A DNA stretch of 64,000 nucleotides from an uncultured Gemmatimonadales bacterium (GTDB taxonomy: Bacteria; Gemmatimonadota; Gemmatimonadetes; Palauibacterales; Palauibacteraceae): positions 416,001 through 480,000 of the forward strand of contig CAWANJ010000009.1 of NCBI GenBank assembly GCA_963783385.1. Reading direction: 5' to 3'. The notes beneath the pieces were generated by a model. That model saw only the letters and a program-made list of their open reading frames with translations. It made no database searches and had not been told where the DNA came from. The position numbers and the translations under genes are program-made. Of this stretch, positions 1 to 64,000 are shown one piece after another. Position 1 is the stretch's first letter. The number at the start of each line of letters is the position of its first letter.

Positions 1-90
1 GCAGAAGCGCTACCTCGCGTCGTGGCATCTGGGCACCTGACGCACGGGTGCTCGTCACTCGGACGGACGGGGCGGACGCGGGGAGGATCC

Positions 91-666
91 ATGGGGGAGC
101 CAATGCACGAAGTCACGGTCGCGAGCCTCGGGCTGGACAAGGCCTCGAACACACCGGTCGTGATTCTCAAGGAGAAGGAGGGCGACCGCGTCCTCGCCAT
201 CTGGATCGGTCCAGGCGAGGCGAGCGCCATCGCCATGAAGCTCGCCGGAATCCAGTTCTCCCGGCCCCTGACGCACGATCTCCTGAACACGGTGGTGCGG
301 GGGCTGGGAAGCGAGCTGGTGCGGGTGCTGATCACCAAGGTCGTCGAGAACACCTACTACGCCAGCCTCATCTTCCGCCGGGACGGCGAGCTCATCTCGA
401 TCGACTCGAGGCCCAGCGACAGCATCGCGCTGGCCCTGCGAGCCGAGGCGCCCATTTTCGCGGACGAGGATCTGCTCGAGCTCACGGCGCTGGAGATCGA
501 GGAGGCGGACTTCGAGCCGGGGGAGGCGGAGGCCGAATTCCTGGCCACCGGCGGCCAGACCGCCGAGCCCGAGACGACGGGCGCCGAGGAGGGTCCCCGG
601 GGGGAGGGTCTCCGGGAGTACCTGAAGGGGCTCAACCCGGAGGATTTCGGACGATTCACGCCTTAG
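91..666 (+). CDS. Bifunctional nuclease family protein (DUF151/BFN)
   Basis: TPVVILKE..RVLAIWIGPGEASAIA..RPLTHDL..IDSRPSDSIALALR is the DUF151 pattern. SD GGGAGG at 81-86; alternative start at 103. Confidence 0.9.
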   Translation: MGEPMHEVTVASLGLDKASNTPVVILKEKEGDRVLAIWIGPGEASAIAMKLAGIQFSRPLTHDLLNTVVRGLGSELVRVLITKVVENTYYASLIFRRDGELISIDSRPSDSIALALRAEAPIFADEDLLELTALEIEEADFEPGEAEAEFLATGGQTAEPETTGAEEGPRGEGLREYLKGLNPEDFGRFTP

Positions 667-683
667 GGCGCCCGGCCGAAGCG

Positions 684-2687
684 ATGAGCTGTGTGGATCG
701 GCCTCCAGCGGGGGCCGTGCGGAGGTTGGCAGTGGCGATCGCCGCCTTCGGGGCCCTTGTGATCGGGGGAACGGTGGCGCCCCGAGCCGTGCTCGCTCAG
801 CAGGCCAGCGCCATCCTCCACGGCCGCATCGTGCTGGGCCGGGACTCGGTCCCGGTGTCCGGCCAGCCCGTCATGCTGCACGGGATCACCGGCGACAGCG
901 GGGCGGCGCTGGACAGCGCCGTGACCGATCGGAAGGGCGCCTTCACCTTCACCCTCCAGGGGGATACGGCCCGCACCGTGTTCCTCGTCGCGGTCCGCTA
1001 CGACGACGTGCTCTACTTCGGCGATCCCATTCGGGAGGTGTCGCCCCCGGAGCCGTACGTCGTCCAGGTGTTTCCATCGCGTTCGATTCCCCGTCCGGAC
1101 ACCGTGCCCCTGACTCGCAGGAGCCTCGTGATCACCTACGAGGGTGGCGGGGCGCGCGTCCTGGACGCGATCCAGCTCGACAACGCGGGAGACACGGCCC
1201 TCGTGGCGTCGGGGTCGGGCGCGGGCGCGTGGCGCGTGGCGCTGCCCCAGGGTGCCGAGGACCCCCGGGCCCTGTCGGGGGACATGTTCCCCGGTGGGAT
1301 CCAGTTCCAGAGCGGCTTCGCGCTCCTCGAGCCCTCGCTGCGGCCGGGCACCTCGCAGGTCCTGATCCAGTATCGACTCCCCTCTGACAGGGCGCCGTCG
1401 CTCACGCCGGTCCACCCGGTCCAGCGGCTGGAAGTGCTGTGGAGCGGAACGGATCGGGATCTGATCGGGGCGGGCTTCCAACCCGCCGAGCCCGTGTCTT
1501 TCCACGGCGACACGTACCGTGCGCTGGTCGCCAGCTTCGTACCCGCCGGCACCAGTCTCACCATGGCCCTCACCGGCGGATCTTCGAAGACGGTGGCCTG
1601 GCTGTTCATCCTGACGGGCCTCCTGCTGGCGGCGGCCGCTTACGTGACCTGGCGGCGGACCGGTGGTCGGGGCACGGGCGGGGGGACCGTCGCGCTGGCG
1701 ATCCTCCTCGTCCTGGGACCGTGGAGCCGCGCGAACGCCGCGGAACGACCCTGCTGTCGGGACGCGCCCCGCCAGGATTCCTTCCAACTCCAGGACGACC
1801 TCGGGCGCACGGTTCGGCTCGCGGCTCCGCCGCGGCGCATCGTGTCCCTGGTGCCCGCGATGACCGAGCTCCTGTTCGCCGTGGGGGCGGGGAACCGGCT
1901 GGTGGGCAGGACGCGCTATGGTGTCCACCCTCCGGAGGCCCGGAGCGTCCCCTCCGTGGGCCAGGGCGTGCATCCGTCGGTGGAGACGGTCGTGGCGCGC
2001 CACCCGGATCTCGTCCTCGTGTACGCGGGTTCGGGCAGCCGTGCGGTCGTGAGGGAGCTGGACGGACTGGGCGTGCCGTCGCTGGCGGTGCGACACGACG
2101 ACTTCGCGGACCTGTACAGGAACATCGGCCGACTGGGGCTCCTCACGGCTCGTCCGCTGGCCGCCCGGGCGTTGGCCGCCCGCATCCGCTGCGAGCTCCG
2201 AACGGTGGCACGGGCCAGCGCGCGCTGGCCGCGCCGCTCGGTGTACCTGGATGTGTGGGAGGATCCGCCCTACACGGTTGGCTCGGGCAGCTATCTGGAC
2301 TCGCTCATTCGCGTAGCGGGCGGACGCGACGTGTTCGGGGACCTGCCGCAGGCGTCCCCGAGGGTGAGCCTCGAGGCCATCGCCGCGCGGGACCCCGACG
2401 TGGTCATCGTGCCTCGCAGCGTCCGGGGCCGCCTGGACCCGAGCCGCCGGCCGGCGTGGCGAGCGATACCTGCCGTGGCCGCCGGCCGTGTTCGGGAGGT
2501 GGACGGAGACCTCATCGATCGGCTCGGGCCTCGAGTGGGGGAGGCGGCCGGTGCCCTGGCCGCGGCGATCCACCCGGAGCTGGCCGGGGACCCGTCGGTC
2601 AGCGATCCGGCGCGTGCTTGCGGCGGAATCGGCCCTCCCGGCGGGAATTTGGGCCGGGCTCGGGACGACTCCGGCGGGAGGATCTGA
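684..2687 (+). CDS. Membrane-anchored fusion: exported N-terminal beta domain, TM segments and a C-terminal BtuF-like (helical-backbone) cobalamin/metal-chelate binding domain
   Basis: Signal-like N-terminus, hydrophobic segment VAWLFILTGLLLAAAAYV, then DDLGRTVRLAAPPRRIVSLVPAMTELLFAVGAG..PSVETVVARHPDLV, typical of BtuF/FeCT substrate-binding proteins. Start chosen at ATG 684. Confidence 0.75.
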   Translation: MSCVDRPPAGAVRRLAVAIAAFGALVIGGTVAPRAVLAQQASAILHGRIVLGRDSVPVSGQPVMLHGITGDSGAALDSAVTDRKGAFTFTLQGDTARTVFLVAVRYDDVLYFGDPIREVSPPEPYVVQVFPSRSIPRPDTVPLTRRSLVITYEGGGARVLDAIQLDNAGDTALVASGSGAGAWRVALPQGAEDPRALSGDMFPGGIQFQSGFALLEPSLRPGTSQVLIQYRLPSDRAPSLTPVHPVQRLEVLWSGTDRDLIGAGFQPAEPVSFHGDTYRALVASFVPAGTSLTMALTGGSSKTVAWLFILTGLLLAAAAYVTWRRTGGRGTGGGTVALAILLVLGPWSRANAAERPCCRDAPRQDSFQLQDDLGRTVRLAAPPRRIVSLVPAMTELLFAVGAGNRLVGRTRYGVHPPEARSVPSVGQGVHPSVETVVARHPDLVLVYAGSGSRAVVRELDGLGVPSLAVRHDDFADLYRNIGRLGLLTARPLAARALAARIRCELRTVARASARWPRRSVYLDVWEDPPYTVGSGSYLDSLIRVAGGRDVFGDLPQASPRVSLEAIAARDPDVVIVPRSVRGRLDPSRRPAWRAIPAVAAGRVREVDGDLIDRLGPRVGEAAGALAAAIHPELAGDPSVSDPARACGGIGPPGGNLGRARDDSGGRI

Positions 2688-2695
2688 GGCGGCCC

Positions 2696-3436
2696 GTGCC
2701 CATCGTCATGACCCGGGCCGTGGTGCTGCAGACCTACGCTTACAGCGACACCAGCAAGATCCTGCGTCTCATGACGCGGGAGCACGGTCCGCGTTCGGCC
2801 ATCGCCAAGGGTGCCCGCCGTCCGGGGAACCGCTTCGGAGGGCTCATCGAGCCCTTCGCCGAGGGAATGGCCACGCTGTACATGCGCGAGGGCCGCGACC
2901 TCCACACCCTCTCCGCGTTCGACCTCGTCCGGGAGCGACAGGCCCTCGGCCGCGACCTGGAGCGGTTCGCGGGTGCTTCGGTCCTGTGCGAGGTCGTCAT
3001 GCGACTGGCGCCCGAGCACCGGGATGATCGGTTGTTCGGGGCCCTGGTGCGTGGTCTCGACGAGCTCCTGGCCGCCCCCCGGGAATCGGTCGAGGGCACG
3101 GCGCTGCGCGCCATCTGGCGACTGGTGGCGGTCCTCGGCTTCGCTCCCGATCCGGCGCGCTGCGCGACGTGCGGTCGGCCGCTGGCGAGGGGGCAGGGGG
3201 CCCGCTTCGACTTCGGGGCCGGGGGCCTGGTGTGCGCCTCCTGCGGAGGGCAGGGACCCCACCTCGCGCCCGAGGAGGTCGGGGTTCTCCGGAGCCTCCT
3301 CGCCCGAGGCGAGCCACCGGCCCGACCCGGGCGCCGTCACCGCCGACTCGTGGCCGACTTCATCCGCTACCACGTGGCCGAGGGCACGCACCTGCGGTCG
3401 CTGGCGTTCTTGGAGCGAGGGGAGGGGGGCGCGTGA
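2696..3436 (+). CDS. recO: DNA repair protein RecO
   Basis: [32 protein letters not shown]-terminal OB fold plus CxxC..CxxC zinc finger. Confidence 0.93.
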
Positions 3437-5335
3437 GGGCCTTCGTCATCGGGACGGCGGGCCACGTCGACCACGGTAAGACCACGCTCGTCAGGGCCCT
3501 GACCGGAGTGGACACGGACCGGTGGCGCGAGGAGAAGGAGCGGGGCCTTACCATCGACCTCGGCTTCGCGCGGCTGCCGACGGGGGAGGGCAGCGACCTG
3601 GAGGTCGGGATGGTGGACGTGCCCGGCCACGAGGACTTCGTCAAGAACATGCTGGCCGGCGCCACCGGAATCGACCTGCTGCTCCTCGTGGTGGCGGCCG
3701 ACGAGGGACCCATGCCGCAGACGCGTGAGCACCTGGTGATCGCGCGTCTGCTCGGCGTGAAAGCCGGGGTGGTGGCGCTCACCAAGGTGGACCGGGTCGA
3801 GCCGGAGTGGCAGGAACTGGCCGCCGAGACGGTGCGGGACGAGCTCCGCCTCGTCCTCGGACGCAACGACTGGCCGGTGATCCCGGTGTCGCCGGTGGCA
3901 TCGACAGGCGTCGAGGAGCTGCGCGAAGCGCTCGTGTGCCGTGCCGGTTCGCTGGACCCGCGGCGGCAGGACGATCTGTTCCGCCTCCCGGTAGACCGGG
4001 CGTTCAGCGTCAGGGGAGCGGGCACCGTGGTCACGGGCACGACGTGGAGCGGTCGCGTGCGGGTCGGAGACGACGTCCGGCTCCTGCCCGGCGGGACCAC
4101 GGCCCGCAGTCCGCACCCTCCAGGTTCACGGCGAGGACCGCGAGGAGGTCGGACCCGGCCGGCGGTGCGCCCTGGCGCTGGTGGGCGTCGACGCTGACGC
4201 GGTCCCCCGTGGCACCGTCGCGGTCGTGGGCGCGGGCTGGTCGGAGGCCGCCGTGATCGGCGCCCACCTGACCATCCCCTCCTGTCTCGATCGGTCCATC
4301 GAGCCGGGTCAACGCGTGCGGGTCTTCCTGGGGACGCGCGAAGTCATGGCTCGGGTCGACCCCGCCGACGGGACGCTGGAGCCGGGTGCAGAGGGTTGGG
4401 CGAGGCTTCGTCTGGAGCGGCCTCTCGTGGCTCGCACGGGCGATCGCTTCGTGGTCCGATTCTACTCTCCGGTGGCCGTGGTCGCCGGCGGGCGCGTCGC
4501 CGAGGTCGATCCTCCCGGAGACTGGCGGAGCCGGACGGACCGCTGGCTGGGGCTCCTGGAGGGCGAGCCGGCGACGTCCCTGGCCGCCGCGACGGCCCTG
4601 CGGGAGGGTCGGGGCCTGACGGCCGTCGAGGCGCCTCTGCTGACCGGCCTGGCGCCGGCCGAGGTGACCCGGGCCGCGGAGCGGGGGCCGGAGGTCCTCC
4701 GCGTGGGCGATCGCTGGTTCGCCGCCCACACCGAGGAATCCTGCAGAGCGGCGCTGCTGGAGGGCCTGGCGGAGCTCCATCGGAAGGCGCGACGCACCCG
4801 CGCCGCCTCCCTGGCCGCGCTGCGGCGGCGGGTGGAGGCGAGTTTCGCCGGGCCGCTAATCGACCACTGCATGGCGACGCTCGTCCGGGCCGGCGAGGTC
4901 GTCGTGGAAGGGCCCAGGGTGAAGCTCCCGGGCCATCGCGTACAGCTCACATCCGCCGAGGAGCAGGCCCGGGAGGCCATCGTGCGAGCCGTCGAAGCCG
5001 GAGGGCTCGAGCCTCCCATGGTAGCCGATCTATCGGAGGGCGCCGGTGGGGACGCGGGGCTCCTCCACGACCTCCTGGGGCTCCTCGTCGAGGACGAGCG
5101 CGTCGTGGCGGTGAACCCGGACCTGTACGTGTCCCGTGGAACGGAGCGGGAGCTGCGCGAGCGTGTGCGTCGCGTCCTGGCCCGCACCACTCCGGCCCAG
5201 GCGTCCGAGTTCAAGGAGGCCCTGGGCGTCAGCCGCCGCTACCTCATCCCGTATCTCGAGTACATGGACGCCGAGGGGGTGACCCGGAGGACGTCCGAGG
5301 GCCGGGTGCCCGGCCCCGCGCCTCAGTCGAGGTGA
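3433..5335 (+). CDS. selB: Selenocysteine-specific elongation factor SelB, split by one extra base at about 4108 (probable assembly error)
   Basis: [40 protein letters not shown] and the C-terminal winged helix [15 protein letters not shown]. Removing A4108 gives [10 protein letters not shown] and joins ORFs 3169-4197 and 4181-5335. Confidence 0.92.
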
Positions 5336-5679
5336 TACAGGAAGCAGCCGCAGTTTTCGCACACGTCGAGGCCCTCGTTCCGCTCGATGTCCGAGGCCCA
5401 GGCCGTCGGCACGGCCATGAAGCAACCGTAACAGATTCCGCCGACGACGGGCACGACCATCCGGTCACGGGCGCCCTTCAGGCGCTCGTAGCGGTTGCGG
5501 ACACCCGTCTCGAGCCGGTCTTCGAGCTCCCCCAGCTTCTCGTCGATCCGAAGGACCGCCTCGTCGGGCTCGATGTCGAAGAGCTCGGACTCCATTCGGC
5601 CCAGGTCCTGCTCCGCGAGAGCCGCGCGCTGCGACCGGAGGTCCTGCATCTCCAGGAGGATCTCGAGCTGCGCATGCAC
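5323..5679 (-). CDS. C4-type zinc-ribbon domain protein (short form)
   Basis: Short coiled coil, then [23 protein letters not shown]; GTG start 5 bp downstream of the PTS IIA stop. Confidence 0.8.
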   Translation of the reverse strand: MHAQLEILLEMQDLRSQRAALAEQDLGRMESELFDIEPDEAVLRIDEKLGELEDRLETGVRNRYERLKGARDRMVVPVVGGICYGCFMAVPTAWASDIERNEGLDVCENCGCFLYHLD

Positions 5680-5683
5680 GGGC

Positions 5684-6136
5684 TCAGGCTCCCCTGGTTT
5701 CGAGGAGCTCCATGAACTCCTCCGGGCTGTCGAGCTCGTCCAGGTGCTCGGCGATGTCCGCCTCCTTGCTGAACTGGGCGATCTTCCCGAGGACCGGGAG
5801 ATACTGGTTGGACACCTCGAGAGGGGGGGCGACGATGAGGAAGATGTGGTGGACGGGCTTCCCGTCGATGGCCTTGAAGTCCACACCCTCTTTCTTGCGA
5901 CCGAAGGCCACCCGGAGCCGGTTCACCACCAGCGAGCGGCAGTGGGGGATGGCGATCCCGCGTCCGATGCCGGTCGAGCCCAGGTTCTCCCTTCGCTTGA
6001 GCATCTTGAACAGAATGCCCTCGGACTTCTCGTCGAGGTCCAGTAGACCTACGAGCTCCTTGAGCACGTCGTCTTTCGTGTCGCCCTCGAGCTCCAGACG
6101 GATGGCCTCGGGGCTGAAGAAATCACGCAGCTGCAT
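5684..6136 (-). CDS. PTS EIIA component, PtsN/fructose-mannitol type
   Basis: RRENLGSTGIGRGIAIPHCR phospho-His motif and FKAIDGKPVHHIFLIVAP. Confidence 0.92.
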   Translation of the reverse strand: MQLRDFFSPEAIRLELEGDTKDDVLKELVGLLDLDEKSEGILFKMLKRRENLGSTGIGRGIAIPHCRSLVVNRLRVAFGRKKEGVDFKAIDGKPVHHIFLIVAPPLEVSNQYLPVLGKIAQFSKEADIAEHLDELDSPEEFMELLETRGA

Positions 6137-6220
6137 CTATCGACTCCTCCCCACTGGGGCGCGCTATGCGTTCACGGATCCTCCCCGGGGAACGGGTCGC
6201 GCCCGTCCCGGGACCGAGCC

Positions 6221-6250
6221 AGTATATTCCGGTGCCAGAAAGGGTGTCAA
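6221..6250 (-). promoter_or_regulatory. Sigma70-type promoter for the PTS IIA / zinc-ribbon operon
   Basis: Minus strand TTGACA (6250-6245), 18-bp spacer, TATACT (6226-6221). Confidence 0.65.
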
Positions 6251-6396
6251 AGGCGCGGGGGACGCCGACCCCGGTTCCGGTGCGGCCCGCAGGACGCTCC
6301 CGGACGAGGCGAGACCGGCTCTGGCGTGGGTCCCGCCAGCGACCCAGCTTGGGTGAACATGCAGGAAGTGCACCGCTTCTCGGGTCTTACAGGAGC

Positions 6397-7188
6397 ATGA
6401 CGGTTCGACGAGAGCGTCTTCGCGAGCTGCTGGATGGTCTCGCGCGCGGTGAGATCTCGCGCGAGGAGCTCCTCCGGGTCCTGGACCGGGACCCGGTGGA
6501 GCGTCTCCCGTTCGCGGTCTTGGACCATCATCGATCGCTGCGCCTCGGGCATCCCGAGGCGATTCTCTGCGAGGGGAAGTCGACGGAGCAGGTGATGGAG
6601 ATCGCCCGGCGCATGGCGGACCGGGGCGAGGGCTTCCTGGCCACCCGGGCGGGGCACGACGTTCTGGACCGGCTCGAGCGAGCCTTCCCGGAGCTGGAGG
6701 TCTCGCGTCCGGGCCGTATCGCCCATCTGCCCGCCGCGGACGGACACCGTCCGCGAGTCCTGGGGACGGTGCTGGTCGTGTCGGCCGGCACGGCCGACAT
6801 CCCGGTGGCCGAGGAGGCGGCGTTGACGGCGAGGGCACACGGAAATCCAGTCGAATTGCGCTACGACGTCGGCGTGGCCGGGCTCCATCGGATCCTGGAG
6901 GTGCGGGACGAGCTGCAGGAGGCCGCCGTCGTCATCGTGGTCGCGGGCATGGACGGGGCCCTGCCCTCGGTGGTGGGCGGCCTGGTGGGCACGCCCGTCG
7001 TGGCGGTGCCGACCAGCACCGGCTACGGTGCGGCGGCGGGCGGCGTGGCGGCGCTGCACGCCATGCTGTGCTCGTGTGCCCCGGGAGTGTGCGTGGTGAA
7101 CATCGACAATGGATACGGGGCGGGCTGCGCGGCCACCCGCATCAACCAGTCGGCCCTGGCTCGGGCCGACGTCGCCGGGGACGGCTGA
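6397..7188 (+). CDS. larB: Nickel-pincer cofactor biosynthesis protein LarB (PurE-like)
   Basis: DHHRSLRLGHPEAILCEGKS, SAGTADIPVAEEA, DVGVAGLHR, AGMDGALPSVVGGL, VVNIDNGYGA. SD AGGAG. Confidence 0.92.
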   Translation: MTVRRERLRELLDGLARGEISREELLRVLDRDPVERLPFAVLDHHRSLRLGHPEAILCEGKSTEQVMEIARRMADRGEGFLATRAGHDVLDRLERAFPELEVSRPGRIAHLPAADGHRPRVLGTVLVVSAGTADIPVAEEAALTARAHGNPVELRYDVGVAGLHRILEVRDELQEAAVVIVVAGMDGALPSVVGGLVGTPVVAVPTSTGYGAAAGGVAALHAMLCSCAPGVCVVNIDNGYGAGCAATRINQSALARADVAGDG

Positions 7189-7252
7189 CTTGAAGCGTCC
7201 CGGCTGGTGGCCCGCGAACCTGTGGTTCTCCGGCGGCGCCGACGGAGCGCCT

Positions 7253-7720
7253 GTGAGCGGCGGAGGGCCGAGGCTACCCGAGCGCGCGCCCACGCGCATG
7301 GCGAGCGATCCGGGCCGGGAGCCGCCGGCCCGCAGCTTCCTGCGAACGCTGCTCGCCATGTTGGGCGCGGAGCGTGCGTCCGTGTGGGTCTACCGCCGGG
7401 ACGAGGGGACGTGGAACGTGGAGCGCGAGGTGTGCTCCGAGGACGGGCTCCGGCCGGAGGGCGGTGGTCCGGTGCCGGCGGAGGGGCACCCCTTCACGTG
7501 GGCGCTTCGCGAGGGCCTCGTGCTCCAGCTCCCCTCCGAGCGGTTGGGATCCATGGCGCCGGGAAGCGGGTGGACGTTGCTCGGCGTGGTCCCGGGTAGC
7601 CGCCGTGCCCTGTCGCTCGAGTTCGTGGGCTCGCCGCCCGCGGCCGCGCGTCGAGGACTGGAGGCGGCCCTCTGCCACCTGGCCGACCTCGAGCGGGCTG
7701 GATACCTGCGACCGACCTGA
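7253..7720 (+). CDS. Hypothetical protein (possibly a degenerate GAF-like domain)
   Basis: ORF fills the larB-ssrA gap; LGAERASVWVY resembles GAF starts. Start uncertain (7253 or 7298). Confidence 0.5.
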   Translation: MSGGGPRLPERAPTRMASDPGREPPARSFLRTLLAMLGAERASVWVYRRDEGTWNVEREVCSEDGLRPEGGGPVPAEGHPFTWALREGLVLQLPSERLGSMAPGSGWTLLGVVPGSRRALSLEFVGSPPAAARRGLEAALCHLADLERAGYLRPT

Positions 7721-7831
7721 GTTCTGGAACCGCGGGATAGATCCCCGGATCCTTCCGGGGGGGCGCGTGTATCCGGTGAGCGAGAGGCGGGTCGGCATCT
7801 GGATGCGTGCCCGCCGGATGATTGACAACCT

Positions 7832-8194
7832 GGGGGCGACCAGGCTTCGACGTGAGCGTCGGAAGTCGTGGGAGCGTGCCGAGGTGCTCGGGTCCTCGTT
7901 AAACACCGGGAAACGCTTTAACTGCCAACGACAACTTGGCACTGGCTGCGTAACTTAACGTAGCCCGTCTTCCGATCGGCCGGGCCCGAGGCGGGTCGGT
8001 AGACGACGACGTATCGGGCTGGTCCTGGACGTAGGCCTCGAGCGTTCTGGACGAGAGGGCGAGAGCCTCTTCGTGGCTGGCCGATGATGGGTCGCCTGCG
8101 GACCCGGATCCGGCGAGATTTCGAGCGCAGGCTACGCACGTAGAGACCACGTCGGATGGGTTCGCGGACGCGGGTTCGATTCCCGCCGCCTCCA
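7832..8194 (+). ncRNA. ssrA: tmRNA; tag peptide (A)ANDNLALAA
   Basis: 5' GGGGGCGAC..GGCTTCGAC pairs with 3' CGCCTCCA; T-arm GCGGGTTCGATTCCCGC; tag ORF 7924-7953 ends in TAA. CCA is not encoded. Confidence 0.97.
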
Positions 8195-8197
8195 TGC

Positions 8198-8239
8198 TTC
8201 CGTGATGCCGCCGACCGGCGACATCACGGAATTTTTTTT
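8198..8239 (+). terminator. Rho-independent terminator after ssrA
   Basis: Stem TTCCGTGATG..CATCACGGAA followed by T8. Confidence 0.85.
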
Positions 8240-8333
8240 CATCGACGTCAGGACACGCCTTTACCCACTCTCCAGGCCGGGCCGCCAGGTCCCGCTTCGG
8301 CGGTCGCCGGAACCGTGCAGGCAGGAGGTACAC

Positions 8334-8828
8334 GTGCTCGAGGATCTCAAGCAGAAGCTGAACGACGAAGCCGAGCAGCTCCTCCATGAGCTCAACGTCA
8401 CGCTGCCGGCCGAGATCGAGAAGGCCGTCGCCCAGGGCGACCTGCGGGAGAACTCCGAGTACTCGGCCGCCCTCGACCGTCAGCAGTTCGTGCAGGCCCG
8501 CCTCGGCTACATCTCGAGACGCATGTCGGAGCTCACCGAGCTAGACCTGGAGACGATCCCCGACGATCGCGTGGGCTTCGGCTCGCGCGTCCGGGTGCTG
8601 GACCTCTCCGACGAGGTCGAGGAGGTCTTCACCCTGGCGTTCGGGGACTTCATCGACTTCGAGAACTCCGAGATCTCCATGGCCTCGCCGATCGGCAAGG
8701 CCCTGCTCGGGAGCTTCGAAGGGGAGGAGGTGTCCGTGTCCACGCCCGGCGGCCAACTGCGCTATCGGATCGTGGAGGTGACCACGATTCACGAGTTGGC
8801 CGACGAGGACGGCGACTCCTCTGACTAG
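8334..8828 (+). CDS. GreA/GreB family transcription elongation factor
   Basis: AVAQGDLRENSEYSAA and ISMASPIGKALLG; SD AGGAGG before GTG. Confidence 0.92.
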   Translation: MLEDLKQKLNDEAEQLLHELNVTLPAEIEKAVAQGDLRENSEYSAALDRQQFVQARLGYISRRMSELTELDLETIPDDRVGFGSRVRVLDLSDEVEEVFTLAFGDFIDFENSEISMASPIGKALLGSFEGEEVSVSTPGGQLRYRIVEVTTIHELADEDGDSSD

Positions 8829-9805
8829 AAGACCTTGACCGGCGGGATGTACTTCTTGGGGTGTTCCCGGACGTCGGCCAGCATGGCGTTGAGGTCGACC
8901 AGCGACTTGAGGACCTGCTCGTAGAGGGAGTCCGAGACCACGGCCCTCCCCATGCTGCCTTCGCCGCGCACCAGCTTGCCCAGTAGCTCGTTGGCCCGCG
9001 CGGCCGCCCCGTGCAGCTCGGCGTAGAGAGAGTCCGACGCCACCATCCGACCCAGCGTGCCCTGGCCCGAGACCACCCGGCTCGTCAGCGTGTCCAGCCC
9101 CGCTGTCAGGCCGACGAGGTTGCCGTAGAGCGTCGAGTCCGTGAGGAGCTGCCCCAGGGCACCCTGGCCGGCGTTCACGCGGCGCAGAAAGCGGTCCAGG
9201 GACAGGCTCAACCGGGACACGTTGCCGTACAGGGAATCGTCGACCAGCATGCGGCCCAGGCTTCCATGGCCGGCCAGTATCTCCCTGGTGATGGAGTCGA
9301 GCCTGGCCGCGAGCTCACCCAGTCCGGTCACCGCGTCCGAGCCCTTCCGCAGGATGGCCTGGTAGTCCAGGGGCTCCGAGGCCGGCAGCGTGTCTCCCTG
9401 CTCGAGGATCCGGCTCCCCTCCGACCCCGGTTCGATGTCGATGACCCGATCCCCGAGGAGGCCCTGGGTCCGGACCTTGGCCTTCGAGTCCGCGCGAATC
9501 TGCTCCTGGACCTCGCGGTTCACCGCCAGCCACACGGCCACGGCCTCCCCCGTCCGCGCGCGTTGAGCCGGCGCCAGCCACTCGACCCGATCCACCTGTC
9601 CGACGTTCTGGCCGGCGAGCTGGACGGCCGCTCCCGGGACCAGCCCCTCGGCCGATCGCATGAGCGTGACCATCTCGTAGCGGCGCCCGAACACGTGCCC
9701 CACCTGGCCGATGTAGAAGGTACCCACGGCCAGGATGGCGAGTCCGACGAGGAGCAGGATGCCCACCCTGAGCTGGTCCCAGGTCACCGCGCGCGACCGC
9801 CTCAT
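8825..9805 (-). CDS. mlaD: MlaD/MCE family protein
   Basis: N-terminal TM, GLVPGAAVQLAGQNVGQV, TQGLLGDRVIDI, helical repeats GxGTLGR. Confidence 0.88.
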   Translation of the reverse strand: MRRSRAVTWDQLRVGILLLVGLAILAVGTFYIGQVGHVFGRRYEMVTLMRSAEGLVPGAAVQLAGQNVGQVDRVEWLAPAQRARTGEAVAVWLAVNREVQEQIRADSKAKVRTQGLLGDRVIDIEPGSEGSRILEQGDTLPASEPLDYQAILRKGSDAVTGLGELAARLDSITREILAGHGSLGRMLVDDSLYGNVSRLSLSLDRFLRRVNAGQGALGQLLTDSTLYGNLVGLTAGLDTLTSRVVSGQGTLGRMVASDSLYAELHGAAARANELLGKLVRGEGSMGRAVVSDSLYEQVLKSLVDLNAMLADVREHPKKYIPPVKVF

Positions 9806-9853
9806 CGTCGGCCCCCCGGAAGACGCCGATCCACGTGCGGGTCGGACCGCCGG

Positions 9854-10612
9854 TCAGCGAAGAAATTCACGCACATACTCGTCATCCGAGGCACGCATGG
9901 CCTCCGGTGTTCCGATGAACACGATGCGCCCCTCGTGAAGGAGAGCACTCCGATCGGAGATCGTGAACGCCGAGCGGATGTCGTGCGTGACGAAGACCGC
10001 GCTCACGTTCATCTCCCGTCTCAGCTTCAGGATCAACTCGTTGATCGTCCGGGTCGTGATCGGATCGAGTCCCGTGGTCGGTTCGTCGAACAGCAGCAGT
10101 TCCGGCTCGTGGGCGATGGCGCGCGCGATGGCCACCCGCTTCTTCATGCCCCCGCTCAGCTGCGCGGGCAGGAGCTCTCCCACCTCGTCCGGGTCCAGAT
10201 CCACGAACGTCAGGACCTCGCGGACCCGCTCCCGGATGGCCTCCTCGGAGAGCTCGGTGTGCTCCTCGAGCGGGAAGGCCACGTTATCGTACACGGGAAG
10301 GGAGTCGAAGAGCGCCGACGCCTGGAACACCATGCCCATGCGCCGCCGAAGCGACAGCACCTCATCGAGAGGGGCCTCCGTCACGTCCACGCCCCGCACC
10401 AGGACGCGCCCCGACTTGGGCAGGGTCAGGCGCAGGATGAGTCGGAGGATGGTGGACTTCCCGGCGCCCGAACCGCCCAGGATGCTGAACGCCTCGCCCG
10501 CCTGGAGCACGAACCCGACCCCATCGAGCACGATCTTCTCCCCATAGGCGAGCGTGACGTCGGTCAGCTCCACCTCCGGCGCTCCAGCGTCCGGCGGCTG
10601 CGCGGGAGTCAC
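9854..10612 (-). CDS. mlaF: MlaF-type ABC ATP-binding protein
   Basis: Walker A GGSGAGKS, signature LSGGMKKR, FDEPTTGLDP; lies between mlaE and mlaD. Confidence 0.9.
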   Translation of the reverse strand: MTPAQPPDAGAPEVELTDVTLAYGEKIVLDGVGFVLQAGEAFSILGGSGAGKSTILRLILRLTLPKSGRVLVRGVDVTEAPLDEVLSLRRRMGMVFQASALFDSLPVYDNVAFPLEEHTELSEEAIRERVREVLTFVDLDPDEVGELLPAQLSGGMKKRVAIARAIAHEPELLLFDEPTTGLDPITTRTINELILKLRREMNVSAVFVTHDIRSAFTISDRSALLHEGRIVFIGTPEAMRASDDEYVREFLR

Positions 10613-11439
10613 TTGATCAGCGCGGCGATGATGAGCTGGGTCAGGATGTAGTCCACCGCCAGGACGAGCACCGAGGCCGTCACCACGGTGCGCGTCGTCG
10701 CCCGGCCCACGCCCTCGGTGCCACCCGAAGTGCGCAGCCCGAAGTAGCAGCCGGTGAGTGCCATGATGCCTCCGAACACCAGCGGCTTGACCAGCCCCCC
10801 GAACAGGTCCACCGGGATGAAGCGGAACAGGAAACCGTTCTCGGCGAGCGTGAGGTACACCGAGCGGAAGTAGAGTTCCGCGGTCAGGTGGAGCTTGGCG
10901 AGCGCGATGATGGCGCCGCCCAGGATGGCCACCACATCCGTCACCAGTGTCAGGACCGGCATCATGACGATGCCGGCCAGCAGCCGGGGCACGACGAGCT
11001 TGCGCACGGGATCCACGCCCATCGTGGTCAGGGCGTCGATCTGCTCGGTCACCCGCATGGCTCCCAGCTGCGCGGCCATGCCCGATCCGGCCCTGCCCGT
11101 CACCATGAGGGCCGTGAGGACCGGTCCCAGCTCGCGGATCGTGCTCGCGCCGACCAGGCGGCCGATGTAGATGGTCGCCCCGAACTGCCGCATCTCGACG
11201 GCGGATTGGAGCGCCAGCACCATGCCGGTGAACAGTCCCGTCAGCACCACGATCCCCACCGACGAAACGCCGATCGTGTCCATCTGCTGGACCAGGTCCC
11301 GCAGGTAGAAGGGTCGGCTGACCGCCCCACGAGCGGCGTGGGCGAGGAGCACGAAGTACTCCTGCGTCCGCAGTGCCCACCCCTTGAGAAGGTCGTCGAT
11401 CCAGCGGCCGACGCGCCGTGGACCGGAGCTGGATTCCAT
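10609..11439 (-). CDS. mlaE: MlaE-type ABC permease
   Basis: IRELGPVLTALMVTGRAGS, EQIDAL, GGTEGVGRATT. Confidence 0.92.
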   Translation of the reverse strand: MESSSGPRRVGRWIDDLLKGWALRTQEYFVLLAHAARGAVSRPFYLRDLVQQMDTIGVSSVGIVVLTGLFTGMVLALQSAVEMRQFGATIYIGRLVGASTIRELGPVLTALMVTGRAGSGMAAQLGAMRVTEQIDALTTMGVDPVRKLVVPRLLAGIVMMPVLTLVTDVVAILGGAIIALAKLHLTAELYFRSVYLTLAENGFLFRFIPVDLFGGLVKPLVFGGIMALTGCYFGLRTSGGTEGVGRATTRTVVTASVLVLAVDYILTQLIIAALIK

Positions 11440-11451
11440 GGAGAGGTTCCT

Positions 11452-11481
11452 TTGACACTCCGGAGAGATCGTCCGTATGTT
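11452..11481 (+). promoter_or_regulatory. Putative sigma70 promoter for hldA-ridA-selC
   Basis: TTGACA (11452), 18-bp spacer, TATGTT (11476). Confidence 0.5.
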
Positions 11482-11579
11482 CGCCGCCGGTCGCGGCCGT
11501 GAGATCCCGTTGGGCCCGGACCGCGCCGGAGGTTACGCCTCGTCATCGGGCCACGCAAGCTGAAAGCCCTACGGACCAC

Positions 11580-12617
11580 GTGGACGATCCCTCTCCGACC
11601 TTCGATCCTTCACTCGCCGCTCGCTGGCTGGGGCGCGCCGCCAATGCGCGCGTCCTCGTGGTCGGCGACGTCATGCTGGATCGCTACCTCACGGGCGCGG
11701 TGGACCGCATCTCTCCCGAAGCTCCGGTGCCGGTCCTCCGGGTCGAGGGGGAGCACGCCGCGCCGGGCGGCGCCGCGAACGTGGCGGCCGGCATCGCGGC
11801 CCTGGGCGCATCGTGCGATCTCGTCTCCGTGGTGGGGGCGGACGTCGACGCGGAGGAGCTGACGACGCTCCTTGGCCGATCGGCGGGCGTGCGGCTGGAT
11901 CTCCTCCAGGATCCGGAACGCCCGACCACGGTGAAGACGAGGGTGCTGGCCCGTCACCAGCAGATGCTACGCGTCGACCGGGAGTCGACCGGCCCTCTCC
12001 CGGAATCGGTTCGCGAACGCGTGAAGCGACGCGTGCTCGACCGGCTGGAGGAGGCGTCCGCCGTGGCCCTGGTGGACTACGACAAGGGTGTGCTCGGATC
12101 GGACTGGGTCGCCGAGATTCTCGACGCCGCCAGCCGACGGGGCGTTCCGGCGGTCGTGGACCCCAAGCTCCGGAACTTCTTCTCGTTCCGTGGGGCGTTC
12201 CTGTTCAAGCCCAACGGGCGTGAGCTGGCCGCGGCCATCGGGGCCGAGCGGCCGCCGCAGACCCGGGCGGAGCTCGCGGCCGTGCGCGACCGGCTCCGGT
12301 GCCGGCACCTCCTGGTGACCCTGGGCGAGCACGGCATGGCGCTGCTGGCCGAAGGTGAGGAGACGCTCCGGCATATCCCGTCCAGGGCCCGAGAGGTGTA
12401 CGATGTGTCGGGAGCGGGGGACACCGTGACGGCGGTCCTCGCGGCCCTGCTCGCGGCGGGGGCGGACGTGGGCGAGGCGGCGGTCCTGGCCAACGTCGCG
12501 GCGGGTGTCGAGGTGTCGCACCTCGGCGCCGTTCCCGTTCGCGGGGAGGAGCTCCTCGCGGCGCTGGAGGAAGCCCACGAGACCCCGGAGAGGTCTCGAG
12601 GGTCTCCGGGCAGGTGA
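11580..12617 (+). CDS. hldA: D-glycero-beta-D-manno-heptose-7-phosphate kinase (stand-alone HldE kinase domain)
   Basis: VVGDVMLDRYL..RISPEAPVPV, GGAANVA, DYDKG, VYDVSGAGDTV. Confidence 0.9.
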   Translation: MDDPSPTFDPSLAARWLGRAANARVLVVGDVMLDRYLTGAVDRISPEAPVPVLRVEGEHAAPGGAANVAAGIAALGASCDLVSVVGADVDAEELTTLLGRSAGVRLDLLQDPERPTTVKTRVLARHQQMLRVDRESTGPLPESVRERVKRRVLDRLEEASAVALVDYDKGVLGSDWVAEILDAASRRGVPAVVDPKLRNFFSFRGAFLFKPNGRELAAAIGAERPPQTRAELAAVRDRLRCRHLLVTLGEHGMALLAEGEETLRHIPSRAREVYDVSGAGDTVTAVLAALLAAGADVGEAAVLANVAAGVEVSHLGAVPVRGEELLAALEEAHETPERSRGSPGR

Positions 12618-12664
12618 GCGATGCGACGCAGCACCGGGTATGTCACGACAGCAAGGGAGCCACG

Positions 12665-13057
12665 ATGAGCGACGCGCGTGAAGCGATCCACACCGGCCGG
12701 GCCCCGGAGGCGATCGGCCCATACTCGCAGGCCGTACGCGCGGGCCCGTGGCTGTTCACGGCCGGACAGATCGGCCTCGATCCGGCCACGGGCGAGTTCG
12801 CCGGCACGGACGTCGACAGCCAGGCGCGGCAGGCCATGCAGAACCTCCAGGCGGTGGTCGAGGAAGCTGGAGGGTCCATGGACCACGTGGTGAAGACGAC
12901 GATCTTCCTGGCCGACATGGGAGACTTCGCGGCCGTGAACGAGATCTACGGCTCCTACTTCCGGCCTCCCTATCCGGCCCGCTCCACGGTGGCGGCCGCG
13001 CAGCTGCCGAAGGGAGCGCGGGTCGAGATCGAGGTCGTGGCCCGCATCGGAGGCTGA
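12665..13057 (+). CDS. ridA: RidA family enamine/imine deaminase
   Basis: APEAIGPYSQAV, AGQIGLDP, PARSTV..LPKGARVEIE. Confidence 0.92.
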   Translation: MSDAREAIHTGRAPEAIGPYSQAVRAGPWLFTAGQIGLDPATGEFAGTDVDSQARQAMQNLQAVVEEAGGSMDHVVKTTIFLADMGDFAAVNEIYGSYFRPPYPARSTVAAAQLPKGARVEIEVVARIGG

Positions 13058-13085
13058 GGCACCGCTTCGGCGGGCCGATCGGTAT

Positions 13086-13181
13086 GGGAGCGGATGGTGA
13101 CTGGTGTCGCCTGCGGTCTTCAAAACCGTCAGAGGGCGTGAGAGCGTCCCCGGTGGGTTCGATTCCCACACGTTCCCGCCA
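13086..13181 (+). tRNA. selC: tRNA-Sec (anticodon UCA)
   Basis: 96 nt; anticodon arm CGGT-CT-TCA-AA-ACCG, long variable arm, T-arm GTGGGTTCGATTCCCAC, encoded CCA. Confidence 0.95.
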
Positions 13182-13242
13182 TCCCGGCCGCGCCCGGACC
13201 GGCTCGCCGGCTCCGGGCGCCGGCCCCCCTCCGGGTCGGAAG

Positions 13243-13788
13243 GTGGGCGCCATCCTCGGGCTCGTGGCGGCCCTCCTCGTGTCGGCCGCTCCCGGAACGG
13301 CGTTCGCCCAGCAGCCCGACTCGGCTTCCGGGGCGACCCGGCAGCTGGCGCCCGACACGACGCTCCGCCTCCCGGCCGACACGGCCCGGGCCGACAGCGC
13401 GGGCCGGCGGAGTATTCCGCCGCTGGGCGCCCTGGCGCGGTCGCTGGTGGTCCCGGGTTGGGGCCAGGCGTCGGTCGGCCGTCCGGTGCGCGGCGCCTTC
13501 TACTTCGCGGCCCAGGCCGGCAGCCTGTTCATGGTCATCAAGTCGCAGCAGAAGCTCGAGGCGGCCCGACGGGCCGTGGCCGCCGGACGCGCGGATTCCT
13601 CGCTGGTGGAGAGCCGGGTGTCGCAGCGTGAGGACTGGATCGTCCTGTCCGTGTTCTGGGCGGTCCTGAGCGGCGTCGATGCCTGGGTGTCCGCCAACCT
13701 GTCGGACTTCCAGCATCCCCTCACGCCACCTCCGGATGGCTCTCCCGGGGCGGCCCTCCAGATCCGCGTGCCCGTGGGAGGGCCGTGA
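13243..13788 (+). CDS. Exported/membrane hypothetical protein (DUF5683-like)
   Basis: Signal peptide, ALARSLVVPGWGQ, and C-terminal VDAWVSANLSDF. Confidence 0.65.
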   Translation: MGAILGLVAALLVSAAPGTAFAQQPDSASGATRQLAPDTTLRLPADTARADSAGRRSIPPLGALARSLVVPGWGQASVGRPVRGAFYFAAQAGSLFMVIKSQQKLEAARRAVAAGRADSSLVESRVSQREDWIVLSVFWAVLSGVDAWVSANLSDFQHPLTPPPDGSPGAALQIRVPVGGP

Positions 13789-14642
13789 AGGAGTCCGGGA
13801 GGGAGAGCGCTCCGATCGGTGTGTTCGACTCCGGCATCGGCGGACTCACGGTTCTGCGGGCCCTGCGCCGGAGGCTGCCCGCCGAGGACACGGTGTACCT
13901 GGGCGACACCGCACGCGTGCCCTACGGGCCCAAGTCGCCGGAGACGGTGCGGCGCTATGCGGCGGAGGCGGCCGAGTTCCTCCTCGGCCAGGGGATCAAG
14001 CTGCTCGTGGTGGCCTGCAACACGGCCACGGCCCGGGCGCTCCCCGAGCTGTCCGAATCGCTCCCCGTTCCGGTGATCGGGGTGGTGGAGCCGGGCGCGC
14101 GCGAGGCCGCCCGCCGATCGAGTTCGGGGCGCATCGGGGTCATCGGCACGCAGGGCACGGTCGACAGCGGCGCCTACGAGGCGGCGATCCTGGCCCTGCG
14201 ACCCGAGGCGGTCGTGGAGGGCCTGGCGTGCCCGCTGTTCGTCTCCCTCGTGGAGGAGGGATGGACGGAGGGCGAGGTGGCGCGGCTCACCGTGGAACGC
14301 TACCTGAGGCCGCTTCTCGATCGGGGCATCGACACCCTCGTCCTCGGCTGCACGCACTATCCTCTGCTGCGTCCGCTGCTTCAGGAGGTGGCCGGGCCGG
14401 CCGTGACGCTGGTCGATTCGGCCGAGGCGACGGCGGACGCCGTGCAGCGGGAGCTGGAGGGGCGGGGCCTGGCGACCCCGGTGGCGGCGGGGCGGGGGAC
14501 GGCCCGCTATTTCGTCACCGACGACGCCGGCCGATTCCGGCGGCTGGCCGCTCGCTGGCTCGATGAGAAGCCCGAGTCGCTCGAGACGGTCGAACTGGCT
14601 CGGGCCGCGGGCGGCCGGCGGCCCGGAGCCTCTCGGCGCTAG
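13785..14642 (+). CDS. murI: Glutamate racemase
   Basis: IGVFDSGIGGLTV, VVACNTA, LGCTHYP. Confidence 0.97.
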   Translation: MKESGRESAPIGVFDSGIGGLTVLRALRRRLPAEDTVYLGDTARVPYGPKSPETVRRYAAEAAEFLLGQGIKLLVVACNTATARALPELSESLPVPVIGVVEPGAREAARRSSSGRIGVIGTQGTVDSGAYEAAILALRPEAVVEGLACPLFVSLVEEGWTEGEVARLTVERYLRPLLDRGIDTLVLGCTHYPLLRPLLQEVAGPAVTLVDSAEATADAVQRELEGRGLATPVAAGRGTARYFVTDDAGRFRRLAARWLDEKPESLETVELARAAGGRRPGASRR

Positions 14643-15379
14643 GCGTCCGCCTTCCAGCGCTTCAGCTCGACGGCCTCCGGCCGGACCTCACCGTACGTGA
14701 AATGACGGATCCAGTCTCCCGCGTTGAGGTAGTACCGACCGGTCTCGACTTCCGTCAGCTGGGGCCGATGGGTGTGTCCGAACACGACCAGGTCCAGGGA
14801 TGCGTCCCGTTCGAGGAGGTGGTGTGCGTGCTCGGCGAGACGATCCGCCCGGCGCTCTTCGTGCGGCCGGAGTGGACTCGGTCCCTCCGGCGTCCGGCTG
14901 GCTCCGCGGGCCAGCCAGTGGCCGAGGTCGGGATGGATCCACCGGAACGCCTGGCGGGCCGCCCGGCTCCGGGTCACGGCCTTGAGGAGTCGGTATCCCC
15001 AGTCGCCTCCCGCCAGCCCGTCGCCGTGCGCCAGATAGGTCCGGCGACCCCCGATCTCGGTGATCAGTGGACCGTCGATCAGCTCGATCCCGAGCGTGTC
15101 GGCCAGGAAGGCGCCGCCCCACGCATCGTGGTTTCCGCCCACCCACCGCACTCGCACGCCGGCGTCTCGCAGGGCCGCGAGCCTTCGCAGGGCCGGGAAG
15201 TTCCGGCTGGGGATCACGCTGTGGTACTCGAACCAGAAATCGAACACGTCGCCCGCCAGGACCAGGTCGTCGGTCAGGTCGGGCACGGCGTCGAGGAAAT
15301 CCAGGAACGCGTGCTCGGCCCGCGGGGAGGTGGCACCCAAATGGGCGTCGGAGGCGATGAGAGCGGGAGGTGCGGGCAT
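14639..15379 (-). CDS. lpxH: UDP-2,3-diacylglucosamine diphosphatase
   Basis: SDAHLG, GDVFDFWFEY, GNHD, HGD, FGHTH metallophosphoesterase motifs. Confidence 0.88.
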   Translation of the reverse strand: MPAPPALIASDAHLGATSPRAEHAFLDFLDAVPDLTDDLVLAGDVFDFWFEYHSVIPSRNFPALRRLAALRDAGVRVRWVGGNHDAWGGAFLADTLGIELIDGPLITEIGGRRTYLAHGDGLAGGDWGYRLLKAVTRSRAARQAFRWIHPDLGHWLARGASRTPEGPSPLRPHEERRADRLAEHAHHLLERDASLDLVVFGHTHRPQLTEVETGRYYLNAGDWIRHFTYGEVRPEAVELKRWKADA

Positions 15380-15385
15380 GGGCCG

Positions 15386-15468
15386 AAGATAGGCGGGAAG
15401 CGCCCCCCGTCAACGCGCCGAGGCGGGCGTCGCCGTCGTTTGACACCGCCCGGGACCGCCGGTAACCT
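15386..15468. promoter_or_regulatory. Back-to-back sigma70 promoters (lpxH and thioesterase operon)
   Basis: Minus strand: TTGACG-16-TATCTT, 6 nt before the lpxH ATG. Plus strand: TTGACA (15440)-17-TAACCT (15463). Confidence 0.6.
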
Positions 15469-15549
15469 CGGGCGATTCCCGTCGCGACGCCCGGATCGAT
15501 CGCGCTCCCCGGCGGTCGACCGCGGGCCGCTCTCGCACCGCGTGGAGAT

Positions 15550-15987
15550 ATGAGCACGAGCACGATTCGGCTCCGGGTCCGCTACGGCGAGACGGACCAG
15601 ATGGGCCGGGCCCACCACAGTCACTACCTCCTGTGGTGCGAGGAGGGACGGACCCACTGGCTCCGGGAGCGGGGAGCCTCGTACGCCGAGCTCGAAGCCG
15701 AGGGGGTCCTCCTCCCCGTGTCACGCGTCGCCGTCACCTACCGCGAAGCCGCCGGGTACGAAGAGGAGATCGAGGTCGTCACCCGCGTCGAGGAGGTCCG
15801 GAGCCGCTCCGTGACGTTCGACTATCGCGTGCGGCGGGCCTCGGATGGCGCGACGCTGGCCGAGGCCCGGACGGAGCTGGTGTGCATGGACAGGAGCGGC
15901 CAGGTGCGGCGGCTCCCCGAATCGTTGAGGGGGTTGCTGTCGGAGGCGGCCGTGGAGGGGCGAACCGGATCGGGGGACGGAGGGTGA
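15550..15987 (+). CDS. Acyl-CoA thioesterase (YbgC/4HBT family)
   Basis: RVRYGETDQMGRAHHSHYLLWCEEGR hot-dog motif. Confidence 0.9.
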   Translation: MSTSTIRLRVRYGETDQMGRAHHSHYLLWCEEGRTHWLRERGASYAELEAEGVLLPVSRVAVTYREAAGYEEEIEVVTRVEEVRSRSVTFDYRVRRASDGATLAEARTELVCMDRSGQVRRLPESLRGLLSEAAVEGRTGSGDGG

Positions 15988-16703
15988 TGGGGCGCCGAGC
16001 GCCCGGGGGCCGGGACGGCAGGCGTCTCGTCCGCACGGGATCCGTGGGCTGGCTGATGCTGCTGGTCGCCGGCTGTGCCGCACGTGCGGCCTCGGGACCT
16101 CCGCTCGAGGATCCGGCGAGCGCGGCGCACGACCTGGCCGTGGCCTCCGTGCCTTCGCGGCCCGCCCGCCTGAGCTTCCACTGGGAGTACTCGGACCGTC
16201 GCGGTCCCACGCGAGGTGAGGGCGTGGGCCGCTACAACCCGCCCGACAGCCTCCGGCTGGACCTGTTCGGCGTGGGGGACGCCAGCATGGCGGTGGCGCT
16301 GGCCGGGGATGGGCTCCGGAGCCTCGGGACGCTCGAGAACGTGCAGTTGCCTCCGGCGGCCTTCCTGTACGCTACGGCGGGGCTGTTCGTCCCCCCGGCC
16401 TCCGCGCCCGCCCGCGGCTTCCGGACCGAGCAGGGCGAAGTCCTGGTATACGATGTTCCAAATGGGATCGAGCGTCGATATGTTGTGCGCGGCGATCGGC
16501 TGGTGCGGGTCGAGGACGTGCGCGACGGGCGCACCCTGAGGCGCCTCGAGATCTCCTGGCCGGCCGGGCCCGCCCGGTGGCCTTCGGGCGCCGAGTACAA
16601 GGACCTGGTCACGCCGAGCCGAGCCCGGTGGAGCCTGGACGAAGTGATGAGCAGCGATGAGCGGTACCCTGCGGACATCTTCGATCTTCCGGTCCGCGGC
16701 TAG
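15984..16703 (+). CDS. Hypothetical lipoprotein
   Basis: Lipobox LLVAGC; beta-rich body (PPDSLRLDLFG); coupled to its neighbours. Confidence 0.7.
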   Translation: MMGRRAPGGRDGRRLVRTGSVGWLMLLVAGCAARAASGPPLEDPASAAHDLAVASVPSRPARLSFHWEYSDRRGPTRGEGVGRYNPPDSLRLDLFGVGDASMAVALAGDGLRSLGTLENVQLPPAAFLYATAGLFVPPASAPARGFRTEQGEVLVYDVPNGIERRYVVRGDRLVRVEDVRDGRTLRRLEISWPAGPARWPSGAEYKDLVTPSRARWSLDEVMSSDERYPADIFDLPVRG

Positions 16704-17180
16704 CCTGCTGCTGGCCGCCCTGGCCGCGGGCTGTCTGTACGGGTTCTCCGGCGGCGGGGGCCTGCCGTCGGACATTCACAGCATTACGTGCCGCCGGTCG
16801 ATAACAGCACGTCGCGATTCGAGCTCACGCAGCAGCTCACCCAGGGGCTGATGGATGCGGTCCGGGGTCGGCTGGGTGCGCAGCCGGGATCGCAGGACAA
16901 CGCGGACGCCATCATTCGTACGAACATCACGAACTACTCGGACCAGGCGGTGAGCCTTCAGGGCCGGCAGAGCGTGGGGGCCAAGGTGTTTCAGCGCAGA
17001 GTCACGATCAGCGCGTCGGTGCAGATCGTCGACCTTCACAAGAACCGGACGATCTGGAGCTCCACGGTGAGCGGGACCGGCGAGTACGCGCCGGACCAGG
17101 AGTCCGATCAGCAGGCCATCAAGCTGGCTCTCGACAACCTGATCCAGAAGGTCGTCGATGGTGCTCAGTCTCAGTGGTGA
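16657..17180 (+). CDS. lptE: LPS assembly lipoprotein LptE, split by a 1-bp deletion at about 16784
   Basis: Lipobox LAAGC-LYGFSGGGGLPSDIHSI. Adding one base continues into YVPPVDNSTSRFELTQQLT..ADAIIRTNITNY (ORF 16788-17180). Confidence 0.75.
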
Positions 17181-17274
17181 TCGTGACCGTCGGCTGGCGA
17201 CGCTGGATTCTGACGCGGATGGAGGAGCCTGAGGCGATGAACATGGCAGATGGAATGAAGGCGGAGGGGGCTCG

Positions 17275-17733
17275 ATGAGCGTGGCGGACATTACGCGGCG
17301 TGATCCCGTCACGCTGGGGCCCGCCGACACGGTGGAGCGCGCGGCGGAGCTGCTGGTCCAGGAGCGGGCGCTGGCCCTGCCGGTGGTGGAGGTCTCGGGG
17401 AAGCTGGTGGGAACGTTCGGGGTCGACGGCCTGGCCAAACTGCTGCTGCCGCGGGCGGTGACGCTCGACGTGGGTCTCGAGGAGCTCACGGACCTGGACT
17501 TCGTGGCCGACAGCCTCGAGGAGCTTCGTGAGCGCATGGGCCGCGTGTGCGAACAGCCCGTGAAAAAGTACATGGACACGGAGACGCGGCGGCCTCTGGA
17601 CCCCGACTCATCGTTCACCGAGGCGCTGTTCCTCTTGCACCGGCTGGGCGAAGACCTTCCGGTGGTGGATCCGTCGACGGGGAAGCTGGTGGGGATGGTC
17701 TCGCCGTGGGACGTGCTGTCCAGGCTCGGCTGA
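17275..17733 (+). CDS. CBS-domain protein, copy 1
   Basis: Two CBS repeats (ALPVVE..GKLVG; LPVVD..GKLVGMVS). Confidence 0.9.
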   Translation: MSVADITRRDPVTLGPADTVERAAELLVQERALALPVVEVSGKLVGTFGVDGLAKLLLPRAVTLDVGLEELTDLDFVADSLEELRERMGRVCEQPVKKYMDTETRRPLDPDSSFTEALFLLHRLGEDLPVVDPSTGKLVGMVSPWDVLSRLG

Positions 17734-17746
17734 GGGGAGAGCGGGG

Positions 17747-19093
17747 ATGCAGGAAGGGATGACGGGCGCGGGGCACGTGCTGTTCGGCTGGAACGCGCTG
17801 GTGGTAGCGACGATCCTTTTCGGGCTCACCTACGTGGTGATCATGTCCGAGAAGATCAACCGGGCCATCGCGGCGCTGCTGGGCGGCGGGCTCATGATCC
17901 TCGCGGGCGTGCTCACGCAGGAAGCGGCGGTGCGGGGGGTGGACTTCAACGTGCTGGGGCTTCTGACGGGGATGATGGTGCTGGTGGCCATCACCCGGAA
18001 GACGGGCGTGTTCCAGTTCGTGGCCATCTGGTCGGCCAAGAAGGTGAACGCGCGGCCCATGGGCATCCTGCTCATGCTGTCCGTGGTCACGGCCGTGTTC
18101 TCGGCCTTCCTGGACAACGTGACCACAGTGCTGCTCATCGTGCCGGTCACCCTCCTCATCTCGGAGGAGCTGCAGATCGACCCGTATCCGATCCTGGCGG
18201 CGGAGATCTTCTCGTCGAACATCGGAGGCACGGCCACCCTGATCGGCGACCCCCCCAACATCATGATCGGCTCGGCCGCGGGCCTGTCGTTCAACGCGTT
18301 CGTGACCAACATCGCTCCCATCATCCCCCTCATCTTCCTCCTCACGGTGCTTCCTATCGCGTTCCTGTGGAGGAAGCGGCTGGTGACGACCGAGGAGCAC
18401 CGGCAGCGCGTGCTGGAGTTCCGCGAGCGCGAGGCGATCACCAACCCCCGCCTGCTCAAGCGCTGCCTGTTCGTGCTGGTGCTCGTGTTGCTGGGCTTCG
18501 TGTTCGACCGGGCACTGCACCTGGAGCCGGCCACGGTGGCGATGTTCGGGGCGGCGCTCCTCCTGCTGCTGGCCAACGTGGGCAAGGAGGCCGAGGAGCA
18601 GTCGAAGGCGGTGCACGAGGCGTTCGCCGAGGCCGAGTGGGTGACCCTGTTCTTCTTCGTCGGCCTGTTCATCGTCGTCGCCGGGGTCGAGAAGGCGGGG
18701 CTCCTGGACATGCTGGCCAGGGGCGTCCTGGACGTGACCCGGGGCAGCTTCCACGTGACCGCGTACGCGATCCTGTGGGTGTCGGCCGTGGCCTCGGCCA
18801 TCGTGGACAACATCCCGTTCGTCGCGGCCATGATCCCCGTGATCAAGGACATGGGGCCGGCCATGGGGGGACCCGAGCACCTGCGGACGCTGTGGTGGGC
18901 CCTGTCGCTGGGCGCCTGCCTGGGCGGCAACGGCACCCTGATCGGCGCCAGCGCCAACGTGGTGGTGGCCGGCTTCGCCGAGCGGTCGGGGCGGCCGATC
19001 CGCTTCATTCCCTTCCTGAAGGTCTCGGTCGTGGCCATGCTCACGGAAGTGGCGATCAGCAACGTGTATCTCTACCTGCGGTACCTTCACTGA
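17747..19093 (+). CDS. ArsB/NhaD (IT superfamily) transporter, copy 1
   Basis: [48 protein letters not shown]; many TM helices. Confidence 0.92.
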   Translation: MQEGMTGAGHVLFGWNALVVATILFGLTYVVIMSEKINRAIAALLGGGLMILAGVLTQEAAVRGVDFNVLGLLTGMMVLVAITRKTGVFQFVAIWSAKKVNARPMGILLMLSVVTAVFSAFLDNVTTVLLIVPVTLLISEELQIDPYPILAAEIFSSNIGGTATLIGDPPNIMIGSAAGLSFNAFVTNIAPIIPLIFLLTVLPIAFLWRKRLVTTEEHRQRVLEFREREAITNPRLLKRCLFVLVLVLLGFVFDRALHLEPATVAMFGAALLLLLANVGKEAEEQSKAVHEAFAEAEWVTLFFFVGLFIVVAGVEKAGLLDMLARGVLDVTRGSFHVTAYAILWVSAVASAIVDNIPFVAAMIPVIKDMGPAMGGPEHLRTLWWALSLGACLGGNGTLIGASANVVVAGFAERSGRPIRFIPFLKVSVVAMLTEVAISNVYLYLRYLH

Positions 19094-19151
19094 GGGCGCG
19101 GTAGCGGGCCCCGGAAGGCCGCGGCGGTCGCCCCGCCCGCATTCCCCGCGG

Positions 19152-19180
19152 TTGTGAGGCGGCGGAGTGGCGGCTAGAGT
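19152..19180 (+). promoter_or_regulatory. Putative promoter of the second CBS-transporter copy
   Basis: TTGTGA-17-TAGAGT, about 110 nt upstream of ATG 19292. Confidence 0.45.
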
Positions 19181-19291
19181 CCCTGACGATTCCCACGGAC
19201 GCTCCCCGGGCCGGAGGCGCATCCGCGGGTCGCCCGCGAGCGCCGGGACGCTCCCCCGGGGACGGATCGGCACCCAGAGGAGGGCACGATC

Positions 19292-19750
19292 ATGACCTTC
19301 ACCGAGACCCCGAGCACCGCGCCCGTGACCCTGCGTCCCGAGGACACGGTCGAGCGGGCGGCGGAGCTGCTGATCCGGGAGCGGGTGTTGGCCCTGCCGG
19401 TGGTGGAGGCCTCGGGAGAGTTCGTGGGGGTGTTCGGCCTGCGCCATGTGGCGGCGCTGCTGCTGCCGCGGGCGGTGACGCTCGGCGTCGGCCTGGAGGA
19501 GCTCACGGACCTGGACTTCGTGGCCGACAGCCTCGAGGAGCTTCGTGAGCGCATGGGCCACGTGTGCACCGATCCGGTGGCGGACCACCTTGGCGACGTA
19601 GCGGCCCGCGTCCTCCACCCCGACTCATCGTTCACCGAGGCGCTGTTCCTCTTGCACCGGCTGGGCGAAGACCTTCCGGTGGTGGATCCGTCGACGGGGA
19701 AGCTGGTGGGGATGGTCTCGCCGTGGGACGTGCTGTCCAGGCTCGGCTGA
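19292..19750 (+). CDS. CBS-domain protein, copy 2
   Basis: Paralog of 17275-17733; SD GAGGAGG. Confidence 0.9.
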   Translation: MTFTETPSTAPVTLRPEDTVERAAELLIRERVLALPVVEASGEFVGVFGLRHVAALLLPRAVTLGVGLEELTDLDFVADSLEELRERMGHVCTDPVADHLGDVAARVLHPDSSFTEALFLLHRLGEDLPVVDPSTGKLVGMVSPWDVLSRLG

Positions 19751-19763
19751 GGGGAGAGCGGGG

Positions 19764-21110
19764 ATGCAGGAAGGGATGACGGGCGCGGGGCACGTGCTGT
19801 TCGGCTGGAACGCGCTGGTGGTAGCGACGATCCTTTTCGGGCTCACCTACGTGGTGATCATGTCCGAGAAGATCAACCGGGCCATCGCGGCGCTGCTGGG
19901 CGGCGGGCTCATGATCCTCGCGGGCGTGCTCACGCAGGAGGCGGCGGTGCGGGGGGTGGACTTCAACGTGCTGGGGCTTCTGACGGGGATGATGGTGCTG
20001 GTGGCCATCACCCGGAAGACGGGCGTGTTCCAGTTCGTGGCCATCTGGTCGGCCAAGAAGGTGAACGCGCGGCCCATGGGCATCCTGCTCATGCTGTCCG
20101 TGGTCACGGCCGTGTTCTCGGCGCTCCTGGACAACGTGACCACGGTGCTGCTCATCGTGCCGGTCACCCTCCTCATCACCGAAGAGCTGCAGATCGACGC
20201 GTATCCGATCCTGGCGGCGGAGATCTTCTCGTCGAACATCGGGGGCACGGCCACCCTGATCGGCGACCCCCCCAACATCATGATCGGCTCGGCCGCGGGC
20301 CTCTCCTTCAACGACTTTCTCCTCAACGTGGCGCCCATCGTGCCCCTCGTCTTCGTGTTCACGGTGCTTCCTATCGCGTTCCTGTGGAGGAAGCGGCTGG
20401 TGACGACCGAGGAGCACCGGCAGCGCGTGCTGGAGTTCCGCGAGCGCGAGGCGATCACCAACCCCCGCCTGCTCAAGCGCTGCCTGTTCGTGCTCGGCCT
20501 GGTCCTCGTCGGCTTCCTGGTGCACGGGACGTTGCACCTGGAGCCGGCCACGATCGCGATGTTCGGGGCGGCGCTCCTCCTGCTGCTGGCCAACGTGGGC
20601 AAGGAGGCCGAGGAGCAGTCGAAGGCGGTGCACGAGGCGTTCGCCGAGGCCGAGTGGGTGACCCTGTTCTTCTTCGTCGGCCTGTTCATCCTGGTGGCCG
20701 GGGTCGAGAAGGCGGGGCTTCTGGAGATGCTGGCGAACGGCGTCCTGGACGTGACCCAGGGCAGCTTCCACGTGACCGCGTACGCGGTCCTGTGGGTGTC
20801 GGCCGTGGCCTCGGCCATCGTGGACAACATCCCGTTCGTGGCGGCCATGATCCCCGTGATCAAGGACATGGGGCCGGCCATGGGGGGACCCGAGCACCTG
20901 CGGACGCTGTGGTGGGCCCTGTCGCTGGGCGCCTGCCTGGGCGGCAACGGCACCCTGATCGGCGCCAGCGCCAACGTGGTGGTGGCCGGCTTCGCCGAGC
21001 GCGCCGGCGAGCCGATCCGCTTCATTCCGTTCCTGAAGGTCGCCGTCCCTGCCATGCTCATGTCCATAGCGATCAGCCACGTGTATCTCTACCTGCGTTA
21101 TCTGACCTGA
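19764..21110 (+). CDS. ArsB/NhaD (IT superfamily) transporter, copy 2
   Basis: Paralog of 17747-19093 with the same motifs. Confidence 0.92.
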
Positions 21111-21136
21111 GCCATCGCCCGACCGAGGAGAGAACC

Positions 21137-22060
21137 GTGCGCATCGGCGCCCGGAAGTCGAAGCTCGCGCGCGTGCAAGCCGAGTCCGTAGCCGACGCGC
21201 TCCGCCGCGCCCATCCGGGCATCGAGGTCGAGTGCGTGTGGCTCATGACAGAGGGCGACCGGGTCCTCGATCGGCCCCTGCCGGAGATCGGTGGCAAGGG
21301 GCTGTTCACGGCGCGGCTCGAGGCGGCCCTCGAGGCCGGCGAGATCGACCTGGCCGTCCACTCGCTCAAAGACCTTCCCACCCGGCTCGCCGAGGGTTTC
21401 AGGGTCGCGTGCGTGCCCGGACGCGAGGATCCACGCGACGTTCTCCTGGGCCCCGACGGACCCATGGCGCTGGAAGCGCTCCCGAGCGGCGCGATCGTGG
21501 GGACTTCCGCCCCCCGTCGAGTCGCGCAGCTCCGCGCCATGCGCTCCGACTGCCGGGTCCACGCCGTCCGGGGCAACGTCGGTACCCGGATCCGGAAGAT
21601 GCGAGAGGGCCGGGTCGACGCGCTGCTGCTGGCGGCCGCGGGTCTTCTGCGGCTTGGGCTTCTCGAGGCCCGAGCAACGGCCCTCCTCGAGCCTCCGGAG
21701 TGGCTTCCCGCTCCCGGTCAGGGGGCGCTGGCCATCGAGACGCGGAGCGACGACGAGGAGATCCTGCGGCTGGTCGAGCCGCTCGAGGATGCGACGGCTC
21801 GCGGGGCGGTCGAGGCCGAGCGTGCCCTGCTAGCGACCCTCGAGGGAGGCTGCCAGGTGCCCATCGGCGCCCTGGCGCGCCCCGCGGGAGACGGCCGGCT
21901 GCGCCTGGACGGCATCGTGGTGGCGGAGGATGGCTCGCGCTCCCTGCGGGCATCCGCCGAGGCGCCGCTGACGGAGGCGGCTGTCCTGGGCGCCTCGGTG
22001 GCCCGGGATCTCCTCGCCCGCGGCGCGGCCCGTCTCCTGTCGGCGCCCGCGTCCCGGTGA
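21137..22060 (+). CDS. hemC: Hydroxymethylbilane synthase
   Basis: [46 protein letters not shown]. Confidence 0.96.
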
Positions 22061-23229
22061 CGGAGTCCGTACCCGCCGGAGCGGGACGGGCGCCCCGGGA
22101 CGGCATCCTCGATCGGCAGGCGGCGGTCCGTGCCCTGGCCCGGCCGCGCGACTTCCGACTCGTGTTCACGAACGGTTGCTTCGACCTTCTCCATGTCGGG
22201 CACGTGGAGAGCCTGCGGGTCGCCCGCTCCCTGGGTGACCGCCTGGTGGTCGGCCTGAACTCCGACGCGTCGGTGCGGCGCCTCAAGGGACCGGGCCGGC
22301 CCCTCGTTCCGGCCGGTGACCGGGCCCTGATCCTGGCCTCCCTGCGGTCCGTGGACGCCGTAGTCGTGTTCGAGGAGGACACCCCCGAGCAGCTGGTCCG
22401 TGACCTCCTGCCGGACGTGCTGGTCAAGGGGGCGGACTACGAGGGTGAGGAGGTGGCCGGCGCCGCCGCGGTTCGCGAGGCGGGCGGGGAGGTGCGCCTC
22501 CTGCCCCTCGTCCCCGGACGCTCCACGACCGCGCTGGTGCAGGAGATGGTGGCCCGCGGAGCGACCCTGACCGGAGGTGCGGCCGGAATGGACCGGCCGC
22601 ACCGGCCCGATCGTCTGCTGGTGGCGACCCGCAACCCGCACAAGCTGGACGAGATGCGGGAGCTCCTCGGCGACGTACCGACGCGGCTCCTCTCCCTGCA
22701 GGACGTGGGAGCCGAGCCGCTCGAGGAGGAGGCGAGGCTGGAGACGGCCGAGACCTTCGCGGGGAACGCGCTCGCCAAGGCGCTTCACTTCCAGGCTCGC
22801 ACCGGCATGACGACCCTGGCCGAGGACTCGGGCCTGTGCGTGGAGGCGCTCGGGCTGGGACCGGGGGTGCGGACGAAGCGCTTCGCACCCCCCGAATGGG
22901 CGAAGCGGTATGGCCGCGACGCCGCCAACAACCGGTGGCTGCTGGAGCGTATGCGGGGTGTGCCGCCCGCCGAGCGGGGGGCGTGCTATCGGTGCGCGGC
23001 CGTCGTGGTGGACGGGCGAGGGCGCCTGCTGGTGGAAGGGGAGGTGTGCGGTCGAATCGCCGAGGAACTGCGAGGGGATGGCGGGTTCGGCTACGATCCG
23101 CTGTTCCTCCTTCCCGAGCGCGGACACACGTTCGGCGAGCTCCCCCGGGACGTGAAGCAGGCGACGAGCCACCGCGCCCGCGCCATGGCCCGGCTCCGGG
23201 CCTGGCTCCTGGGGGGGGAGCCCGGCTGA
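22057..23229 (+). CDS. Apparent fusion of heptose-1-phosphate adenylyltransferase (HldC/RfaE2) and RdgB/HAM1 non-canonical purine NTP pyrophosphatase
   Basis: [35 protein letters not shown], then [26 protein letters not shown] in one frame. Internal GGAGG + ATG at 22588. Confidence 0.85.
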
Positions 23230-23297
23230 GGCGCCGCCCCGGACCGCGGTCGGGACCCCGACCGCATGGAAGGCGTGTGCTGACTCCGTAACAATAT

Positions 23298-24428
23298 TTA
23301 AAGCACGGTAGTATCTCCATCTATATGATGTGATATATCAGATGAAGGCGTTCCGGCCGAGCGTCCGCCCGCCTCGCCGTCTCGCGCGCCGTCGAGGTCG
23401 GTCCGAAGCCGCGGCAGGCACTGTGGATGGTGGGCCTGCAGGAAGTCCACGAGGCGCTCCCGGACGTGACAGCGGAGCTCCCAGGCCCGGCCCGCGTCGG
23501 AAGCGCTCATCAGGGCCCGCAGCTGGAGCGTGCGCTCGGTGGCGTCCGTGACCTGCAGGGCCCAGGCGCGCCCGTCCCACAGGTCGCTGGCCTCGAGGAC
23601 GCGATGGAGCTCCTCGCGCACCTTGTCGACCGGTACCGTGTAGTCGGCGAACAGGTAGGCCGTTCCCAGCAGCTGAGCCGAGGTGCGGGTCCAGTTCTGG
23701 AACGGCTTCTCGAGGAAGTACGAGGTGGGAACCACCAGCCGGCGCTCGTCCCAGATCCGGACGACGACGTAAGTGAGCCGGATCTCCTCGATGCGTCCCC
23801 ACTCGCCCTCCACGATCACCACGTCGTCGAGTCGAATCGGCTGGGTGATCGCCATCTGCAGGCCCGCCACCAGGTTGGACAGGGTCGGACGCGCTGCGAG
23901 TCCGACCACGATGCCGGCGACGCCGGCGGAGGCGAACAGGCTCACCCCCAGTCGCCGGATGTCCGGGAAGGTCATGAGCGCGGCCGACAGGCTCACGACG
24001 CCGACCACGATCCATGCGACCCTCCGCAGGATCTGGATCTGGGTCTGGACCTGCCGGGCGGCCAGGTTGTCGGGCACGTCGATTCGGTAGCGCCGCCCCA
24101 CGGCTTCGGCCACCGCGTCGACCACCGCCACCGCGAGCCACGCCAGGGCCCCGATCAAGAGGAGGGTCAGGATGTGGCCGGCCACGCGGACGGCCGCGTC
24201 CGGAAGCGGCAGGAGGGGCAGGGCGAGCCGGGCCGCCAGCGTTGCGAGGAGGAGGCCGGCGGGACGCGCCAGGTGGTGGAGGAGCGCCCCGGCGAACTCC
24301 CGGCCCTCCGCGCGGGACCAGCGCCGCGCCAGGAACCCGAGGGCCGCGTGCAGGAGGAGGCCGGCAGCCCCCGCCGCTGCGGCGAGGACGAGTGAGGCGA
24401 GCCACGGGTTTCCGTCCTGGAGCGTCAT
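23298..24428 (-). CDS. Small-conductance mechanosensitive channel (MscS family)
   Basis: SAGVAGIVVGLAARPTLSNLVAG, GEWGRIEEIRLTYV, PFQNWT. Confidence 0.92.
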   Translation of the reverse strand: MTLQDGNPWLASLVLAAAAGAAGLLLHAALGFLARRWSRAEGREFAGALLHHLARPAGLLLATLAARLALPLLPLPDAAVRVAGHILTLLLIGALAWLAVAVVDAVAEAVGRRYRIDVPDNLAARQVQTQIQILRRVAWIVVGVVSLSAALMTFPDIRRLGVSLFASAGVAGIVVGLAARPTLSNLVAGLQMAITQPIRLDDVVIVEGEWGRIEEIRLTYVVVRIWDERRLVVPTSYFLEKPFQNWTRTSAQLLGTAYLFADYTVPVDKVREELHRVLEASDLWDGRAWALQVTDATERTLQLRALMSASDAGRAWELRCHVRERLVDFLQAHHPQCLPRLRTDLDGARDGEAGGRSAGTPSSDISHHIDGDTTVL

Positions 24429-24472
24429 CGAACCCGATGGCCTTCAAGATCCGAACCGCCCCGCGCGGCGTG

Positions 24473-24501
24473 TTGACAGCCGCGGTTTCTGCAAGTACGC
24501 T
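24473..24501 (+). promoter_or_regulatory. Sigma70 promoter giving a probably leaderless mRNA
   Basis: TTGACA-17-TACGCT, then 6 nt to ATG 24508 with no SD. Confidence 0.6.
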
Positions 24502-24507
24502 AACTGC

Positions 24508-24984
24508 ATGCGGTTGAGGAAAGGCCAGGTGGTCGGCACCGTGCTTTTCGGCGTGGTGGTCGTGGGAAGCCTGTGGATCATGGACCGCGCGGCCTACGGC
24601 CGGGCCGAGCGCCTCTATGGCCGGGTCGAGCGGGTGGCGCGCTCGGGAGAGAGCGAGCCCGGATTCGAGGTTGCGCACGAGGGCCACGTGGTCGTCGTGA
24701 GCGTAGCGGGCGTCCAGGCGGATCTGTGTAACGCGTTCACCGGCGGCCTGTGGTTCGGCTTCGTCATGCCGCGCTCGGAGAGCGTCCGGAAGCTCCACCC
24801 GGACGTCCGCTCCCGGTCCGGCTTCTGCGACAGGAGCGGAACGAACACGCTCCTGTTCCGGTTCCCGGAGGGGCAGGGGCCGGACGGAGCCGGTCGAGCT
24901 CCGCAACCGGGCCCGAAGGGCGCCGACTCCGGGGTCGGCGGCCCGGGGCTCACCAGCCTGTCCGGCGGGGGCCGGGCCGGCTAG
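24508..24984 (+). CDS. Hypothetical single-TM protein
   Basis: N-terminal TM VVGTVLFGVVVVGSLWIM; promoter immediately upstream. Confidence 0.55.
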   Translation: MRLRKGQVVGTVLFGVVVVGSLWIMDRAAYGRAERLYGRVERVARSGESEPGFEVAHEGHVVVVSVAGVQADLCNAFTGGLWFGFVMPRSESVRKLHPDVRSRSGFCDRSGTNTLLFRFPEGQGPDGAGRAPQPGPKGADSGVGGPGLTSLSGGGRAG

Positions 24985-25023
24985 CTTCCCACCCTCCGCG
25001 CGCTTCCCGCGGCGCGGATCCAT

Positions 25024-25097
25024 CGGGGCGTGGCGCAGTCCGGTAGCGCACCTGCTTTGGGAGCAGGGGGTCGCCGGTTCGAATCCGGCCGCCCCGA
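25024..25097 (+). tRNA. tRNA-Pro (anticodon UGG)
   Basis: Acceptor CGGGGCG/CGCCCCG, anticodon arm CCTGC-TT-TGG-GA-GCAGG, T-loop GGTTCGAATCC; CCA is not encoded. Confidence 0.97.
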
Positions 25098-25256
25098 CTG
25101 GACCCGCACGGTTCCGCCTGTGGAAGGTCGCGCGAATCGGCCGGGCTCCGTCCTCCTGGTCCGCCGGGTACGCCCGAAGCTGCCCCGAGCGAGTGCCCTC
25201 TGCAGCGAGGTGCGTCGTCCGGGGCGGGGAGCCCAAGGGCCGGGAGCACCACCGCC

Positions 25257-25560
25257 ATGGTGACGGCATGCGGGCAGTGCCACGTTGGTCCGCAGGCCGC
25301 CTGGGAGACGACGAAGGACTCGCGCTACCAGGACGTGCAGTGCGAGAGCTGCCACGGCGACGCCAACGCGGCGCGCTCGGCCCTGCTCACCAGGCTCTCG
25401 AGGGTGAGCGACCGGGCGGACACGCTCATGGCCATGCTCACGCGAATCGACCCGAACCTGGACGGGGCGGGCGGCCCGATCGACCCGAACGACAACACGC
25501 TGTCGGTGGCCGAGGGCGCGTTCTTCAACTACAAGCTGGCCAACTGGACGGCTCGATTCA
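25257..25560 (+). pseudogene. Remnant of a multiheme c-type cytochrome
   Basis: Two CxxCH motifs (CGQCH, CESCH), no signal peptide; the frame degenerates after FFNYKLA. Confidence 0.6.
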
Positions 25561-25607
25561 GGCGGGCGGTCCCACAGGGGCCGCCCGCCTCTTCATTTCG
25601 GCCTCTC

Positions 25608-26096
25608 TCAGCGGGACGAGAGCATCTCGAGGGTGTGAAGTTCGACGAGGGTGACCTCCAGCGCCCTGAGGACGCCCCGGCGCACCGGGGCCGACAGGCC
25701 CCGCCCGGGACCGAAGCGGGCGGCCTCGATTCCGACGACCACGAGCCGGTCGGGGAGCTGTCCCAGGACCTTCCCCAGCGCGATGATCTCCCCGAGTCCC
25801 AGGCCGTGGCTGGACGGGTGGGGCGGGGAGACGGGGAGGACGTCGCCAAGAGCGTCCAGCCGGTGCACGGTCCCCGGCGGGGCCCCCGAACACACGGCGT
25901 CAATGACCACGGCCAGAGGTGCGCCCGTCCACAGGTCGAGGAGATCGGCCTCCCGGCCCGGGAGAGCCGCCACCCGAACGTCGGGCGGCGCCAGGAGGGC
26001 CAGGAGGCGGACCGCCTCGAGGCCGGCAGCGTCGTCGCTCCGATCCGGCGACCCGAGTCCGACGACGAGCGCGCGCCCCGAGCTCGACCCGGGCAT
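25608..26096 (-). CDS. Hydrogenase maturation protease
   Basis: VVGLGSPDRSDDAAG, VVIDAV, SSHGLGL; follows the large subunit. Confidence 0.88.
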   Translation of the reverse strand: MPGSSSGRALVVGLGSPDRSDDAAGLEAVRLLALLAPPDVRVAALPGREADLLDLWTGAPLAVVIDAVCSGAPPGTVHRLDALGDVLPVSPPHPSSHGLGLGEIIALGKVLGQLPDRLVVVGIEAARFGPGRGLSAPVRRGVLRALEVTLVELHTLEMLSSR

Positions 26097-26098
26097 GC

Positions 26099-27415
26099 TC
26101 ACGGCTCGCCGATCTCCAGCCGCAGAAAGTGGGTGGCGCACGAGATGCACGGGTCGTAGCTGCGCACCACCCGCTCGCAGGCGTGCTCCAGCTCCGGCCG
26201 CGGCAGGGCGAGCGACCGCTGGACGGTGGCCCGCAGGTCCTCCTCAATGACGCGCTGGTTCTGGGAGGTGGGCGGGATGATGCGCGCCACCCGGATCGCC
26301 CCGTCCTTGTCAAGGTCGTACCGGTGGTACAGGAGCCCGCGGGGCGCTTCGGTGCAGCCGTAGCCGGTGGCCTCCCGCGGCTCGACGCTCACGGCCGGGC
26401 GCGCGGGGGGCTCGTAGCTGCCGAGGATGCGCAGCGCCTCCTCGCACGCGTGCACGACTTCCACGGCTCGCACGACGATGCTCCGGTGCGGGTTCCGGCA
26501 CGCCGGCCCGAGCCGGGCATCCCTCGCCGCCTCGAGGGCGACGGGCGAGAGGCGCTCCGAGTTGAGCGCGTAGCGGGCCAGGGGGCCCGTGAGATAGGCG
26601 CCGCGCTCCTCAATGTGGGCCTGGAGGGCGTGAGTGTAGTCCGCCTGCTCCTCCGTGACGTGCGCCTCGAACTCGGATGGTTCAATGTCCAGTCCCGCCG
26701 TGGAGGCCGGGCGGCCCTCGTACATGGGGTACCGGTCCGGGTGGCGCAGCGCCACCAGCTCGCACTCCAGCTCCGACTCCGGCGCCTCGAAGCCCGCCAC
26801 CCAGCGCACGGTGTCGAGCGCGGCGTCTCTGGCCCGGAGGACCCGCTCCCTGAGCGCCGCCAGCTCGTCGAGGGCCGGCAGATGGAAGAAACCGCCCACC
26901 CGCACGTTCACCGGGTGGATCTCGCGGCCTCCCAGCAGGGTCACGATCTCGTTTCCCAACTTCTTGAGATCCAGACCTCGGCGCACCGCGTCCGGATGTT
27001 CCCGGGCCATGGCGATTCCGTCCTCGTAGCCCAGGAAGTCCGGAGCGTGCAGCATGTAGATGTGGAGGGCGTGGCTCTCGATCCACTCACCGCAGTAGAG
27101 CAGCCGGCGGAGCTCGCGGACCGGCTCGTCCACGCTCACGCCGCATGCGTCCTCCATCGCGCGGCACGCGCTCATCTGGTAAGCCACGGGGCAGATGCCG
27201 CAGATGCGTGCCGTGATGTCGGGCGCCTCGCTGAAGTCCCGGCCCCGGAGGAGCGCTTCGAACAGGCGCGGAGGCTCGAACAGCCTGAGCTGCGCCTCCA
27301 CGACCTGGCCTCCTTCCACCCGGACGTACACGGACCCGTGCCCTTCCACGCGGGCCAGACCGTCGATCCGGATCGTCCGGGTCCGGCGATCGGAGCGGCC
27401 GGGACGCTCAGCCAT
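26099..27415 (-). CDS. Group 3b [NiFe]-hydrogenase large (alpha) subunit
   Basis: ARVEGHG, L1 [16 protein letters not shown]2 [10 protein letters not shown] plus a short cleavable tail. Confidence 0.95.
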
Positions 27416-28190
27416 CGGACTCCGCCTCCGCCTGCGCCCGGAAGGCGGGCGCGTCGGCGTTGTAGGTGCGCAGGGCCCGGACCACCTCCTCCGGGGTCGC
27501 CCCCAGCCGTTCGCGCCACCACCCGGCCAGGGAGGGCAGGTTGGGCGTTTCCTTGGGACCGAAGCAGCCGTAGCAGCCGCGATCATAGGCGGGGCACAGC
27601 GCCCCGCAACCGGCCTGCGTGACCGGGCCGAGGCAGGGGACCCCGCGGGCGACCATGACGCATGCCGTGCCGCGGCGCTTGCACTCCACGCACACGGAGT
27701 GGGGGCGGACGGCGGGATCCCGGCCGGCCAGGAAGGCCCCGATCACCTCCAGGAGCTGGGTCTTCGAGATCGGACAGCCGCGCAGCTCGAAGTCCACCGG
27801 CACGTGATCGGAGATGGCGGTCGAGGTGGCCAGCGTGTCGATGTACTCCGGCCGAGGATAGACCGCCGAGACGAAGGAGTCCCGGTCGCCGAAGTTGCGG
27901 AGCGCCTGGATCCCGCCCGCCGTGGCGCAGGCTCCAATGGCCACCAGGTGGCGCGAGACGCGGCGGATCCGCTTGAGCTTCTCGACATCCTCGGTGGACG
28001 TGATCGAGCCTTCGACCAGGGACAGGTCGTAGGGCCCGCGCAGCACGGCGCTGCTCGCCTCCGGGAAGTGGGCCAGCCTGACCCGGTCGGACAGGGCGAG
28101 GAGCTCGTCCTCGCAATCCAGCAACGTGAGCTGGCAGCCATCGCACGAGGCGAACTTCCACACGGCGAGCTTCGGCATCGGACGTGGCAT
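27408..28190 (-). CDS. Group 3b hydrogenase small (delta) subunit
   Basis: [47 protein letters not shown]. Confidence 0.93.
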
Positions 28191-28191
28191 G

Positions 28192-29058
28192 TCAGAGCTC
28201 CCGGATCCGGAGCAGCGGCTCGATCCGGGACAGGGAATACACCGGCCCGTCCCGGCAAATGAGCTCCCCGCCCAGCTGGCAGTGCCCGCACAGCCCGATG
28301 CCGCACCGCATGTTTCGCTCGAGCGAGACGTAGGTGCGCTCCGCCGGAAGCCCGCGGCGGCCCAGCTCCCGGCCGACGTACCGCATCATGACCTCGGGGC
28401 CGCACAGCAGGGCCACGCAGTCCTCCGGCTCAATGGGTGCGTAATCGAGAAGCTGGGTCACCACGCCCACGTGGCCCCTCCACGGGCCGACGGCGTGGTC
28501 CACCGTGATCTCGACCTCCACGTCGTAGCGGGCCCTCCAGCGCCGGAGGTCGTCGGCGAACACGAGGCCGCGGGGGGAGCGCGCGCCGTACAGGAGGCTT
28601 ACGCGACCGAAGCGGCTCCGCTCCCCCAGGATCCGGCAGAAGGCCGACCGGAGGGGGGCGAGTCCGACGCCGCCCGCCACGAGCAGCACGTCGTGCCCCG
28701 CCGCCTGGTCGATCGGCCACGCGTTCCCGAACGGTCCGCGCACGCCGAGGAGGTCGCCTCGTCGGAGCGCGCAAAGCGCGCGCGTCACCGCACCCACCGC
28801 CCGCACCGTGTGCGCGAGGAGGCCGGGCGGCCCCGTCGGATCCCCGCTGATCGAGATGGGAGCTTCGCCGACCCCGAACACGTACAGCATGTTGAATTGC
28901 CCGGGGGCGTACGTTCTCTGCCCGTCGCCGTCCACGGGTTCGAGCTCCAGCGTCCAGGTGTCCGGCGTCTCCTGGCGCGTTCGACGCACCCGGTGGATGG
29001 CCGGCACCATCGGGTCCGGAGGGGCCGCGTCGTCGGGCGTCCGCACGAGGTCGCTCAT
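28192..29058 (-). CDS. Group 3b hydrogenase gamma subunit (FAD/NAD(P)-binding, 2Fe-2S)
   Basis: [43 protein letters not shown]. Confidence 0.92.
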
Positions 29059-29078
29059 CGAGGGGTCTCTTCGGCCCG

Positions 29079-29546
29079 CTACCGCGCCCGCACGCCGCCG
29101 TACACGTCCAGGAGCTGGACGCTGGCCGCCTCGAGGCGCTGCATCATCACGCCGGTCACCCGCTTGAGGAGGTCGTAGCCCAGGCGGGCGTCGGCCTCGC
29201 ACTTGTCCCTCAGACAGGCCCCGTCGAACACCAGCGCGCGTGTGAGCTCCAGGGCCCTCGCATCGAAGACCCAGCGGTAGGGCGGCATGAGCCAGGAGAA
29301 GCCCAGCACCTCGCCCTCGCCGGCGCTGAGGACCGTGATCGTCCCTCGGGCCGGATCGTGGACCTCCACCACCGCGCGACCGCTTCGCAGGAGGTAGAAG
29401 CGATCGGCCGGCTCGCCCTCGCGGAAGAGGTAGTCCCCGGCCTCGAATCGCGCGTTGGTCCCGCAGCCCGCGATCAGGGCCAGGTCCTTCGGCTCCATGC
29501 CCGCGAAGAATGGATGTTCTGCCAGGAGCTGCTCGAGTCCCTTCAA
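29079..29546 (-). CDS. Stand-alone cyclic-nucleotide-binding domain protein
   Basis: [37 protein letters not shown]; no HTH; TTG start with GGAGG. Confidence 0.85.
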
Positions 29547-30703
29547 GGATCACCTCCGATTCCGGATGTCTCCCGGTGCTCGGGCGCGTCGCCGGGCCAG
29601 GCGTCCGGGCTCCGCCGCAGCGCCGCGACCTCCTCCGTCAGGTCGATGCCCACCGGGCACCAGGTGATGCACCGGCCGCAGCCCACGCACCCCGAGCTGC
29701 CGAATTGATCGAACCAGGTTCCGAGCTTGTGGGTCAGCCACTGCCGGTACCGGGACGCGGCCGACTGGCGGACGCTGCCGCCGTGAATGTGGGAGAAGTC
29801 GGTGTGGAAGCAGGAGTCCCAGCGTCTCCAGCGCTCGGCCACCCGGCCCGACAGGTCGCCGGTGTCCTCGACGCTGGAGCAGAAGCAGGTGGGACACACC
29901 AGGGTGCAGTTACCGCAGGTGAGGCAGCGGTCGGCTACGTCCTTCCAGCGGGGATGCTCCAGGGTCTCTGCCAGGAGTTCCCGGACGCCGTCCGTGTCCA
30001 GGGTCCTCCCCATCCGTCCGGCCGCCCGCGACACCACCGCTGCCGCCGCCGCCTCGTCGGCTGCCGATGCCTCCCGGCGGGGCAGCCGCTCGAGCACACG
30101 CTCGCCCCGGCCGGAGCCTGCCGTCACGGTGAAGTGGGAGCCGTCGGGATCCAGGATCTCGGTGAGCGCGAGGTCGTAGCCTCCGTCGACGCCCGGTCCG
30201 GCGCCCATGGACGAGCAGAAGCACGTCCCGCCGGGATCTCCGCACTGGACCGCCACCAGGAAGGCCGCCTCCCGGCGGGCCCGGTACGTGGGGTCGGCGA
30301 AGGCACCTGCCAGGAGCACCCGGTCCTGGATTCGGATCGCATGGAGCTCGCAGCCCCGGACGCCGATGAGCGCGTAGCGCGGCTCGGGCTCCTCGTCCGT
30401 ACGGAGCTCCAGTCCGTCTTCCGTCCTCCGGGCGCTCCACAGCCGCCGCTTCGGCGGATACAGGTAGCGCTTCCAGGCCTCGGGGCCGAGGGCGTAGCCG
30501 AACAGGGCCCGGTCCCCGCGTCTCTCGAGACGATAGCGGCCGCCATCCTGCTCCTCGGTCCAGCCCTCGGGGAGGTCGGAGGTCGACCGGATCGAGCCGT
30601 AGCCGATCGTTGCGTCCCGGACGGTGGGTCCGACCAGGTCGTAGCCCTCGGCCACCAGGTGGGCGAAGAGTGCGTCGAGTCCCTCGCGTTCTATGACCTG
30701 CAC
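29543..30703 (-). CDS. Group 3b hydrogenase beta subunit (4Fe-4S dicluster, AsrA-like)
   Basis: [41 protein letters not shown]. Confidence 0.92.
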
Positions 30704-30740
30704 GTCACGCTCCTCGTGTGGCTGCCGGCAATCGTGCGGT

Positions 30741-31253
30741 TCAGGCGTCGCCGCCCGGCCCCGCCTGCGCGTGCTCCTGGAGGCGCTGTTGGATCTGCTC
30801 CATGAGCTCGAGGCAGCCATCGGTCTGGTCGGCCATGTTCCGGAAGCGCTCTTGCAGCTGCTCCATGCTGCGGTTCATGACCGGGTCGTCGCCGAAGCCG
30901 GGCTCGCCGGCCATCTGTCGCAGCTGTTCCATGCTCCGGGTCATCTGCCGGACCATGTCCCCGGTCGAGCCCAGCATGTCCTGGAGCTGCCGGTGTTGCC
31001 GCAGCTGGTCGCGGGCCTGGTCCCGCGTGCGCAGCTGGTCCATCTGCTGCGACAGTTGCCGGTCCATCTGGTGGATGCGGTCCTGGAGCTGGTCCATGCG
31101 CTGCATCGTCTGCTGCATGCTCTGCATCTGCTGCTGCATCTGCTGCTGCATCCGGCCCATCTGCTGACCGTGACCCTGCGCGAGCACGGTGCCCGGAACC
31201 ACGAGGCCGAGGCCGATGAGCAGCGCGGCGGCGAGCGTCTTCGTGCCTTTCAT
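30741..31253 (-). CDS. Secreted Gln/Met-rich coiled-coil protein
   Basis: Signal peptide ending VLA, followed by repeated MQQQ/MxQL heptads. Confidence 0.75.
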   Translation of the reverse strand: MKGTKTLAAALLIGLGLVVPGTVLAQGHGQQMGRMQQQMQQQMQSMQQTMQRMDQLQDRIHQMDRQLSQQMDQLRTRDQARDQLRQHRQLQDMLGSTGDMVRQMTRSMEQLRQMAGEPGFGDDPVMNRSMEQLQERFRNMADQTDGCLELMEQIQQRLQEHAQAGPGGDA

Positions 31254-31311
31254 GGTGAATTCCTCTCGTCGCGCGCCCCTCGGCGCGCCTGGTGGGTCGT
31301 TCGTCGGGCGC

Positions 31312-32304
31312 TCACAGCCTCGTCGTCCAACCGGCCGACACGGAGACGTCGGGGCTGGACTCGGACAGGCCGATTGTCACGCCCACGCTGAGGCTCCGGC
31401 CCTCCCCGAGCCGGTAGCCAATGGCCCCGCCCACGTCGAGCGGGGGGTCCGTTCCGGCCACGATGCGGCTGTAGCCCGACAGGGACGCCAGGAGCGAGAC
31501 CCTGTCGGCGAGCCGATGGCCGATGCCCACGGAGTAGCTCACGGGGTTCTGGAGCGGCAGGTCGGGCAGGTCGCCCAGCACCCAGTAGCCCACCTCCCCG
31601 AACAGCAGGGTCGAGCCCAGGCGACCGGCGACCGACAGGGCGCCGCCCCCGTCCCACTCCCCCGTGCCGAAGCCTCGCGCGGGGTCGGCGAGCGGCGCCT
31701 TGACCTCGCCCGAGAGCGTCACGCTGACGTCCCCGCGGCCGCGCGGGACCAGGTCGACGCTCACCCGGAGGGTCGGGTCGCCCACGCCGACCTGGTCGAA
31801 GGAAGCCGTGTCGGGCAGCGTCACGCCCGGGCGTGTCGACATGGCCCGGGGGAGCCGGGCCCCCGGCACCGGCGCGGCGCCGCCCCCGCCTGCGGCGGAG
31901 CCGGCGGCCAGCGCTCCGGCGAGGCCCCCGCGCGCGTCCATGCCCATACCCGGTCCTCCGTGCCCGCGCCGCTGCAGCGAATCCCCGACGGCTCCCCCCT
32001 GCGGCCCGCCCGTGGGAACGCCGCCGCCAGTCGTATAGGAGATCCAGGGCGTGCTCTGGTAGATGAGGGGGAGGTTCGCGGAGAGCCGAAGGCGTCCGCT
32101 GCGCACGGCGAGGCCCGTGAACAGGTAGGCGGAGTTGGTCCGCTCCGTGAACAGGTACTTGCCGGTCGCGAACTGGAGAGAGCCCGAGTACGTGACCTCC
32201 TGGGCGGCTGCCGGGCGCGCGGCCACGAGGAGGAGCAACGCCGCGGCGTCCCGGAGCGTGGGCCGGGGAAGGGAGCGAAGGGCGGAGACGATCCTCTGGC
32301 TCAT
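31312..32304 (-). CDS. Putative outer-membrane beta-barrel protein
   Basis: Signal peptide (AAA-Q), amphipathic strands, [18 protein letters not shown] pattern, C-terminal strand VSAGWTTRL. Confidence 0.7.
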
Positions 32305-32498
32305 CGTTGATCGGCCGGATCGGGGGACGTGGACGAGCCCGGCATCCACGGGGCGCGCGTGCTCGACCCAAAGGTGCAATCTGGGCGTGTCGACCGCGCC
32401 GATCTGTCGGGGGGCTTCCGGGTCCGACGGTGGGGAAAAGCACGGCGGAGCGTGTCGGAGTCTTCCGCCGCACGTCCGGGTGCATGAGGCTCCGTCCC

Positions 32499-32660
32499 AT
32501 GGGCGACGTGGACGTGCACGCCCTCCGGTCGCTGGACCTCGACCTGCCCACCTCGGGCTCGATCGGGTTCGAGGATCACGACATCACGGAGGCCGACGAA
32601 GCCGAACTGACCCGCTTCCGGCGCGAGCACGTGGGCTTCGTGTTCCAGTTCTACGGACTA
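32499..32660 (+). pseudogene. Internally deleted remnant of a LolD/MacB-type ABC ATPase
   Basis: [16 protein letters not shown] joined directly to [21 protein letters not shown]; Walker A and the C-terminus are missing. Confidence 0.7.
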
Positions 32661-32905
32661 CCAGGCCGGCGTGCCGGTGCTGGAGCGCGGCCGAGCGGGC
32701 GCGCCCCGGCACGGCGATCCCCTACACGGCGCGCCGGCATTCCCCCGATAGTGGGCGCGGGGGTACGCCCGGGACATTGCACGAGGACGGAGGAGGTACG
32801 TCCGCACGCTTGTTCAGGGCCCGCCGGGGGCCCGTGGCCCCTGGGCCGTCGGAGCGCCGCGAGACTGCAGTCGTCGAGTCGACTCCCCGCAGCGAGGATG
32901 CGACC

Positions 32906-33490
32906 ATGCAGACCGCTCCCGAGATCAGCTTCCGGAACGTCGAGCCCACGCCCGCCCTCCGGGCCCAGATCGACGAGGAGATCGGACGGCTCGAGCGCTT
33001 CTTCGACGGGATCACCAGCTGCCACGTCATGGTGGAGGTGCCCCATCCCCGGCACAGGGAGGGCAACCTCTATCACGTCCGGGTCGAGGTGCGGGTGCCG
33101 GGCACCGAGCTGGTCGTGAGCCGCCAGCCGCCGACCCAGGAGCAGCGCGAAGAGCTGCGGGTCGCCGTGACCGAGGCCTTCGACTCCATGGCACGGCAGA
33201 TCGAGGACTACGTCCGCAAGCTCCGGGGCCAGGTCAAGACGCGGGAGGAGCTTCCCCATGGCCGCGTCGTGCGCCTGTTCGCCTACGAGGGCTACGGGTT
33301 TATCGAGACCCCCGACGGGGACGAGTACTACTTTCATCGGAACAGCGTGCTGGGCGGCGACTTCGACCGCATGGAGATCGGCAGCCCGGTGCGGTTCTCG
33401 GTGGAGGAGGGGCTGGAGGGTCCCCAGGCGAGCACCGTCCGCCTGCAGGGCGGTCGAGCCGTACCGGCGGGTGAGGGCCCCCTGGAGTGA
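32906..33490 (+). CDS. HPF/RaiA ribosome-associated protein fused to a cold-shock domain
   Basis: [35 protein letters not shown] (HPF) plus [20 protein letters not shown] (CSD RNP motifs). Confidence 0.9.
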
Positions 33491-33556
33491 CGCTCGGACG
33501 GCCGTCGCCGGCCCGTCGACCGGCGGAGCGATCCCCGAGGCGGGCGCGGAGACTCG

Positions 33557-33690
33557 CTACGGACGCGTGGTGCCCCGCGACCTCCTCTCCACCTCCCAGG
33601 CTTCTTCGAGCAGGGCCCGGACCTCGTCGTCGGTGAGCTGCGGATAGTCCAGGTACCACACGCCGATGGCGAAGAAGGCGTCGGGCCGGA
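33557..33690 (-). pseudogene. C-terminal remnant of a putative phosphoribosyltransferase (Rv0571c-like)
   Basis: Minus-strand translation PDAFFAIGVWYLDYPQLTDDEVRALLEEA..stop; no start codon or N-terminal part. Confidence 0.65.
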
Positions 33691-33743
33691 CCGGGCTGTG
33701 GGAGATTCCCCGCGGGTCCCCGACGTCCGACTGGCGTCGCGCG

Positions 33744-33774
33744 GGCGGAACTTAGGGCGGAACTTAGAGGAACT
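33744..33774 (+). repeat. Tandem 12-bp repeat GGCGGAACTTAG x2 plus a partial GGAACT upstream of rtcB
   Basis: 33744-33755, 33756-33767 and 33769-33774. Confidence 0.8.
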
Positions 33775-33795
33775 CCGGGCCGATGGTGGGCGCCG

Positions 33796-35265
33796 ATGAA
33801 CGAGAATCTGGTACCCGGGACGCTGGAGCTGGAGAGGCTCGACGACCACCAATGGCTCCTGCCCCGCCGGGGGGCCATGCGGGTCGACGGGATCGTCTAC
33901 GCGGACGATCGTCTCATCGAGGACGTCCGACACGACGAGTCCCTCCGTCAGGTGGCCAACGTCGCGTGCCTCCCGGGAATCGTCGGCCGTTCCATTGGCA
34001 TGCCGGACATCCACTGGGGCTACGGCTTTCCGATCGGGGGCGTGGCGGCCTTCGACCCGGACGAAGGCGGGGTCGTGAGCCCGGGCGGCGTCGGCTACGA
34101 CATCAACTGCGGGGTCCGCCTCCTGCGCTCCGACCTCTCCGAGGCCGACCTCCGCCCACGGCTCGAGCCCCTCATGAACCAGGTCATGCGGGACGTTCCC
34201 TCGGGGGTCGGCTCCCACCACCGCGGCGGCGGGCTGCCCGTCGAGGAGCTGCGGTCCGTCCTCACCGGCGGGGTCCCGTGGGCGGTGGCGTCCCGGGGCT
34301 GGGGCGTGCCGGCCGACGTGGCCCGGATCGAGAGCGGCGGCGTGCTCCCGGGGGCCGATCCGGGCAGGGTGAGCGCCCGGGCCCTGGACCGCGGCCGCGA
34401 CCAGCTCGGGAGCGTCGGCTCGGGGAACCACTTCATCGAGGTGGGCTACGTCGACCGGCTGTTCGATGAGCCCGCGGCGGCCGCCCTCGGGCTGGAGATG
34501 GGGACGGTCACGGTGCTCATCCACTCGGGCTCCCGGGGGCTGGGCCACCAGGTGTGCACCGACTACCTGGAGGTGATGCTGGACGCGGCCGGGGACCACG
34601 GCATCCGGCTCCCCGACCGGCAGCTGACCTGCGCGCCGCTCGACTCGCCCGAGGCCCGGGACTACCTGGCCGCCATGGCGGCGGCGGCCAACTTCGCCTT
34701 CGTGAACCGGCAGCGCATGGCCCACCTGGTCCGGGGCGCGTTCGAGCGTGTGTTCGAGCGGCCCTGGGAGGCGCTGGGCCTGGGGCTCGTCTACGACGTG
34801 GCCCACAACAACGCCAAGTGGGAGACGCACGTCGTCGAGGGTCGCGAGCGGCGGCTGTGCGTGCACCGGAAGGGGGCGACCCGGGCCTTTCCCCCGGGCC
34901 ACCCGGAGCTGGATCCCACCTTCGCCGGAATAGGACAACCTGTCCTAATTCCGGGCGACATGGGCCGCTACTCCTACGTGCTGGTCGGCACCCGGCAGGC
35001 GTTCGAGGAGACGTTTGGTTCGTGCTGCCACGGCGCCGGCCGCCGGATGAGCCGGACGCAGGCCCGCAAGGTCGCGGGGGGACGGGCGCTCAGGCGGGAG
35101 TTCCGCGAGCGGGGCATCGTGGTGCGGGCGGCGTCGCGGGCGACGATCGCCGAGGAGCTTCCGGAAGCGTACAAGGACGTGGCCGACGTGGTCGACGTCG
35201 TCCACCGGGCGGGCATCGGGCGCAAGGTGGCTCGCCTCCGGCCGATGGGCGTGCTCAAGGGTTGA
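33796..35265 (+). CDS. rtcB: RNA-splicing/repair ligase RtcB (archaeal-like long form)
   Basis: MPDIHWGYGFPIGGV, GVGYDINCGVR, GSGNHF, IHSGSRGLG, HNNAK, HRKGATRA, CHGAGR, AYKD. Confidence 0.97.
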   Translation: MNENLVPGTLELERLDDHQWLLPRRGAMRVDGIVYADDRLIEDVRHDESLRQVANVACLPGIVGRSIGMPDIHWGYGFPIGGVAAFDPDEGGVVSPGGVGYDINCGVRLLRSDLSEADLRPRLEPLMNQVMRDVPSGVGSHHRGGGLPVEELRSVLTGGVPWAVASRGWGVPADVARIESGGVLPGADPGRVSARALDRGRDQLGSVGSGNHFIEVGYVDRLFDEPAAAALGLEMGTVTVLIHSGSRGLGHQVCTDYLEVMLDAAGDHGIRLPDRQLTCAPLDSPEARDYLAAMAAAANFAFVNRQRMAHLVRGAFERVFERPWEALGLGLVYDVAHNNAKWETHVVEGRERRLCVHRKGATRAFPPGHPELDPTFAGIGQPVLIPGDMGRYSYVLVGTRQAFEETFGSCCHGAGRRMSRTQARKVAGGRALRREFRERGIVVRAASRATIAEELPEAYKDVADVVDVVHRAGIGRKVARLRPMGVLKG

Positions 35266-35463
35266 GCCGCCGCCCGCGCCGGGAGGGTGCCCGCGCCTCC
35301 CGCCGACGGCCTCGACTACGCGGCATCGTCCGTTCGGCCTACCTCCTCTGGCCCCTTCCTCCCCACGGTGGGGAGGGGGATGGCCCTACAGACGGGGGCA
35401 CGCCCATGGATGAGCTTCCGTAATCGACTATGGACGAGACGTCCGCGGACGAAACGGAGGACC

Positions 35464-35661
35464 ATGAACGTACCTGCAATCCTGCTGAACAGCGGCTGGT
35501 TGGGGCCCGTGGCCCGGCTCGACGAAGACGACCCTCAGGGCGGTCCGCCCCATGGAGGGCCCGACGCGGACGGAGCATCCGATCCGCGCGCGCCCGACGA
35601 CCCGGAGCGGGAGCCGGAGTCCCCGCCGGTCGTCTCGGCGCCCGGCAAGCTCACCTGGTGA
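35464..35661 (+). CDS. Possible small acidic/Pro-rich protein
   Basis: SD GGAGG before ATG 35464; 65 aa; no recognisable domain. Confidence 0.3.
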   Translation: MNVPAILLNSGWLGPVARLDEDDPQGGPPHGGPDADGASDPRAPDDPEREPESPPVVSAPGKLTW

Positions 35662-35915
35662 GGATCGAGAGCGCCGTCCGGGCCACGGTCGGCGCGCGCC
35701 CCCTCCGGACCGCCTCCAGGAAGCTGCGCTCGAACACCAGGCGGGCCCGGCAGTCCGGGCAGCCATCCAGGTGCCGGGCCACCCGGCGCTCCCAGGCGGC
35801 CGTGAGCTCCCCGTCCAGGTAGTCGTAGAGGCGCTCGAGAACGTCCCGGCAGGTGATCCACGGTCCGGAGGGGAGGGCACCGCGCGCCCGCGCCCCCAGA
35901 CTGGCCCTGGCTCAT
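35651..35915 (-). CDS. Small zf-HC2 (ZAS anti-sigma-like) protein, split by one extra base near its 5' end
   Basis: Unlisted frame reads ITCRDVLERLYDYLDGELTAAWERRVARHLDGCPDCRARL. SD GGAGGGG + ATG at 35915 is one base out of frame; C5 run at about 35893-35897. Confidence 0.75.
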
Positions 35916-36111
35916 ACGAACCCCTCCGCTGACGGCGACCCGCTCCGCGGAATCCCACCCATGCCGTGGCGGGGCGCCGCCCCGGGGCCGAAGCGGTCCA
36001 CGACAGCACCCCGCCCACCACGCACACCGGTGGAACGACGAACGGGTTCGCGTGGTTCCTGGGCCCCCGTCCCCCTTTTCCGCCCGGGGACCCCGACCTA
36101 GCTTCGCCGCC

Positions 36112-39006
36112 ATGCACGAAACCACGACCCGCGCCTCCGGCGCTCCGGCCCCCGTCGCTCGCCTTCCCCTCGCCCGCACGTCGACGGTGCTCGTCGCCGT
36201 CGCCCTGACCGCGCTCGCCGCGCCGGGGCTGCCCGGCTCGGGCGGGCCCGCGCCCGGCTCGCCGCCCCTGGTCGCCCAGGAGGCGCCGTATCGAGGCCTG
36301 CCGGTCGAGGGCGGCGTGACGGAGACGGCGCTCCTCCTCCGCCAGATGGGAGGAGTGAAGCGGGTCCTGCTCATCGCCGCGCACCCGGACGACGAGGACA
36401 CGGCGCTCCTGGCGGAGCTGGCCCGGTTCGAGGGGGCCCGCGCCGCCTATCTGGCTCTCACGCGTGGCGAGGGGGGGCAGGACCTCATCGGCCCCGAGCT
36501 AGGGAAGGGGCTCGGGCTCATCCGCACCGAGGAGCTCCTGGCGGCCCGCCGGCTGGACGGGGCGGAGCAGTTCTTCTCCCGGGCGTACGACTTCGGCTTC
36601 TCCAAGACGATGGCCGAGTCCTTCGGCCACTGGCCCCGCGACACCCTGCTAAGCGACATGGTGTGGGTCATCCGCACCTTCCGGCCGCAGGTGATCGTGT
36701 CGATCTTCAGCGGCACCCCGGCCGACGGCCACGGCCAGCACCAGGTGGCCGGCGATCTCACCCCGATCGCGTTTCGGGAGGCGGCCGATTCGACGAAGTT
36801 TCCCGAGCAGCTCCGCTGGGGGGCCCGGCCGTGGCGGGCGCAGAAGCTGTACCGGCGCACGTGGCGGAGCAGCGACAGCGTGACGCTGCGGATCCCGACC
36901 GGCAACTACGACCCGGTCCTCGGCCTGTCCCCCTTCCAGCTGGCCATGTTGAGCCGGAGCCAGCACCGCTCGCAGGACATGGGGCAGCCCCGGCCGCCGG
37001 GGCCGCGCTTCACCCGTCTCATGCTCCTTCAGAACCTCACGAAGGCCGCGCCGGGCGCCGGACTCTTCGCCGGAATCGACACCACGCTCACGGGCCTGGC
37101 CGACGGCGTGGCGCCGAAGCGCCGCCAGGCGGCCGGGCGGGAGCTCGTCGCGTACCGGACGGCCGTGCAGGTGGCCCGGGACTCCCTCCGGGCCCTCGAC
37201 CCGGGCGCCGCGGTTCCACCGCTGCAGCGGGCGGTCGGGGCCATCGACTCGGCTCGCGCCATCGCGGAGGGCGCCGACCCGGCCGCGCGTGCCGCGCTCG
37301 ACCGGCAGGCCGGGCTCGCGGCCCGGGCGCTGCTGTCGGCCTCCGGGGTCACCTTCCGCTTCCGGGCCGAGGACGACCTGTGGATTCCCGGGACCACGGT
37401 CCGCGTCCACGCGGAGCTGTGGAACGGCGGGTCACGGCCCGTCCAGGCGGGCGCTCCCGAGCTGGCCCTCCCGGACGGCTGGTCGGCGCGGCTACTGCCG
37501 GCCGATAGCGTACGGGCGGCCGGCTCGCGGCGCCCGGGCTTCTTCGGGGTCGCGCCCTCGGCGGCTGGCGGGAGATCCGGCCTGCGGCTTCCGGCCGGCC
37601 GCCTGGCGCGCTGGACGTTCGACGTGCACGTGCCGGCCGACGCGCGTCCCACCGAGGAGTATTTCCTACGGCAGGACACGGTGGGCGACCTGTACCGGTG
37701 GCCCGAGGACCCGTCGCTCCGGGCTCGACCTCTGAACCCGCCCCTGGCGACCGGACGGATGTCCGTTCGCGTGGGCGACGGACAGGCGGTCTCGGCCACC
37801 GGGGAGGTGCGCTACCGCGGGGTGGACAAGGCCCGTGGCGAGTTCTGGCGTCCGGTCTACGTGGTCCCGCGCGTGTCGGTCACGGTCGAGCCGGGCGTCG
37901 TCGTGTGGCCTGCCGAGTCGGAAGGGGCCGATGGCACCGTGGACGCCGGTCGCCAGGTGACCGTGACGGTCCGGAGCGAGGCCCACGACACGCTCGACCT
38001 CGACGTCGGGCTGGACCTTCCGGGCGGCTGGACGTCGGATCCCGCCTCGACCCGGATCGTCCTGGACGAGCGCGGGGCGACCGAGAGCCGCACCTTCACG
38101 CTGCGGCCCGGCGGAGACGGGGCGCAGGGCGCGGGCGACGCGTCGGGCCAGGAGGGTCCCGATGGCTCGCGGACCTACCGGGTGACGGCGGCGGCGCGCG
38201 CGGCCGGCCGGACCGCCGCCGCGGGCCACGGGCCCTGGTCGCGGGAGCTCACCTTGCTCGGCTTCCCTCACACCGACCCGGTGCCCCTGTACCGCGACGC
38301 GAGCGTCCGGCTGGAACGCTTCCCGGTGCGCGTGGACCGGTCGCGGAAGGTCGGCTACGTGATGGGCTCGGGGGACGCGGTTCCGGACGCGATCCGGCAG
38401 CTGGGGCTGCCCGTCAGCATGATCGGCCCGGAGCAGCTCCGCTCCGGGGACCTGTCGGCCTTCGACGTGATCGTGCTCGGCGTGAGGGCGTACGAGGTGC
38501 GCAAGGATCTGCAGGCGGCCAACCAGCGCCTCCTGGACTGGGTGCGGGCCGGCGGGACGCTCATCGTCCAGTACAACAAGTACGAGTACGTCGACGGCGG
38601 CTATCCCCCGTACTCGGCCACCATGGCCCACCCCCACGACCGGGTCACCGACGAGCACGCGCCCGTCACCCTCCTGCACCCGAACTCTCCGGTGCTGAGC
38701 GAACCCAACCGCATCGGCCCCGGGGATTTCGACGGCTGGATCCAGGAGCGCGGGCTGTACTTCCTCCACAGCTGGGATGATCGCTACACGCCGCTCCTCT
38801 CCATGCACGACGCCGGAGAGGCGCCGAAGGAGGGGAGCCTGCTGGTGGCTACGCTCGGGAAGGGCGTGTACGTCTACACCGGGCTCGACTTCTTCCGGGA
38901 GCTACCGGTGGGCGTACCCGGGGCGTACCGTCTGTTCGCCAACCTCCTGTCGCTGCGGCCGGAAGCGTGGCGGCGGTGGCGGGAAGGCGCGAGCGGGGGC
39001 TCGTGA
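36112..39006 (+). CDS. Large exported PIG-L/LmbE family deacetylase with Ig-like (NEW3-like) and C-terminal GATase-like domains
   Basis: AAHPDDED, TRGEGGQ, RAYDFGFSK, HGQHQ, SRSQHRSQ, GWIQERGLYF. Confidence 0.88.
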   Translation: MHETTTRASGAPAPVARLPLARTSTVLVAVALTALAAPGLPGSGGPAPGSPPLVAQEAPYRGLPVEGGVTETALLLRQMGGVKRVLLIAAHPDDEDTALLAELARFEGARAAYLALTRGEGGQDLIGPELGKGLGLIRTEELLAARRLDGAEQFFSRAYDFGFSKTMAESFGHWPRDTLLSDMVWVIRTFRPQVIVSIFSGTPADGHGQHQVAGDLTPIAFREAADSTKFPEQLRWGARPWRAQKLYRRTWRSSDSVTLRIPTGNYDPVLGLSPFQLAMLSRSQHRSQDMGQPRPPGPRFTRLMLLQNLTKAAPGAGLFAGIDTTLTGLADGVAPKRRQAAGRELVAYRTAVQVARDSLRALDPGAAVPPLQRAVGAIDSARAIAEGADPAARAALDRQAGLAARALLSASGVTFRFRAEDDLWIPGTTVRVHAELWNGGSRPVQAGAPELALPDGWSARLLPADSVRAAGSRRPGFFGVAPSAAGGRSGLRLPAGRLARWTFDVHVPADARPTEEYFLRQDTVGDLYRWPEDPSLRARPLNPPLATGRMSVRVGDGQAVSATGEVRYRGVDKARGEFWRPVYVVPRVSVTVEPGVVVWPAESEGADGTVDAGRQVTVTVRSEAHDTLDLDVGLDLPGGWTSDPASTRIVLDERGATESRTFTLRPGGDGAQGAGDASGQEGPDGSRTYRVTAAARAAGRTAAAGHGPWSRELTLLGFPHTDPVPLYRDASVRLERFPVRVDRSRKVGYVMGSGDAVPDAIRQLGLPVSMIGPEQLRSGDLSAFDVIVLGVRAYEVRKDLQAANQRLLDWVRAGGTLIVQYNKYEYVDGGYPPYSATMAHPHDRVTDEHAPVTLLHPNSPVLSEPNRIGPGDFDGWIQERGLYFLHSWDDRYTPLLSMHDAGEAPKEGSLLVATLGKGVYVYTGLDFFRELPVGVPGAYRLFANLLSLRPEAWRRWREGASGGS

Positions 39007-40049
39007 CGGGTCGCCTCCGGGCCGCGGCGCTGGCGGGCCTGGCCGCCCTGTGGGGCTGCGGGGGCGGGGGCGGCCGCACCCCGCTGGTCATCTACTCGCC
39101 CCACGGCCGCGACCTGCTCGCCCACTTCGAGCAGCGCTTCGAGGCCACCCATCCCGACGTGGACGTCCAGTGGGTGGACATGGGCAGCCAGGAGGTCCTG
39201 GATCGGCTGCGCTCGGAGAAGGCCAATCCGCAGGCGGATGTGTGGTGGGGCGCCCCGACCGAGATCTTCGCGCGCGCCGCATTGGAGGGACTGCTGGCGC
39301 CGTCGCGGCCGAGCTGGGCCGATTCGGTGCCGGCCGCGGCGCGCGACTCCGCCGGCCGCTGGTACGGGACGTACCGCACACCGGAGGTCATCGCCTACAA
39401 CTCGGACGCGCTCACGCGCGCCGAGGCGCCCCAGGACTGGGACGACCTCCTCGCCCCGAAGTGGCGCGGCAAGGTGCTCATCCGGGACCCGCTCGCCTCG
39501 GGCACGATGCACGCCATCTTCGGCGCCATCATGTGGCGTGAGTACGCGCGCACGGGCGATTCGACCGCGGGCTACACGTGGCTCCTCAAGCTCGACGCCC
39601 AGACCAGCGACTACGTCCTCAATCCCACGCTGCTGTATCAGAAGCTGGCCCGGCAGGAGGGGCTGGTGACCGTGTGGGACATGCCGGACGTCGAGACGCT
39701 CAGGGCCACGACCAGCCTGCCGATCGACTACCTGATCCCGAAGAGCGGAACGCCGGTCGTCATCGACGCGATCGCGGTCGTGAAGGGTGCGAAGCACCCG
39801 GCGCTGGCGCGGGCCTTCCTGCAGTGGGCGGGGAGCCGTCCCGAGGTGCTCGAGGCGGCGCGGCGCTTCTATCGGATCCCCGTTCGCACGGACGTCCCCG
39901 ACGACTCGCTGCCGGAGTGGCTGCGGCGGACCCTCCCGGAGATTCGCCCCATGGACGTGGACAGGGCGTACGTGCAGGAGCACCTGCCGGCATGGCTCCG
40001 GCACTGGGACCGGGAGATCAGGAACCGCGGCCGCGACGAGGGCTACTGA
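39003..40049 (+). CDS. ABC substrate-binding lipoprotein (AfuA/Fe3+/sugar-phosphate type)
   Basis: Lipobox LWGC, LVIYSPHG, EKANPQADVWWG, DPLASGT. Confidence 0.88.
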   Translation: MTGRLRAAALAGLAALWGCGGGGGRTPLVIYSPHGRDLLAHFEQRFEATHPDVDVQWVDMGSQEVLDRLRSEKANPQADVWWGAPTEIFARAALEGLLAPSRPSWADSVPAAARDSAGRWYGTYRTPEVIAYNSDALTRAEAPQDWDDLLAPKWRGKVLIRDPLASGTMHAIFGAIMWREYARTGDSTAGYTWLLKLDAQTSDYVLNPTLLYQKLARQEGLVTVWDMPDVETLRATTSLPIDYLIPKSGTPVVIDAIAVVKGAKHPALARAFLQWAGSRPEVLEAARRFYRIPVRTDVPDDSLPEWLRRTLPEIRPMDVDRAYVQEHLPAWLRHWDREIRNRGRDEGY

Positions 40050-40060
40050 ACGAGTCGGGC

Positions 40061-41272
40061 GTGCCCCACGGCGCGGAGCTCGAGCTCGTCCGGCTGGGCC
40101 GGACGTTCGGGTCCACGGCGGCCGTGGATGGGCTCGACCTCGAGGTCGAGCGGGGGGAGGTCCTCACCCTGCTCGGACCCAGCGGATGCGGGAAGACCAC
40201 GGCGCTGCGGCTGGTGGCGGGCTTCGAAGTGCCGGACGAGGGCAGCGTGCGCTTCCGAGGCCGGGATGTGACCGCCTGGAACCCGAGGCGCCGGGGCTTC
40301 GGAATGGTCTTCCAGAACTACGCCCTCTTCCCCCACCTGGACGTGTTCGAGAACGTGGCCTTCGGGCTGCGCTGCCGGTCGGTGGAGGACGCCGACATCC
40401 GGCGGCGCGTGGGCCGTGTCCTGGCGCTGGTGGACCTGCCCGAGCACGGGGAGCGCCCCGTGCAGCAGCTCTCGGGAGGGCAGCAGCAGCGCGTGGCCCT
40501 GGCCCGGGCCCTGGCCATCGAGCCTCCCCTCCTCCTCCTCGACGAACCGCTCTCCAACCTGGACGCCGCCCTGCGCGAGCGGACCCGGACCGAGCTCCGC
40601 CGACTCATCAAAGAGCTCGGCATCACGGCCCTGTTCGTCACCCACGACCAGGAGGAGGCCTTCGACCTCTCGGACCGGGTGGCCGTGATGCGGTCCGGGC
40701 GGCTCCGCCAGGTCGGGAAGCCGGAGGAGCTGTACGACGCCCCGGCGGACGCGTTCGTGGCCGGGTTCGTCGGCCGCGCCAATCGTCTGCCGGTCCGGCT
40801 CGAGCGGGAGGACGGAGGCGGACGCGTGGCGCGCCTGCCCGACGGGACGGTGTGGCCGCTCCCGGTGAATGCCGGGGGCCGGGAGGGAGACCGCGGGCCC
40901 GCGCCCGCGGGACCCGCGCCCGACGATGTCGGCGCCGAGCTGTGGGTACGCCCCGAGGACCTGGAGCTGCGGCCCTGGATGCCCGAGAGCGCGGGGCGGG
41001 AGGTCCTGGCCGGGCAGGTGGTGGATCGCCGCTTCCGGGGGGCGGTCACCACCTACCGGATCGACGCGGGGGAGGCGGGCGTGCTCGAGGTGAACGGGCA
41101 CAGGGATGCGGCCGCGCCGGGCGACCGGGTGGGGGTCGTCCCGGCCCGGGGAGCCGCCATGCACCTGTTCGGGGCCGGGGCGGACTCGCCCCCGGACGGG
41201 TGGCCGGACGAAGGCGGGGAGGGCGAGGGAACGGAGTCGGAGAGCGCGCGCGGCGGCCGTGGCGAGAGCTGA
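40061..41272 (+). CDS. ABC ATP-binding protein (FbpC/PotA type)
   Basis: GPSGCGKT, FQNYALFPHL, LSGGQQQR, DEPLSNLD, TOBE-like tail. Confidence 0.92.
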   Translation: MPHGAELELVRLGRTFGSTAAVDGLDLEVERGEVLTLLGPSGCGKTTALRLVAGFEVPDEGSVRFRGRDVTAWNPRRRGFGMVFQNYALFPHLDVFENVAFGLRCRSVEDADIRRRVGRVLALVDLPEHGERPVQQLSGGQQQRVALARALAIEPPLLLLDEPLSNLDAALRERTRTELRRLIKELGITALFVTHDQEEAFDLSDRVAVMRSGRLRQVGKPEELYDAPADAFVAGFVGRANRLPVRLEREDGGGRVARLPDGTVWPLPVNAGGREGDRGPAPAGPAPDDVGAELWVRPEDLELRPWMPESAGREVLAGQVVDRRFRGAVTTYRIDAGEAGVLEVNGHRDAAAPGDRVGVVPARGAAMHLFGAGADSPPDGWPDEGGEGEGTESESARGGRGES

Positions 41273-42974
41273 GGGCGGTCCGGAGGCCGGGGCGGGGGGC
41301 GCGGGCTCCCATCGTCTGACGTGGCTCCTGGCCGCGCCCGTGCTCCTCGTCCTCGTGTGGCTGGTCGTCTACCCGAACCTCGTCGTCCTGGGCCGCTCGC
41401 TGGTCGGCCCGGGCGGCTTCACGCTGTCGGCGTACCACGACTTCTTCACCACGCGGGCCGAGCTCGAGGCAGCCTGGTCCAGCCTGTGGATCAGCGCGGC
41501 CAGCGTGCTCCTGTGCGCCCTGGTCGGGGTGCCCCTCGCCTTCCTGTTCGCGCGCTACGAGTTCCCGGGACGGCGCGTGTTCGGCGCCCTGGCGGCGCTT
41601 CCCGTGCTCCTTCCGCCCCTGGTGGGCGTGATCGCCTTCCTGTTCCTGTTCGGCGGGAGCGGGATCTTCACCCGGATCGTGCAGCGGCTCCTCGGGATGT
41701 CGCGGCCCCCGTGGGAGCTCCAGGGGGCACCGGCCATCCTGCTCGTCCACGCCTACACGATGTACGTGTACTTCTACCTGTTCGTCCGCGCGGGTCTCTC
41801 CCGCCTGGACGAAGGGGCGCTGGAGGCCGCCGAGTCCCTCGGCGCCGGCCGCTGGACGACATTCCGAAGGGTGACGCTGCCGCTCCTGACGCCCTCCCTG
41901 TCGGCCGCCGCGCTCCTGGTGTTCATGACCTCCATGGCCTCCTTCTCGGCACCCTACGTGTTCGGGGGTGGCTTCCGCGTCCTGACCACGCAGATCTACG
42001 CCAGCAAGCTGAGCGGCTCCCTGCCGCTGGCCATGGTGGAGACGGTGGTCCTGGCCGGCGTGTCGCTGGCCTTCCTGTGGGTGCTCCGCAGGCTGGAACG
42101 GGGGCGGGAGGTCGCCTCGGTCGGGAAGGGCACGGCGGCCACCCGGCATCGGGTGACGTCGGCGTGGGCCCGGTGGGGCCTGGCCGCCGCGGGCGCGGGA
42201 GGCGTGACCTTCCTCCTCCTGCCGCACCTCACCCTCCTGCTGGTGTCCTTCGTCCCCCAGGGGAGCTGGACGACCCAGATCCTGCCGCACCGGTTCAACC
42301 TGGCCAGCTACGCCGGGCTGGCCGCCGACCCCGAGCTCCTGCAGCCCATCGTCAACTCGCTGGAGATGGCCGCCCTGGCCACGGCCGCCAACCTCCTGCT
42401 GTGCTTCGTGGCGGCGTGGCTGGTCGTGCGACGCCGGTTCCGGGGCCGCGGCCTGCTCCGCGTGCTCCTGGTGCTCCCGTGGGCGCTACCCGGCACCGTG
42501 ATCGCGCTGGGCCTGGCCACCACCTTCTCGGTGGACCGCCCGGCGCTGGGTCGCTTCCTCCTGGTCGGGACCTTCTGGATCCTGCCGCTCGCCTACTTCA
42601 TCCGGAACACGCCCCTGGTCGCGCAGGCGGCGGTGGCTTCCTTCCGGCAGTTCGATCCCTCCCTCGAAGACGCGGCGCGGTCGCTCGGGGCGAGCTGGGC
42701 GACGACCATGCGCCGGGTGGCGCTGCCGCTCGTTCTTCCCGGCCTGGCCGCGGGCGGCACGCTGGCGTTCGTGACGGCGCTCGGGGAGTTCGTCGCCTCC
42801 ATCCTCCTGTACACGCACTCGACCCGGCCCATCTCCATCGAGATCCTGGCGCAGCTGCGGGCGTTCGACTTCGGCAAGGCGACGGCGCTGGGGGTGGTGC
42901 TGGCCGTGCTGGTGGCGGGGGCGTTCGCAGTGGGCGGCCGCTGGCTGCAGCGCGGAGAGCTCCTGGGGGGCTGA
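41259..42974 (+). CDS. ABC permease with two TM domains (FbpB/ThiP type)
   Basis: Two EAA loops (EAAESLGA, EDAARSLGA). Confidence 0.9.
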   Translation: MARAEGGPEAGAGGAGSHRLTWLLAAPVLLVLVWLVVYPNLVVLGRSLVGPGGFTLSAYHDFFTTRAELEAAWSSLWISAASVLLCALVGVPLAFLFARYEFPGRRVFGALAALPVLLPPLVGVIAFLFLFGGSGIFTRIVQRLLGMSRPPWELQGAPAILLVHAYTMYVYFYLFVRAGLSRLDEGALEAAESLGAGRWTTFRRVTLPLLTPSLSAAALLVFMTSMASFSAPYVFGGGFRVLTTQIYASKLSGSLPLAMVETVVLAGVSLAFLWVLRRLERGREVASVGKGTAATRHRVTSAWARWGLAAAGAGGVTFLLLPHLTLLLVSFVPQGSWTTQILPHRFNLASYAGLAADPELLQPIVNSLEMAALATAANLLLCFVAAWLVVRRRFRGRGLLRVLLVLPWALPGTVIALGLATTFSVDRPALGRFLLVGTFWILPLAYFIRNTPLVAQAAVASFRQFDPSLEDAARSLGASWATTMRRVALPLVLPGLAAGGTLAFVTALGEFVASILLYTHSTRPISIEILAQLRAFDFGKATALGVVLAVLVAGAFAVGGRWLQRGELLGG

Positions 42975-42977
42975 GAG

Positions 42978-43056
42978 GTCCGACTACAGTCGTGGTCGCA
43001 TCGGGATGTCCGACTACAGCTGTAGGTCTTGCCACGCGGGTTCGACCCCGTAGAAT
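42978..43056 (+). promoter_or_regulatory. Direct repeats, palindrome and promoter upstream of the di-cupredoxin gene
   Basis: GTCCGACTACAG at 42978 and 43008; palindrome CTACAGCTGTAG 43014-43025; TTGCCA-16-TAGAAT (43029-43056). Confidence 0.55.
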
Positions 43057-43113
43057 GGACCCGAGGCCTTCCATCGGAGGGCGCCACTGCGTCCGTCCAG
43101 AGGAGGGTGTCGA

Positions 43114-43959
43114 ATGCTGTATGGCTTCATGACCACGGCCGTCCTGACCGCGATGGCGGTCGGCGCGGGCGCTCCCGCCGTCGCTCCCGTCGCGACCGCC
43201 GGGGCGGACTCCGCCCCGGCCGAGCACGTCACGATCGTGGCGACCGACTACGCGTTCCAGGCGCCGGACTCGATTCCGGCGGGCGTTGTGAATATCCATC
43301 TCGTGGACCACGGCCAGGCGCCCCACCAGGCGTGGCTGATACGGCTCGCGGATGGGAAGACCCCGAAGGACGCCCTGGGGGCGCTCTCGAAGGGCCAGAT
43401 GCCGCCGTGGATGGTGAGCCTGGGCGGTCCCAACGCGGCCATGCCGGGCGGAGAGGCGGACGGCACGCTGCTCCTCGCTCCGGGCTCCTACATGATCGTG
43501 TGTCTGATCCCGAACGCCAAGGGCGTGGTGCACGTGGCCCTGGGCATGTCGCGGGCGCTGCGGGTGACGGGGCCCGAGGCCTCGGCGTCCGTGGCGCTGC
43601 CGGCCGCGGACGACACGATCGGGCTCACGAACTACGCCTTCCTGCCCTCGCATCCTCTGACGGCGGGGCACCATCACCTGCTGATCGTCAACCGGGCCGA
43701 CCAGCTCCACGAGGCCGTGTTCGTGCGACTGGCTCCCGGCAAGACGCCGGCCGACTTCACGGCCTGGGTCGACAAGCAGGCCGGGCCTCCTCCGGGTGCC
43801 CTGGTGGGCGGGAGCGCGGGCCTGTCTCCCGGGCGCGAGGCCGAGGCCGAGGTCGATCTGACGCCGGGACGCTACGGACTCATCTGCTTCGTCCCCGACA
43901 GGAAGGACGGCAAGCCGCACTTCATGCACGGGATGATGACGGAGCTGACGATCCACTGA
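43114..43959 (+). CDS. Exported protein with two cupredoxin-like domains
   Basis: Each half has an upstream His and a C-x(n)-H-x4-M cluster: CLIPNAKGVVHVALGM and CFVPDRKDGKPHFMHGM. Confidence 0.75.
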   Translation: MLYGFMTTAVLTAMAVGAGAPAVAPVATAGADSAPAEHVTIVATDYAFQAPDSIPAGVVNIHLVDHGQAPHQAWLIRLADGKTPKDALGALSKGQMPPWMVSLGGPNAAMPGGEADGTLLLAPGSYMIVCLIPNAKGVVHVALGMSRALRVTGPEASASVALPAADDTIGLTNYAFLPSHPLTAGHHHLLIVNRADQLHEAVFVRLAPGKTPADFTAWVDKQAGPPPGALVGGSAGLSPGREAEAEVDLTPGRYGLICFVPDRKDGKPHFMHGMMTELTIH

Positions 43960-44016
43960 GGTCGCGCCACGGCGCGACTTCCGGGTTCGATCGCTCCTCG
44001 GAGGGCCCGGAGACGG

Positions 44017-44045
44017 GCCGGCGGACCGGGTTCCGGTCCGCCGGC
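44017..44045. terminator. 13-bp GC hairpin between convergent genes
   Basis: GCCGGCGGACCGG-GTT-CCGGTCCGCCGGC; no U-tract. Confidence 0.5.
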
Positions 44046-44050
44046 GTTCC

Positions 44051-44515
44051 CTACATCCCGCTCCCGCCGGGAGCCGGCGACTCGTGGTAGGCGGCGCTCA
44101 TCCACGTGCCGTTCTTCTGCACGTAGACGGAGCTGACGAGGACCGAAGCCGGCCTCTTCTGGCCGTCACAGGTGGCGTCCTGCGCGGCCTTGTACGTCAG
44201 TATGGCGACGCCGGCCGCCACCTCGCGCGCCGCCCAGTCGGACATGGAGAAGCTCTTGACGTCACACGGGTGATCCTTGAGCCCGGTGAGGTAGGCCGCC
44301 TTGCCGACCGTGAGGCCCCCCTCGTCGATATTGACGACGTTGTCCAGCAGGTGCTTCTGGAATGGGGCCGGATCGTGAGCCTGCCAGCCCTTCCACAGGG
44401 TCTGCTCGATCGTGGACAGGGTGGTGACCAGCTTCTGCTGCGCGGCGACCGGGGCGGGCACGGTCATGGCCAGGGCGCAGGCGAGGAGGACAGGGGTGAG
44501 GATGCGTGCTCGCAT
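44051..44515 (-). CDS. Exported NTF2-like (DUF4440) protein
   Basis: Signal peptide; VAILTYK..SSVYVQKNGTWMSAAYHES C-terminal pattern. Confidence 0.8.
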   Translation of the reverse strand: MRARILTPVLLACALAMTVPAPVAAQQKLVTTLSTIEQTLWKGWQAHDPAPFQKHLLDNVVNIDEGGLTVGKAAYLTGLKDHPCDVKSFSMSDWAAREVAAGVAILTYKAAQDATCDGQKRPASVLVSSVYVQKNGTWMSAAYHESPAPGGSGM

Positions 44516-44738
44516 GGCGGCTCCAGGGGCAAGGGGTGAGAGGGACGCCAGGGACAGCGGCAAATTTAGGTTCTGCAAATCATCGGCCAGGGCTCCGGGC
44601 CGCCGGAGTGTCCGGCCTTCCTGGCCGCGGCCTTCGTCCCGCCGTCCCTTGCGTGGCTCCCGCCGGCCGAGCAAGGTGCGCCGTGCGGATCCACCGGTCC
44701 GCGCCGCAACCACCCACCGGAACAGGGAGGACCACGCC

Positions 44739-47700
44739 ATGCCGCTTCTCGCCTCGCGTCCCGGGACGGGCGCCGGTTCTCTCGGGCGCGCGTCCCGCGC
44801 TCCCGTGCAGCTCGTTCTCATCGGCTCGCTCCTTGTGGTCTGCTGTCTCGCGGCCCTGACCGCGGTCCCGGCCGGAGCCCAGGACCCGGACGCCGTGCTC
44901 GCGCCCGTCCTGGCGCCGGTACCCCCGGCCGCGGACACGGGCTTCCTGCACGGCCTCCGGTGGCGCGAGCTCGGGCCGGACGGCAACCGGGCCAGCGCGG
45001 TGGTGGGCGAGCCCGGGAATCCGCTGGTCGCCTACGTGGGCGCGGCTTCCGGCGGCGTGTGGAAGACCGAGGACGGTGGCTCCAGCTGGCGGCCGGTGTT
45101 CGACGACGAGCCCGCGCAGTCCATCGGGGCGCTGGCCATCGCGCCCTCGGCCCACAACGAGGTATGGGCCGGCACGGGGGAAACCTTCTACATCCGCCTG
45201 GCCACCGCCCTCGGGGACGGTGTCTACCTGTCCACCGACGCGGGCAAGACGTGGAAGAACGTGGGCCTGGGGAAGACGGGTCGCATAGGGCGCATCATCG
45301 TGGACCCCCGCGACCCCGACGTGGTCTACGTGTGCGCCATGGGCAACGGGTACGCGCCCCAGGCGGAGCGGGGCGTGTTCCGGACGCGCGATCGCGGACG
45401 GAGCTGGGAGAAGGTGCTGTTCGTGAACGACAGCACCGGTTGCTCCGACCTGGCGATCGACCCGAAGGACCCCGGCACCCTGTTCGCCGGCCTGTGGCAG
45501 GTCCAGATCCACACCTGGGACCTGCACAGCGGAGGACGGGGGAGCGGCGTGTACGTGACGCACGACGGCGGCGACCACTGGACGGAGGTCGCCGGACACG
45601 GTTTCCCCTCGGACACCGCGACCCTGGGCAAGATCTCCGTGGCGGTGGCCCCGTCGGATCCGGACCGGGTGTACGCGCTGGTCCAGGCCGGCGATCCGGC
45701 CCTGTACCGATCCGAGGACGGGGGGACGAGCTGGAGGCTGGTGAGCCACGACCACAGCATGGCGGAGCGTGGACCCTACTACACGCGGCTGCGCGTGTCG
45801 CCGTCCGATCCGGACCGACTGTACTTCGCCTCGGTTCGGTTCGGGATGTCGCGGGACGGCGGGGAGACGCTGGCCGAGCACCCGCCCCAGGGCGGCGGCG
45901 ACAACCACGACATTCTGGATCGACCCCACGAACGCCGACCGCTACATGGTGGCCCACGACGGCGGCGCCAGCATCACGCTGGACGGCGGCAAGAGCTTCC
46001 AGCGTGTCGTCCTCCCCATCGCCCAGATGTACCACGTCTACACGGACGACCGGGTGCCCTACTTCGTGTACGGGAACCGGCAGGACGGCTACTCCTACCG
46101 CGGCCCCAGTCGCACCCCGGGTGGTTTCTCGATCCCGATCGGCGCGTGGACGGCCGTGGGGGGCTGCGAGAGCGGCTTCGCGGTGCCCGACACGGTCTCG
46201 AACGACGTGGTGTGGTCGGGGTGCTACGACGGGCAGCTGGGCCGGACGGTGATCTCGACCGGCCACGAGCGCGACGTGACCGTGTGGCCCGAGGCCGGGT
46301 ACGGGGTGCCGCCGAAGGACAAGAAGTACCGGTGGAACTGGACTTTCCCGATCGCGATCTCCCCGCACGACCCGAACCGGGTGTACGTGGGGAGCCAGGT
46401 CGTGCACATGACCACGGACGGCGGCCACAGCTGGAAGGTCATCAGCCCCGACCTCACCCGCGACGACACGGCGCGGGAGGGCAGCTCGGGGGGCACCAGC
46501 ATCGACAACCTGAACACGTTCAGCGCCGCCACGCTCTCCTCGATCGCGGAGTCGCCGGTGAAGGCCGGCGTCCTGTGGACGGGGAGCTACGACGGGCTCG
46601 TGCACGTGAGCCGGGACGGCGGGGCGAACTGGACCGACGTCACGGGCAACATCCCGGGCCTCCCGGCGTGGGGCAGGGTCAGCAACGTGGAGCCCTCCCA
46701 TTTCGAGGCCGGCACGGCCTACGTGGCCGTGGACCTCCAGGAGCAGGGTGACTTCGCGCCCTACGTGTACGTGACCCGCGACTACGGGGCGCACTGGAAG
46801 CGCATCGACGCGGGACTGCCGCGCACGGAGCTGAGCGCCGTGCACGTGGTGCGAGAGGACCCCTCGCAGCCCGGACTCCTGTTCGTGGGGACCGAGAACG
46901 GCGTGTGGACGAGCCCGGACGACGGCGGCCACTGGCGCTCGCTACAGACGAACCTGCCGCACGCCCCGGCCTTCTGGCTCACCGTGCAGCCCCACTTCCA
47001 CGACCTGGCGGTGGCCACCTACGGCCGCGGCATCTGGATCCTGGACGACATCACCCCCCTCGAGCGGATGGCCGCCGCGGGCGCGGGCGCGGCGGACAGC
47101 GTCGCCTTCTTCGCTCCCCGCAAGGCCTATCGATTCCGACCCGTGCAGACGCGACATTCCACGCCGGGCCACGTGCAGGGGAGGAACCCTCCGAACGGCG
47201 TCGCGCTCAGCTACGTGCTCCCCGCGAAGGTGTCCTCGCCGGCCCGGCTGGTCGTGCTGGACGCGAAGGGCGACACGGTGCGTACGCTGAGAGGGGAGGG
47301 CGACGCGGGGCTCGACCGCTCCTGGTGGAACCTCCGGTACGAGGACGTGCGGCGGCCGAAGCTCAGGACACCGCCGCCCGACGCGCCGTGGGTGCCGCTC
47401 GGAGAGGATGGGACGCGTTCGGTCGTGCCCTGGGACCTGGATCTGAGCCGGCGCGGACCGGTGGCGCCCCCGGGGACCTACACGGTGAGGCTGTCCGTGT
47501 CCGGTAAGACCCTCTCGCGCGAGGTCGAGGTCCTCAAGGACCCGAGCACGTCGGGGACGGCGCCGGACATCCGGGCCCAGACCGAACTCGCGCTGAGCAT
47601 TCGGGACGACATGGACACGACGGCGGTCATGATCGACCGGCTCGAGTGGCTCCGGAAGCAGCTCGAGGACCTGTCGGACCTGCTGGCGAGCCAGGCCCAC

Positions 47701-48078
47701 CGGGGAGCCCGGGCGTCGACCTCCGACCCGGGCGACCTGAGGAAGCGGGTCGATGCCGCGCGCGACTCGGCGACCGCGGTGGAGGGACGCCTGTTCGACA
47801 TCCACCTGACCGGGGCGCGCGAGGACGCCTTCCGGCACCCGAACCGGTTGTGGAGCCGGTACGCCTCGCTCCTGTCCGACGTGGCCGAGGAGTCCTCGGA
47901 CTTCCCGCCGACCGATCAGCAGCGCCAGGTGTTCGGCCTGCTGCACGGGCGCCTGGGCGAGGCGCGGGCGGCCTACGACGACCTCGTCACCCGGATCGTG
48001 CCGGCCCTCCGCGAAGCCCTCCGCAAGGCGGACCTCCCGTTCGTGCTCCCGGCCGGCCCGGCCGATTCCGGGAGCTGA
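44739..48078 (+). CDS. BNR/Asp-box repeat (sortilin/VPS10-like) glycosyl hydrolase, split by one extra T at about 45913
   Basis: WRELGP..ASGGVWKTEDGGSSW and repeated (S/T)xDGGxxW boxes. Removing one T gives GGGDNHDIWIDP and joins ORFs 44412-46751 and 45769-48078. Confidence 0.88.
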
Positions 48079-48321
48079 CGCCGGCGACCGACGGGACGGT
48101 GCGGGGACCGGTCGGCGCCGGAGCCTTCCCCACGCGGAAAGGCGGGACCCTCCCGACAGACACGCGGAGCCATCCTGCCCATCCTACAGGAAACCCGCAT
48201 TCGCACAGCCAGGCAGGGCGCGGCGTTACGGGCGTGTTACGCCCCGGGTGCCCCGCGGTGACGCGGTCCCCGCATCCTTCGGCGAGTCAGAGGCCGAACG
48301 CGAGATACGGAGGAGGCCGCC

Positions 48322-48570
48322 TTGTACACGCTGATCCGCGATCCCGATGGGACCGTGACTCTGCGCACCCACGTAGACCCGGGAGAGCTCCCGGCCCTGG
48401 AGGCGCGGCGGCTCCTGCGCGCGCTTCGCCCGGTGCTCGAAGTCCTGCGAGAGCGCTCGCGAGCGGATCACCCCGCTTCCGGCGGTCCCGGCCCCCGGGA
48501 TACGCGAGCCGCATCGACCGGGGCTCCCGCGCCCCTCCCCCGCCGACCGGGGTTCGTCCCGGTCGGCTGA
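48322..48570 (+). CDS. Small hypothetical protein
   Basis: Strong SD GGAGGAGG before TTG; precedes the USP-like gene. Confidence 0.45.
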   Translation: MYTLIRDPDGTVTLRTHVDPGELPALEARRLLRALRPVLEVLRERSRADHPASGGPGPRDTRAASTGAPAPLPRRPGFVPVG

Positions 48571-48591
48571 CCTTCGCTCCGAGGGGGACCC

Positions 48592-49545
48592 GTGGACGGA
48601 ATCGTCGATCGAGGTCCGGAGTGCATCGGAGTCGCCATCGACCCGGGCAAACCGTGCGAGCTGGCGCTCCGCTACGCTTCCTTCCTGGCGGCCTGGCACG
48701 GCGCCGAACTCGTTCTCCTCACCGCCGGCCCCGTCGAAGGCGCCGGAGCCGCCGCGCTCGGCGAGGCGGCCGGCCGACTCGCCGAGCTGGCCGCGGGCCT
48801 GGAGCCCGAGCCCGGCTGGCGACCCGGGGCGACGGCCTACCGGCTTCGACCCTTCGGAGTTGACCCCGGCCGAAGACAGCCGCGCACCACGGAGCTCCCG
48901 GCGCGCGCGCCCGCGGCCGAAGCGCTCCGGGCGGCCGCGCGGAACGAGGACGTGGATCTCCTGGTGGTCCCGCGGGGGGTGTGCTGGGCGGGTGCGCTGT
49001 ACCCGCTCGAATCGATCGCGGAACGGCTCGCGCTCGGCACCTCGGTGCCCGTACTCGCCGTGCCCGAGACCGGGTCGCCGGGCGTCGTGGCGCCGCGGCC
49101 GACGATCGTGGTCCCGGCTCTCTCGGCCGAGAACGCGCCGGCGTGTCTGAGCTGGGCCTTCTCCTTCTCGGACCGACTCGAGGGCCGGGTGGCGGTGGTG
49201 CCGGCGGGCGGGGATGCAGCCGCGGCTCTCGAGCGACTGCGTCGCGCCCTCGGCCGCATCCGGACGGATCTCGTGGTGACGACGGCCGAGGAGCGCGACG
49301 TCGCGGGTGCGCGGAGGCTGTCCCACGTGGTGGCCGGCCTGCTGCGCACCGCTCCCTGTCCGGTCCTCGTCTTGCCGCCGGGCTACCGCGCCGCCCCGCC
49401 GGAGCCGGTGGCTGACAGGACCTGTCCGCCCCTCCGGAGACCGCGCTCCACGGGTGCGGGGAGTTCCCCCACATCCGTCCGGTGGCACCTCCGTACGTCC
49501 CGGGTCGAGCGACGTCCGACAGACGGGCGGATGGCAGGGCGCTAG
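48592..49545 (+). CDS. Divergent tandem universal stress protein (USP)
   Basis: DVDLLVV..SIAERLALGTSVPVLAV and TDLVV..VVAGLLRTAPCPVLVL. The true 3' end may be near 49415. Confidence 0.65.
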   Translation: MDGIVDRGPECIGVAIDPGKPCELALRYASFLAAWHGAELVLLTAGPVEGAGAAALGEAAGRLAELAAGLEPEPGWRPGATAYRLRPFGVDPGRRQPRTTELPARAPAAEALRAAARNEDVDLLVVPRGVCWAGALYPLESIAERLALGTSVPVLAVPETGSPGVVAPRPTIVVPALSAENAPACLSWAFSFSDRLEGRVAVVPAGGDAAAALERLRRALGRIRTDLVVTTAEERDVAGARRLSHVVAGLLRTAPCPVLVLPPGYRAAPPEPVADRTCPPLRRPRSTGAGSSPTSVRWHLRTSRVERRPTDGRMAGR

Positions 49546-49586
49546 GGTGAAGGGGTGACCCGAGGACCTCCACGCGAGGGATCGCC

Positions 49587-50135
49587 ATGCGCCTCTCCTA
49601 CCAGACCGTTTCCGAAATCATGCAGACCAATGTGACGACCGTGGATGCGGGCGCCAGCGTCCGGTCGCTGGTCCGGCTTCTGACCGAGAAGGAGATCAGC
49701 GGCGCGCCGGTCGTGGACGCGGAAGGGCGCGTCGTCGGCGTCGTCTCCGCCAGCGACGTGCTCCGGGCCGCGGCCACGGAGCCGCGCCGGGAAGCGGCGT
49801 CGACCGCGACTTCGGGGGACACGGCCGCGGAGCCCGAGCCGGTGGAGGGCTACTACGAGGACCCGGGCGGGCCACATCGGCACTACGAGCCGCTGGTACT
49901 GTCCCTGGTCCCGCCCGACTGGCTGGACACCCGGCGCGTCGGCGACATCATGACGCGCACCCTCCACGCCGTGAGGCCCAAGACGACGCTGGACAACCTG
50001 GCCCGGCTCTTTCTGCGGACCGGGATCCACCGGGCCCTGGTCATGGAAGAGGGGGCCCTGGTCGGGCTCGTCACGACCTTCGACGTGCTGCGCTGTCTGG
50101 TGGGCCGCTCCGAGATCTTCCAGCGGACCTTCTGA
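49587..50135 (+). CDS. CBS-domain protein
   Basis: ISGAPVVDAEGRVVGVVSASDVL; IHRALVMEEGALVGLVTTFDVL. Confidence 0.9.
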   Translation: MRLSYQTVSEIMQTNVTTVDAGASVRSLVRLLTEKEISGAPVVDAEGRVVGVVSASDVLRAAATEPRREAASTATSGDTAAEPEPVEGYYEDPGGPHRHYEPLVLSLVPPDWLDTRRVGDIMTRTLHAVRPKTTLDNLARLFLRTGIHRALVMEEGALVGLVTTFDVLRCLVGRSEIFQRTF

Positions 50136-50163
50136 CCCGATCCCGCCACTCACCTCCGTCGGT

Positions 50164-50389
50164 CGCCGCGCGCCATCTTGCGGCCCCCGACCGCGGGTCC
50201 CGGCGAACCCCTCTCCGGGGCCCGCGGGACCGTGCGTCGGCCTGGTGCGACCCTACATGCCTCCGCGTCGCGCCGAGGGCGGCAGCATGCCGTTCATGCG
50301 CAGGTACAGCGACAGCCGGCTGTAGTGGTCCGCCCAGTCGGCCGCGAGGGACATCATGACGGCGCCGCGCGCCATCTTGCGGCCCCCGA
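50164..50389. repeat. Exact 27-bp direct repeat (50164-50190 and 50363-50389)
   Basis: CGCCGCGCGCCATCTTGCGGCCCCCGA occurs once inside the DinB-like gene and once in the intergenic gap. Confidence 0.9.
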
Positions 50390-50813
50390 AGAAGGGCACC
50401 GGATCGGAGAGCTTCGAGTCGTCGACGCCGGCAAGCGCCGTCTGGCAGAAGTCGAACGAAGCCTGCAGCATGGACACCAGACCGTCCTTGTCGGTATCGC
50501 TGACTTCCTTGCCCTTCGGCCGCTCCACTCCGCCGATGGCCGAGCACATGTAGTCGTTGGACTGGGCCACGTGCTTGATCTCCGCCCCGTAGCTCCGGAC
50601 GGTCTTGTCCGCCTTGAAGGCGTACTTGTCGGCGGGCATGTCCTTGGCGGACTGTACCAGCCAGCCGCTGTAACGCTTCATGGTGCTCTGCAGACTTTCG
50701 GTGATCGGGTTGGAGCCGCCCTGCTGCGCCTGCGCGGGCGGAGCGAGGACGAGCGCGGCGGCAGCGCAGAGCAAGGCCGCCGGAAACAGGGCTACGCGGC
50801 GTGTGGACGCCAT
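50253..50813 (-). CDS. Exported DinB-family protein
   Basis: Signal peptide; MPADKYAFK..RSYGAEIKHVA..DHYSRLSLYLRMNGMLPPS. Confidence 0.8.
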   Translation of the reverse strand: MASTRRVALFPAALLCAAAALVLAPPAQAQQGGSNPITESLQSTMKRYSGWLVQSAKDMPADKYAFKADKTVRSYGAEIKHVAQSNDYMCSAIGGVERPKGKEVSDTDKDGLVSMLQASFDFCQTALAGVDDSKLSDPVPFFGGRKMARGAVMMSLAADWADHYSRLSLYLRMNGMLPPSARRGGM

Positions 50814-50986
50814 GGGTGACCTCCTCGAGTTCTGTGGGATGGCGTGCGACCGACCGCAACATGAGAAGAGCCGGTCCGACCGGCAATCGAGGGCCATCTG
50901 GTACGACCCTTGATCCGAACTCGGAGGACAGGGGGCCGGCGTGCCGCCGACCCACCACGACAGCGCGTAGAACAGGGGAGGGCCGG

Positions 50987-51754
50987 GTGGGCCGAGTCGA
51001 AGGAAAAGTGGCGGTGGTCACGGGCGCCGCGCTCGGGATCGGACAGGCGACGAGTCGGCTCCTGGCCCGGGAAGGCGCCTCGGTGGCGGTCACCGATATG
51101 CTCGCCGACGAGGGGCGGCGACTGGTCGGTGCCATCGAGGAGGCAGGGGGTTCGGCGCGCTTCTGGACCCTCGACGTCACGGACGAGGAGCGGATCCGTA
51201 CCGTCCTCGACGAGGTCGCGGAGGCGTTCGGAGGCATCGACGTGCTGGTGAACAACGCCGGCATTGCCGGCGAGACCGCCCCGACCGACCGGATTTCCGT
51301 CGAGGCCTGGGACCGGGTCATGGACGTCAACGTGCGGGGCGTGTTCCTGTGCACCAAGCACGCGATCCCGCACCTGCGGCGACGGGGGGGCGGCAGCATC
51401 GTGAACCTCTCCTCCATCTTCGGCCTCGTCGGGGGCCGGGACAACCCGCCCTACTACGCATCCAAGGGCGCGGTCCGGCTCATGTCCAAGGCCGATGCTC
51501 TGCAGTACGCGGAGGAGCGTATCCGCGTGAACTCGGTCCATCCCGGCTTCATCTGGACGCCCATGGTCGAGGGGTTCCTGCGTGCCTCGGGCGACGTCGA
51601 GGAGGGTCGGCGCAGGCTCGACCGACTCCACCCCGTGGGGCACGTCGGCGAGCCGGATGACGTGGCCTACGGGATCCTCTACCTGGCCTCGGACGAGTCC
51701 CGCTTCGTGACGGGCAGCGAGCTGGTGATCGATGGGGGCTACACGGCGCGCTGA
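50987..51754 (+). CDS. Short-chain dehydrogenase/reductase
   Basis: TGAALGIG, NNAG, YYASKG catalytic motif, IDGGYTA. Confidence 0.93.
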   Translation: MGRVEGKVAVVTGAALGIGQATSRLLAREGASVAVTDMLADEGRRLVGAIEEAGGSARFWTLDVTDEERIRTVLDEVAEAFGGIDVLVNNAGIAGETAPTDRISVEAWDRVMDVNVRGVFLCTKHAIPHLRRRGGGSIVNLSSIFGLVGGRDNPPYYASKGAVRLMSKADALQYAEERIRVNSVHPGFIWTPMVEGFLRASGDVEEGRRRLDRLHPVGHVGEPDDVAYGILYLASDESRFVTGSELVIDGGYTAR

Positions 51755-51808
51755 TGGGAGCCCGGGAAGGGCGGTCGCGCAGGTCGCTCGACGAGGGAGG
51801 AGCATCGC

Positions 51809-52816
51809 ATGAAGGCCATGGTGCTGGGGCGGATCGCTCCGATCGAAGAGCGGCCGCTCGAGCTGCGAGACGTCCCCGATCCCGTGCCGGGACGGGGCGA
51901 GATCCGGGTCCGCGTGCTGGCGTGCGGGGTGTGCCGGACGGACCTCCACGTCATCGAGGGCGACCTGCCCGCGCCGGACCTTCCCCGGGTGCCCGGCCAC
52001 CAGGTCGTGGGCGTCGTCGAGGCATCGGGGCCCGATTGCAGCCGCTTCGAGGCCGGGGACCGGGTCGGGATCGCCTGGCTTCGGGAGACGTGCGGCACGT
52101 GCGAATTCTGCCGAGCCGGCCAGGAGAACCTGTGCGAGTCGTCCCTCTATACCGGCTACCACGCCGACGGCGGCTTCGCCGAGCTCGCGATCGTGCGGGA
52201 AGACTTCGCCTACCGCGTCCCCGACGCCTTCGGCGACGTGGAGGCGACCCCGCTTCTGTGCGCCGGCATCATCGGGTATCGATCCCTGAAACGGGCGCGG
52301 CTGCCCGACCGGGGACGGCTCGGCCTGTTCGGGTTCGGCTCCTCGGCCCACATCGTCATCCAGGTCGCGCGGCACCGCGGCAGCGACGTCTACGTGGCCA
52401 CGCGGGGAGAGAGCCACCGCGCGCTGGCGCGGGAGCTGGGCGCGGTCTGGACGGGCGGCGCCTACGATCCCATTCCGACCCCGGTCCATTCCGCCATCGT
52501 GTTTGCTCCGGCGGGCGAGATCGTGCCGATCGCGCTGCGCTCGCTCCGGAAGGGCGGGACGGTGTCTCTGGCGGGGATCCACATGTCCCCGATCCCGTCG
52601 ATGGAGTACGAGCCCTGCCTCTTCCACGAGAAGACGCTGCAGAGCGTGGAGGCCAACACCCGGGAGGATGGTCGGGAGCTGTTACGGGAGGCGGCCGAGA
52701 TCCCGGTGCGCGCGTCGACGACGGTGTTTCCCCTGGAGGAAGCCAACGAGGCCCTCGTGCGCCTCAAGCACGACGGCATCGACGGAAGCGCCGTCCTCCG
52801 GGTCGCCAATGCCTGA
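51809..52816 (+). CDS. Zinc-dependent alcohol dehydrogenase family protein
   Basis: CGVCRTDLH, PGHQVVG, CGTCEFC..ENLC, LLCAGIIGYR. Confidence 0.93.
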   Translation: MKAMVLGRIAPIEERPLELRDVPDPVPGRGEIRVRVLACGVCRTDLHVIEGDLPAPDLPRVPGHQVVGVVEASGPDCSRFEAGDRVGIAWLRETCGTCEFCRAGQENLCESSLYTGYHADGGFAELAIVREDFAYRVPDAFGDVEATPLLCAGIIGYRSLKRARLPDRGRLGLFGFGSSAHIVIQVARHRGSDVYVATRGESHRALARELGAVWTGGAYDPIPTPVHSAIVFAPAGEIVPIALRSLRKGGTVSLAGIHMSPIPSMEYEPCLFHEKTLQSVEANTREDGRELLREAAEIPVRASTTVFPLEEANEALVRLKHDGIDGSAVLRVANA

Positions 52817-52849
52817 GGCGCCGCAGAGCCCGGGTCCGAGCGGGGCGCC

Positions 52850-53938
52850 TCAGTCCGTGGTCGAAGGCCGCTCGGAACGGGCCGGCACGCTGACGATCAC
52901 GCGCGCGCCCGCCCCGGGACCCGACACCACGGCCAGCGATCCGCCCACGGAACGCGCGCGCTCGCGCATCCCCAGCAGGCCCAGGCCGCCGCCCCCGTTC
53001 GTGCTCTCCAGCTCCGGCTCGAAGCCCCGTCCATCGTCGACGACGTTGAGCGTCACGCTGCCATCCCCGGTCTCGAGCTCGAGCCGGATGCGGCCCGCGT
53101 CGGCGTGTCGGACGGCGTTCACGAGCGCTTCCTCGGCCACGCGGTACATCGCCAGGGCGACCTCCTGCTCGAGCTCGGGCTCCGGCCCCTTCACCTCGAA
53201 CTCCACGGGCAGGCCCGCCTGGTCCGAGACGGCCCTCGCGTGGGCTCGCAGCGCCGGAACGAGCCCGAGCTCGCCCAGCTCCGGGGGGTGGAGCCGACGC
53301 GCCAGGCGGCGGACGAGCTCGAGGCTCTCGGCCGTTTCATCGCGGAGCCGTTCGAGATGACGGGCCCCTTCCACGCATGACGGCTCGAGGTCCACGGCCT
53401 TCCGCGCCAGCTCGACCCTCAGGAGGAGCGCGGCCAGGCGCTGGGCCGTGTCGTCCTGGAGCTCGGCCGCCAGGCTGCGCCGCTCGCGCTCGGCCGCCTC
53501 GAGCACACCCACGCTGAGACGGCGGAGTACGCGCTGGCCCAGGACCAGGCGTTGGAGCATGTCGTTGAACACCTGGATGAGGCGGCGCATGCCAGGATCC
53601 GCCATCAGGGAGCGGGGCGCTCGGGCTTCCAGGTCCCCGGCGTGGACGCGCTCGGCGGTCCGCTGGAGCCCGGACAGGGGCGACAGGGCCCAGCGCACGA
53701 GGATCCAGTTGATGGGCACGCACACCGCCAGCCCCACCCCGGCGGCCAGCCCGGCCGCGAACACCGGATCATGCTGGATCCGGGCCAGGAGCACGGCGAG
53801 GAGCGCGGTTCCGGCCACGAGGGCGCCGTTGGCTCCCAGGATCTTGAACGGGAGGGGAAAGCGAAGGAGCCGCGACGTCAGCCGGCGCAGGGTGGATGGG
53901 CCCGGCTCGGCACGTTTCGAAGACAGAACTTCAGGCAT
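52850..53938 (-). CDS. HAMP-HisKA_3-HATPase sensor kinase-like protein lacking the phospho-acceptor His
   Basis: Two TMs, HAMP, H-box ELQDDTAQ, EALVNAVRH, DDGRGF, GLGLLGMRER. Confidence 0.85.
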   Translation of the reverse strand: MPEVLSSKRAEPGPSTLRRLTSRLLRFPLPFKILGANGALVAGTALLAVLLARIQHDPVFAAGLAAGVGLAVCVPINWILVRWALSPLSGLQRTAERVHAGDLEARAPRSLMADPGMRRLIQVFNDMLQRLVLGQRVLRRLSVGVLEAAERERRSLAAELQDDTAQRLAALLLRVELARKAVDLEPSCVEGARHLERLRDETAESLELVRRLARRLHPPELGELGLVPALRAHARAVSDQAGLPVEFEVKGPEPELEQEVALAMYRVAEEALVNAVRHADAGRIRLELETGDGSVTLNVVDDGRGFEPELESTNGGGGLGLLGMRERARSVGGSLAVVSGPGAGARVIVSVPARSERPSTTD

Positions 53939-54069
53939 GCAGCCCAAGCTCGATGCCGGCGAGGGAGCGGTCTGTAAGGACAAACCGGGTCCACAATGTG
54001 GGGAGATCCCCGCCGCGTTCCGCGGCGGCCGTGGAAGCCCGGTGCCGGTCGTGCTACATTGCGTCGCCC

Positions 54070-55155
54070 ATGGCCGATACGCACGCCAGTACAGCCGACG
54101 CCGGGGCCGACGGGACGGTCCACGACAGCCTGTTCACGGCCGCGCAGTACAGGACCGTGTTCGAGGCGGCGCCCGACGGCATCATCATCGTGGATGGGCG
54201 TGGGCAGATCCGCGACGTGAACCCGAGAGCGGAGGCGCTGTTCGGGTATGCGCGCGACGAGCTGGTCGGGCAGCCGGTGGAGACGCTGGTCCCGGAAGCC
54301 GCCCGCGCCATGCACGAGCGGGACCGCGTGGCGTTCGTGGAGCAGCCGCAGGCGCGGCCGATGGGGATCGGCCTCGAGCTTCGAGGCCGGTGCAAGGACG
54401 GCGGGACGTTTCCGGTGGAGATCAGCCTCAGTCCGCTGCGCACCGCGGATGGTATCCTGGTGATCAGCATGATCCGGGACGTGACCCAGCGGCGACGCCT
54501 TCGGCAGTTCGGCTTCGGCGCCCTGCGGGCCGCGGAGGAGGAGCGGCGCCGGATCGCCCGGGAGCTTCACGACGATACGGCGCAGCGGTTGGCGGCGATC
54601 CTGCTGCGCCTGCGCCTGCTGTCCGCCGAGCGCACGGGCCCGGATCGAGACCGCCTGCTCGAGGAGATCCGGGCGGAGCTGGTCGAGGCGGCGGAGGCGG
54701 TGCGGAGGATCGCGCGCGGCCTTCGCCCCCCGGCGCTCGAGGACGTGGGAGTGGCCACCGCGATCCGGGCGCACGTGCGGACCCGTTTCTCGGAGGGGGA
54801 GCCCAGCGTGGAGATGGATCTCGCCCCGGTGGATGAGGTCCTGGAGGAAGAGGCCAAGCTCGTGTTGTATCGCATCGTGCAGGAGGCGCTCTCCAACGTG
54901 GAGCGGCACGCCGAGGCTTCGCGCGTGATCATCCGGATCAATGTCTCCGGGGACCACGTGCTGGCTGTCGTGGAGGACGACGGTCGCGGCTTCGATCCCC
55001 GGCAGCCGTCCCGCGACGACGGCCGGGGGCTGGGCTTGCTGGGCATGAGGGAGCGTGCCACCCTCGTCGGGGGGCACGTCGAGGTCGAGAGCGAGCCGGG
55101 CGCGGGAACCCGCATCCGTCTGCAGATACCGCTGTACGAGGGAGGAGCCACGTGA
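54070..55155 (+). CDS. Cytoplasmic PAS-HisKA_3 sensor histidine kinase
   Basis: PAS (FEAAPDGIIIVD..VNPRAEALFGY..KDGGTFPVEISL), ELHDDTAQ, EALSNVERH, DDGRGF. Confidence 0.93.
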   Translation: MADTHASTADAGADGTVHDSLFTAAQYRTVFEAAPDGIIIVDGRGQIRDVNPRAEALFGYARDELVGQPVETLVPEAARAMHERDRVAFVEQPQARPMGIGLELRGRCKDGGTFPVEISLSPLRTADGILVISMIRDVTQRRRLRQFGFGALRAAEEERRRIARELHDDTAQRLAAILLRLRLLSAERTGPDRDRLLEEIRAELVEAAEAVRRIARGLRPPALEDVGVATAIRAHVRTRFSEGEPSVEMDLAPVDEVLEEEAKLVLYRIVQEALSNVERHAEASRVIIRINVSGDHVLAVVEDDGRGFDPRQPSRDDGRGLGLLGMRERATLVGGHVEVESEPGAGTRIRLQIPLYEGGAT

Positions 55156-55808
55156 GCCAGGCCATCACCGTGCTGCTGGCGGACGATCACGCGATGTTCA
55201 GGTCGGGCCTGAAGGCGCTCCTCGAGGGTGAGGCTTCCATCGAGGTGATCGGCGAGGCCGCCACCGGCGACGAGGCCGTCGACCAGGCGCGGCGGCTGCG
55301 GCCGCAGGTCGTGGTCATGGACCTGTCAATGCCGGGTTCGGACGGCCTGGAGGCCACGCGCCGCATCACCGCGCTGGAGCTGGACACCAACGTGCTCGTC
55401 CTCACCGTGCACGCCGAGGAGGAGTACCTGGTGCCCGTCGTGCAGGCGGGCGCCAGCGGCTACCTCACCAAGACGAGCGCGGACCGTGACCTCGTGGAGG
55501 CCATCCGGGTCGTGGCCCGCGGCGAGGTCTACCTGCCGCCCCAGGCCACGAAGCTGCTGCTCCAGGAGTACAAGGCGGCCGAGGCCGACGAGGACACGAG
55601 CAAGCTGCAGCAGCTCAGTTCCCGTGAGCAGGAGGTCCTGGCGCTGACCGCGGAGGGCTTCAGCTCGCGCGAGATCGGCAAGAAGCTGTTCATCTCGCCG
55701 AAGACGGTGGACACCTACCGGTCCCGGATCATGAAGAAGCTGGGGCTGGACCACCGCTCCGAGCTCGTCCGCTTCGCCCTCCGGGTCGGTCTCCTCAAGG
55801 AGGTGTAG
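55152..55808 (+). CDS. NarL/NreC-family response regulator
   Basis: ADDH, VMDLSMP, GYLTK and LuxR HTH LSSREQEVL..ISPKTVDTYRSRIMKKL. Confidence 0.95.
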   Translation: MSQAITVLLADDHAMFRSGLKALLEGEASIEVIGEAATGDEAVDQARRLRPQVVVMDLSMPGSDGLEATRRITALELDTNVLVLTVHAEEEYLVPVVQAGASGYLTKTSADRDLVEAIRVVARGEVYLPPQATKLLLQEYKAAEADEDTSKLQQLSSREQEVLALTAEGFSSREIGKKLFISPKTVDTYRSRIMKKLGLDHRSELVRFALRVGLLKEV

Positions 55809-55908
55809 GCCGCGTCACCGGGACGCTCGGACGTGGAGGCCTGGAGGCCGCCGCGGCGGGTCTCGGACTGCGCCGCCTGGCCACGTACACGGAACCTCGG
55901 AGCTGACC

Positions 55909-56853
55909 ATGCTCGCGATCCGACACGTTCTCTACCCCACCGACTTCTCGGAGTCGGCCGTCGCCGCCCTCCCGCTGGCCGCACGACTCGCCCGGGCGCA
56001 CGGAGCCGATCTCCACGCCCTTCACGCCCTCGTGCTCCACGCCGCCAATGCGGTCGAGGCCGACAAGCTCTTCCCCAAGATGGAGGATGCCGTCGGCGAG
56101 CTGGACCGTTGGGCGGAAAGCCGCATGGAGGCCCACCTGGGCAAGCACGACGTCAGCGACCTCGTGGTGCACGAGGCCCGGGAGCGGGGCTTCTCGGCGG
56201 GCGCCGTGATCCTCGAGTACGCCGAGGCGTTCGACATCGACCTCATCGTCATGGGTACGCACGGGCGCCGCGGCCTCCGGCACCTGCTGATGGGGAGCAT
56301 CGCCGAGGAGGTGGTGCGGCGCTCGTCCTGCCCGGTGATCACGGTCCGGGAGCGGCCCCGGCTCGCCGACGCGCCGTGGCCCTCCCACCTGGTGGCACCG
56401 GTCGACTTCTCCGAGGCTTCCGACCTCGCCCTCGCCTACGTGAGGGAGCTCGCCGCCTCGAGCGGCGCCAGCGTCGACCTCGTGCACGTCATCGAGCCGG
56501 TGACCGTGCCGGACCCCTACATTACGGGCACGGCGGGCTTCGCGTTCGACGTCGAGGCGGTGCGCTCCAACGTGCAGGATGCGCTGGAGGAACGTGCCGC
56601 CTCGGTCCTCGGCGAGGACGTCCCGTGCGGGATCCACATCGACGTGGGGCGCCCGGCCGCGATGATCTCCGCCTTCGCCGAGGAGCGGGGGGCCGACCTG
56701 GTGGTGATGGCCAGCCACGGCCGAACCGGCCTGGAGCGCGCGCTGATCGGCAGCGTGGCGAGCGGCGTGATCCGGCGGGCCTCACCCCCCGTGATGATCG
56801 TCAAGCCATCTGGGCGTCAGCTCTTACCGTCTTCGACCTCCGAAACCACTTGA
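55909..56853 (+). CDS. Tandem universal stress protein
   Basis: PTDFS..DLIVMGTHGRRG..GSIAEEVVR; PVDFS..DLVVMASHGRTG..GSVA. Confidence 0.93.
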   Translation: MLAIRHVLYPTDFSESAVAALPLAARLARAHGADLHALHALVLHAANAVEADKLFPKMEDAVGELDRWAESRMEAHLGKHDVSDLVVHEARERGFSAGAVILEYAEAFDIDLIVMGTHGRRGLRHLLMGSIAEEVVRRSSCPVITVRERPRLADAPWPSHLVAPVDFSEASDLALAYVRELAASSGASVDLVHVIEPVTVPDPYITGTAGFAFDVEAVRSNVQDALEERAASVLGEDVPCGIHIDVGRPAAMISAFAEERGADLVVMASHGRTGLERALIGSVASGVIRRASPPVMIVKPSGRQLLPSSTSETT

Positions 56854-59641
56854 GGAGCTGCCCGGCCACGGTCGGCAGGACCCCGAGCCCGAAGATCACG
56901 GCGGCATCCCCGGCCGAAGGGACCTGCAGCCTGAGGACGTCCCGGAGGCCGGGCAGGGCGAGGGCGAGGGCGAGGAGGCCCAGCGACAGGAGACCGGCCG
57001 CCACCGCGAAGCGGTTCCGGAAGAAGCCGCCACTCCCGAGGATGCCCCCCACGCTCCGCGCGTTCCCGACGTGCAGCACCTGGGCGACCGCGAGGGTCAG
57101 GAAAGCCCGGGTAACGGCGGCGGCGTGCGTCCCTCCTCCGCTCGGGTCCCAGAAGAAGGCTGCCAGGGTGGAGCCCGTGATGAGGAGGGCGTAGAGCCCC
57201 ACCGAGCGCAGCAGGTGGGCGGAGAGGATGCCGGCGTCGGGGTCCCGCGGCGGACGGCTCATGATCCCGGCCTCGGCTGGCTCGAAAGCGAGCGCCAGAG
57301 CGGGGAAGGTGTCCGTCACCAGGTTCAGCCACAGGATCTGGAGGGGCAGGAGCGGCAGCGGCGAGCCCGCGAGACTGGCCACGAGGAGGACGAGGACCTC
57401 GGCCGCGTTACAGCTGAACAGGAAGAACACGAACTTGCGGACGTTGTCGAAGATGACGCGTCCCTCTTCGACGGCCGCGGCCACGGTCCGGAACCGGTCG
57501 TCCCGCAGCACGATGCCCGCGGCCTGCTTGGCCACGTCCGTGCCGCGGCGGCCCATGGCCACGCCAATGTCGGCCCGCCGCAGGGCCGCGGCGTCGTTGA
57601 TCCCGTCCCCGAGCATGGCCACCACGTCGCCCCCGCGGCGCAGGGCTTCCACGATGCGGTACTTGTCCTCGGGGCCGATGCGACTGTACACGGCCACGTG
57701 GGGAGCGCGGCGCGCGAGCGCGTCATCGTCCAGCCGGGCCAGGTCGCGGCCGTCGAGCGTCTCCTGCCCGCCCTCCAGCATGCCGAGGTCCCGTGCCACC
57801 GCCTCGGCCGTGAGACGCTGGTCCCCGGTGAGCATGAGGGTGCGGAGACCCGCCGCCCGGAAGCGGGCGATCGTCTCCTTCACGCCGGGAGCGGGCGGGT
57901 CCACGAGCCCCACGAGCCCGAGGAAGACGAGGGGACCCGTGGAGGGCTCGGCGGGGATGCCGTCCGGGGCGGGCTGGTCTGCGCTCGTTCCGGCGGCGTC
58001 CGAGCGGCGCGGCAGATCGGGCGCCCCGCCGTGGGCGAGGGCCAGCACCCGGAGGCCACGGCGGGCCAGCTCGGCGTTAGCTGCCAGGAGACGCTCCCGG
58101 TCTGCCGCCCCAAGCGGCCGGACCCGCTCCCCGTCTCGCCAGCGATCGCACGCCTCGATCACGGACTCGGGCGCCCCCTTCACCATCACCTCTACGCCGG
58201 CTCCGTCCGTCCGGCCGCCGGCCTGGTGGAAGGTGGCCATGTAGCGGCGCTCGGAGCTGAACGGGAGCTCGGCCACGAGCGGGTGCCGGGCGCGGAGCTC
58301 CGCGGGCTCGAGCCCCGCCTTCCGGGCCGCCACCAGCAGGGCGGCCTCCGTGGGATCGCCGCGGATCGACGGTCCGTTCTCGGAGTCGACCACCTCGGCC
58401 CGGTTGACGAGGGCTCCGACGACCAGTGCGAGGCGGGCGGCCGGGTCGGCGAGCGGATCGACGGCGCGCCCCGCGGTCCGGAAGGTTCCCTCGGAAACGT
58501 ATCCCCGACCGGTGACTTCGTACTCGCGGGCGGGCGTCCACAACACCGTCTCCGTCATTTCGCCGGCGGTGAGGGTCCCGGTCTTGTCGGTGCAGACCAC
58601 GGTCGCGGCGCCGAGGGCCTCGACCGCCGGCAGCCGCCGGACGACCGCGTTGCGCGCCGCCATGCGCCGCATCCCCACGGCGAGGGCGGCGGTGGCCACG
58701 ACCGGGAGTCCCTCCGGAACGGCGGCGACCCCGAGCGCCACGCCGGCGAGCAGCATCTGGCCCAGGGGCGCGCCCTGGGCGAGGCCGATGGCGGTGACCA
58801 GGGCCGCGACGGCCAGGGTGATCCACACCATGCGCTCGCCCAGCGCGTCGAGCCGCCGCTCGAGGGGCGCTTTCTCCCGCTTGGTCTCCAGGATGAGGCG
58901 TCCGACGCGGCCGACCTGTGTCGCCTCGCCGGTGGCGGTCACCACGGCCTCTCCGCTGCCGGCCGTGACCGTCGTACCCCGGTAGACCATGTCGACCCGG
59001 TCCGGGAGAGGCGTGGTCTCGGGCAGGACCGCCTCCGCCTCCTTGTCCACCGAGGCCGACTCGCCGGTGAGGGAGGCCTCGTCCAGCTTGAGCCCCGTGA
59101 CGGCCAGGAGCCGTGCGTCGGCCGCGACGGCGTCCCCCGCCTCCAGGAGGAGGAGGTCCCCGGGCACCAGCTCGCGGGCCGGTATCGAACGCTTCTCCCC
59201 GCCTCTGCGGACCCGGGCCGAGGGGGCCTCGAGTCGCAGGAGAGCCTCCATCGCGCGCGCCGCCCGCAGCTCGGTCACCAGGCCGAGAAGCGTGTTGATG
59301 AGGAGGACCACGCCGATGGCCGCGGCGTCGAGAGCGTCGCCCAGGAGGAAGGCCGCGGCGCCGGCGGCCACCAGGAGGTAGACGACCACGCTGCGCAGCT
59401 GGTCGCCGATGATCCTCCACAGGGGCAGGGGAGGGGCCTCGAGACCGCCGTTCGGCCCGATCCGCTCGAGCCGCCGGCGCGCCTCCTCCTCGCCGAGGCC
59501 GTCCGGACCCGAGCCGAGGGCGCGGGCCACCTCGGACGCGGGCCGCGCGTGCGGCGCCGCGATCAGCAGGCGGAGGGCGGCAGGATCCGCGTGGGCCTTC
59601 CCGGCCGGCGGTGGGTCCCCGTTCGGCACGGCGGAGGTCAT
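56801..59641 (-). CDS. Type II cation-transporting P-type ATPase (CtpF/PacL-like)
   Basis: LTGES, VPEGL, DKTGTLT, KGAPE, TGD, GDGINDAAAL, WLNLVTD. Confidence 0.95.
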   Translation of the reverse strand: MTSAVPNGDPPPAGKAHADPAALRLLIAAPHARPASEVARALGSGPDGLGEEEARRRLERIGPNGGLEAPPLPLWRIIGDQLRSVVVYLLVAAGAAAFLLGDALDAAAIGVVLLINTLLGLVTELRAARAMEALLRLEAPSARVRRGGEKRSIPARELVPGDLLLLEAGDAVAADARLLAVTGLKLDEASLTGESASVDKEAEAVLPETTPLPDRVDMVYRGTTVTAGSGEAVVTATGEATQVGRVGRLILETKREKAPLERRLDALGERMVWITLAVAALVTAIGLAQGAPLGQMLLAGVALGVAAVPEGLPVVATAALAVGMRRMAARNAVVRRLPAVEALGAATVVCTDKTGTLTAGEMTETVLWTPAREYEVTGRGYVSEGTFRTAGRAVDPLADPAARLALVVGALVNRAEVVDSENGPSIRGDPTEAALLVAARKAGLEPAELRARHPLVAELPFSSERRYMATFHQAGGRTDGAGVEVMVKGAPESVIEACDRWRDGERVRPLGAADRERLLAANAELARRGLRVLALAHGGAPDLPRRSDAAGTSADQPAPDGIPAEPSTGPLVFLGLVGLVDPPAPGVKETIARFRAAGLRTLMLTGDQRLTAEAVARDLGMLEGGQETLDGRDLARLDDDALARRAPHVAVYSRIGPEDKYRIVEALRRGGDVVAMLGDGINDAAALRRADIGVAMGRRGTDVAKQAAGIVLRDDRFRTVAAAVEEGRVIFDNVRKFVFFLFSCNAAEVLVLLVASLAGSPLPLLPLQILWLNLVTDTFPALALAFEPAEAGIMSRPPRDPDAGILSAHLLRSVGLYALLITGSTLAAFFWDPSGGGTHAAAVTRAFLTLAVAQVLHVGNARSVGGILGSGGFFRNRFAVAAGLLSLGLLALALALPGLRDVLRLQVPSAGDAAVIFGLGVLPTVAGQLLKWFRRSKTVRADAQMA

Positions 59642-59962
59642 CTAAGCGCCCGGCGACGCGCCTCCAGCTCCCGCTCGAGGCTGTCGCACACGATCTCGCA
59701 CAGGTCGAAGACCTCGGGCTCGGCGATCGAATAGAAGCTCCGTACGCCTTCTTTCCGGCGCTCGACCATCTCGGTGGCGACGGAGCACGGCCAGGTGCTT
59801 CGACACGTTCGCCTGGCTCGTGTCGAGCGCTTCGACGAGGTCGCTCACGGCGCGCGGCCCGTCCCGGAGCTCGTTGAGGAGCCGGAGCCGGGTGGGCTCG
59901 CCGAGCACTTTGAAGCGCGCGGCGACCATGTCGAGCGTCTCTTCGCTGAACGAGCGAGCCAT
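59638..59962 (-). CDS. ArsR/SmtB family regulator, split by one extra base at about 59773
   Basis: FKVLGEPTRLRLL..SQANVSKHL. Removing one base gives EMVERRKEGVRSFYSIAEPEVFDLCEIVCDSL..RALR-stop, whose TGA overlaps the ATPase ATG. Confidence 0.85.
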
Positions 59963-59986
59963 TCCTGCCTCCGGGGCCGCACGGGG

Positions 59987-60032
59987 TTGACGTGCCGCAT
60001 GAGAACACTAGATTACCATACGGTAATATAAT
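59987..60032. promoter_or_regulatory. Promoter with palindromic operator between arsR and tolC
   Basis: TTGACG-16-TAGATT; inverted repeat ATTACC-ATAC-GGTAAT (60012-60027); TATAAT at 60027-60032. Confidence 0.65.
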
Positions 60033-60128
60033 CGAAGGGACCGCCGGCGCCACTCCAGCGCCGGCACCGATCCAGGAGGAAGTGAACATGAGCGGCACGT
60101 GTCGGACGTATCACTACATGTGCATACA

Positions 60129-61586
60129 ATGATCTGCTTCCGCGCGGGACGTGGCGCGCCGCTGGTGGCGGCCCTGGTCCTCGGCCTGGCGATCGGCGCC
60201 CCGGCGGCCGTGCGGGGCGCCCCGGCGGCCGATGGGAGTCCCGAGGGCATGCGGGGTCCCGGGCCCTCCCGCCTCGATCCACCCGCGGTGGACACGGCCG
60301 CGGGCCCGGTGCTCCGCCCGCTCGGCCTCGACGAGGCTCTCGCGGAGGCGCGTCGGGGGAACCCGGATCTCCGCGAGGCCCGACTGGCGCGCGAGAGCGC
60401 GCACGCGGCCGCCCGAATGGCGGGGTCGGCCCTCCTCCCGGGCATCGAGCTCGACGTGGGGGTGCAGCGCTCCAACGACCCGGTGTTCGCGTTCGGGACC
60501 AAGCTTCGCCAGCAGCGCTTCGGCGCGGCGGACCTGGCCCTGGACGCGCTCAACCACCCCTCGGCCCTCAACGACTGGTCCACGGGCGTGGGCGTGCGCT
60601 GGAACGTGCTGGATCCGACCCTGTGGGCTCGGCGCGCCGCGGCGGGTCACGGCGCCACGGCGGTCGGCTGGCAGGCGGTGAGGGCGGGGCAGGGGGCCGA
60701 GCTCGGAACGCGGGTGCTCTACTGGCGTGCGGTCGGAGCGGCGGCCGGCGTGCGAGCGACCGCGGCGGCCGAGGCCGCCGCCCGCTCCACGGTCGAGCGG
60801 TTCCGGAAGCGCGAGGAGCGTGGGCTCCTCACCCACGCCGACGTGCTTCGCGCGGAGGCGGAGCTGGCCTCGGCGCGGGCCACCCGGGTCGAGGCGGAGC
60901 GGGGCCGCGACGACGCCCGCTCGGCGCTCGGTCTGGTCCTCGGCTGGAGCCCCGACACGGTCCCCGTTCCGTCGGACACGCTCACCGCCCCCGAGGGCGA
61001 GCCGAACCCTGGGGAGCCGGGGGCGTTCGACCCGACGGCCCGGCCGGACCTGCGGGCGAGAGCCGAGGTCGTGCAGGCCGGCCGGGCCCGGCAGGCCGCC
61101 GCGGTCGCGGCCTTCATTCCTCGCGTCGAGGCGTTCGCCGGCTACCAGCGGTACGCCGACGCTCCCTTCGGGGGGGACGGTGACGCGTGGAGCGCCGGCG
61201 TCATGCTGCGCTGGACCGTGTTCGCGGGACTGAGCCGTCCGGCGGCGCTGGACAGGGCGAGGGCCGAGCGCGAGACGGCCGAGCTGCAGTACGCTCGGGC
61301 CCGCCGCGAGGCGCGGGCCGAGGTGACGAGTGCGCGCCGGGCCGTGGACGCGGCCCTGCGCGGAGTGGAGGCCACCCGGGCGGCCCGGGAGGCGGCTACG
61401 GAAGCCAGGGACCTGATGCGCAGGCGCTTCGAGGAGGGCTTGATGAGCGCCACGGACCTGCTCGACGCGGAGGCGCGCGCCTCGGCGGCGCGGAGCCGGG
61501 CCGTCGATGCGCTGGCCGGATACCACGAGGCTCTCGCGCGACTTCGGTTCGCGCTGGGCCGGACCACGGGGGAGGAACAGCCATGA
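60129..61586 (+). CDS. TolC-family outer-membrane efflux protein
   Basis: LDEALAEARRGNPDL..RFEEGLMSATDLLDAE. Start uncertain: the best SD (AGGAGG) precedes an out-of-frame ATG at 60088. Confidence 0.88.
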   Translation: MICFRAGRGAPLVAALVLGLAIGAPAAVRGAPAADGSPEGMRGPGPSRLDPPAVDTAAGPVLRPLGLDEALAEARRGNPDLREARLARESAHAAARMAGSALLPGIELDVGVQRSNDPVFAFGTKLRQQRFGAADLALDALNHPSALNDWSTGVGVRWNVLDPTLWARRAAAGHGATAVGWQAVRAGQGAELGTRVLYWRAVGAAAGVRATAAAEAAARSTVERFRKREERGLLTHADVLRAEAELASARATRVEAERGRDDARSALGLVLGWSPDTVPVPSDTLTAPEGEPNPGEPGAFDPTARPDLRARAEVVQAGRARQAAAVAAFIPRVEAFAGYQRYADAPFGGDGDAWSAGVMLRWTVFAGLSRPAALDRARAERETAELQYARARREARAEVTSARRAVDAALRGVEATRAAREAATEARDLMRRRFEEGLMSATDLLDAEARASAARSRAVDALAGYHEALARLRFALGRTTGEEQP

Positions 61587-62656
61587 GGAGACTGACGGTG
61601 AGCGGGCGCGCCGCAGGGAAGGGCGCCGCGGTGGGCGCGCTGCTCCTGAGCGTCGCGTGGGCCGGCTGCGATCGCGGCGAGCCGGGCCGCGTTTCCCCGC
61701 CGGAAGGCGCGGCGGACGTGGTGACGGCGCCGGCGACGTTGGGACCGGCCACGGCCTCGTACCCGGCCACCGTCGTGTCGACGGACAAGGCGCAGCTGGC
61801 CACCCGGACGAGCGGCACCGTGCGGCGCGTGCCGGTCGACGTGGGAAGCGTCGTGCGCGCCGGGGACACCCTGGTGGTCCTCGACGGCGGCGACGTCGAG
61901 GCCAGGATCCGGAGCGCGCAGGCCGCGGCGAGCCGGGCCAGCCGCTACTACGATCGCATCGCCTCGCTGGAGAAGGATGGAGCGGCCACCGGGCAGGAGC
62001 TGGACGACGCCCGCGCCGGGATGACGATGGCCGAAGCGGGCCTCCAGGAGGCGCGGGCCCAGCGAGGCTACGTCGTCCTCCGGGCCCCGTTCGCGGGGGT
62101 GGTGGCGGCACGCGACGTGGACCCGGGCGACCTGGCCATGCCGGGTCGCCCCGTGCTGCGTCTGGTCCGTCCGGGGTCGCTCAAGGTGGTGGCGGACCTG
62201 CCGGGCGAGGTCCGCGGCGACCTGTCCAGGGGGACCGCGGTCACGTTCGTGGATCCCTCCACGGGTCGGAGCGTGGCGGGCCACGTGACCCGTGTGTCGC
62301 CGGCGCTCGAGCCGGCGAGCCGCCGGGTGCGGGTCGAGGCGCGTCCGGACGCGGGGGTGGGAGAGAGCCTTCCGGCGCCGGGCTCCTTCGTGCGGCTGGC
62401 GCTCACCCGCCCCGGCCGGAGCACGCTGTGGGTGCCGGACGACGCGATCGTTCGCCGCGGCCAGCTCGAGGGCGCGTTCGTGGTCGAGGGGGACACCCTG
62501 CGGCTGCGCTGGCTCCGGACCGGCGAGACACGGGTGGGGGCGGTCGAGGTGCTCGCGGGCCTGGAGGCCGGGACGCCCGTCGTCCGCCGTCCGGCCCCGA
62601 CACTGGAGGACGGGCAGCCGGTCGGACGTCGCAGCGCGGAGCCGTGGACGCCATGA
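61583..62656 (+). CDS. RND efflux periplasmic adaptor (MFP) lipoprotein
   Basis: Lipobox WAGC; SGTV..VDVGSVVRAGD; LRAPFAGVV. Confidence 0.9.
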   Translation: MRRLTVSGRAAGKGAAVGALLLSVAWAGCDRGEPGRVSPPEGAADVVTAPATLGPATASYPATVVSTDKAQLATRTSGTVRRVPVDVGSVVRAGDTLVVLDGGDVEARIRSAQAAASRASRYYDRIASLEKDGAATGQELDDARAGMTMAEAGLQEARAQRGYVVLRAPFAGVVAARDVDPGDLAMPGRPVLRLVRPGSLKVVADLPGEVRGDLSRGTAVTFVDPSTGRSVAGHVTRVSPALEPASRRVRVEARPDAGVGESLPAPGSFVRLALTRPGRSTLWVPDDAIVRRGQLEGAFVVEGDTLRLRWLRTGETRVGAVEVLAGLEAGTPVVRRPAPTLEDGQPVGRRSAEPWTP

Positions 62657-64000
62657 AGGGGGGGTTGGCCGGCCGCATCGCCGACGCGTTCCTGATGTCC
62701 AAGCTCACGCCCCTCCTCCTGGCGGCGGCGCTCGGCCTCGGGCTGTATGCGGCGTTCACGATCCCGAGCGAGGAGGAGCCCCAGATCTCGGTGCCTCTGG
62801 CGGACATCTACGTCGGGATGCCGGGAGCGAGCCCGAGCGAGGTGGACCAGCGGCTCCTCGTCCCGCTCCAGGGCGTGCTGTCCGGCATCGAGGGCGTCGA
62901 GTACGTGTACACGCACGCCCAGGAGGGCATGGGGCTCGCCACGGTGCGCTTCCAGGTGGGCCGCGACCTGCAGCGCAGCCAGGTGAAGCTGTTCGCCGAG
63001 CTGGCCCGCAACGCCGACCTCATGCCGGCCGGGTCGTCGCCGCCCCTGGTCAAGACCGTCACCATCGACGACGTGCCGTTCTTCACCCTGTCGCTTTCGG
63101 GCCCGGGTTATACGCCCTACCAGCTACGCTCTCTGGCCGAGGAGCTCCGTCCCCGTCTGCAGACGGTGTCGGACGTCCGAGACGTGACCATCTCCGGGGG
63201 CCAGCCCCGCGAGATCCGGGTCGAGCTGGACCCGGCCCGGCTGGCGGCCAATGGCCTCGATCCGGCGGCCGTGGTCGATCGGATCCGCATGGCCAACGTT
63301 CAGGTCGATGCCGGAGACTTCTCCGCCGGGGATCGCGTGGTTCACGTCCAGGCGGGGCCCTTCCTGCGTTCGGCCGAGGACGTGAGGAACGTCGTGCTCG
63401 ACGTGCGCGACGGCCGCCTGGTCCAGGTCGGCGGCGTGGCGACGGTCACGGACGGACCGGCGGAGATCCAGGATTACGCCTTCGATGCGGAGCGCGGCTC
63501 GCCGCCCGAGCCCGTCGTCACTCTGGCCGTGTCCAAGCGCCCCGGCGCCGACGCCACGCAGGTGGGGCGAGCGCTCGAGCACCGGGTGGACGAGCTCCGG
63601 GGCCGGGTGATCCCCGACGCGGTTCACGCGCGGGTCACCCGGAACTACGGAGAGACGGCGCGCGACAAGGTCTCGACCCTCAAGCTGCACCTCCTTCTGG
63701 CCATCGGCGCCGTGGGTCTCGTGGTGCTCCTGTCGATGGGTTGGCGCAGCGCTCTGGTCGTGATGACGGCGGTGCCGGTCACCTTCGCGCTCACGCTGCT
63801 CGTCTACAAGCTGTTCGGCTACACGCTGAACCGCGTGACGCTGTTCGCCCTCATCTTCGTCACGGGCATCGTGGTCGACGACTCGATCATCATCGTCGAG
63901 AACATGCACCGGCACTTCGCCATGCGGGACCGACCCCTGCGCGCGGCGGCCCGGGCCGCGGTCGACGAGGTCGGCAACCCGACGATCCTGGCCACCCTCA
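62653..64000 (+). CDS. RND efflux permease (partial; runs off the window)
   Basis: MKGGLAGRIADAFLMSKLTPLL..EEEPQISVP..TLNRVTLFALIFVTGIVVDDSIIIVENMHRH..EVGNPTILAT. Confidence 0.92.
   Translation, partial: MKGGLAGRIADAFLMSKLTPLLLAAALGLGLYAAFTIPSEEEPQISVPLADIYVGMPGASPSEVDQRLLVPLQGVLSGIEGVEYVYTHAQEGMGLATVRFQVGRDLQRSQVKLFAELARNADLMPAGSSPPLVKTVTIDDVPFFTLSLSGPGYTPYQLRSLAEELRPRLQTVSDVRDVTISGGQPREIRVELDPARLAANGLDPAAVVDRIRMANVQVDAGDFSAGDRVVHVQAGPFLRSAEDVRNVVLDVRDGRLVQVGGVATVTDGPAEIQDYAFDAERGSPPEPVVTLAVSKRPGADATQVGRALEHRVDELRGRVIPDAVHARVTRNYGETARDKVSTLKLHLLLAIGAVGLVVLLSMGWRSALVVMTAVPVTFALTLLVYKLFGYTLNRVTLFALIFVTGIVVDDSIIIVENMHRHFAMRDRPLRAAARAAVDEVGNPTILATL

What the first reader, a model, noticed from the sequence alone, without database searches (positions are those of the whole stretch)
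25608..59641. Candidate DosR-like hypoxia/dormancy regulon in a non-actinobacterial diderm
Seen: a group 3b hydrogenase, HPF-CSD, an Rv0571c-like PRTase remnant, RtcB, two tandem USPs, a CBS protein, a Zn-ADH and a CtpF-like ATPase, all near a PAS kinase and a NarL-type regulator. Known: the M. tuberculosis DosR regulon includes an HPF-like protein (Rv0079), Rv0571c, RtcB (Rv2631), CtpF, several USPs and the CBS protein Rv2626c, and the M. smegmatis group 3b hydrogenase is DosR-induced. Inference: the same effector set is assembled here under a different sensor architecture (FixL-like PAS kinase plus pseudokinase instead of the GAF kinases DosS/DosT). It would couple low O2 to fermentative H2 release, ribosome hibernation and RNA repair.
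Basis: partly seen in the sequence, partly recalled or inferred. Interest (0 to 1): 0.78.

Follow-up and report, generated by a model that had tools for sequence, protein, structure and literature searches.

The report
Oxygen-sensor regulon hub in Gemmatimonadota

Summary
The window belongs to a 3.5-Mb Gemmatimonadota MAG.

The sensor is a FixL-like haem-PAS kinase with a DesK/DevS-type (HisKA_3) transmitter. It is paired with a NarL-family regulator and a divergent kinase whose phospho-acceptor His is Gln.

I found a candidate operator:
- A 19-bp palindrome, TGTGGGGA-N3-TCCCCACA.
- A promoter-proximal element, CCCGACAGAC, at fixed offsets from the palindrome centre.
- It is conserved at the kinase/regulator locus across genera and over-represented genome-wide (11 sites of 18 bits or more versus 0-1 in controls).

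Support by gene in the window:
- **Element present:** the kinase promoters, the CBS gene, a small ORF plus USP, and (a weaker copy) the operon containing the group 3b hydrogenase. The tandem USP sits directly behind the regulator.
- **Degenerate copy only:** HPF-CSD.
- **No element:** RtcB, SDR/Zn-ADH and the P-type ATPase, which has its own ArsR.

Elsewhere the motif precedes a group-1 hydrogenase/V-ATPase pair, POR, multihaem cytochromes and a cupredoxin. In relatives it precedes a clade-II nosZ operon directly behind the regulator. That operon has been deleted here, leaving a scar.

The parts
25608..30820 (-). Group 3b-type [NiFe] hydrogenase operon: beta (Fer4_22), cNMP-binding protein, gamma (FAD/NAD), delta (small), alpha (large), HycI-like protease
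   Evidence: Pfam. In NCBIfam the best hits for all four subunits are the sulfhydrogenase Shy/Hyd models. No terminator-like site lies inside the operon, and a hairpin sits at 25560-25590 after its end.
30741..32379 (-). Two genes upstream of the hydrogenase on the same strand: a Q/M-rich coiled-coil secreted protein (30741-31253) and an outer-membrane-like protein (31312-32304/32379)
   Evidence: ORFs with coding GC3. Only weak Pfam hits. Not found next to the hydrogenase in G002.
32403..32447 (-). Composite regulatory element (half-site ...CCCAC, 21 nt, GACAGA) pointing into the OMP-coiled-coil-hydrogenase operon; the left half of the palindrome is degenerate
   Evidence: One of the 12 CCCAC-N21-[G/T]ACAGA hits in the genome, with coordinates. 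PWM score is only 3.2 bits. Its layout parallels the kinase promoter.
32720..32751 (+). Degenerate variant of the element upstream of HPF-CSD (CCCTACA ... CCCGATAG)
   Evidence: CCCGATAG also lies upstream of HPF-CSD in G002 and G017. PWM score is 4.7 bits.
32906..33490 (+). HPF (ribosome hibernation factor) fused to a cold-shock domain
   Evidence: Pfam Ribosomal_S30AE plus CSD. NCBIfam yfiA/HPF.
33557..33751 (-). C-terminal remnant (64 aa) of a phosphoribosyltransferase
   Evidence: 67% identical over 46 aa to the C-terminus of an intact Pribosyltran gene at the same position in G003.
33796..35265 (+). RtcB RNA ligase
   Evidence: Pfam RtcB, E 2e-167. No regulon element was found; the best PWM score is 5.2 bits.
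35362..35661 (+). Composite element (N20 spacing, 35362-35392) followed by a conserved 65-aa ORF with a GGAGGA ribosome-binding site (35464-35661)
   Evidence: 89% conserved in G003. No Pfam family.
48129..49545 (+). Composite element (48129-48160), 82-aa ORF (48322-48570) and a USP with a degenerate second USP-like half (48592-49545)
   Evidence: element. (small ORF conserved in G002). Pfam Usp.
49455..50135 (+). 19-bp palindrome (49455-49473, 23.1 bits), proximal CCGACAGAC 52 nt from its centre, and the CBS-pair gene (49587-50135)
   Evidence: The identical site is present in G003. Pfam CBS.
50987..52816 (+). SDR (50987-51754) and Zn-dependent alcohol dehydrogenase (51809-52816)
   Evidence: Pfam. 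No element upstream. An ADH orthologue is adjacent to the kinase in 5 of 18 loci, and lies on the same strand as the kinase genes in G018 and G013.
52850..53938 (-). Membrane HAMP-like/HisKA_3 kinase homologue with Gln in place of the phospho-acceptor His (pseudokinase)
   Evidence: Pfam. The H-box column is non-His in 7 of 13 homologues: Q in 5, Y in 1, L in 1.
53970..54015 (.). Divergent promoter: palindrome 53997-54015 (15.4 bits, one base short between the arms) plus proximal TTACAGAC toward the pseudokinase
   Evidence: Orthologous intergenic regions carry a site of 11.5 bits or more upstream of 8 of 15 PAS-kinase homologues and 9 of 13 pseudokinase homologues, and in 12 of 21 named loci.
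54070..55808 (+). Haem-PAS/HisKA_3 sensor kinase (54070-55155) and NarL-family response regulator (55152-55808), overlapping by 4 nt
   Evidence: Pfam. PDB comparisons. PAS proximal His and H-box His are conserved in 15 of 15 orthologues.
55809..55908 (+). Deletion scar: the last ~100 nt of nosY. About 6.5 kb (operator, cytochrome c, nosZ, nosD, nosF, nosY) present in G003 is missing.
   Evidence: blastn against L021. Relatives annotated. The junction is bridged by contigs from 4 runs.
55909..56853 (+). Tandem-domain universal stress protein, now directly behind the regulator
   Evidence: Pfam Usp x2. It starts 2 nt after nosY in G002. No promoter-like or terminator-like site lies between the regulator and the USP.
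56801..59962 (-). ArsR-family metalloregulator (59642-59962) and type-IIA (Ca-ATPase-like) P-type ATPase (56801-59641)
   Evidence: Pfam. NCBIfam. No regulon element. The ATPase is missing from this position in G002.

Best explanation
The window holds the control locus, and several local targets, of a low-oxygen-type two-component regulon in an uncultured Gemmatimonadota bacterium.

**Proposed mechanism**
1. A cytoplasmic kinase senses O2 (or another haem ligand) through a FixL-like haem-PAS domain.
2. When the haem is unliganded, the kinase autophosphorylates on the His of its ELHDD H-box.
3. It passes the phosphate to the NarL-family regulator encoded 4 nt downstream.
4. The phosphorylated regulator binds, as a dimer, a 19-bp palindrome (TGTGGGGA-N3-TCCCCACA).
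5. It also contacts a promoter-proximal half-site-like element (CCCGACAGAC). This element sits 28, about 51 or about 72 nt from the palindrome centre and 18 nt before a TAnnnT -10-like hexamer, and transcription is activated from there.

**Targets in this window**
- The two kinase genes and the regulator (autoregulation), with the tandem USP read through behind the regulator.
- The CBS gene.
- A small-ORF-USP operon.
- Through a weaker element, the operon ending in the group 3b hydrogenase.

**Targets outside the window**
- A group-1 hydrogenase/V-ATPase pair, pyruvate:ferredoxin oxidoreductase, multihaem cytochromes, a cupredoxin, FeoB, PntA and radical-SAM enzymes.
- In relatives, the operon directly behind the regulator is cytochrome c-nosZ-nosDFY-USP. 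This genome has deleted it.

The His-less second kinase probably modulates signalling.

**What is shown:** the domain content, the conserved His residues, the motif with its conservation, spacing and gene neighbourhoods, and the deletion.

**What is inferred:** that this regulator binds the motif, that O2 is the signal and which way it acts, that the regulator activates rather than represses, and the role of the pseudokinase.
For: **Sensor and regulator**
- The PAS domain matches FixL haem-PAS structures (E 4e-16 to 6e-13) with the proximal His aligned, and also matches DosP/EcDOS. The transmitter matches VraS, DesK, DevS and DosT.
- The regulator matches VraR, NarL and DevR at 1.8e-32, and FixJ at 6e-19.
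- Both His residues are conserved in 15 of 15 orthologues.

**Motif statistics**
- The PWM was built from 16 sites in relatives' loci. G000 has 11 sites of 18 bits or more versus 1, 0 and 0 in three Markov controls.
- With the pattern at up to 2 mismatches, 15 family-f1 relatives hold 34 sites versus 1 control hit. Nine f2 genomes, which lack the regulator orthologue, hold 3.

**Link between motif and the two-component locus**
- A site of 11.5 bits or more lies upstream of 8 of 15 PAS-kinase homologues and 9 of 13 pseudokinase homologues in the relatives' loci.
- 17 of 21 named Gemmatimonadota loci have a site of 15 bits or more in the locus. In 12 it is at the kinase 5' end, and in 4 it is within 100 bp after the regulator.
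- Among 58 non-Gemmatimonadota loci, 4 have a site of 18 bits or more.
- Near-perfect palindromes sit between the regulator and cytochrome c/nosZ in relatives.

**Second element**
- GACAGAC occurs in 26 of 102 oriented flanks versus 0.32 expected.
- Its offsets from the palindrome centre are 28 (9 cases), 49-52 (20), 64/65 (2) and 71/72 (2).
- In G000, CCCAC-N21-[G/T]ACAGA occurs 12 times, versus 0-2 at the neighbouring spacings N=5-43.

**Recurrent targets across genomes**: the nos operon, group-1 hydrogenase/V-ATPase, POR, PntA, multihaem cytochromes, an S15 peptidase and CBS.

**Dormancy-type targets**
- G002's 3b hydrogenase has a 16.7-bit site 128 nt upstream, with the proximal element 52 nt from the site's centre.
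- G012 has Hsp20-CBS-OsmC and HPF-CSD on either side of a motif-rich divergent promoter.

**Deletion**
- Shown by blastn and tblastn with positive controls, and bridged by contigs from 4 runs.

**Physiology in print**
- N2O reduction by Gemmatimonas aurantiaca starts after O2 is depleted (passages of PMC9530729).
Against: - No binding, expression or haem data exist. The link between regulator and motif rests on position and co-occurrence only.
- G001 has a 97%-identical regulator but no site at up to 2 mismatches. Its local sites score only 11.5-12.3 bits.
- Several high-scoring sites fall inside my ORF calls (for example C4:38011 and the 5' ends of the S15 peptidase and beta-lactamase-family genes). 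Gene calls came from a home-made GC3 caller, so starts are uncertain.
- The genome also encodes one clear Crp/Fnr-type regulator that could own the motif.
- The proximal element could be the -35 box of an alternative sigma factor rather than a regulator half-site.
- The window's own kinase-promoter palindrome is one base short between the arms and scores 15.4 bits.
- The hydrogenase-operon element has a degenerate left half (3.2 bits).
- A haem-PAS domain may report NO, CO or redox state instead of O2.
Confidence: 0.6

Rival explanations
1. All listed genes (3b hydrogenase, HPF-CSD, PRTase remnant, RtcB, both USPs, CBS, Zn-ADH, CtpF-like ATPase) form one DosR-like dormancy regulon under regulator 55152-55808, coupling low O2 to H2 release, ribosome hibernation and RNA repair.
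For: - All the families are present.
- The window is enriched in regulon elements.
- HPF-CSD is a clear motif target in G012, next to Hsp20 and CBS, and carries the proximal element in G002.
- HPF-CSD, PRTase or archease, and RtcB stay together in G003, G017, G006 and G008.
- In G003 a nitroreductase precedes HPF-CSD, with a 12.2-bit site upstream.
- The Zn-ADH lies on the same strand as the kinase genes in G018 and G013.
Against: - No element lies at the promoters of RtcB, SDR/ADH or the ATPase.
- The ATPase has its own ArsR and is missing from this position in G002.
- HPF-CSD carries only a degenerate copy here, and nothing was found in G014, G006 or directly upstream in G003.
- The DosR-box core is not enriched.
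- None of HPF, RtcB or the 3b hydrogenase lies within 8 kb of the kinase in 21 named loci.
- The other USP and Hsp20 genes of G000 lack the motif.
Confidence: 0.15
2. The palindrome and the proximal element belong to another factor, such as the Crp/Fnr-type regulator or an alternative sigma factor. The two-component system would then be only one of that factor's targets, and its own binding sites remain unknown.
For: - G000 encodes one clear Crp/Fnr-family protein.
- The arms start with TGTG...CACA, as in CRP-type sites (recalled).
- The proximal element sits where a -35 box would, 18 nt before TAnnnT (read by eye).
Against: - Sites flank the kinase-regulator pair on both sides in many genera.
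- The motif is rare in the sister family, which lacks the regulator orthologue.
- An odd 19-bp palindrome with G4/C4 arms resembles the NreC and DosR boxes of NarL-family regulators (recalled) more than the even-spaced Crp/Fnr sites.
- No motif lies near the Crp/Fnr gene itself.
Confidence: 0.17
3. Loose clustering. The stress and fermentation genes in 25.6-59.6 kb are neighbours by chance or by island-like acquisition, with no common control beyond the kinase locus regulating itself.
For: - 12 kb of unrelated genes interrupts the set.
- The 3b hydrogenase (4 of 41 genomes) and HPF-CSD (7 of 41) are patchy, which is consistent with separate acquisitions.
- Pseudogene fragments and a deletion show that the region is in flux.
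Against: - Four to five regulon-type elements lie within 22 kb, and 3 of the 12 fixed-spacing elements in the genome fall in 1.8% of it (P about 0.001).
- USP and CBS neighbours of the kinase are conserved across genera in different arrangements.
Confidence: 0.08

Closest known systems
DosR/DevR-DosS/DosT dormancy regulon of Mycobacterium tuberculosis
   Same: - A haem-based sensor kinase with a HisKA_3 transmitter and a NarL-family regulator. DevS/DosT ATP-binding domains and DevR are all found by sequence.
- A G-rich palindromic operator with an extra promoter-proximal site.
- Targets across the family include USPs, a CBS-pair protein, Hsp20/alpha-crystallin, an HPF-type protein and a hydrogenase.
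- A USP is encoded with the regulator. The matching M. tuberculosis gene content is recalled, and partly quoted in PMC3721108.
   Different: - The sensor domain is PAS (FixL-like), not tandem GAF.
- The regulator is no closer to DevR than to VraR or NarL.
- The DosR-box core is not enriched, and the operator is 19 bp with different arms.
- The strongest targets are respiratory: the nos operon, group-1 hydrogenase, cytochromes, POR and V-ATPase.
- The organism is a diderm Gemmatimonadota bacterium.
FixL-FixJ oxygen sensor of rhizobia
   Same: - The haem-PAS domain has the proximal His in the same place.
- The regulator has a LuxR/GerE-type helix-turn-helix (FixJ at E 6e-19 for the whole protein, 8e-10 for the DNA-binding domain).
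- It controls micro-oxic respiration genes.
   Different: - The dimerisation/phospho-acceptor domain is HisKA_3 (DesK/NarX type), not the HisKA of FixL (Pfam).
- No FixK-type relay was seen next to the locus.
- A conserved His-less second kinase is encoded alongside.
NreB-NreC oxygen system of staphylococci
   Same: - A cytoplasmic PAS plus HisKA_3 kinase and a NarL-type regulator controlling anaerobic respiration genes.
- The NreC box (TAGGG-N4-CCCTA, recalled) resembles the TAGGG-N5-CCCTA variants of the present motif.
   Different: - The PAS domain has a single Cys, so it cannot hold NreB's four-Cys Fe-S cluster (sequence). It aligns to haem-PAS domains instead.
- The operator spacing differs by one base.
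Low-oxygen-activated (lxa) locus of Burkholderia cenocepacia
   Same: - A diderm non-actinobacterium with a clustered, low-O2-induced set: six USPs, a Zn-ADH, acetate kinase, a cation ATPase, alpha-crystallin, a nitroreductase and two-component systems.
- The authors explicitly compare it with the DosR regulon (passages and Table 4 of PMC3721108).
   Different: - That locus is demonstrated by transcriptomics and deletion, and lists Anr/CRP-type regulators.
- The present system is predicted only, uses a haem-PAS two-component system and a different motif, and its targets are scattered across the genome.

Membership tests
DosRST system / DosR regulon | NarL/LuxR-family response regulator orthologous to DevR | tested here: inconclusive
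   Receiver and GerE domains are present. DevR scores E 1.8e-32, behind VraR (4e-41) and NarL (2.5e-34). No reciprocal test against a mycobacterial genome was possible.
DosRST system / DosR regulon | Sensor kinases with tandem GAF domains, the first binding haem | tested here: not met
   Pfam finds PAS and no GAF. Only the ATP-binding domains of DevS/DosT match.
DosRST system / DosR regulon | DosR-box operator (core GGGAC-N4-GTCCC, recalled) | tested here: not met
   6 matches at up to 1 mismatch in the window versus 11.6 expected, none at the candidate promoters. A different 19-bp palindrome is conserved instead.
DosRST system / DosR regulon | Regulon of USPs, CBS protein, alpha-crystallin, HPF-like protein, RtcB, CtpF, nitroreductases | tested here: inconclusive
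   - The cis-element supports USP, CBS and the 3b hydrogenase here.
- It supports Hsp20 and HPF-CSD in G012.
- A nitroreductase lies upstream of HPF-CSD in G003.
- There is no element for RtcB or the ATPase.
- No expression data are available.
FixL-FixJ | Haem-binding PAS domain with proximal His | tested here: met
   By sequence only. FixL PAS structures score E 6e-16 to 6e-13, the His is aligned, and it is conserved in 15 of 15 orthologues. Haem binding itself cannot be tested with these tools.
FixL-FixJ | HisKA (PF00512-type) phospho-acceptor domain | tested here: not met
   Pfam gives HisKA_3 (PF07730), not HisKA.
NreB-NreC | Four-Cys Fe-S cluster in the PAS domain | tested here: not met
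   There is one Cys in residues 1-145 of the kinase (translation).
Group 3b [NiFe] hydrogenase | Four subunits (alpha, delta, gamma with FAD/NAD(P), beta with Fe-S) related to Pyrococcus sulfhydrogenase | tested here: met
   All four subunits hit the ShyA-D/HydA-D models best (E 8e-82, 9e-48, 6e-48, 3e-44), though below the equivalog cut-offs. No HydDB-type classification was run.
Histidine pseudokinase | Loss of the phospho-acceptor His with the rest of the kinase fold retained | tested here: met
   The H-box reads ELQDD where the partner kinase has ELHDD. HisKA_3 and HATPase_c are still detected.

The most novel reading that the evidence does not exclude
An undescribed type of oxygen switch is the master regulator of clade-II nitrous-oxide reductase, of both uptake and NAD(P)-linked hydrogenases, and of a DosR-like stress set in an uncultured Gemmatimonadota family.
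- It consists of a FixL-type haem-PAS domain on a DesK/DevS-type transmitter, a conserved His-less partner kinase and a NarL-family regulator.
- It acts through a 19-bp palindrome helically phased with a half-site overlapping the -35 region.
- The lineage in this window is a natural nos-deletion mutant that kept the switch and rewired the USP gene onto the regulator's own operon.
Probability: 0.4. Interest if true: 0.7.

Novelty: new variant of a known kind. Interest (0 to 1): 0.55.

Why it matters
Gemmatimonadota carry some of the most abundant clade-II nosZ genes in soils and sediments (passages of PMC10581226).

I found no paper naming the regulator behind this.

A concrete sensor, regulator, operator sequence and target list would make the O2 control of this N2O sink directly testable. 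The same holds for H2 metabolism in these uncultured bacteria. Suitable tests are EMSA or DAP-seq, haem spectroscopy and metatranscriptomes.

The finding also shows how a DosR-like effector set (USP, CBS, Hsp20, HPF, hydrogenase) can be wired to a different haem sensor in a diderm phylum.

The idea of DosR-like low-oxygen loci outside Actinobacteria is already in print, for the Burkholderia lxa locus (PMC3721108).

Tried and rejected
- **DosR-box core.** The M. tuberculosis core pattern is not enriched in the window.
- **nosZ search by family.** The Pfam nos_propeller family search of the own genome was uninformative because its control rang in no genome. I replaced it with tblastn of G003 NosZ/NosD/cytochrome c against the laid genome, with positive controls.
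- **Sigma-70 and terminator scans.** These found nothing useful at 55500-56100 or 25400-36100, apart from a hairpin after the hydrogenase operon.
- **Expression data.** No RNA holder was listed for the stretch, so no expression test was possible.
- **Unavailable paper.** The comparative DosR-regulon paper by Gerasimova et al. (PMC3133309) is not held. Its view on DosR homologues outside mycobacteria was therefore not seen.
- **G010 hydrogenase.** G010's distant 3b-like hydrogenase (35% identity), in a genome without a close regulator orthologue, has no site.
- **Other USP and Hsp20 genes.** In G000 these lack the motif.
- **Crp/Fnr gene.** Its locus has no site.
- **Heterodimer prediction.** I considered a complex prediction for the two kinases and did not run it. 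Related kinase cores would probably pass by likeness to solved homodimers.
- **RtcB site.** A site-like sequence about 100 nt upstream of RtcB (5.2 bits, also in G003) has no proximal element at the regulon offsets. I did not count it.

Full report
**What is there**

The window is G000:C9:416001-480000 of a 3.54-Mb, 71% G+C assembly in 9 contigs. Full-length relatives of its PAS kinase are named Gemmatimonadota, Gemmatimonadales or Gemmatimonadaceae MAGs. The stretch is held by salt-marsh and sediment metagenome runs.

High G+C produces many spurious ORFs, so I called genes by third-position G+C. I named them with Pfam and NCBIfam.

- A six-gene [NiFe] hydrogenase operon. Its four enzyme subunits hit the Pyrococcus sulfhydrogenase (group 3b) models best.
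- An HPF-cold-shock-domain fusion.
- RtcB.
- A USP with a degenerate second half, a tandem USP, a CBS-pair protein, an SDR and a Zn-ADH.
- A type-IIA P-type ATPase.
- A PAS-HisKA_3 kinase, a second HisKA_3 kinase and a NarL-type regulator.

The 64-aa ORF 33557-33751(-) is the tail of a phosphoribosyltransferase. That gene is intact between HPF-CSD and RtcB in the congeneric genome G003.

About 12 kb of unrelated genes lies at 36052-48078. An ArsR metalloregulator lies directly upstream of the ATPase.

**The sensor and regulator**

The PAS domain aligns to FixL haem-PAS structures (E about 1e-16) with the proximal His in register, and more weakly to DosP/EcDOS. The transmitter aligns to VraS, DesK, DevS and DosT.

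The regulator is a generic NarL-family protein. Its PDB scores are VraR 4e-41, NarL 2.5e-34, DevR 1.8e-32 and FixJ 6e-19.

Both the haem His and the H-box His are conserved in 15 of 15 orthologues examined. The divergently encoded second kinase has Gln at the acceptor position. Of 13 homologues, 7 have a non-His residue there: Q in 5, Y in 1 and L in 1.

The PAS domain has one Cys, so an NreB-type Fe-S sensor is excluded.

**A candidate operator**

The M. tuberculosis DosR-box core is not enriched in the window: 6 matches versus 11.6 expected.

Comparing the kinase-regulator loci of relatives showed a different conserved palindrome, TGTGGGGA-N3-TCCCCACA. The regulator has 60% or more identical orthologues in 16 of 24 family-f1 genomes and in none of 16 genomes of the sister family. 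I fetched 18 of these loci. The palindrome lies in the kinase/pseudokinase intergenic region and again just after the regulator.

I built a weight matrix from 16 such sites in relatives. With it, the G000 genome has 11 sites of 18 bits or more, versus 1, 0 and 0 in three Markov controls.

With the plain pattern at up to 2 mismatches, 15 f1 relatives hold 34 sites against 1 control hit. Nine f2 genomes hold 3.

In 21 independently retrieved, named Gemmatimonadota loci:
- 17 have a site of 15 bits or more in the locus.
- In 12 the site is at the kinase 5' end.
- In 4 it is within 100 bp after the regulator.

Only 4 of 58 non-Gemmatimonadota loci have a site of 18 bits or more.

A second element, CCCGACAGAC(G), accompanies the palindromes. 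It occurs in 26 of 102 oriented flanks versus 0.32 expected. Its offsets from the palindrome centre are rigid: 28 nt in 9 cases, 49-52 nt in 20, 64/65 in 2 and 71/72 in 2. That is steps of about two helical turns.

Within G000 the spacing CCCAC-N21-[G/T]ACAGA occurs 12 times, against 0-2 at the neighbouring spacings N=5-43. Smaller peaks of 5 occur at N=44 and N=55.

In several promoters a TAnnnT hexamer follows 18 nt later (read by eye). The element therefore sits where a -35 region would. Its core is also the reverse complement of a palindrome half-site.

I read this as a high-affinity dimer site plus a promoter-proximal half-site for the same regulator. A sigma-factor -35 box is the alternative reading.

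**Which genes carry it**

In the window the elements and their downstream genes are:

| Element | Downstream genes | Strength |
|---|---|---|
| 53970-54015, divergent promoter | pseudokinase on one side; kinase and regulator on the other | 15.4 bits, plus proximal element toward the pseudokinase |
| 49455-49473 | CBS gene, 132 nt downstream | 23.1 bits, proximal element 52 nt from the palindrome centre |
| 48129-48160 | conserved 82-aa ORF and USP 48592-49545 | composite, N21 spacing |
| 32403-32447, minus strand | outer-membrane-like gene, coiled-coil gene and the 3b hydrogenase | exact N21 geometry but degenerate left arm (3.2 bits) |
| 35362-35392 | conserved 65-aa ORF after RtcB | composite, N20 spacing |

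No terminator-like site lies between the 32403-32447 element and the hydrogenase genes.

Three of the genome's 12 N21 composites fall in this 1.8% of the genome (P about 0.001).

HPF-CSD has only a degenerate variant at 32720-32751. Its CCCGATAG element recurs upstream of HPF-CSD in G002 and G017.

Nothing was found upstream of RtcB, SDR/Zn-ADH, the tandem USP itself, or ArsR and the ATPase.

Elsewhere in G000 the motif precedes:
- Pyruvate:ferredoxin oxidoreductase and neighbouring genes.
- A divergent pair of a group-1 [NiFe] hydrogenase and a V-type ATPase.
- A multihaem cytochrome/Rieske operon and a cupredoxin.
- FeoB, next to an unknown protein and a cytochrome c.
- An S15 peptidase, PntA and an HD-GYP protein.
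- B12/radical-SAM enzymes.

The same target families recur in other genomes: G003, G002, G006, G008, G009 and G011.

**What relatives add**

In G003, G002, G012, G018, G013 and G008 (7 of the 18 fetched loci), the regulator is followed by a near-perfect palindrome and then cytochrome c-nosZ-nosD-nosF-nosY. The tandem USP starts 2 nt after nosY in G002.

In the window this roughly 6.5-kb block is missing, and only the last ~100 nt of nosY remain (55809-55908). No NosZ or NosD homologue exists elsewhere in the 92%-complete assembly. Positive controls were found in 7 loci. Contigs from four runs bridge the junction, so it is not a mis-assembly.

The USP now sits 100 nt behind the regulator. No promoter-like or terminator-like signal lies between them. 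It is therefore probably read through from the autoregulated kinase-regulator operon, which is an inference.

G001 also lacks the nos operon at this place, with a longer nosY remnant.

On the dormancy-type genes:
- The 3b hydrogenase occurs in only 4 of 41 relatives. In G002 its first gene has a 16.7-bit palindrome 128 nt upstream, with the proximal element 52 nt from the palindrome centre.
- HPF-CSD occurs in 7 of 41. It keeps RtcB beside it in G003, G017 and G006, with an archease gene between them in G017.
- In G012, HPF-CSD shares a motif-rich divergent promoter with an Hsp20/alpha-crystallin-CBS-OsmC operon.
- In G003 a nitroreductase precedes HPF-CSD, with a 12.2-bit site upstream.

Across 21 named Gemmatimonadota loci, the conserved neighbours of the kinase-regulator pair are a USP (13 of 21) and a CBS protein (10 of 21), often divergent from the kinase with the site between them. 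NosZ is a neighbour in 2 of 21 and a P-type ATPase in 1 of 21. HPF, RtcB, the 3b hydrogenase and the ADH are neighbours in none.

**Interpretation**

The best-supported model is a haem-PAS two-component switch for low-oxygen life. Its conserved core is the kinase, the regulator, a USP and a CBS protein. Its wider regulon is mainly respiratory and energy metabolism: N2O reductase in relatives, two hydrogenases, POR, cytochromes and a V-ATPase. In some genomes it also includes classic dormancy-type proteins (Hsp20, HPF-CSD).

This works like DosRST, FixLJ and NreBC. It fails the membership tests for each:
- DosRST: no GAF domains, a different operator, and a regulator not specifically DevR-like.
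- FixLJ: HisKA_3 instead of HisKA.
- NreBC: no Cys cluster.

A DosR-like low-oxygen locus in a diderm is already described for Burkholderia cenocepacia (passages and Table 4 of PMC3721108), so the concept is not new.

What appears new is this sensor-transmitter combination with a conserved pseudokinase, the operator, and the link to clade-II nosZ in Gemmatimonadota. I found no paper on that link (searches; passages read in PMC10581226 and PMC9530729). Supplements were not consulted.

**Limits**

- Nothing here shows binding, haem content or expression.
- The regulator-motif assignment is positional and phyletic. G000 also has one Crp/Fnr-type regulator.
- Gene starts come from a simple caller, so distances to start codons are approximate.
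- Relatives are kin, so the counts across them are not independent.
- The M. tuberculosis regulon content and the DosR and NreC box sequences are recalled, not retrieved.

Noticed in passing
window 17275-21110: Tandem duplication of a two-gene unit: a CBS-pair protein (152 aa) followed by a CitMHS/ArsB-type transporter (448 aa). The unit occurs twice in a row, at 17275-19093 and 19292-21110 (Pfam).
   Followed up: no
window 32499-32660 (+): A short reading frame that looks by eye like an internal fragment of a LolD/MacB-type ABC ATPase. It lies between the hydrogenase-operon promoter and HPF-CSD. Pfam gave no hit for the 54 aa, so the pseudogene reading is unconfirmed.
   Followed up: partly
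window ~33745-33770 (+): A 12-nt unit (GGCGGAACTTAG) repeated twice in tandem about 30-50 nt upstream of the RtcB start (seen). Its function is unknown.
   Followed up: no
window 35362-35661 (+): A conserved 65-aa ORF with a strong ribosome-binding site. It is preceded by a regulon-type composite element, is 89% conserved in G003 and has no Pfam family.
   Followed up: partly
window 35651-35911 (-): A small zf-HC2 (anti-sigma-type zinc finger) protein with no sigma-factor gene beside it (Pfam).
   Followed up: partly
L061 (G017:C8) 3907-6431 and L063 (G006): HPF-CSD is followed by RtcB in two other genera, with an archease gene between them in G017 (Pfam; the G006 reading is by eye). In G000 and G003 a phosphoribosyltransferase on the opposite strand takes the archease's place.
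   Followed up: partly
L022 (G001:C87) 7753-8085: A second genome of the same genus also lacks the nos operon behind the regulator, but keeps a longer nosY remnant (about 330 nt). It has no strong palindromes at up to 2 mismatches genome-wide. This may reflect stepwise loss and decay of the regulon.
   Followed up: partly
L122, L131, L138, L142 (Dehalococcoidia, Thermomicrobiales and Chloroflexota MAG loci): Single sites of 18 bits or more for the Gemmatimonadota palindrome lie next to kinase-regulator homologues whose regulators are 45-58% identical to the window's. The operator may therefore extend beyond the phylum.
   Followed up: no
window 4181-5335 (+): The ORF carries only the C-terminal winged-helix and beta-barrel domains of SelB, with no GTPase domain in the called frame (Pfam). 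The start may be mis-called or the gene truncated.
   Followed up: no
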